Shown: piece after piece, positions 1-20,716 of the stretch
How positions within the stretch are numbered: position 1 is the stretch's first letter
How the letters are laid out: every line of letters starts with the position of its first letter
From: Psammoneis japonica
Taxonomy: Eukaryota
Reading direction: 5' to 3'
Assembly: GCA_008632985.1 (NCBI GenBank)
Contig: QPGO01000001.1
Span: forward strand, 1,148,404-1,169,119
Length of the DNA stretch: 20,716 nt
Program-made: the position numbers and the translations under genes
The notes under the pieces: model-generated
Database searches by the model: none
The model's input: only the letters and a program-made list of their open reading frames with translations
Told to the model about the DNA's origin: nothing

Positions 1-3000
1 ACGTTACGGTAGAAGACAGCGTAAGGGGTGCGATCACCAACCTGGTTTCGGGAGATTCAGACAATGACGGAAAGCTTGATTTGGATGAAACGTGGATCTT
101 CGAGGACTACGGATCGCACAAGTCGGTGTCTACAATAACACCGGATCGACCGAGGCTACAGCGAATGGAAAGAAGGTTGACGATTCCGACCCCACATCTT
201 ATTACGGCGTGAACGCGTCCATCGGCATTGACACAGTCACTAACGGCCAAGACGGGCCTAACATCAATGTGGGAGAACCCGTCACCTGGACTTATACTGT
301 CAAAAACCTGGGCAACGAGCCTCTCACCAATATCACGGTACGGGACAGCGAGGGAGGACCGGTTACCAACCTCCTCCGTGGCGATTCAAACGGGGACGGA
401 ACTTGGATCCGACCGAAACTTGGGTGTACGAGCTACGGCACCGCCGATGAGGGAGTGTACAACAACACTGGATCGACGTCGGCCCTGTCCAACGGTCAGC
501 CTGTGAATGCAACGGACCCCACGTCTTACTTTGGCGTGAATGCATCGATCTTGATTGACACAGTGACCAATGGCTACGATGGATTGGACATCGATAAGGG
601 AAAGAACGTCACGTGGAAATACACAGTGACCAATGGAGGCAACTTTGAACTGTCAAACGTTACGGTAGAAGACAGCGTAAGGGGTGCGATCACCAACCTG
701 GTTTCGGGAGATTCAGACAATGACGGAAAGCTTGATTTGGATGAAACGTGGATCTTCGAGGACTACGGGATCGCACAAGTCGGCGTCTACAACAACACCG
801 GATCGACCGAGGCTACAGCGAATGGAAAGAAGGTTGACGATTCCGACCCCACATCTTATTACGGCGTGAACGGGTCCATCGGCATTGACACAGTCACTAA
901 CGGCCAAGACGGGCCTAACATCAATGTGGGAGAACCCGTCACCTGGACTTATACTGTCAAAAACCTGGGCAACGAGCCTCTCACCAATATCACGGTACGG
1001 GACAGCAGGGAGGACCGGTTACCAACCTCCTCCGTGGCGATTCAAACGGGGACGGAAACTTGGATCCGACCGAAACTTGGGTGTACGAAGCATACGGCAT
1101 CGCCGATGAGGGAGTGTACAACAACACTGGATCGACGTCGGCCCTGTCCAACGGTCAGCCTGTGAATGCAACGGACCCCACGTCTTACTTTGGCGTGAAT
1201 GCATCGATCTTGATTGACACAGTGACCAATGGCTACGATGGATTGGACATCGATAAGGGAAAGAACGTCACGTGGAAATACACAGTAACCAATGGAGGCA
1301 ACTTTGAACTGTCAAACGTTACGGTAGAAGACAGCGTAAGGGGTGCGATCACCAACCTGGTTTCGGGAGATTCAGACAATGACGGAAAGCTTGATTTGGA
1401 TGAAACGTGGATCTTCGAGGACAACGGAATCGCACAAGTCGGTGTCTACAATAACACCGGATCGACCGAGGCTACAGCGAATGGAAAGAAGGTTGACGAT
1501 TCCGACCCCACATCTTATTACGGCGTGAACGCGTCCATCGGCATTGACACAGTCACTAACGGCCAAGACGGGCCTAACATCAATGTGGGAGAACCCGTCA
1601 CCTGGACTTATACTGTCAAAAACCTGGGCAACGAGCCTCTCACCAATATCACGGTACGGGACAGCGAGGGAGGACCGGTTACCAACCTCCTCCGTGGCGA
1701 TTCAAACGGGGACGGAAACTTGGATCCGACCGAAACTTGGGTGTACGAGGCCTACGGCACCGCCGATGAGGGAGTGTACAACAACACTGGATCGACGTCG
1801 GCCCTGTCCAACGGTCAGCCTGTGAATGCAACGGACCCCACGTCTTACTTTGGCGTGAATGCATCGATCTTGATTGACACAGTGACCAATGGCTACGATG
1901 GATTGGACATCGATAAGGGAAAGAACGTCACGTGGAAATACACAGTAACCAATGGAGGCAACTTTGAACTGTCAAACGTTACGGTAGAAGACAGCGTAAG
2001 GGGTGCGATCACCAACCTGGTTTCGGGAGATTCAGACAATGACGGAAAGCTTGATTTGGATGAAACGTGGATCTTCGAGGACTACGGGATCGCACAAGTC
2101 GGCGTCTACAATAACACCGGATCGACCGAGGCTACAGCGAATGGAAAGAAGGTTGACGATTCCGACCCCACATCTTATTACGGCGTGAACGCGTCCATCG
2201 GCATTGACACAGTCACTAACGGCCAAGACGGGCCTAACATCAATGTGGGAGAACCCGTCACCTGGACTTATACCGTCAAAAACCTGGGCAATGAGCCTCT
2301 CACCAATATCACGGTACGGGACAGCGAGGGAGGACCGGTTACCAACCTCCTTCGTGGCGATTCAAACGGGACGGAAACTTGGATCCGACCGAAACATGGG
2401 TGTACGAGGCCTACGGCACCGCCGATGAGGGAGTGTACAACAACACTGGATCGACGTCGGCCCTGTCCAACGGTCAGCCTGTGAATGCAACGGACCCCAC
2501 GTCTTACTTTGGCGTGAATGCATCGATCTTGATTGACACAGTGACCAATGGCTACGATGGATTGGACATCGATAAGGGAAAGAACGTCACGTGGAAATAC
2601 ACAGTAACCAATGGAGGCAACTTTGAACTGTCAAACGTTACGGTAGAAGACAGCGTAAGGGGTGCGATCACCAACCTGGTTTCGGGAGATTCAGACAATG
2701 ACGGAAAGCTTGATTTGGATGAAACGTGGATCTTCGAGGACTACGGAATCGCACAAGTCGGTGTCTACAACAACACCGGATCGACCGAGGCTACAGCGAA
2801 TGGAAAGAAGGTTGACGATTCCGACCCCACATCTTATTACGGCGTGAACGCGTCCATCGGCATTGACACAGTCACTAACGGCCAAGACGGGCCTAGCATC
2901 AATGTGGGAGAACCCGTCACCTGGACTTATACTGTCAAAAACCTGGGCAACGAGCCTCTCACCAATATCACGGTACGGGACAGCAAGGGAGGACCGGTTA

Positions 3001-6000
3001 CCAACCTCCTCCGTGGCGATTCAAACGGGGACGGAAACTTGGATCCGACCGAAACTTGGGTGTACGAAGCATACGGCATCGCCGATGAGGGAGTGTACAA
3101 CAACACTGGATCGACGTCGGCCCTGTCCAACGGTCAGCCTGTGAATGCAACGGACCCCACGTCTTACTTTGGCGTGAATGCATCGATCTTGATTGACACA
3201 GTGACCAATGGCTACGATGGATTGGACATCGATAAGGGAAAGAACGTCACGTGGAAGTACACAGTGACCAATGGAGGCAACTTTGAACTGTCAAACGTTA
3301 CGGTAGAAGACAGCGTAAGGGGTGCGATCACCAACCTGGTTTCGGGAGATTCAGACAATGACGGAAAGCTTGATTTGGATGAAACGTGGATCTTCGAGGA
3401 CTACGGAATCGCACAAGTCGGTGTCTACAACAACACCGGATCGACCGAGGCTACAGCGAATGGAAAGAAGGTTGACGATTCCGACCCCACATCTTATTAC
3501 GGCGTGAACGCGTCCATCGGCATTGACACAGTCACTAACGGCCAAGACGGGCCTAGCATCAATGTGGGAGAACCCGTCACCTGGACTTATACCGTCAAAA
3601 ACCTGGGCAACGAGCCTCTCACCAATATCACGGTACGGGACAGCGAGGGAGGACCGGTTACCAACCTCCTTCGTGGCGATTCAAACGGGGACGGAAACTT
3701 GGATCCGACCGAAACTTGGGTGTACGAAGCATACGGCACCGCCGATGAGGGAGTGTACAACAACACTGGATCGACGTCGGCCCTGTCCAACGGTCAGCCT
3801 GTGAATGCAACGGACCCCACGTCTTACTTTGGCGTGAATGCATCGATCTTGATTGACACAGTGACCAATGGCTACGATGGATTGGACATCGATAAGGGAA
3901 AGAACGTCACGTGGAAATACACAGTGACCAATGGAGGCAACTTTGAACTGTCAACGTTACGGTAGAAGACAGCGTAAGGGGTGCGATCACCAACCTGGTT
4001 TCGGGAGATTCAGACAATGACGGAAAGCTTGATTTGGATGAAACGTGGATCTTCGAGGACAACGGAATCGCACAAGTCGGTGTCTACAATAACACCGGAT
4101 CGACCGAGGCTACAGCGAATGGAAAGAAGGTTGACGATTCCGACCCCACATCTTATTACGGCGTGAACGCGTCCATCGGCATTGACACAGTCACTAACGG
4201 CCAAGACGGGCCTAACATCAATGTGGGAGAACCCGTCACCTGGACTTATACTGTCAAAAACCTGGGCAACGAGCCTCTCACCAATATCACGGTACGGGAC
4301 AGCGAGGGAGGACCGGTTACCAACCTCCTCCGTGGCGATTCAAACGGGGACGGAAACTTGGATCCGACCGAAACTTGGGTGTACGAGGCCTACGGCACCG
4401 CCGATGAGGGAGTGTACAACAACACTGGATCGACGTCGGCCCTGTCCAACGGTCAGCCTGTGAATGCAACGGACCCCACGTCTTACTTTGGCGTGAATGC
4501 ATCGATCTTGATTGACACAGTGACCAATGGCTACGATGGATTGGACATCGATAAGGGAAAGAACGTCACGTGGAAATACACAGTGACCAATGGAGGCAAC
4601 TTTGAACTGTCAAACGTTACGGTAGAAGACAGCGTAAGGGGTGCGATCACCAACCTGGTTTCGGGAGATTCAGACAATGACGGAAAGCTTGATTTGGATG
4701 AAACGTGGATCTTCGAGGACTACGGAATCGCACAAGTCGGTGTCTACAATAACACCGGATCGACCGAGGCTACAGCGAATGGAAAGAAGGTTGACGATTC
4801 CGACCCCACATCTTATTACGGCGTGAACGCGTCCATCGGCATTGACACAGTCACTAACGGCCAAGACGGGCCTAACATCAATGTGGGAGAACCCGTCACC
4901 TGGACTTATACTGTCAAAAACCTGGGCAACGAGCCTCTCACCAATATCACGGTACGGGACAGCGAGGGAGGACCGGTTACCAACCTCCTCCGTGGCGATT
5001 CAAACGGGGACGGAAACTTGGATCCGACCGAAACTTGGGTGTACGAAGCATACGGCACCGCCGATGAGGGAGTGTACAACAACACTGGATCGACGTCAGC
5101 CCTGTCCAACGGTCAGCCTGTGAATGCAACGGACCCCACGTCTTACTTTGGCGTGAATGCATCGATCTTGATTGACACAGTGACAAATGGCTACGATGGA
5201 TTGGACATCGATAAGGGAAAGAACGTCACGTGGAAGTACACAGTGACCAATGGAGGCAACTTTGAACTGTCAAACGTTACCGTAGAAGACAGCGTAAGGG
5301 GTGCGATCACCAACCTGGTTTCGGGAGATTCGGACAATGACGGAAAGCTTGATTTGGATGAAACGTGGATCTTCGAGGACTACGGGATCGCACAAGTCGG
5401 CGTCTACAACAACACCGGATCGACCGAGGCTACAGCGAATGGAAAGAAGGTTGACGATTCCGACCCCACATCTTATTACGGCGTGAACGCGTCCATCGGC
5501 ATTGACACAGTCACTAACGGCCAAGACGGGCCTAACATCAATGTGGGAGAACCCGTCACCTGGACTTATACTGTCAAAAACCTGGGCAACGAGCCTCTCA
5601 CCAATATCACGGTACGGGACAGCAAGGGAGGACCGGTTACCAACCTCCTCCGTGGCGATTCAAACGGGGACGGAAACTTGGATCCGACCGAAACTTGGGT
5701 GTACGAAGCATACGGCATCGCCGATGAGGGAGTGTACAACAACACTGGATCGACGTCGGCCCTGTCCAACGGTCAGCCTGTGAATGCAACGGACCCCACG
5801 TCTTACTTTGGCGTGAATGCATCGATCTTGATTGACACAGTGACCAATGGCTACGATGGATTGGACATCGATAAGGGAAAGAACGTCACGTGGAAATACA
5901 CAGTAACCAATGGAGGCAACTTTGAACTGTCAAACGTTACGGTAGAAGACAGCGTAAGGGGTGCGATCACCAACCTGGTTTCGGGAGATTCAGACAATGA

Positions 6001-9000
6001 CGGAAAGCTTGATTTGGATGAAACGTGGATCTTCGAGGACAACGGAATCGCACAAGTCGGTGTCTACAATAACACCGGATCGACCGAGGCTACAGCGAAT
6101 GGAAAGAAGGTTGACGATTCCGACCCCACATCTTATTACGGCGTGAACGCGTCCATCGGCATTGACACAGTCACTAACGGCCAAGACGGGCCTAACATCA
6201 ATGTGGGAGAACCCGTCACCTGGACTTATACTGTCAAAAACCTGGGCAACGAGCCTCTCACCAATATCACGGTACGGGACAGCGAGGGAGGACCGGTTAC
6301 CAACCTCCTCCGTGGCGATTCAAACGGGGACGGAAACTTGGATCCGACCGAAACTTGGGTGTACGAGGCCTACGGCACCGCCGATGAGGGAGTGTACAAC
6401 AACACTGGATCGACGTCGGCCCTGTCCAACGGTCAGCCTGTGAATGCAACGGACCCCACGTCTTACTTTGGCGTGAATGCATCGATCTTGATTGACACAG
6501 TGACCAATGGCTACGATGGATTGGACATCGATAAGGGAAAGAACGTCACGTGGAAATACACAGTGACCAATGGAGGCAACTTTGAACTGTCAAACGTTAC
6601 GGTAGAAGACAGCGTAAGGGGTGCGATCACCAACCTGGTTTCGGGAGATTCAGACAATGACGGAAAGCTTGATTTGGATGAAACGTGGATCTTCGAGGAC
6701 TACGGGATCGCACAAGTCGGCGTCTACAATAACACCGGATCGACCGAGGCTACAGCGAATGGAAAGAAGGTTGACGATTCCGACCCCACATCTTATTACG
6801 GCGTGAACGCGTCCATCGGCATTGACACAGTCACTAACGGCCAAGACGGGCCTAACATCAATGTGGGAGAACCCGTCACCTGGACTTATACCGTCAAAAA
6901 CCTGGGCAATGAGCCTCTCACCAATATCACGGTACGGGACAGCGAGGGAGGACCGGTTACCAACCTCCTTCGTGGCGATTCAAACGGGGACGGAAACTTG
7001 GATCCGACCGAAACATGGGTGTACGAGGCCTACGGCACCGCCGATGAGGGAGTGTACAACAACACTGGATCGACGTCGGCCCTGTCCAACGGTCAGCCTG
7101 TGAATGCAACGGACCCCACGTCTTACTTTGGCGTGAATGCATCGATCTTGATTGACACAGTGACAAATGGCTACGATGGATTGGACATCGATAAGGGAAA
7201 GAACGTCACGTGGAAATACACAGTAACCAATGGAGGCAACTTTGAACTGTCAAACGTTACGGTAGAAGACAGCGTAAGGGGTGCGATCACCAACCTGGTT
7301 TCGGGAGATTCAGACAATGACGGAAAGCTTGATTTGGATGAAACGTGGATCTTCGAGGACTACGGAATCGCACAAATCGGTGTCTACAATAACACCGGAT
7401 CGACCGAGGCTACAGCGAATGGAAAGAAGGTTGACGATTCCGACCCCACATCTTATTACGGCGTGAACGCGTCCATCGGCATTGACACAGTCACTAACGG
7501 CCAAGACGGGCCTAACATCAATGTGGGAGAACCCGTCACCTGGACTTATACTGTCAAAAACCTGGGCAACGAGCCTCTCACCAATATCACGGTACGGGAC
7601 AGCGAGGGAGGACCGGTTACTAACCTCCTCCGTGGCGATTCAAACGGGGACGGAAACTTGGATCCGACCGAAACTTGGGTGTACGAGGCCTACGGCACCG
7701 CCGATGAGGGAGTGTACAACAACACTGGATCGACGTCGGCCCTGTCCAACGGTCAGCCTGTGAATGCAACGGACCCCACGTCTTACTTTGGCGTGAATGC
7801 ATCGATCTTGATTGACACAGTGACCAATGGCTACGATGGATTGGACATCGATAAGGGAAAGAACGTCACGTGGAAATACACAGTGACCAATGGAGGCAAC
7901 TTTGAACTGTCAAACGTTACGGTAGAAGACAGCGTAAGGGGTGCGATCACCAACCTGGTTTCGGGAGATTCAGACAATGACGGAAAGCTTGATTTGGATG
8001 AAACGTGGATCTTCGAGGACTATGGGATCGCACAAGTCGGCGTCTACAATAACACCGGATCGACCGAGGCTACAGCGAATGGAAAGAAGGTTGACGATTC
8101 CGACCCCACATCTTATTACGGCGTGAACGCGTCCATCGGCATTGACACAGTCACTAACGGCCAAGACGGGCCTAACATCAATGTGGGAGAACCCGTCACC
8201 TGGACTTATACCGTCAGAAACCTGGGCAATGAGCCTCTCACCAATATCACGGTACGGGACAGCGAGGGAGGACCGGTTACCAACCTCCTCCGTGGCGATT
8301 CAAACGGGGACGGAAACTTGGATCCGACCGAAACTTGGGTGTACGAGGCCTACGGCACCGCCGATGAGGGAGTGTACAACAACACTGGATCGACGTCGGC
8401 CCTGTCCAACGGTCAGCCTGTGAATGCAACGGACCCCACGTCTTACTTTGGCGTGAATGCATCGATCTTGATTGACACAGTGACCAATGGCTACGATGGA
8501 TTGGACATCGATAAGGGAAAGAACGTCACGTGGAAATACACAGTGACCAATGGAGGCAACTTTGAACTGTCAAACGTTACGGTAGAAGACAGCGTAAGGG
8601 GTGCGATCACCAACCTGGTTTCGGGAGATTCAGACAATGACGGAAAGCTTGATTTGGATGAAACGTGGATCTTCGAGGACAACGGAATCGCACAAGTCGG
8701 TGTCTACAATAACACCGGATCGACCGAGGCTACAGCGAATGGAAAGAAGGTTGACGATTCCGACCCCACATCTTATTACGGCGTGAACGCGTCCATCGGC
8801 ATTGACACAGTCACTAACGGCCAAGACGGGCCTAACATCAATGTGGGAGAACCCGTCACCTGGACTTATACCGTCAAAAACCTGGGCAACGAGCCTCTCA
8901 CCAATATCACGGTACGGGACAGCGAGGGAGGACCGGTTACCAACCTCCTCCGTGGCGATTCAAACGGGGACGGAAACTTGGATCCGACCGAAACTTGGGT

Positions 9001-12000
9001 GTACGAAGTATACGGCACCGCCGATGAGGGAGTGTACAACAACACTGGATCGACGTCGGCCCTGTCCAACGGTCAGCCTGTGAATGCAACGGACCCCACG
9101 TCTTACTTTGGCGTGAATGCATCGATCTTGATTGACACAGTGACCAATGGCTACGATGGATTGGACATCGATAAGGGAAAGAACGTCACGTGGAAGTACA
9201 CAGTGACCAATGGAGGCAACTTTGAACTGTCAAACGTTACCGTAGAAGACAGCGTAAGGGGTGCGATCACCAACCTGGTTTCGGGAGATTCGGACAATGA
9301 CGGAAAGCTTGATTTGGATGAAACGTGGATCTTCGAGGACTACGGGATCGCACAAGTCGGCGTCTACAACAACACCGGATCGACCGAGGCTACAGCGAAT
9401 GGAAAGAAGGTTGACGATTCCGACCCCACATCTTATTACGGCGTGAACGCGTCCATCGGCATTGAAACAGTCACTAACGGCCAAGACGGGCCTAACATCA
9501 ATGTGGGAGAACCCGTCACCTGGACTTATACCGTCAAAAACCTGGGCAACGAGCCTCTCACCAATATCACGGTACGGGACAGCAAGGGAGGACCGGTTAC
9601 CAACCTCCTCCGTGGCGATTCAAACGGGGACGGAAACTTGGATCCGACCGAAACTTGGGTGTACGAAGTATACGGCACCGCCGATGAGGGAGTGTACAAC
9701 AACACTGGATCGACGTCGGCCCTGTCCAACGGTCAGCCTGTGAATGCAACGGACCCCACGTCTTACTTTGGCGTGAATGCATCGATCTTGATTGACACAG
9801 TGACCAATGGCTACGATGGATTGGACATCGATAAGGGAAAGAACGTCACGTGGAAATACACAGTGACCAATGGAGGCAACTTTGAACTGTCAAACGTTAC
9901 GGTAGAAGACAGCGTAACGGGTGCGATCACCAACCTGGTTTCGGGAGATTCAGACAATGACGGAAAGCTTGATTTGGATGAGACGTGGATCTTCGAGGAC
10001 TACGGAATCGCACAAGTCGGCGTCTACAACAACACCGGATCGACCGAGGCTACAGCGAATGGAAAGAAGGTTGACGATTCCGACCCCACATCTTATTACG
10101 GCGTGAACGCGTCCATCGGCATTGACACAGCCACTAACGGCCAAGACGGGCCTAACATCAATGTGGGAGAACCCGTCACCTGGACTTATACTGTCAAAAA
10201 CCTGGGCAACGAGCCTCTCACCAATATCACAGTACGGGACAGCGAGGGAGGACCGGTTACCAACCTCCTCCGTGGCGATTCAAACGGGGACGGAAACTTG
10301 GATCCGACCGAAACTTGGGTGTACGGAGTATACGGCACCGCCGATGAGGGAGTGTACAACAACACTGGATCGACGTCGGCCCTGTCCAACGGTCAGCCTG
10401 TGAATGCAACGGACCCCACGTCTTACTTTGGCGTGAATGCATCGATCTTGATTGACACAGTGACCAATGGCTACGATGGATTGGACATCGATAAGGGAAA
10501 GAACGTCACGTGGAAATACACAGTGACCAATGGAGGCAACTTTGAACTGTCAAACGTTACTGTAGAAGACAGCGTAAGGGGTGCGATCACCAACCTGGTT
10601 TCGGGAGATTCAGACAATGACGGAAAGCTTGATTTGGATGAAACGTGGATCTTCGAGGACTACGGGATCGCACAAGTCGGCGTCTACAATAACACCGGAT
10701 CGACCGAGGCTACAGCGAATGGAAAGAAGGTTGACGATTCCGACCCCACATCTTATTACGGCGTGAACGCGTCCATCGGCATTGACACAGTCACTAACGG
10801 CCAAGACGGGCCTAACATCAATGTGGGAGAACCCGTCACCTGGACTTATACCGTCAAAAACCTGGGCAATGAGCCTCTCACCAATATCACGGTACGGGAC
10901 AGCGAGGGAGGACAGGTTACCAACCTCCTCCGTGGCGATTCAAACGGGGACGGAAACTTGGATCCGACCGAAACATGGGTGTACGAGGCCTACGGAACCG
11001 CCAATGAGGGAGTGTACAACAACACTGGATCGACGTCGGCCCTGTCCAACGGTCAGCCTGTGAATGCAACGGACCCCACGTCTTACTTTGGCGTGAATGC
11101 GTCGATCTTGATTGACACAGTGACCAATGGCTACGATGGATTGGACATCGATAAGGGAAAGAACGTCACGTGGAAGTACACAGTGACCAATGGAGGCAAC
11201 TTTGAACTGTCAAACGTTACCGTAGAAGACAGCGTAAGGGGTGCGATCACCAACCTGGTTTCGGGAGATTCAGACAATGACGGAAAGCTTGATTTGGATG
11301 AAACGTGGATCTTCGAGGACTACGGAATCGCACAAGTCGGTGTCTACAACAACACCGGATCGACCGAGGCTACAGCGAATGGAAAGAAGGTTGACGATTC
11401 CGACCCCACATCTTATTACGGCGTGAACGCGTCCATCGGCATTGACACAGTCACTAACGGCCAAGACGGGCCTAACATCAATGTGGGAGAACCCGTCACC
11501 TGGACTTATACCGTCAAAAACCTGGGCAATGAGCCTCTCACCAATATCACGGTACGGGACAGCGAGGGAGGACCGGTTACCAACCTCCTCCGTGGTGATT
11601 CAAACGGGGACGGAAACTTGGATCCGACCGAAACATGGGTGTACGAGGCCTACGGCATCGCCGATGAGGGAGTGTACAACAACACTGGATCGACGTCGGC
11701 CCTGTCCAACGGTCAGCCTGTGAATGCAACGGACCCCACGTCTTACTTTGGCGTGAATGCGTCGATCTTGATTGACACAGTGACCAATGGCTACGATGGA
11801 TTGGACATCGATAAGGGAAAGAACGTCACGTGGAAGTACACAGTGACCAATGGAGGCAACTTTGAACTGTCAAACGTTACGGTAGAAGACAGCGTAAGGG
11901 GTGCGATCACCAACCTGGTTTCGGGAGATTCAGACAATGACGGAAAGCTTGATTTGGATGAAACGTGGATCTTCGAGGACTACGGGATCGCACAAGTCGG

Positions 12001-12412
12001 CGTCTACAATAACACCGGATCGACCGAGGCTACAGCGAATGGAAAGAAGGTTGACGATTCCGACCCCACATCTTATTACGGGGTGAACGCGTCCATCGGC
12101 ATTGACACAGTCACTAACGGCCAAGACGGGCCTAGCATCAATGTGGGAGAACCCGTCACCTGGACTTATACTGTCAAAAACCTGGGCAACGAGCCTCTCA
12201 CCAATATCACGGTACGGGACAGCGAGGGAGGACCGGTTACCAACCTCCTCCGTGGCGATTCAAACGGGGACGGAAACTTGGATCCGACCGAAACTTGGGT
12301 GTACGAAGTATACGGCACCGCCGATGAGGGAGTGTACAACAACACTGGATCGACGTCGGCCCTGTCCAAAGGTCAGCCTGTGAATGCAACGGACTCCACG
12401 TCTTACTTTGGC
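1..12412 (+). repeat. 660-bp coding tandem array (220 aa = domain A + domain B, 330 bp each): 18 complete units, a leading partial B and a trailing A
   Basis: Unit starts (gtgaacg.gtccatcggc, VNASIG) at 209, 866, 1525, 2185, 2844, 3504, 4163, 4823, 5483, 6143, 6803, 7463, 8123, 8783, 9443, 10103, 10763, 11423 and 12083. Spacing is exactly 660 except where indels occur. Confidence 0.98.
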
Positions 12413-15400
12413 GTGAATGCATCGATCTTGATTGACACAGTGACCAACGGTTACGATGGATTGAACATCGATAATGGAAAGAACGTCACGTGGAAGTACA
12501 CAGTGACCAACACAGGCAACATTGAACTTTCCAATGTTACTGTAGAAGACAGCGTAAGGGGTACGATCACCAACCTTGTTTCGGGAGATTCAGACAAAGA
12601 CGGAAAGCTTGATTTGTTTGAAACGTGGATCTTCGAGGACTACGGAATAGCACAAGTCGGCGTCTACAACAACACCGGATCGGCCGAGGCCACAGCGAAT
12701 GGAAAAACGGTGGAAGCATCTGATTCCACGTCTTATTATGGCGTGAACGCGTCCATCGGAATCGACACAGAAACTAACGGCCAAGACGGGCCCAACATCA
12801 ATGTTGGAGAACTCGTTACCTGGACTTACACCGTCACCAACCTGGGCAGTGAGCCTCTCACCAATATCACGGTTCGGGACAGCGAGGGAGGACCGGTTAC
12901 CAACCTCCTCCGTGGCGATTCAAACGGGGACGGAAACTTGGATCCGACCGAAACGTGGGTGTACGAGGCATACGGCACCGCCGATGAGGGGGTGTTCGAC
13001 AACACCGGATCGACTTCGGCCCTGCTCAACGGCCAGCCGGTCAATAATTCAGACCCTTCGTCTTATTATGGCGTGAATGCATCTATCTTGATTGACACAG
13101 TGACCAACGGAGAGGACGGATTGGACGTTGATAGTGGGGAGGCCGTCACGTGGAAGTACACAGTGACCAACACTGGCAACTTTGAACTTTCCAACGTTAC
13201 TGTAGAAGACAGCGTAAGGGGTACGATCACCAACCGAGTTTCTGGCGATCTAGACAATGATGGAAAGCTTGATGTGTTTGAAACGTGGATCTTCGAGGAC
13301 TACGGAATCGCACAAGTCGGTGTCTACAACAACACTGGATCGACCGAGGCTACAGCGAACGGAAAGAAGGTTGACGATTCCGACCCCACCTCGTATGTCG
13401 GTTTACAGACTTCGGTGTCACCTTCTGATGCTCCAACGAACGCGCCAACAGACACACCGAGTTCTCGTCCTTCATTAACACCAACAAAGTATCCGACGGG
13501 CATTCCTAGTCAGGATCCTTCAGCTGCACCATCTTCGAGCGAATCTCCTAGTAGGATGCCTGTCGCTGCCCCATCCCGAGCACCATCGGCAGAACCGACT
13601 CTGCTCCCATCCTCAGACCCTAGCGACAAACCGACTACATCACCGACGCTTTCTCCGTCCATTGGAATCGACACAGTCACTAACGGCCAAGACGGGCCTA
13701 ACATCAATGTGGGAGAACCCGTCACCTGGACTTATACCGTCAAAAACCTGGGCAGTGAGCCTCTCACCAATATCACGGTACGGGACAGCGAGGGAGGACC
13801 GGTTACCAACCTCCTCCGTGGTGATTCAAACGGGGACGGAAACTTGGATCCGACCGAAACATGGGTGTACGAGGCCTACGGCACCGCCGATGAGGGAGTG
13901 TACAACAATACTGGATCGACGTCGGCCCTGTCCAACGGTCAGCCTGTGAATGCAACGGACCCCACGTCTTACTTTGGCGTGAACGCATCTATCTTGATTG
14001 ACACAGTGACCAACGGTTACGATGGATTGAACATCGATAATGGAAAGAACGTCACGTGGAAGTACACAGTGACCAACACAGGCAACTTTGAACTTTCCAA
14101 TGTTACTGTAGAAGACAGCGTAAGGGGTACGATCACCAACCTTGTTTCGGGAGATTCAGACAAAGACGGAAAGCTTGATTTGTTTGAAACGTGGATCTTC
14201 GAGGACTACGGAATAGCACAAGTCGGCGTCTACAACAACACCGGATCGGCCGAGGCCACAGCGAATGGAAAGACGGTGGAAGCATCTGATTCCACGTCTT
14301 ATTATGGCGTGAACGCGTCCATCGGAATCGACACAGTAACTAACGGCCAAGACGGGCCCAACATCAATGTTGGAGAACTCGTTACCTGGACTTACACCGT
14401 CACCAACCTGGGCAGTGAGCCTCTCACCAATATCACGGTTCGGGACAGCGAGGGAGGACCGGTTACCAACCTCCTCCGTGGTGATTCAAACGGGGACGGA
14501 AACTTGGATCCGACCGAAACGTGGGTGTACGAGGCATACGGCACCGCCGATGAGGGGGTGTTCGACAACACCGGATCGACTTCGGCCCTGCTCAACGGCC
14601 AGCCGGTCAATAATTCAGACCCTTCGTCTTATTATGGCGTGAATGCATCTATCTTGATTGACACAGTGACCAACGGAGAGGACGGATTGGACGTTGATAG
14701 TGGGGAGGCCGTCACGTGGAAGTACACAGTGACCAACACTGGCAACTTTGAACTTTCCAACGTTACTGTAGAAGACAGCGTAAGGGGTACGATCACCAAC
14801 CGAGTTTCTGGCGATCTAGACAATGATGGAAAGCTTGATGTGTTTGAAACGTGGATCTTCGAGGACTACGGAATCGCACAAGTCGGTGTCTACAACAACA
14901 CCGGATCGACCGAGGCTACAGCGAACGGAAAGAAGGTTGACGATTCCGACCCCACCTCGTATGTCGGTTTACAGACTTCGGTGTCACCTTCTGATGCTCC
15001 AACGAACGCGCCAACAGACACACCGAGTTCTCGTCCTTCATTCGCACCAACAAAGTATCCGACGGGCATTCCTAGTGAGGATCCTTCAGCTGCACCATCT
15101 TCGAGCGAATCTCCTAGTAGGATGCCTGTCGCAGCCCCATCCCGAGCACCATCGGCAGAACCGACTCTGCTCCCATCCTCAGACCCTAGCGACAAACCGA
15201 CTACATCACCGACGCTTTCTCCGTCCATTGGAATCGACACAGTAGCTAACGGCCAAGACGGGCCCAACATCAATGTGGGAGAACTCGTTACCTGGACTTA
15301 CACCGTCACCAACCTGGGCAGTGAGCCTCTCACCAATATCACGGTACGGGACAGCGAGGGAGGACCGGTTACCAACCTCCTCCGTGGTGATTCAAACGGG

Positions 15401-18400
15401 GACGGAAACTTGGATCCGACCGAAACGTGGGTGTACGAGGCCTACGGCACCGCCGAAGAGGGGGTGGTCGACAACACTGGATCGACGTCGGCCCTGTCCA
15501 ACGGCCAAGCAGTGAATGCCTCGGACGCTACATTTTATTTTGGCGTGAACGCATCTATCTTGATTGACACAGTGACCAACGGTTACGATGGATTGAACAT
15601 CGATAATGGAAAGAACGTCACGTGGAAGTACACAGTGACCAACACAGGCAACTTTGAACTTTCCAATGTTACTGTAGAAGACAGCGTAAGGGGTACGATC
15701 ACCAACCTTGTTTCGGGAGATTCAGACAAAGACGGAAAGCTTGATTTGTTTGAAACGTGGATCTTCGAGGACTACGGAATAGCACAAGTCGGCGTCTACA
15801 ACAACACCGGATCGGCCGAGGCCACAGCGAATGGAAAGACGGTGGAAGCATCTGATTCCACGTCTTATTATGGCGTGAACGCGTCCATCGGAATCGACAC
15901 AGTAACTAACGGCCAAGACGGGCCCAACATCAATGTTGGAGAACTCGTTACCTGGACTTACACCGTCACCAACCTGGGCAGTGAGCCTCTCACCAATATC
16001 ACGGTTTCGGGACAGCGAGGGAGGACCGGTTACCAACCTCCTCCGTGGTGATTCAAACGGGGACGGAAACTTGGATCCGACCGAAACGTGGGTGTACGAG
16101 GCATACGGCACCGGCGATGAGGGGGTGTTCGACAACACCGGATCGACTTCGGCCCTGCTCAACGGCCAGCCGGTCAATAATTCAGACCCTTCGTCTTATT
16201 ATGGCGTGAATGCATCTATCTTGATTGACACAGTGACCAACGGAGAGGACGGATTGGACGTTGATAGTGGGGAGGCCGTCACGTGGAAGTACACAGTGAC
16301 CAACACTGGCAACTTTGAACTTTCCAACGTTACTGTAGAAGACAGCGTAAGGGGTGCGATCACCAACCGGGTTTCGGGAGATTTAGACAATGATGGAAAG
16401 CTTGATGTGTTTGAAACGTGGATCTTCGAGGACTACGGGATCGCACAAGTCGGTGTCTACAACAACACCGGATCGACCGAGGCTACAGCGAACGGAAAGA
16501 AGGTTGACGATTCCGACCCCACCTCGTATGTCGGTTTACAGACTTCGGTGTCACCTTCTGATGCTCCAACGAACGCGCCAACAGACACACCGAGTTCTCG
16601 TCCTTCATTCGCACCAACAAAGTATCCGACGGGCATTCCTAGTGAGGATCCTTCAGCTGCACCATCTTCGAGCGAATCTCCTAGTAGGATGCCTGTCGCT
16701 GCCCCATCCCGAGCACCATCGGCAGAACCGACTCTGCTCCCATCCTCAGACCCTAGCGACAAACCGACTACATCACCGACGCTTTCTCCGTCCATTGGAA
16801 TCGACACAGTAGCTAACGGCCAAGACGGGCCCAACATCAATGTGGGAGAACTCGTTACCTGGACTTACACCGTCACCAACCTGGGCAGTGAGCCTCTCAC
16901 CAATATCACGGTACGGGACAGCGAGGGAGGACCGGTTACCAACCTCCTCCGTGGTGATTCAAACGGGGACGGAAACTTGGATCCGACCGAAACGTGGGTG
17001 TACGAGGCCTACGGCACCGCCGAAGAGGGGGTGGTAGACAACACTGGATCGACGTCGGCCCTGTCCAACGGCCAAGCAGTGAATGCCTCGGACGCTACAT
17101 TTTATTTTGGCGTGAACGCATCTATCTTGATTGACACAGTGACCAACGGTTACGATGGATTGAACATCGATAATGGAAAGAACGTCACGTGGAAGTACAC
17201 AGTGACCAACACAGGCAACTTTGAACTTTCCAATGTTACTGTAGAAGACAGCGTAAGGGGTACGATCACCAACCTTGTTTCGGGAGATTCAGACAAAGAC
17301 GGAAAGCTTGATTTGTTTGAAACGTGGATCTTCGAGGACTACGGAATAGCACAAGTCGGCGTCTACAACAACACCGGATCGGCCGAGGCCACAGCGAATG
17401 GAAAGACGGTGGAAGCATCTGATTCCACGTCTTATTATGGCGTGAACGCGTCCATCGGAATCGACACAGTAACTAACGGCCAAGACGGGCCCAACATCAA
17501 TGTTGGAGAACTCGTTACCTGGACTTACACCGTCACCAACCTGGGCAGTGAGCCTCTCACCAATATCACGGTTCGGGACAGCGAGGGAGGACCGGTTACC
17601 AACCTCCTCCGTGGTGATTCAAACGGGGACGGAAACTTGGATCCGACCGAAACGTGGGTGTACGAGGCATACGGCACCGCCGATGAGGGGGTGTTCGACA
17701 ACACCGGATCGACTTCGGCCCTGCTCAACGGCCAGCCGGTCAATAATTCAGACCCTTCGTCTTATTATGGCGTGAATGCATCTATCTTGATTGACACAGT
17801 GACCAACGGAGAGGACGGATTGGACGTTGATAGTGGGGAGGCCGTCACGTGGAAGTACACAGTGACCAACACTGGCAACTTTGAACTTTCCAACGTTACT
17901 GTAGAAGACAGCGTAAGGGGTGCGATCACCAACCGGGTTTCGGGAGATTTAGACAATGATGGAAAGCTTGATGTGTTTGAAACGTGGATCTTCGAGGACT
18001 ACGGGATCGCACAAGTCGGTGTCTACAACAACACCGGATCGACCGAGGCTACAGCGAACGGAAAGAAGGTTGACGATTCCGACCCCACCTCGTATGTCGG
18101 TTTACAGACTTCGGTGTCACCTTCTGATGCTCCAACGAACGCGCCAACAGACACACCGAGTTCTCGTCCTTCATTCGCACCAACAAAGTATCCGACGGGC
18201 ATTCCTAGTGAGGATCCTTCAGCTGCACCATCTTCGAGCGAATCTCCTAGTAGGATGCCTGTCGCTGCCCCATCCCGAGCACCATCGGCAGAACCGACTC
18301 TGCTCCCATCCTCAGACCCTAGCGACAAACCGACTACATCACCGACGCTTTCTCCGTCCATTGGAATCGACACAGTAGCTAACGGCCAAGACGGGCCCAA

Positions 18401-20716
18401 CATCAATGTGGGAAAACTCGTTACCTGGACTTACACCGTCACCAACCTGGGCAGTGAGCCTCTCACCAATATCACGGTACGGGACAGCGAGGGAGGACCG
18501 GTTCCAAACCTCCTCCGTGGTGATTCAAACGGGGACGGAAACTTGGATCCGACCGAAACGTGGGTGTACGAGGCATACGGCACCGCGATGAGGGGGTGTT
18601 CGACAACACCGGATCGACTTCGGCCCTGCTCAACGGCCAGCCGGTCAAAATTCAGACCCTTCGTCTTATTATGGGTGAATGCATCTATCTTGATTGACAC
18701 AGTGACCAACGGAGAGGACGATTGGACGTTGATAGTGGGGAGGCCGTCACGTGGAAGTACACAGTGACCAACAACTGGCAACTTTGAACTTTCCAACGTT
18801 ACTGTAGAAGACAGCGTAAGGGGTGCGATCACCAACCGGGTTTCGGGAGATTAGACAATGATGGAAAGCTTGATGTGTTTGAAACGTGGATCTTCGAGGA
18901 CTACGGGAATCGCACAAGTCGGTGTCTACAAAACACCGGATCGACCGAGGCTACAGCGAACGGAAAGAAGGTTGACGATTCGACCCCACCTCGTATGTCG
19001 GTTTACAGACTTCGGTGTCACCTTCTGATGCTCCAACGAACGCGCCAACAGACACACCGAGTTCTCGTCCTTCATTCGCACCAACAAAGTATCCGACGGG
19101 CATTCCTAGTGAGGATCCTTCAGCTGCACCATCTTCGAGCGAATCTCCTAGTAGGATGCCTGTCGCTGCCCCATCCCGAGCACCATCGGCAAGACCGACT
19201 CTGCTCCATCCTCAGACGCTAGCGACAAACCGACTACATCACCGACGCTTTCTCCGTCCATTGGAATCGACACAGTAGCTAACGCCAGACGGGCCAACAT
19301 CAATGTGGGAAAACTCGTTACCTGGACTTACACCGTCACAACCTGGCAGTGAGCCTCTCACCAATATCACGGTTCGGGACAGCGAGGGAGGACCGTTACC
19401 AACCTCCTCCGTGGTGATTCAAACGGGGACGGAAACTTGGATCCGACCGAAACGTGGGTGTACGAGGCCTACGGCACCGCCGAAGAGGGGGTGGTCGAAC
19501 ACACTGGATCGACGTCGGCCCTGTCCAACGGCCAAGCAGTGAATGCCTCGACGCTACATTTTTTTTGGCGTGAACGCATCTATCTTGATTGACACAGTGA
19601 CCAACGGTTACGATGGATTGAACATCGATAATGGAAAGAACGTCACGTGGAAGTACACAGTGACCAACACAGGCAACTTTGAACTTTCCAATGTTATGTG
19701 GAAGACAGCGTAAGGGGTACGATCACCAACCTTGTTTCGGGAGATTCAGACAAAGACGGAAAGCTTGATTTGTTTGAACGTGGATCTTCGAGGACTACGG
19801 AATAGCACAAGTCGGTCTACAACAACACCGGATCGGCCGAGGCCAGCAGCGAATGGAAAGACGGTGGAAGCATCTGAATTCCACGTCTTATTATGGCGTG
19901 AACGCGTCATCGGAATCGACACAGTAACTAACGGCCAGACGGGCCAACATCAATTGTTGGAGAACTGCGTTACCTGGACTTACACCGTCACCAACCTGGC
20001 AGTGAGCCTCTCACCAATATCACGGTTCGGGACAGCGAGGGAGGACCGGTTACCAACCTCCTCCGTGGTGATTCAAACGGGGACGGAAAGTTGGATCCGA
20101 CCGAAACGTGGGTGTACGAGGCATACGGACCGCCGATGAGGGGGTGTTCGATAACCACGGATCGACTTCGGCCCTGCTCAACGGCCAGCCGGTCGAATAA
20201 TTCAGACCCTTCGTCTTATTATGGCGTGAATGCATCTATCTTGATTGACACAGTGACCAACGGAGAGGACGGATTGGACGTTGATAGTGGAGGCCGTCAC
20301 GTGGAAGTACACAGTGACCAACACTGGCACTTTGAACTTTCCAACGTTACTGTAGAAGACAGCGTAAGGGGTGCGATCACCAACCGAGTTTCGGGAGATT
20401 TAGACAATGATGGAAAGCTTGATGTGTTTGAACGTGGATCTTCGAGGACTTCGAATCGCACAAGTCGGTGTCTACACAACACCGGATCGACGAGGCTACA
20501 GCGAACGGAAAGAAGGTTGACGATTCCGGACCCACCTCGTATGTCGTTTACAGACTTCGGTGTCACCTTCTGATGCTCCAACGAACGCGCCAACAGACAC
20601 ACCGAGTTCTCGTCCTTCATTCGCACCAACAAAGATCCGACGGGCATTCCTAGTGAGGATCTTCAGCTGCATCTAGAGCGAATCTCCTAGTAGGATGCCT
20701 GTCGCTGCCCATCCCG
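1..20716 (+). CDS. Giant repetitive extracellular/adhesin-like protein, internal fragment (both ends outside the window; ~6,900 aa here; 58 complete Ig-like domains and 6 Pro/Ser/Thr linkers), interrupted by probable sequencing frameshifts
   Basis: ORFs 92..1165, 1060..2484, 2379..3965, 4034..16051, 15933..18767 and the fragments after 18.8 kb all encode the same repeat protein and join across small indels (~111, ~400, ~433, ~1008, ~2370, ~3954, ~16006, many after ~18586). The listed 'starts' are internal TTG/GTG codons or out-of-frame codons. Recurrent differences between copies are largely at third codon positions. Confidence 0.9.
4034..16051 (+). CDS. Longest uninterrupted segment (4005 aa) of the giant repeat protein; not an independent gene
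   Basis: Stop-free frame of about 12 kb, bounded by a 1-nt deletion at ~3954 (tcaacgtt vs tcaaacgtt) and a 1-nt insertion at ~16006 (ggtttcgg vs ggttcgg). Confidence 0.9.
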   Translation: MDETWIFEDNGIAQVGVYNNTGSTEATANGKKVDDSDPTSYYGVNASIGIDTVTNGQDGPNINVGEPVTWTYTVKNLGNEPLTNITVRDSEGGPVTNLLRGDSNGDGNLDPTETWVYEAYGTADEGVYNNTGSTSALSNGQPVNATDPTSYFGVNASILIDTVTNGYDGLDIDKGKNVTWKYTVTNGGNFELSNVTVEDSVRGAITNLVSGDSDNDGKLDLDETWIFEDYGIAQVGVYNNTGSTEATANGKKVDDSDPTSYYGVNASIGIDTVTNGQDGPNINVGEPVTWTYTVKNLGNEPLTNITVRDSEGGPVTNLLRGDSNGDGNLDPTETWVYEAYGTADEGVYNNTGSTSALSNGQPVNATDPTSYFGVNASILIDTVTNGYDGLDIDKGKNVTWKYTVTNGGNFELSNVTVEDSVRGAITNLVSGDSDNDGKLDLDETWIFEDYGIAQVGVYNNTGSTEATANGKKVDDSDPTSYYGVNASIGIDTVTNGQDGPNINVGEPVTWTYTVKNLGNEPLTNITVRDSKGGPVTNLLRGDSNGDGNLDPTETWVYEAYGIADEGVYNNTGSTSALSNGQPVNATDPTSYFGVNASILIDTVTNGYDGLDIDKGKNVTWKYTVTNGGNFELSNVTVEDSVRGAITNLVSGDSDNDGKLDLDETWIFEDNGIAQVGVYNNTGSTEATANGKKVDDSDPTSYYGVNASIGIDTVTNGQDGPNINVGEPVTWTYTVKNLGNEPLTNITVRDSEGGPVTNLLRGDSNGDGNLDPTETWVYEAYGTADEGVYNNTGSTSALSNGQPVNATDPTSYFGVNASILIDTVTNGYDGLDIDKGKNVTWKYTVTNGGNFELSNVTVEDSVRGAITNLVSGDSDNDGKLDLDETWIFEDYGIAQVGVYNNTGSTEATANGKKVDDSDPTSYYGVNASIGIDTVTNGQDGPNINVGEPVTWTYTVKNLGNEPLTNITVRDSEGGPVTNLLRGDSNGDGNLDPTETWVYEAYGTADEGVYNNTGSTSALSNGQPVNATDPTSYFGVNASILIDTVTNGYDGLDIDKGKNVTWKYTVTNGGNFELSNVTVEDSVRGAITNLVSGDSDNDGKLDLDETWIFEDYGIAQIGVYNNTGSTEATANGKKVDDSDPTSYYGVNASIGIDTVTNGQDGPNINVGEPVTWTYTVKNLGNEPLTNITVRDSEGGPVTNLLRGDSNGDGNLDPTETWVYEAYGTADEGVYNNTGSTSALSNGQPVNATDPTSYFGVNASILIDTVTNGYDGLDIDKGKNVTWKYTVTNGGNFELSNVTVEDSVRGAITNLVSGDSDNDGKLDLDETWIFEDYGIAQVGVYNNTGSTEATANGKKVDDSDPTSYYGVNASIGIDTVTNGQDGPNINVGEPVTWTYTVRNLGNEPLTNITVRDSEGGPVTNLLRGDSNGDGNLDPTETWVYEAYGTADEGVYNNTGSTSALSNGQPVNATDPTSYFGVNASILIDTVTNGYDGLDIDKGKNVTWKYTVTNGGNFELSNVTVEDSVRGAITNLVSGDSDNDGKLDLDETWIFEDNGIAQVGVYNNTGSTEATANGKKVDDSDPTSYYGVNASIGIDTVTNGQDGPNINVGEPVTWTYTVKNLGNEPLTNITVRDSEGGPVTNLLRGDSNGDGNLDPTETWVYEVYGTADEGVYNNTGSTSALSNGQPVNATDPTSYFGVNASILIDTVTNGYDGLDIDKGKNVTWKYTVTNGGNFELSNVTVEDSVRGAITNLVSGDSDNDGKLDLDETWIFEDYGIAQVGVYNNTGSTEATANGKKVDDSDPTSYYGVNASIGIETVTNGQDGPNINVGEPVTWTYTVKNLGNEPLTNITVRDSKGGPVTNLLRGDSNGDGNLDPTETWVYEVYGTADEGVYNNTGSTSALSNGQPVNATDPTSYFGVNASILIDTVTNGYDGLDIDKGKNVTWKYTVTNGGNFELSNVTVEDSVTGAITNLVSGDSDNDGKLDLDETWIFEDYGIAQVGVYNNTGSTEATANGKKVDDSDPTSYYGVNASIGIDTATNGQDGPNINVGEPVTWTYTVKNLGNEPLTNITVRDSEGGPVTNLLRGDSNGDGNLDPTETWVYGVYGTADEGVYNNTGSTSALSNGQPVNATDPTSYFGVNASILIDTVTNGYDGLDIDKGKNVTWKYTVTNGGNFELSNVTVEDSVRGAITNLVSGDSDNDGKLDLDETWIFEDYGIAQVGVYNNTGSTEATANGKKVDDSDPTSYYGVNASIGIDTVTNGQDGPNINVGEPVTWTYTVKNLGNEPLTNITVRDSEGGQVTNLLRGDSNGDGNLDPTETWVYEAYGTANEGVYNNTGSTSALSNGQPVNATDPTSYFGVNASILIDTVTNGYDGLDIDKGKNVTWKYTVTNGGNFELSNVTVEDSVRGAITNLVSGDSDNDGKLDLDETWIFEDYGIAQVGVYNNTGSTEATANGKKVDDSDPTSYYGVNASIGIDTVTNGQDGPNINVGEPVTWTYTVKNLGNEPLTNITVRDSEGGPVTNLLRGDSNGDGNLDPTETWVYEAYGIADEGVYNNTGSTSALSNGQPVNATDPTSYFGVNASILIDTVTNGYDGLDIDKGKNVTWKYTVTNGGNFELSNVTVEDSVRGAITNLVSGDSDNDGKLDLDETWIFEDYGIAQVGVYNNTGSTEATANGKKVDDSDPTSYYGVNASIGIDTVTNGQDGPSINVGEPVTWTYTVKNLGNEPLTNITVRDSEGGPVTNLLRGDSNGDGNLDPTETWVYEVYGTADEGVYNNTGSTSALSKGQPVNATDSTSYFGVNASILIDTVTNGYDGLNIDNGKNVTWKYTVTNTGNIELSNVTVEDSVRGTITNLVSGDSDKDGKLDLFETWIFEDYGIAQVGVYNNTGSAEATANGKTVEASDSTSYYGVNASIGIDTETNGQDGPNINVGELVTWTYTVTNLGSEPLTNITVRDSEGGPVTNLLRGDSNGDGNLDPTETWVYEAYGTADEGVFDNTGSTSALLNGQPVNNSDPSSYYGVNASILIDTVTNGEDGLDVDSGEAVTWKYTVTNTGNFELSNVTVEDSVRGTITNRVSGDLDNDGKLDVFETWIFEDYGIAQVGVYNNTGSTEATANGKKVDDSDPTSYVGLQTSVSPSDAPTNAPTDTPSSRPSLTPTKYPTGIPSQDPSAAPSSSESPSRMPVAAPSRAPSAEPTLLPSSDPSDKPTTSPTLSPSIGIDTVTNGQDGPNINVGEPVTWTYTVKNLGSEPLTNITVRDSEGGPVTNLLRGDSNGDGNLDPTETWVYEAYGTADEGVYNNTGSTSALSNGQPVNATDPTSYFGVNASILIDTVTNGYDGLNIDNGKNVTWKYTVTNTGNFELSNVTVEDSVRGTITNLVSGDSDKDGKLDLFETWIFEDYGIAQVGVYNNTGSAEATANGKTVEASDSTSYYGVNASIGIDTVTNGQDGPNINVGELVTWTYTVTNLGSEPLTNITVRDSEGGPVTNLLRGDSNGDGNLDPTETWVYEAYGTADEGVFDNTGSTSALLNGQPVNNSDPSSYYGVNASILIDTVTNGEDGLDVDSGEAVTWKYTVTNTGNFELSNVTVEDSVRGTITNRVSGDLDNDGKLDVFETWIFEDYGIAQVGVYNNTGSTEATANGKKVDDSDPTSYVGLQTSVSPSDAPTNAPTDTPSSRPSFAPTKYPTGIPSEDPSAAPSSSESPSRMPVAAPSRAPSAEPTLLPSSDPSDKPTTSPTLSPSIGIDTVANGQDGPNINVGELVTWTYTVTNLGSEPLTNITVRDSEGGPVTNLLRGDSNGDGNLDPTETWVYEAYGTAEEGVVDNTGSTSALSNGQAVNASDATFYFGVNASILIDTVTNGYDGLNIDNGKNVTWKYTVTNTGNFELSNVTVEDSVRGTITNLVSGDSDKDGKLDLFETWIFEDYGIAQVGVYNNTGSAEATANGKTVEASDSTSYYGVNASIGIDTVTNGQDGPNINVGELVTWTYTVTNLGSEPLTNITVSGQRGRTGYQPPPW
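13403..13657 (+). repeat. Pro/Ser/Thr-rich linker copy 1 (85 aa, P-[S/T]-x-x tetrads)
   Basis: Translates to LQTSVS-PSDA-PTNA-PTDT-PSSR-PSLT-PTKY-PTGI-PSQD-PSAA-PSSSES-PSRM-PVAA-PSRA-PSAE-PTLL-PSSD-PSDK-PTTS-PTLS-P. Confidence 0.95.
14969..15223 (+). repeat. Pro/Ser/Thr-rich linker copy 2
   Basis: Same as copy 1 except PSFA and PSED. Confidence 0.95.
16536..16790 (+). repeat. Pro/Ser/Thr-rich linker copy 3
   Basis: Same protein sequence as copy 2, within ORF 15933..18767. Confidence 0.95.
18102..18356 (+). repeat. Pro/Ser/Thr-rich linker copy 4
   Basis: Same protein sequence as copy 2, within ORF 15933..18767. Confidence 0.95.
19003..19256 (+). repeat. Pro/Ser/Thr-rich linker copy 5 (with probable read errors)
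   Basis: ORF 19015..19278 reads SPSDAPTNAPTDTPSSRPSFAPTKYP... before a frameshift. Confidence 0.9.
20548..20716 (+). repeat. Pro/Ser/Thr-rich linker copy 6 (partial, error-rich, cut by the window end)
   Basis: Nucleotide match ttacagacttcggtgtcaccttctgatgctcc... continuing to the end of the window. Confidence 0.88.

Follow-up and report, generated by a model that had tools for sequence, protein, structure and literature searches.

A tandem array of CLIPPER_2-type Ig-like domains with threonine in place of the isopeptide lysine, and with P[S/T]xx linkers, probably belongs to a giant eukaryotic extracellular protein

We analysed a stretch of DNA of 20,716 nucleotides (hereafter, the window), whose features are compiled in Table 1. 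Its layout by blastn revealed 59 repeat units on the plus strand, 58 of them full (~330 nt, 110 aa) and one partial, with two unit types, A and B, alternating strictly across the array. An independent repeat search recovered 54 copies of 300 nt at a spacing of 327-330 nt. Tandem Repeats Finder returned no rows for the window although both other approaches show the array, and we therefore read this blank as a limit of the tool. With the A-B pair at positions 4172-4831 as the reference, same-type identity amounts to 97.9-100% in 218-12421 (Region I), where one unit corresponds to one 110-aa DUF7507/CLIPPER_2 domain, and to 86-97% in 12422-20716. Every module of the diverged Region II ends in a linker, and three 4-domain modules repeat at 1566-1567 nt spacing (unit starts at 13658, 15224, 16791, and 18357); those starting at 15224 and 16791 are told apart by two mismatches and one insertion. 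The first base of the window is position 113 of a B unit and the last base lies inside linker 6, consistently with the original prediction that neither terminus is present. The at least 58 tandem 110-aa domains that it had counted are matched by the 58 full units and the partial one, and the repeat consensus it had proposed agrees with the translation of the window.

Table 1. Features mapped in the 20,716-nt window, in order along the plus strand within each class
Feature	Position	Strand	Basis or remark
Partial B-type unit	1..217	+	aligns to reference positions 113-330, 99.5%, 1 gap
Region I: 37 full 330-nt units, strict A/B order, 660-nt super-repeat	218..12421	+	repeat search, blastn, Pfam
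Region II: 21 diverged units, grouped into modules of 3, 4, 4, 4, 2, and 4 domains	12422..20542	+	blastn
Linker 1: 82-residue P[S/T]xx tetrapeptide linker with flanking residues	13397..13657	+	PT repeat PF04886
Linker 2	14963..15223	+	1/261 nt differs from linkers 3 and 4
Linker 3	16530..16790	+	sequence comparison
Linker 4	18096..18356	+	same sequence as linker 3
Linker 5	18997..19256	+	frame-broken, indel-rich tail; gap between units 18684-18996 and 19257
Linker 6, truncated by the window end	20543..20716	+	unit layout
Longest uninterrupted frame: 4,034 codons, no start, no natural stop	3947..16048	+	ORF scan
Six frame-shifting deletions of 1-2 nt as compared with the clean repeat (113, 400, 433, 1007, 2368, 3953)	113..3953	+	alignment to repeat
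One inserted T relative to the sister module; closes the long open frame	16005	+	module alignment
Indels versus the sister module: 42 events, mostly of 1 nt (35 deletions and 7 insertions)	18586..20708	+	module alignment

In a tree of the domain, the A and B types fall in one group (SH-aLRT 91). The array may have grown in two ways, that is, by recent tandem amplification and homogenisation of the 660-nt A-B pair and, further along, by amplification of a 1566-nt module made up of four domains and an 82-residue P[S/T]xx linker. We regard it as highly likely that this is a real coding array of CLIPPER_2 domains, and as probable that the window is an inner portion of a single, very large gene whose product is secreted and rod-like, with at least 58 stalk domains.

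The single open frame of more than 6,900 codons envisaged at the outset did not hold. The translation of the longest frame, which lacks both Cys and His, covers 4,034 residues, and the rest of the window is broken by ~49 frame-breaking indels (41 deletions to 8 insertions), past which the domain reading carries on only by switching frame. All but one of these (48) map to the first 4 kb or the last 2.4 kb: there are six in 1-3953, 42 in the last 2.36 kb, and none in 3954-16004. Because the indels crowd the contig ends, spare the 12-kb middle and show a deletion bias, we consider them very probably sequencing or assembly artefacts, arising where coverage is low at either end of a contig made up of repeats only, the real gene being open. 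Seven comparisons of unit types yielded dN/dS values of 0.16-0.28, and the copies are under purifying selection. Antisense and off-frame periodic ORFs of 109-135 aa matched no Pfam family above cut-off and are taken as by-products of the repeat, and an Rfam scan of the window gave no matches. As a separate observation, no single short-read contig spans all of 15224-20716, and several bins of the indel-rich tail, as well as the bin containing position 16005, had little or no short-read cover, a pattern compatible with errors that is not in itself evidence for them.

There is about an even chance that copy number and module order are partly a construct of the assembly, with collapse or mis-joining behind both the count of 58 and the lone 2-domain module, the repeat itself being real. 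Both contig ends lie inside the repeat, the odd 2-domain module sits in the noisy tail, and the short-read contigs also join positions in other ways (15313 runs on to 18410, and 18981 returns to 15858), one contig departing after 18445 into a different domain variant. On the other hand, the clean 12-kb core, with its consistent 330/660-nt register and copy-specific substitutions, argues for real, distinct copies, and the identity of the element would be unaffected by such rearrangements.

Profile searches placed the units in the families that had been proposed from the letters. The A-B pair and the 413-aa module scored 56.7 and 74.1 bits, respectively, against DUF7507 (PF24346, CLIPPER_2; cut-off 27), and the Pfam family DUF11 (PF01345) and TIGR01451 were also above threshold, with 38.5 bits (cut-off 24.6) and 33.7 bits (cut-off 24). 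An AlphaFold2 model of the A-B pair, built on a 34-row alignment (pLDDT 95, pTM 0.81), consists of two all-beta sandwiches with eight DSSP strands per domain. Foldseek matched it to tandem Ig-like domains, for example those of integrin alpha-V, RbmA, AgI/II BspA, and PrgB, and VIA-align yielded Z scores of 10.6 (9fyo), 9.4 (BcpA pilin, 3kpt), 9.0 (CARDB, 3idu), 8.8 (Ca2+-stabilised adhesin, 4p99), and 8.6 (6xi3), values near 9 being commonplace among Ig-like folds. These Ig-like/E-set matches (Z 8.6-10.6) are in line with the Ig-like fold originally predicted. As modelled, the unit is a CnaA-like Ig beta sandwich, for which about seven strands are expected in the family; the model agrees with this, with the CnaA subtype not separately distinguished. 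A search of the PDB by sequence returned nothing significant, the best match being filamin (E 0.18).

An Asp-catalysed Lys-Asn isopeptide bond gave the CLIPPER family its name, yet it is not universal, as stated in the available part of a survey of isopeptide domains that also places the CnaA-type Lys-Asn-Asp bond on strands corresponding to those found here (10.1101/2025.04.25.650565). In our model, column 6 of the triad falls on the first strand, column 43 on strand 4, and column 84 on the last strand but one. The homologue set, 217 proteins with 1,112 near-full domains, shows K at column 6 in 64%, a gap in 19%, and T in 7% (82 of the 1,112), while column 43 is D in 99% and column 84 is N in 94%. 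In the window, T replaces the family's isopeptide Lys at column 6 in all 57 readable copies, and by regular-expression scans the Asp motif is present in 56 copies, the Asn motif in 54. Since Thr stands for Lys, the Lys-Asn cross-link cannot form; judged by sequence, the units are thus members of CLIPPER_2 without the cross-link that defines it. This loss is not a eukaryotic signature, because bacterial relatives, too, have domains lacking the Lys: of the 169 homologue proteins with at least three full domains, 27 show no K in that column, some of them only through alignment gaps. We also considered a Thr-Gln ester-bond cross-link instead of the isopeptide. Ester-bond domains need a Gln partner and His, and this candidate was rejected, as the partner column holds Asn, not Gln, and the protein is devoid of His.

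A second feature of the units is a putative Ca2+ loop. The 12-residue EF-hand-like pattern D-x-[DNS]-x-[DNS]-G-x-[LIV]-[DNST]-x-x-E is matched by 56 copies, and L63, D64, and E67 reach a conservation of 90% or more in the homologue alignment of the A-B pair; the Pfam profile EF-hand_5 scored 15.8-19.9 bits, under its cut-off of 25.9. Without the Lys-Asn cross-link, the domains may be held by this predicted Ca2+-binding loop (D-x-[DN]-x-D-G-x-L-D-x-x-E). The resulting rod would be stiff in Ca2+-rich water, and each domain could unfold fully under load.

We then turn to the relatives of the domain. The 120 listed matches include none from EukProt or MMETSP, and all the named ones are bacterial or archaeal, with identities of at most 56% over the pair and 58% per domain. 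The closest named relatives are filamentous cyanobacteria (about 50% over the pair), and the best relative among 1.84 billion representative proteins likewise reaches at most 56%. The 185,579 prokaryote species genomes yielded no close relative (best 41% over the pair, with short segments up to 57%), nor did JGI metagenomes (best 41-48%) or EukProt/MMETSP, and viral contigs contained no relative. Our literature search on DUF11/DUF7507 together with diatoms met no description of such an array in an alga, its sole find being a table entry for Phaeodactylum that lists Phatr3_J48356, on chromosome 17, as DUF11 domain-containing (PMC12113381, the table only).

The linkers follow a different pattern. 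They carry Pro at every fourth residue, with two such runs of 10 in each linker, score 30.2 bits against the Pfam PT repeat (PF04886; cut-off 26.2) and make up about 7% of the window, and only 1 of 264 domain homologues has at least five consecutive prolines at this 4-residue spacing. Among the best 120 linker matches listed, 44 are eukaryotic (eukaryote-only sources or named eukaryotes), 1 is a named bacterial protein (Bacteroidetes), and 75 are unnamed metagenome proteins, a resemblance that reflects low-complexity similarity, not homology. The named eukaryotes are Seminavis robusta (twice), Mediolabrus comicus, Achlya, and Biomphalaria, in addition to many EukProt/MMETSP entries, so that the description of the linkers as diatom-style, made from the letters, is borne out by matches that include diatoms. 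A comparison of the linker with the ESM Atlas produced no usable match. The P[S/T]xx linkers would act as flexible, glycosylated spacers. In the domains, N-x-S/T sequons number 2-4 per window unit versus a mean of 1.24 in the 1,112 homologue domains.

The combination of prokaryotic-only named domain matches with largely eukaryotic linker matches fits a eukaryotic gene with a horizontally acquired domain. We judge a eukaryotic host to be fairly likely, a call that draws on linker style and on indirect signs, the window itself showing no intron, signal peptide or neighbouring gene. Codon usage in the window favours GGA, TCG, TTG, and CAA, preferences that we take to resemble those of pennate diatoms and that, with few independent codons, provide a lead only, as does the dinucleotide bias. 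The sequence was contained in sequencing runs with 29.9 and 140.7 million letters of contigs, including one contig of 315 kb, sizes too large for the sample to be one bacterial isolate. None of the runs listed as containing it is an RNA run. The 140 Mb of contigs and the 315-kb contig would equally fit a mixed bacterial community. The host would be a eukaryote, either a microalga or a protist and most likely of a diatom-like kind, which may have obtained the stalk domain from bacteria and joined it to its own linker type, giving rise to an extracellular fibre, adhesive or surface stalk. Overall, the probable reading is that the window codes for part of an extracellular megaprotein of a diatom-like eukaryote, built on a stalk domain of bacterial type; given a eukaryotic host, an adhesive or fibre role is a matter of equal chances.

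The main competing account, which we consider rather unlikely, is a bacterial origin: the window would then encode a giant fibrillar adhesin of the ordinary kind, from a filamentous cyanobacterium, for instance, or from some other member of a mixed culture or metagenome, with the repeat contig assembled as an orphan and with PT/PS linkers that are simply bacterial. It draws on the exclusively bacterial or archaeal nature of the named domain relatives, with cyanobacterial ones at the top, on the one named Bacteroidetes protein among the listed linker matches and on a sample far larger than one genome that includes a 315-kb contig. Moreover, in its available part the isopeptide survey presents tandem DUF7507/DUF11 stalks as the norm in very long bacterial surface proteins, and it warns that eukaryotic hits are often contamination, a probable verdict for those in AFDB (10.1101/2025.04.25.650565); domain homologues of 3,000-6,700 aa occur among the matches retrieved here. 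Yet neither the 185,579 prokaryote species genomes, nor the metagenome contigs, nor the 1.84 billion representative proteins contain a near relative, the listed linker matches stand at 44 eukaryotic to one named bacterial, and comparable proline periodicity occurs in a single one of the 264 bacterial-type homologues. The sequon density above the homologue mean and the codon preferences, presumably pennate-diatom-like, also speak against a bacterial adhesin. Far less probable still is a decaying pseudogene array with real frameshifts at a locus that no longer makes protein: although the window read literally amounts to at least eight frame pieces, decay would not track contig geometry as do the indel-free 12-kb middle, the 42 indels in the last 2.36 kb and the 41:8 deletion bias, and both the dN/dS of 0.16-0.28 among diverged copies and the 4,034 codons without an in-frame stop argue against it.

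Turning to comparable systems, the element shares with known CLIPPER_2/DUF7507 stalks the profiles above cut-off, the compact Ig-like sandwich, long tandem arrays with two alternating types and the conserved Asp and Asn of the triad; it differs from them in the Thr that takes the place of the cross-linking Lys in 57 of 57 readable copies, in the near-identity of its copies and in its eukaryotic-style linkers. With bacterial fibrillar adhesins it has in common a stalk of tandem repeated domains (58 in the window); as an internal gene fragment, the window itself displays no adhesive tip, signal or anchor. Ca2+-stiffened extenders, namely MpIBP region II (4p99) and a Lap-type extender (6xi3), are similar in that they string together many near-identical Ig-like domains, presumed to hold a distal part away from the cell, with Z scores of 8.8 and 8.6 over both model domains and, in the window, a putative Ca2+ site per domain. 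They belong to no common sequence family with the window, and they bind Ca2+ between domains, whereas the predicted site in the window is an EF-hand-like loop inside each domain. The MMETSP transcript P0387 of a marine protist combines, in a eukaryotic transcriptome, a signal-like N-terminus, a DUF7507-annotated domain and long periodic PS-rich linkers; however, its identity is 30% over one domain, it has one or two such domains without an array, and it carries IgGFc-binding domains too.

A further parallel is offered by the adhesive-trail proteins of the diatom Craspedostauros australis (CaTrailin4 and Ca5609), as described in the accessible part of their report (10.1101/2023.03.06.531300). 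The CaTrailin4 gene is intronless, spans 28,951 bp, encodes a protein of 894 kDa and carries a domain of bacterial origin, and the tandem repeat of a second adhesive-trail gene of this species is divided among contigs. Trailin-type genes and the window share a giant, repetitive, apparently intronless and assembly-defeating nature, Pro/Thr/Ser-rich regions and a domain acquired from bacteria, in the window putatively so. According to the same part of that report, the bacterial domain of Trailins is Choice-of-Anchor A (PF20597), which is absent from the Pfam scans of the window's A-B pair and 413-aa module; their repeats (DUF1/DUF2) contain six Cys, in contrast to none in the 4,034 aa read from the window, and their PTS regions account for 50-70% of the protein versus the about 7% of the window taken up by linkers. 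The Trailins have their place in the adhesive trail, a location that would be conjectural for the protein of the window.

Collectively, the element adds a variant to known kinds, that is, to fibrillar adhesin stalks and to diatom Trailin-type megaproteins. Whichever the host, it illustrates that repeat-only contigs with noisy ends can conceal very large genes, and a naturally occurring Lys-to-Thr exchange that leaves the other triad residues in place, repeated 57 times, amounts to a natural experiment on the contribution of the isopeptide bond to stalks. If the host is bacterial, the element would simply join the known giant adhesins, standing out only by how large it is and how nearly identical its copies are. 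If it is a diatom or protist, this would be a second independent case, after the Choice-of-Anchor-A domain of Trailins, of a microalgal giant extracellular protein derived from a bacterial surface domain. In its most complete form, which we advance as speculative and on balance improbable, this would be the first eukaryotic megaprotein made from a bacterial CLIPPER_2 domain: a diatom-type alga would have exchanged Lys for Thr, kept the Ca2+ loop, amplified the domain ~60-fold and inserted its own glycosylated P[S/T]xx spacers, yielding a fibre that unfolds domain by domain. In such a eukaryotic fibre, each 110-residue domain would lengthen the contour by a step of ~36-40 nm, a figure of our own that takes about 0.36-0.38 nm for each residue and subtracts ~4 nm for the domain in its folded state. 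Atomic force microscopy has revealed a 'modular protein' sawtooth signature on diatom adhesive nanofibres, as noted in the available part of a review (PMC11966768); if this reading is true, the protein of the window would be a candidate molecule for that signature.

The entire + strand of the window is a single tandem array, as revealed by blastn of a clean reference pair of its two 330-nt (110-aa) unit types, A and B, against the whole stretch. This search placed 59 units (58 full ones of ~330 nt and one partial) with strict alternation of A and B, and a separate repeat finder returned 54 copies of 300 nt at a spacing of 327–330 nt, so that the tandem Ig-repeat array proposed earlier is real. 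As anticipated, neither terminus of the gene lies within the window, which starts in a B unit and ends in a linker. A and B match at 62% at the protein level, a far greater difference than that between same-type copies. The 21 later units fall into modules of 3, 4, 4, 4, 2, and 4 domains. Behind every module comes an 82-residue linker with proline at every fourth residue, serine or threonine nearly always next to it, and two runs of ten per linker. Three of the four-domain modules are near-identical and repeat at a spacing of 1566–1567 nt. The two-domain module, which has four-domain neighbours and sits in an indel-rich tail, may be either genuine or an assembly collapse. On the minus strand, open frames of 109–135 codons recur at the repeat period without reaching the cut-off of any Pfam family; a frame over the linker gave weak glycine-zipper matches (17.4–17.7 bits, below the cut-offs of 25 and 27). 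No family exceeded its cut-off in the periodic antisense and off-frame ORFs of the window, which we take as by-products of the repeat, and Rfam yielded no match in the window.

Coordinates of the array, its frame-breaking indels and the isopeptide triad
Feature	Position	Strand	Detail
Partial B unit	1–217	+	window start
Early units, n = 37	218–12421	+	97.9–100% identity to reference unit of own type
Reference A-B pair	4172–4831	+	blastn query
Later units, n = 21	12422 onward	+	86–97% identity to reference
Four-domain modules	15224 and 16791	+	differ by 2 mismatches and 1 insertion
Two-domain module	18357–19256	+	two domains before linker
Longest open frame	3947–16048	+	4,034 codons
Deletions of 1–2 nt, n = 6	113–3953	+	alignment to clean repeat
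Inserted T, n = 1	16005	+	alignment to clean repeat
Indel events, n = 42 (35 deletions, 7 insertions)	18586–20708	+	alignment to clean repeat
Periodic open frames (examples)	4670–4999; 14890–15297	−	
Triad Lys	column 6		model: first strand; homologue domains (n = 1,112) K 64%, gap 19%, T 7%; window T in 57/57 readable copies
Triad Asp	column 43		model: strand 4; homologue domains (n = 1,112) D 99%; window Asp motif in 56 copies
Triad Asn	column 84		model: penultimate strand; homologue domains (n = 1,112) N 94%; window Asn motif in 54 copies

Profile searches with the A-B pair scored above cut-off for all three families named in the original prediction, i.e., Pfam DUF7507 (56.7 bits; cut-off 27), Pfam DUF11 (38.5 bits; 24.6), and NCBIfam TIGR01451 (33.7 bits; 24), and a module with its linker matched the PT repeat family (30.2 bits; 26.2). 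AlphaFold2, run on a 34-row alignment, modelled the pair as two all-beta sandwiches (mean pLDDT 95, pTM 0.81), in agreement with the Ig-like fold first suggested. Structure searches likewise returned Ig-like domains, namely integrin alpha-V leg domains, RbmA, AgI/II C-terminal domains, and PrgB Ig domains, with Z scores of 10.6 for 9fyo, 9.4 for the pilin BcpA, 9.0 for a CARDB domain, and 8.8 and 8.6 for two giant-adhesin extender regions. Since Z values of ~9 are frequent among Ig-like folds, the modelled structure supports a claim of fold class, and the DUF7507/DUF11 assignment rests on the profiles.

The available text of a 2025 preprint gives DUF11 and DUF7507 the new names CLIPPER and CLIPPER_2, describes their frequent alternation in tandem, and assigns them a typical Asp-catalysed Lys-Asn isopeptide bond, with Lys on the first strand and Asn on the penultimate one (10.1101/2025.04.25.650565). 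Searched with a profile built from the window units, 217 homologous proteins yielded 1,112 near-full domains, and the positions of the three triad columns agree with that published description. Because threonine, not lysine, occupies column 6, the array is unable to make the Lys-Asn cross-link that names its family. This loss is not unique to the array: Thr also occurs at column 6 in 82 of the 1,112 homologue domains, and of the 169 homologues with three or more full domains, 27 lack Lys there, in some cases only through alignment gaps. Fifty-six window copies match a 12-residue loop, D-x-[DN]-x-D-G-x-L-D-x-x-E, which we take to be of the EF-hand calcium loop form. Conservation of its L, D, and E reaches at least 90% across the alignment used for the model. 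Pfam EF-hand_5 scores under its cut-off on the array domains, so that Ca2+ binding by this loop is held as a prediction.

No close relative of the domain appeared in any collection searched (proteins, prokaryote genomes, metagenomes, viral contigs). The best identity was 56% among 1.84 billion representative proteins, 56% and 53% in word-indexed searches of longer and similar-length proteins, respectively, 58% for single domains from homologues, 41% across the pair (up to 57% in short segments) in 185,579 prokaryote species genomes, and 41–48% in JGI metagenome contigs; viral contigs held no relative. All organism-named relatives are bacterial or archaeal, including the filamentous cyanobacteria Ancylothrix and Halomicronema, uncultured cyanobacteria, Mesorhizobium, Bradyrhizobium, Verrucomicrobia, and Methanohalobium, and none of the 120 domain matches listed had an EukProt or MMETSP source. 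In a quick maximum-likelihood tree of 96 domains, the six window variants form one group (SH-aLRT 91), within which the A types make up one clade (96) and the B types another (99). This topology agrees with a single acquisition, or a single ancestral domain, that duplicated into A and B and was then amplified. The prokaryotic kinship first proposed for the domain thus stands, the window group being placed among bacterial and metagenome domains; the search delivered no close eukaryotic relative, and the tree resolved no sister.

The linker behaved differently in the same database. With a 90-residue query, 44 of the 120 matches listed traced to named eukaryotes or to sources restricted to eukaryotes: EukProt supplied 37 (two of Seminavis robusta), MMETSP four, and NCBI the entries of Mediolabrus comicus, Achlya hypogyna, and Biomphalaria glabrata. 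A Bacteroidetes MAG gave the one match named as bacterial, and the other 75 were unnamed metagenome proteins. These counts support the claim of a diatom-style linker, and at least five successive prolines at four-residue spacing occurred in just one of 264 domain homologues. The similarity is compositional rather than homologous, yet as a marker of style the contrast between linker and domain is strong. Among ten matches looked up, five clusters belonged to the foraminifer Nonionella stella, one to a choanoflagellate, and one included a Thalassiosira minuscula protein. Many of the best EukProt matches derive from the single N. stella transcriptome; this foraminifer keeps diatom plastids, and some of its linker-matching proteins may therefore be of diatom origin.

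We consider a eukaryotic host probable. The linker matches, the N-x-S/T sequons (2–4 per window unit, where homologue domains average 1.24), the contig totals, and the lack of anything close to the array in any of the prokaryote genomes point in this direction. Contigs in the runs containing window sequence add up to 29.9 and 140.7 million letters; hence the sample was not one bacterial isolate. Three points speak for a bacterial host instead: these totals and a 315-kb contig could equally come from a mixed bacterial sample, the eukaryotic proteins searched include no close relative of the domain, and the survey preprint regards the eukaryotic hits it found as probable contamination (10.1101/2025.04.25.650565). 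Against a bacterial host stand the linker matches, the sequon excess, and the prokaryote genomes. A eukaryote that acquired the domain horizontally, as originally put forward, is the best-supported reading, yet unproven.

The single open frame of >6,900 aa was overstated, as outside the longest frame the domain reading switches between frames. Aligning the window ends to the clean repeat mapped the breaks, and the 12 kb from 3954 to 16004 contained none. Since the indels are mostly single bases, lean toward deletions (41:8 over insertions), and crowd both contig ends, they probably reflect thin read support at the ends of a repeat-only long-read contig. Seven comparisons between unit types gave dN/dS of 0.16–0.28, as expected of coding sequence under purifying selection, which makes a pseudogene very unlikely. 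The 4,034 residues of the longest frame include no Cys, no His, and just two Met; Asn makes up 11.4% of the A-B pair versus 6.7% of homologue domains. Short-read contigs from runs containing window sequence carry alternative joints, in two runs 15313→18410, skipping 3,096 nt, and 18981→15858, going back 3,124 nt with five extra letters. They reflect either other module arrangements, in the array or a second allele, or a non-unique contig order. Another contig in two runs leaves the window after 18445 for ~255 letters that read, in one frame, like another variant of the array domain; further variants, or a paralogous array, therefore lie outside the window. Copy number and module order in the window are to be taken with reserve.

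By its sequence, then, the domain is a lysine-less DUF7507/DUF11 member, hence one unable to cross-link. Two protist precedents exist for the superfamily. A 1,282-aa MMETSP transcript from a marine protist (P0387) joins a DUF7507-annotated domain, 30% identical to that of the window, to PS linkers, and is possibly an independent case of this bacterial-type domain in a eukaryote. It combines a signal-like N-terminus, an IgGFc-binding-type region, that domain, and very long PS-rich periodic linkers; members of its cluster are present on JGI contigs. The other is a Phaeodactylum gene on chromosome 17, listed as 'DUF11 domain-containing' in the available part of its source (PMC12113381). The literature searched yielded no account of a CLIPPER-type array in any alga. 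A eukaryotic array would find its closest counterparts in the diatom adhesive-trail megaproteins. According to the accessible text on these, CaTrailin4 is an 894-kDa protein rich in PTS repeats, encoded by an intronless 28,951-bp gene and holding a Choice-of-Anchor-A domain acquired from bacteria, and the Ca5609 gene is broken across contigs inside its tandem repeat (10.1101/2023.03.06.531300). As described there, both differ from the window in their bacterial domain, their cysteine-rich repeats, and their mostly PTS make-up, whereas the window frame has no Cys; Pfam found no Choice-of-Anchor-A domain in the scanned parts of the window gene.

The array described here strings together a very large number of stable Ig-like domains that are under purifying selection and lack the covalent lock; in one part, Pro/Ser/Thr spacers interrupt it. 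The protein would be secreted and form an extended rod or fibre. An Ig domain is ~4 nm long; 58 of them would span >230 nm, to which six extended linkers would add. Ca2+ in the predicted EF-hand-like site would stiffen each domain, and the P[S/T]xx tracts may act as glycosylated hinges. With no Lys-Asn bond to hold it, each domain could unfold fully under force, releasing hidden length and dissipating energy. Such behaviour, of which a cross-linked CLIPPER stalk is incapable, would suit an adhesive tether or a matrix fibre; adhesion and its target depend on gene parts beyond the window. In its architecture, the array is the stalk of a fibrillar adhesin and, if eukaryotic, akin to the diatom megaproteins.
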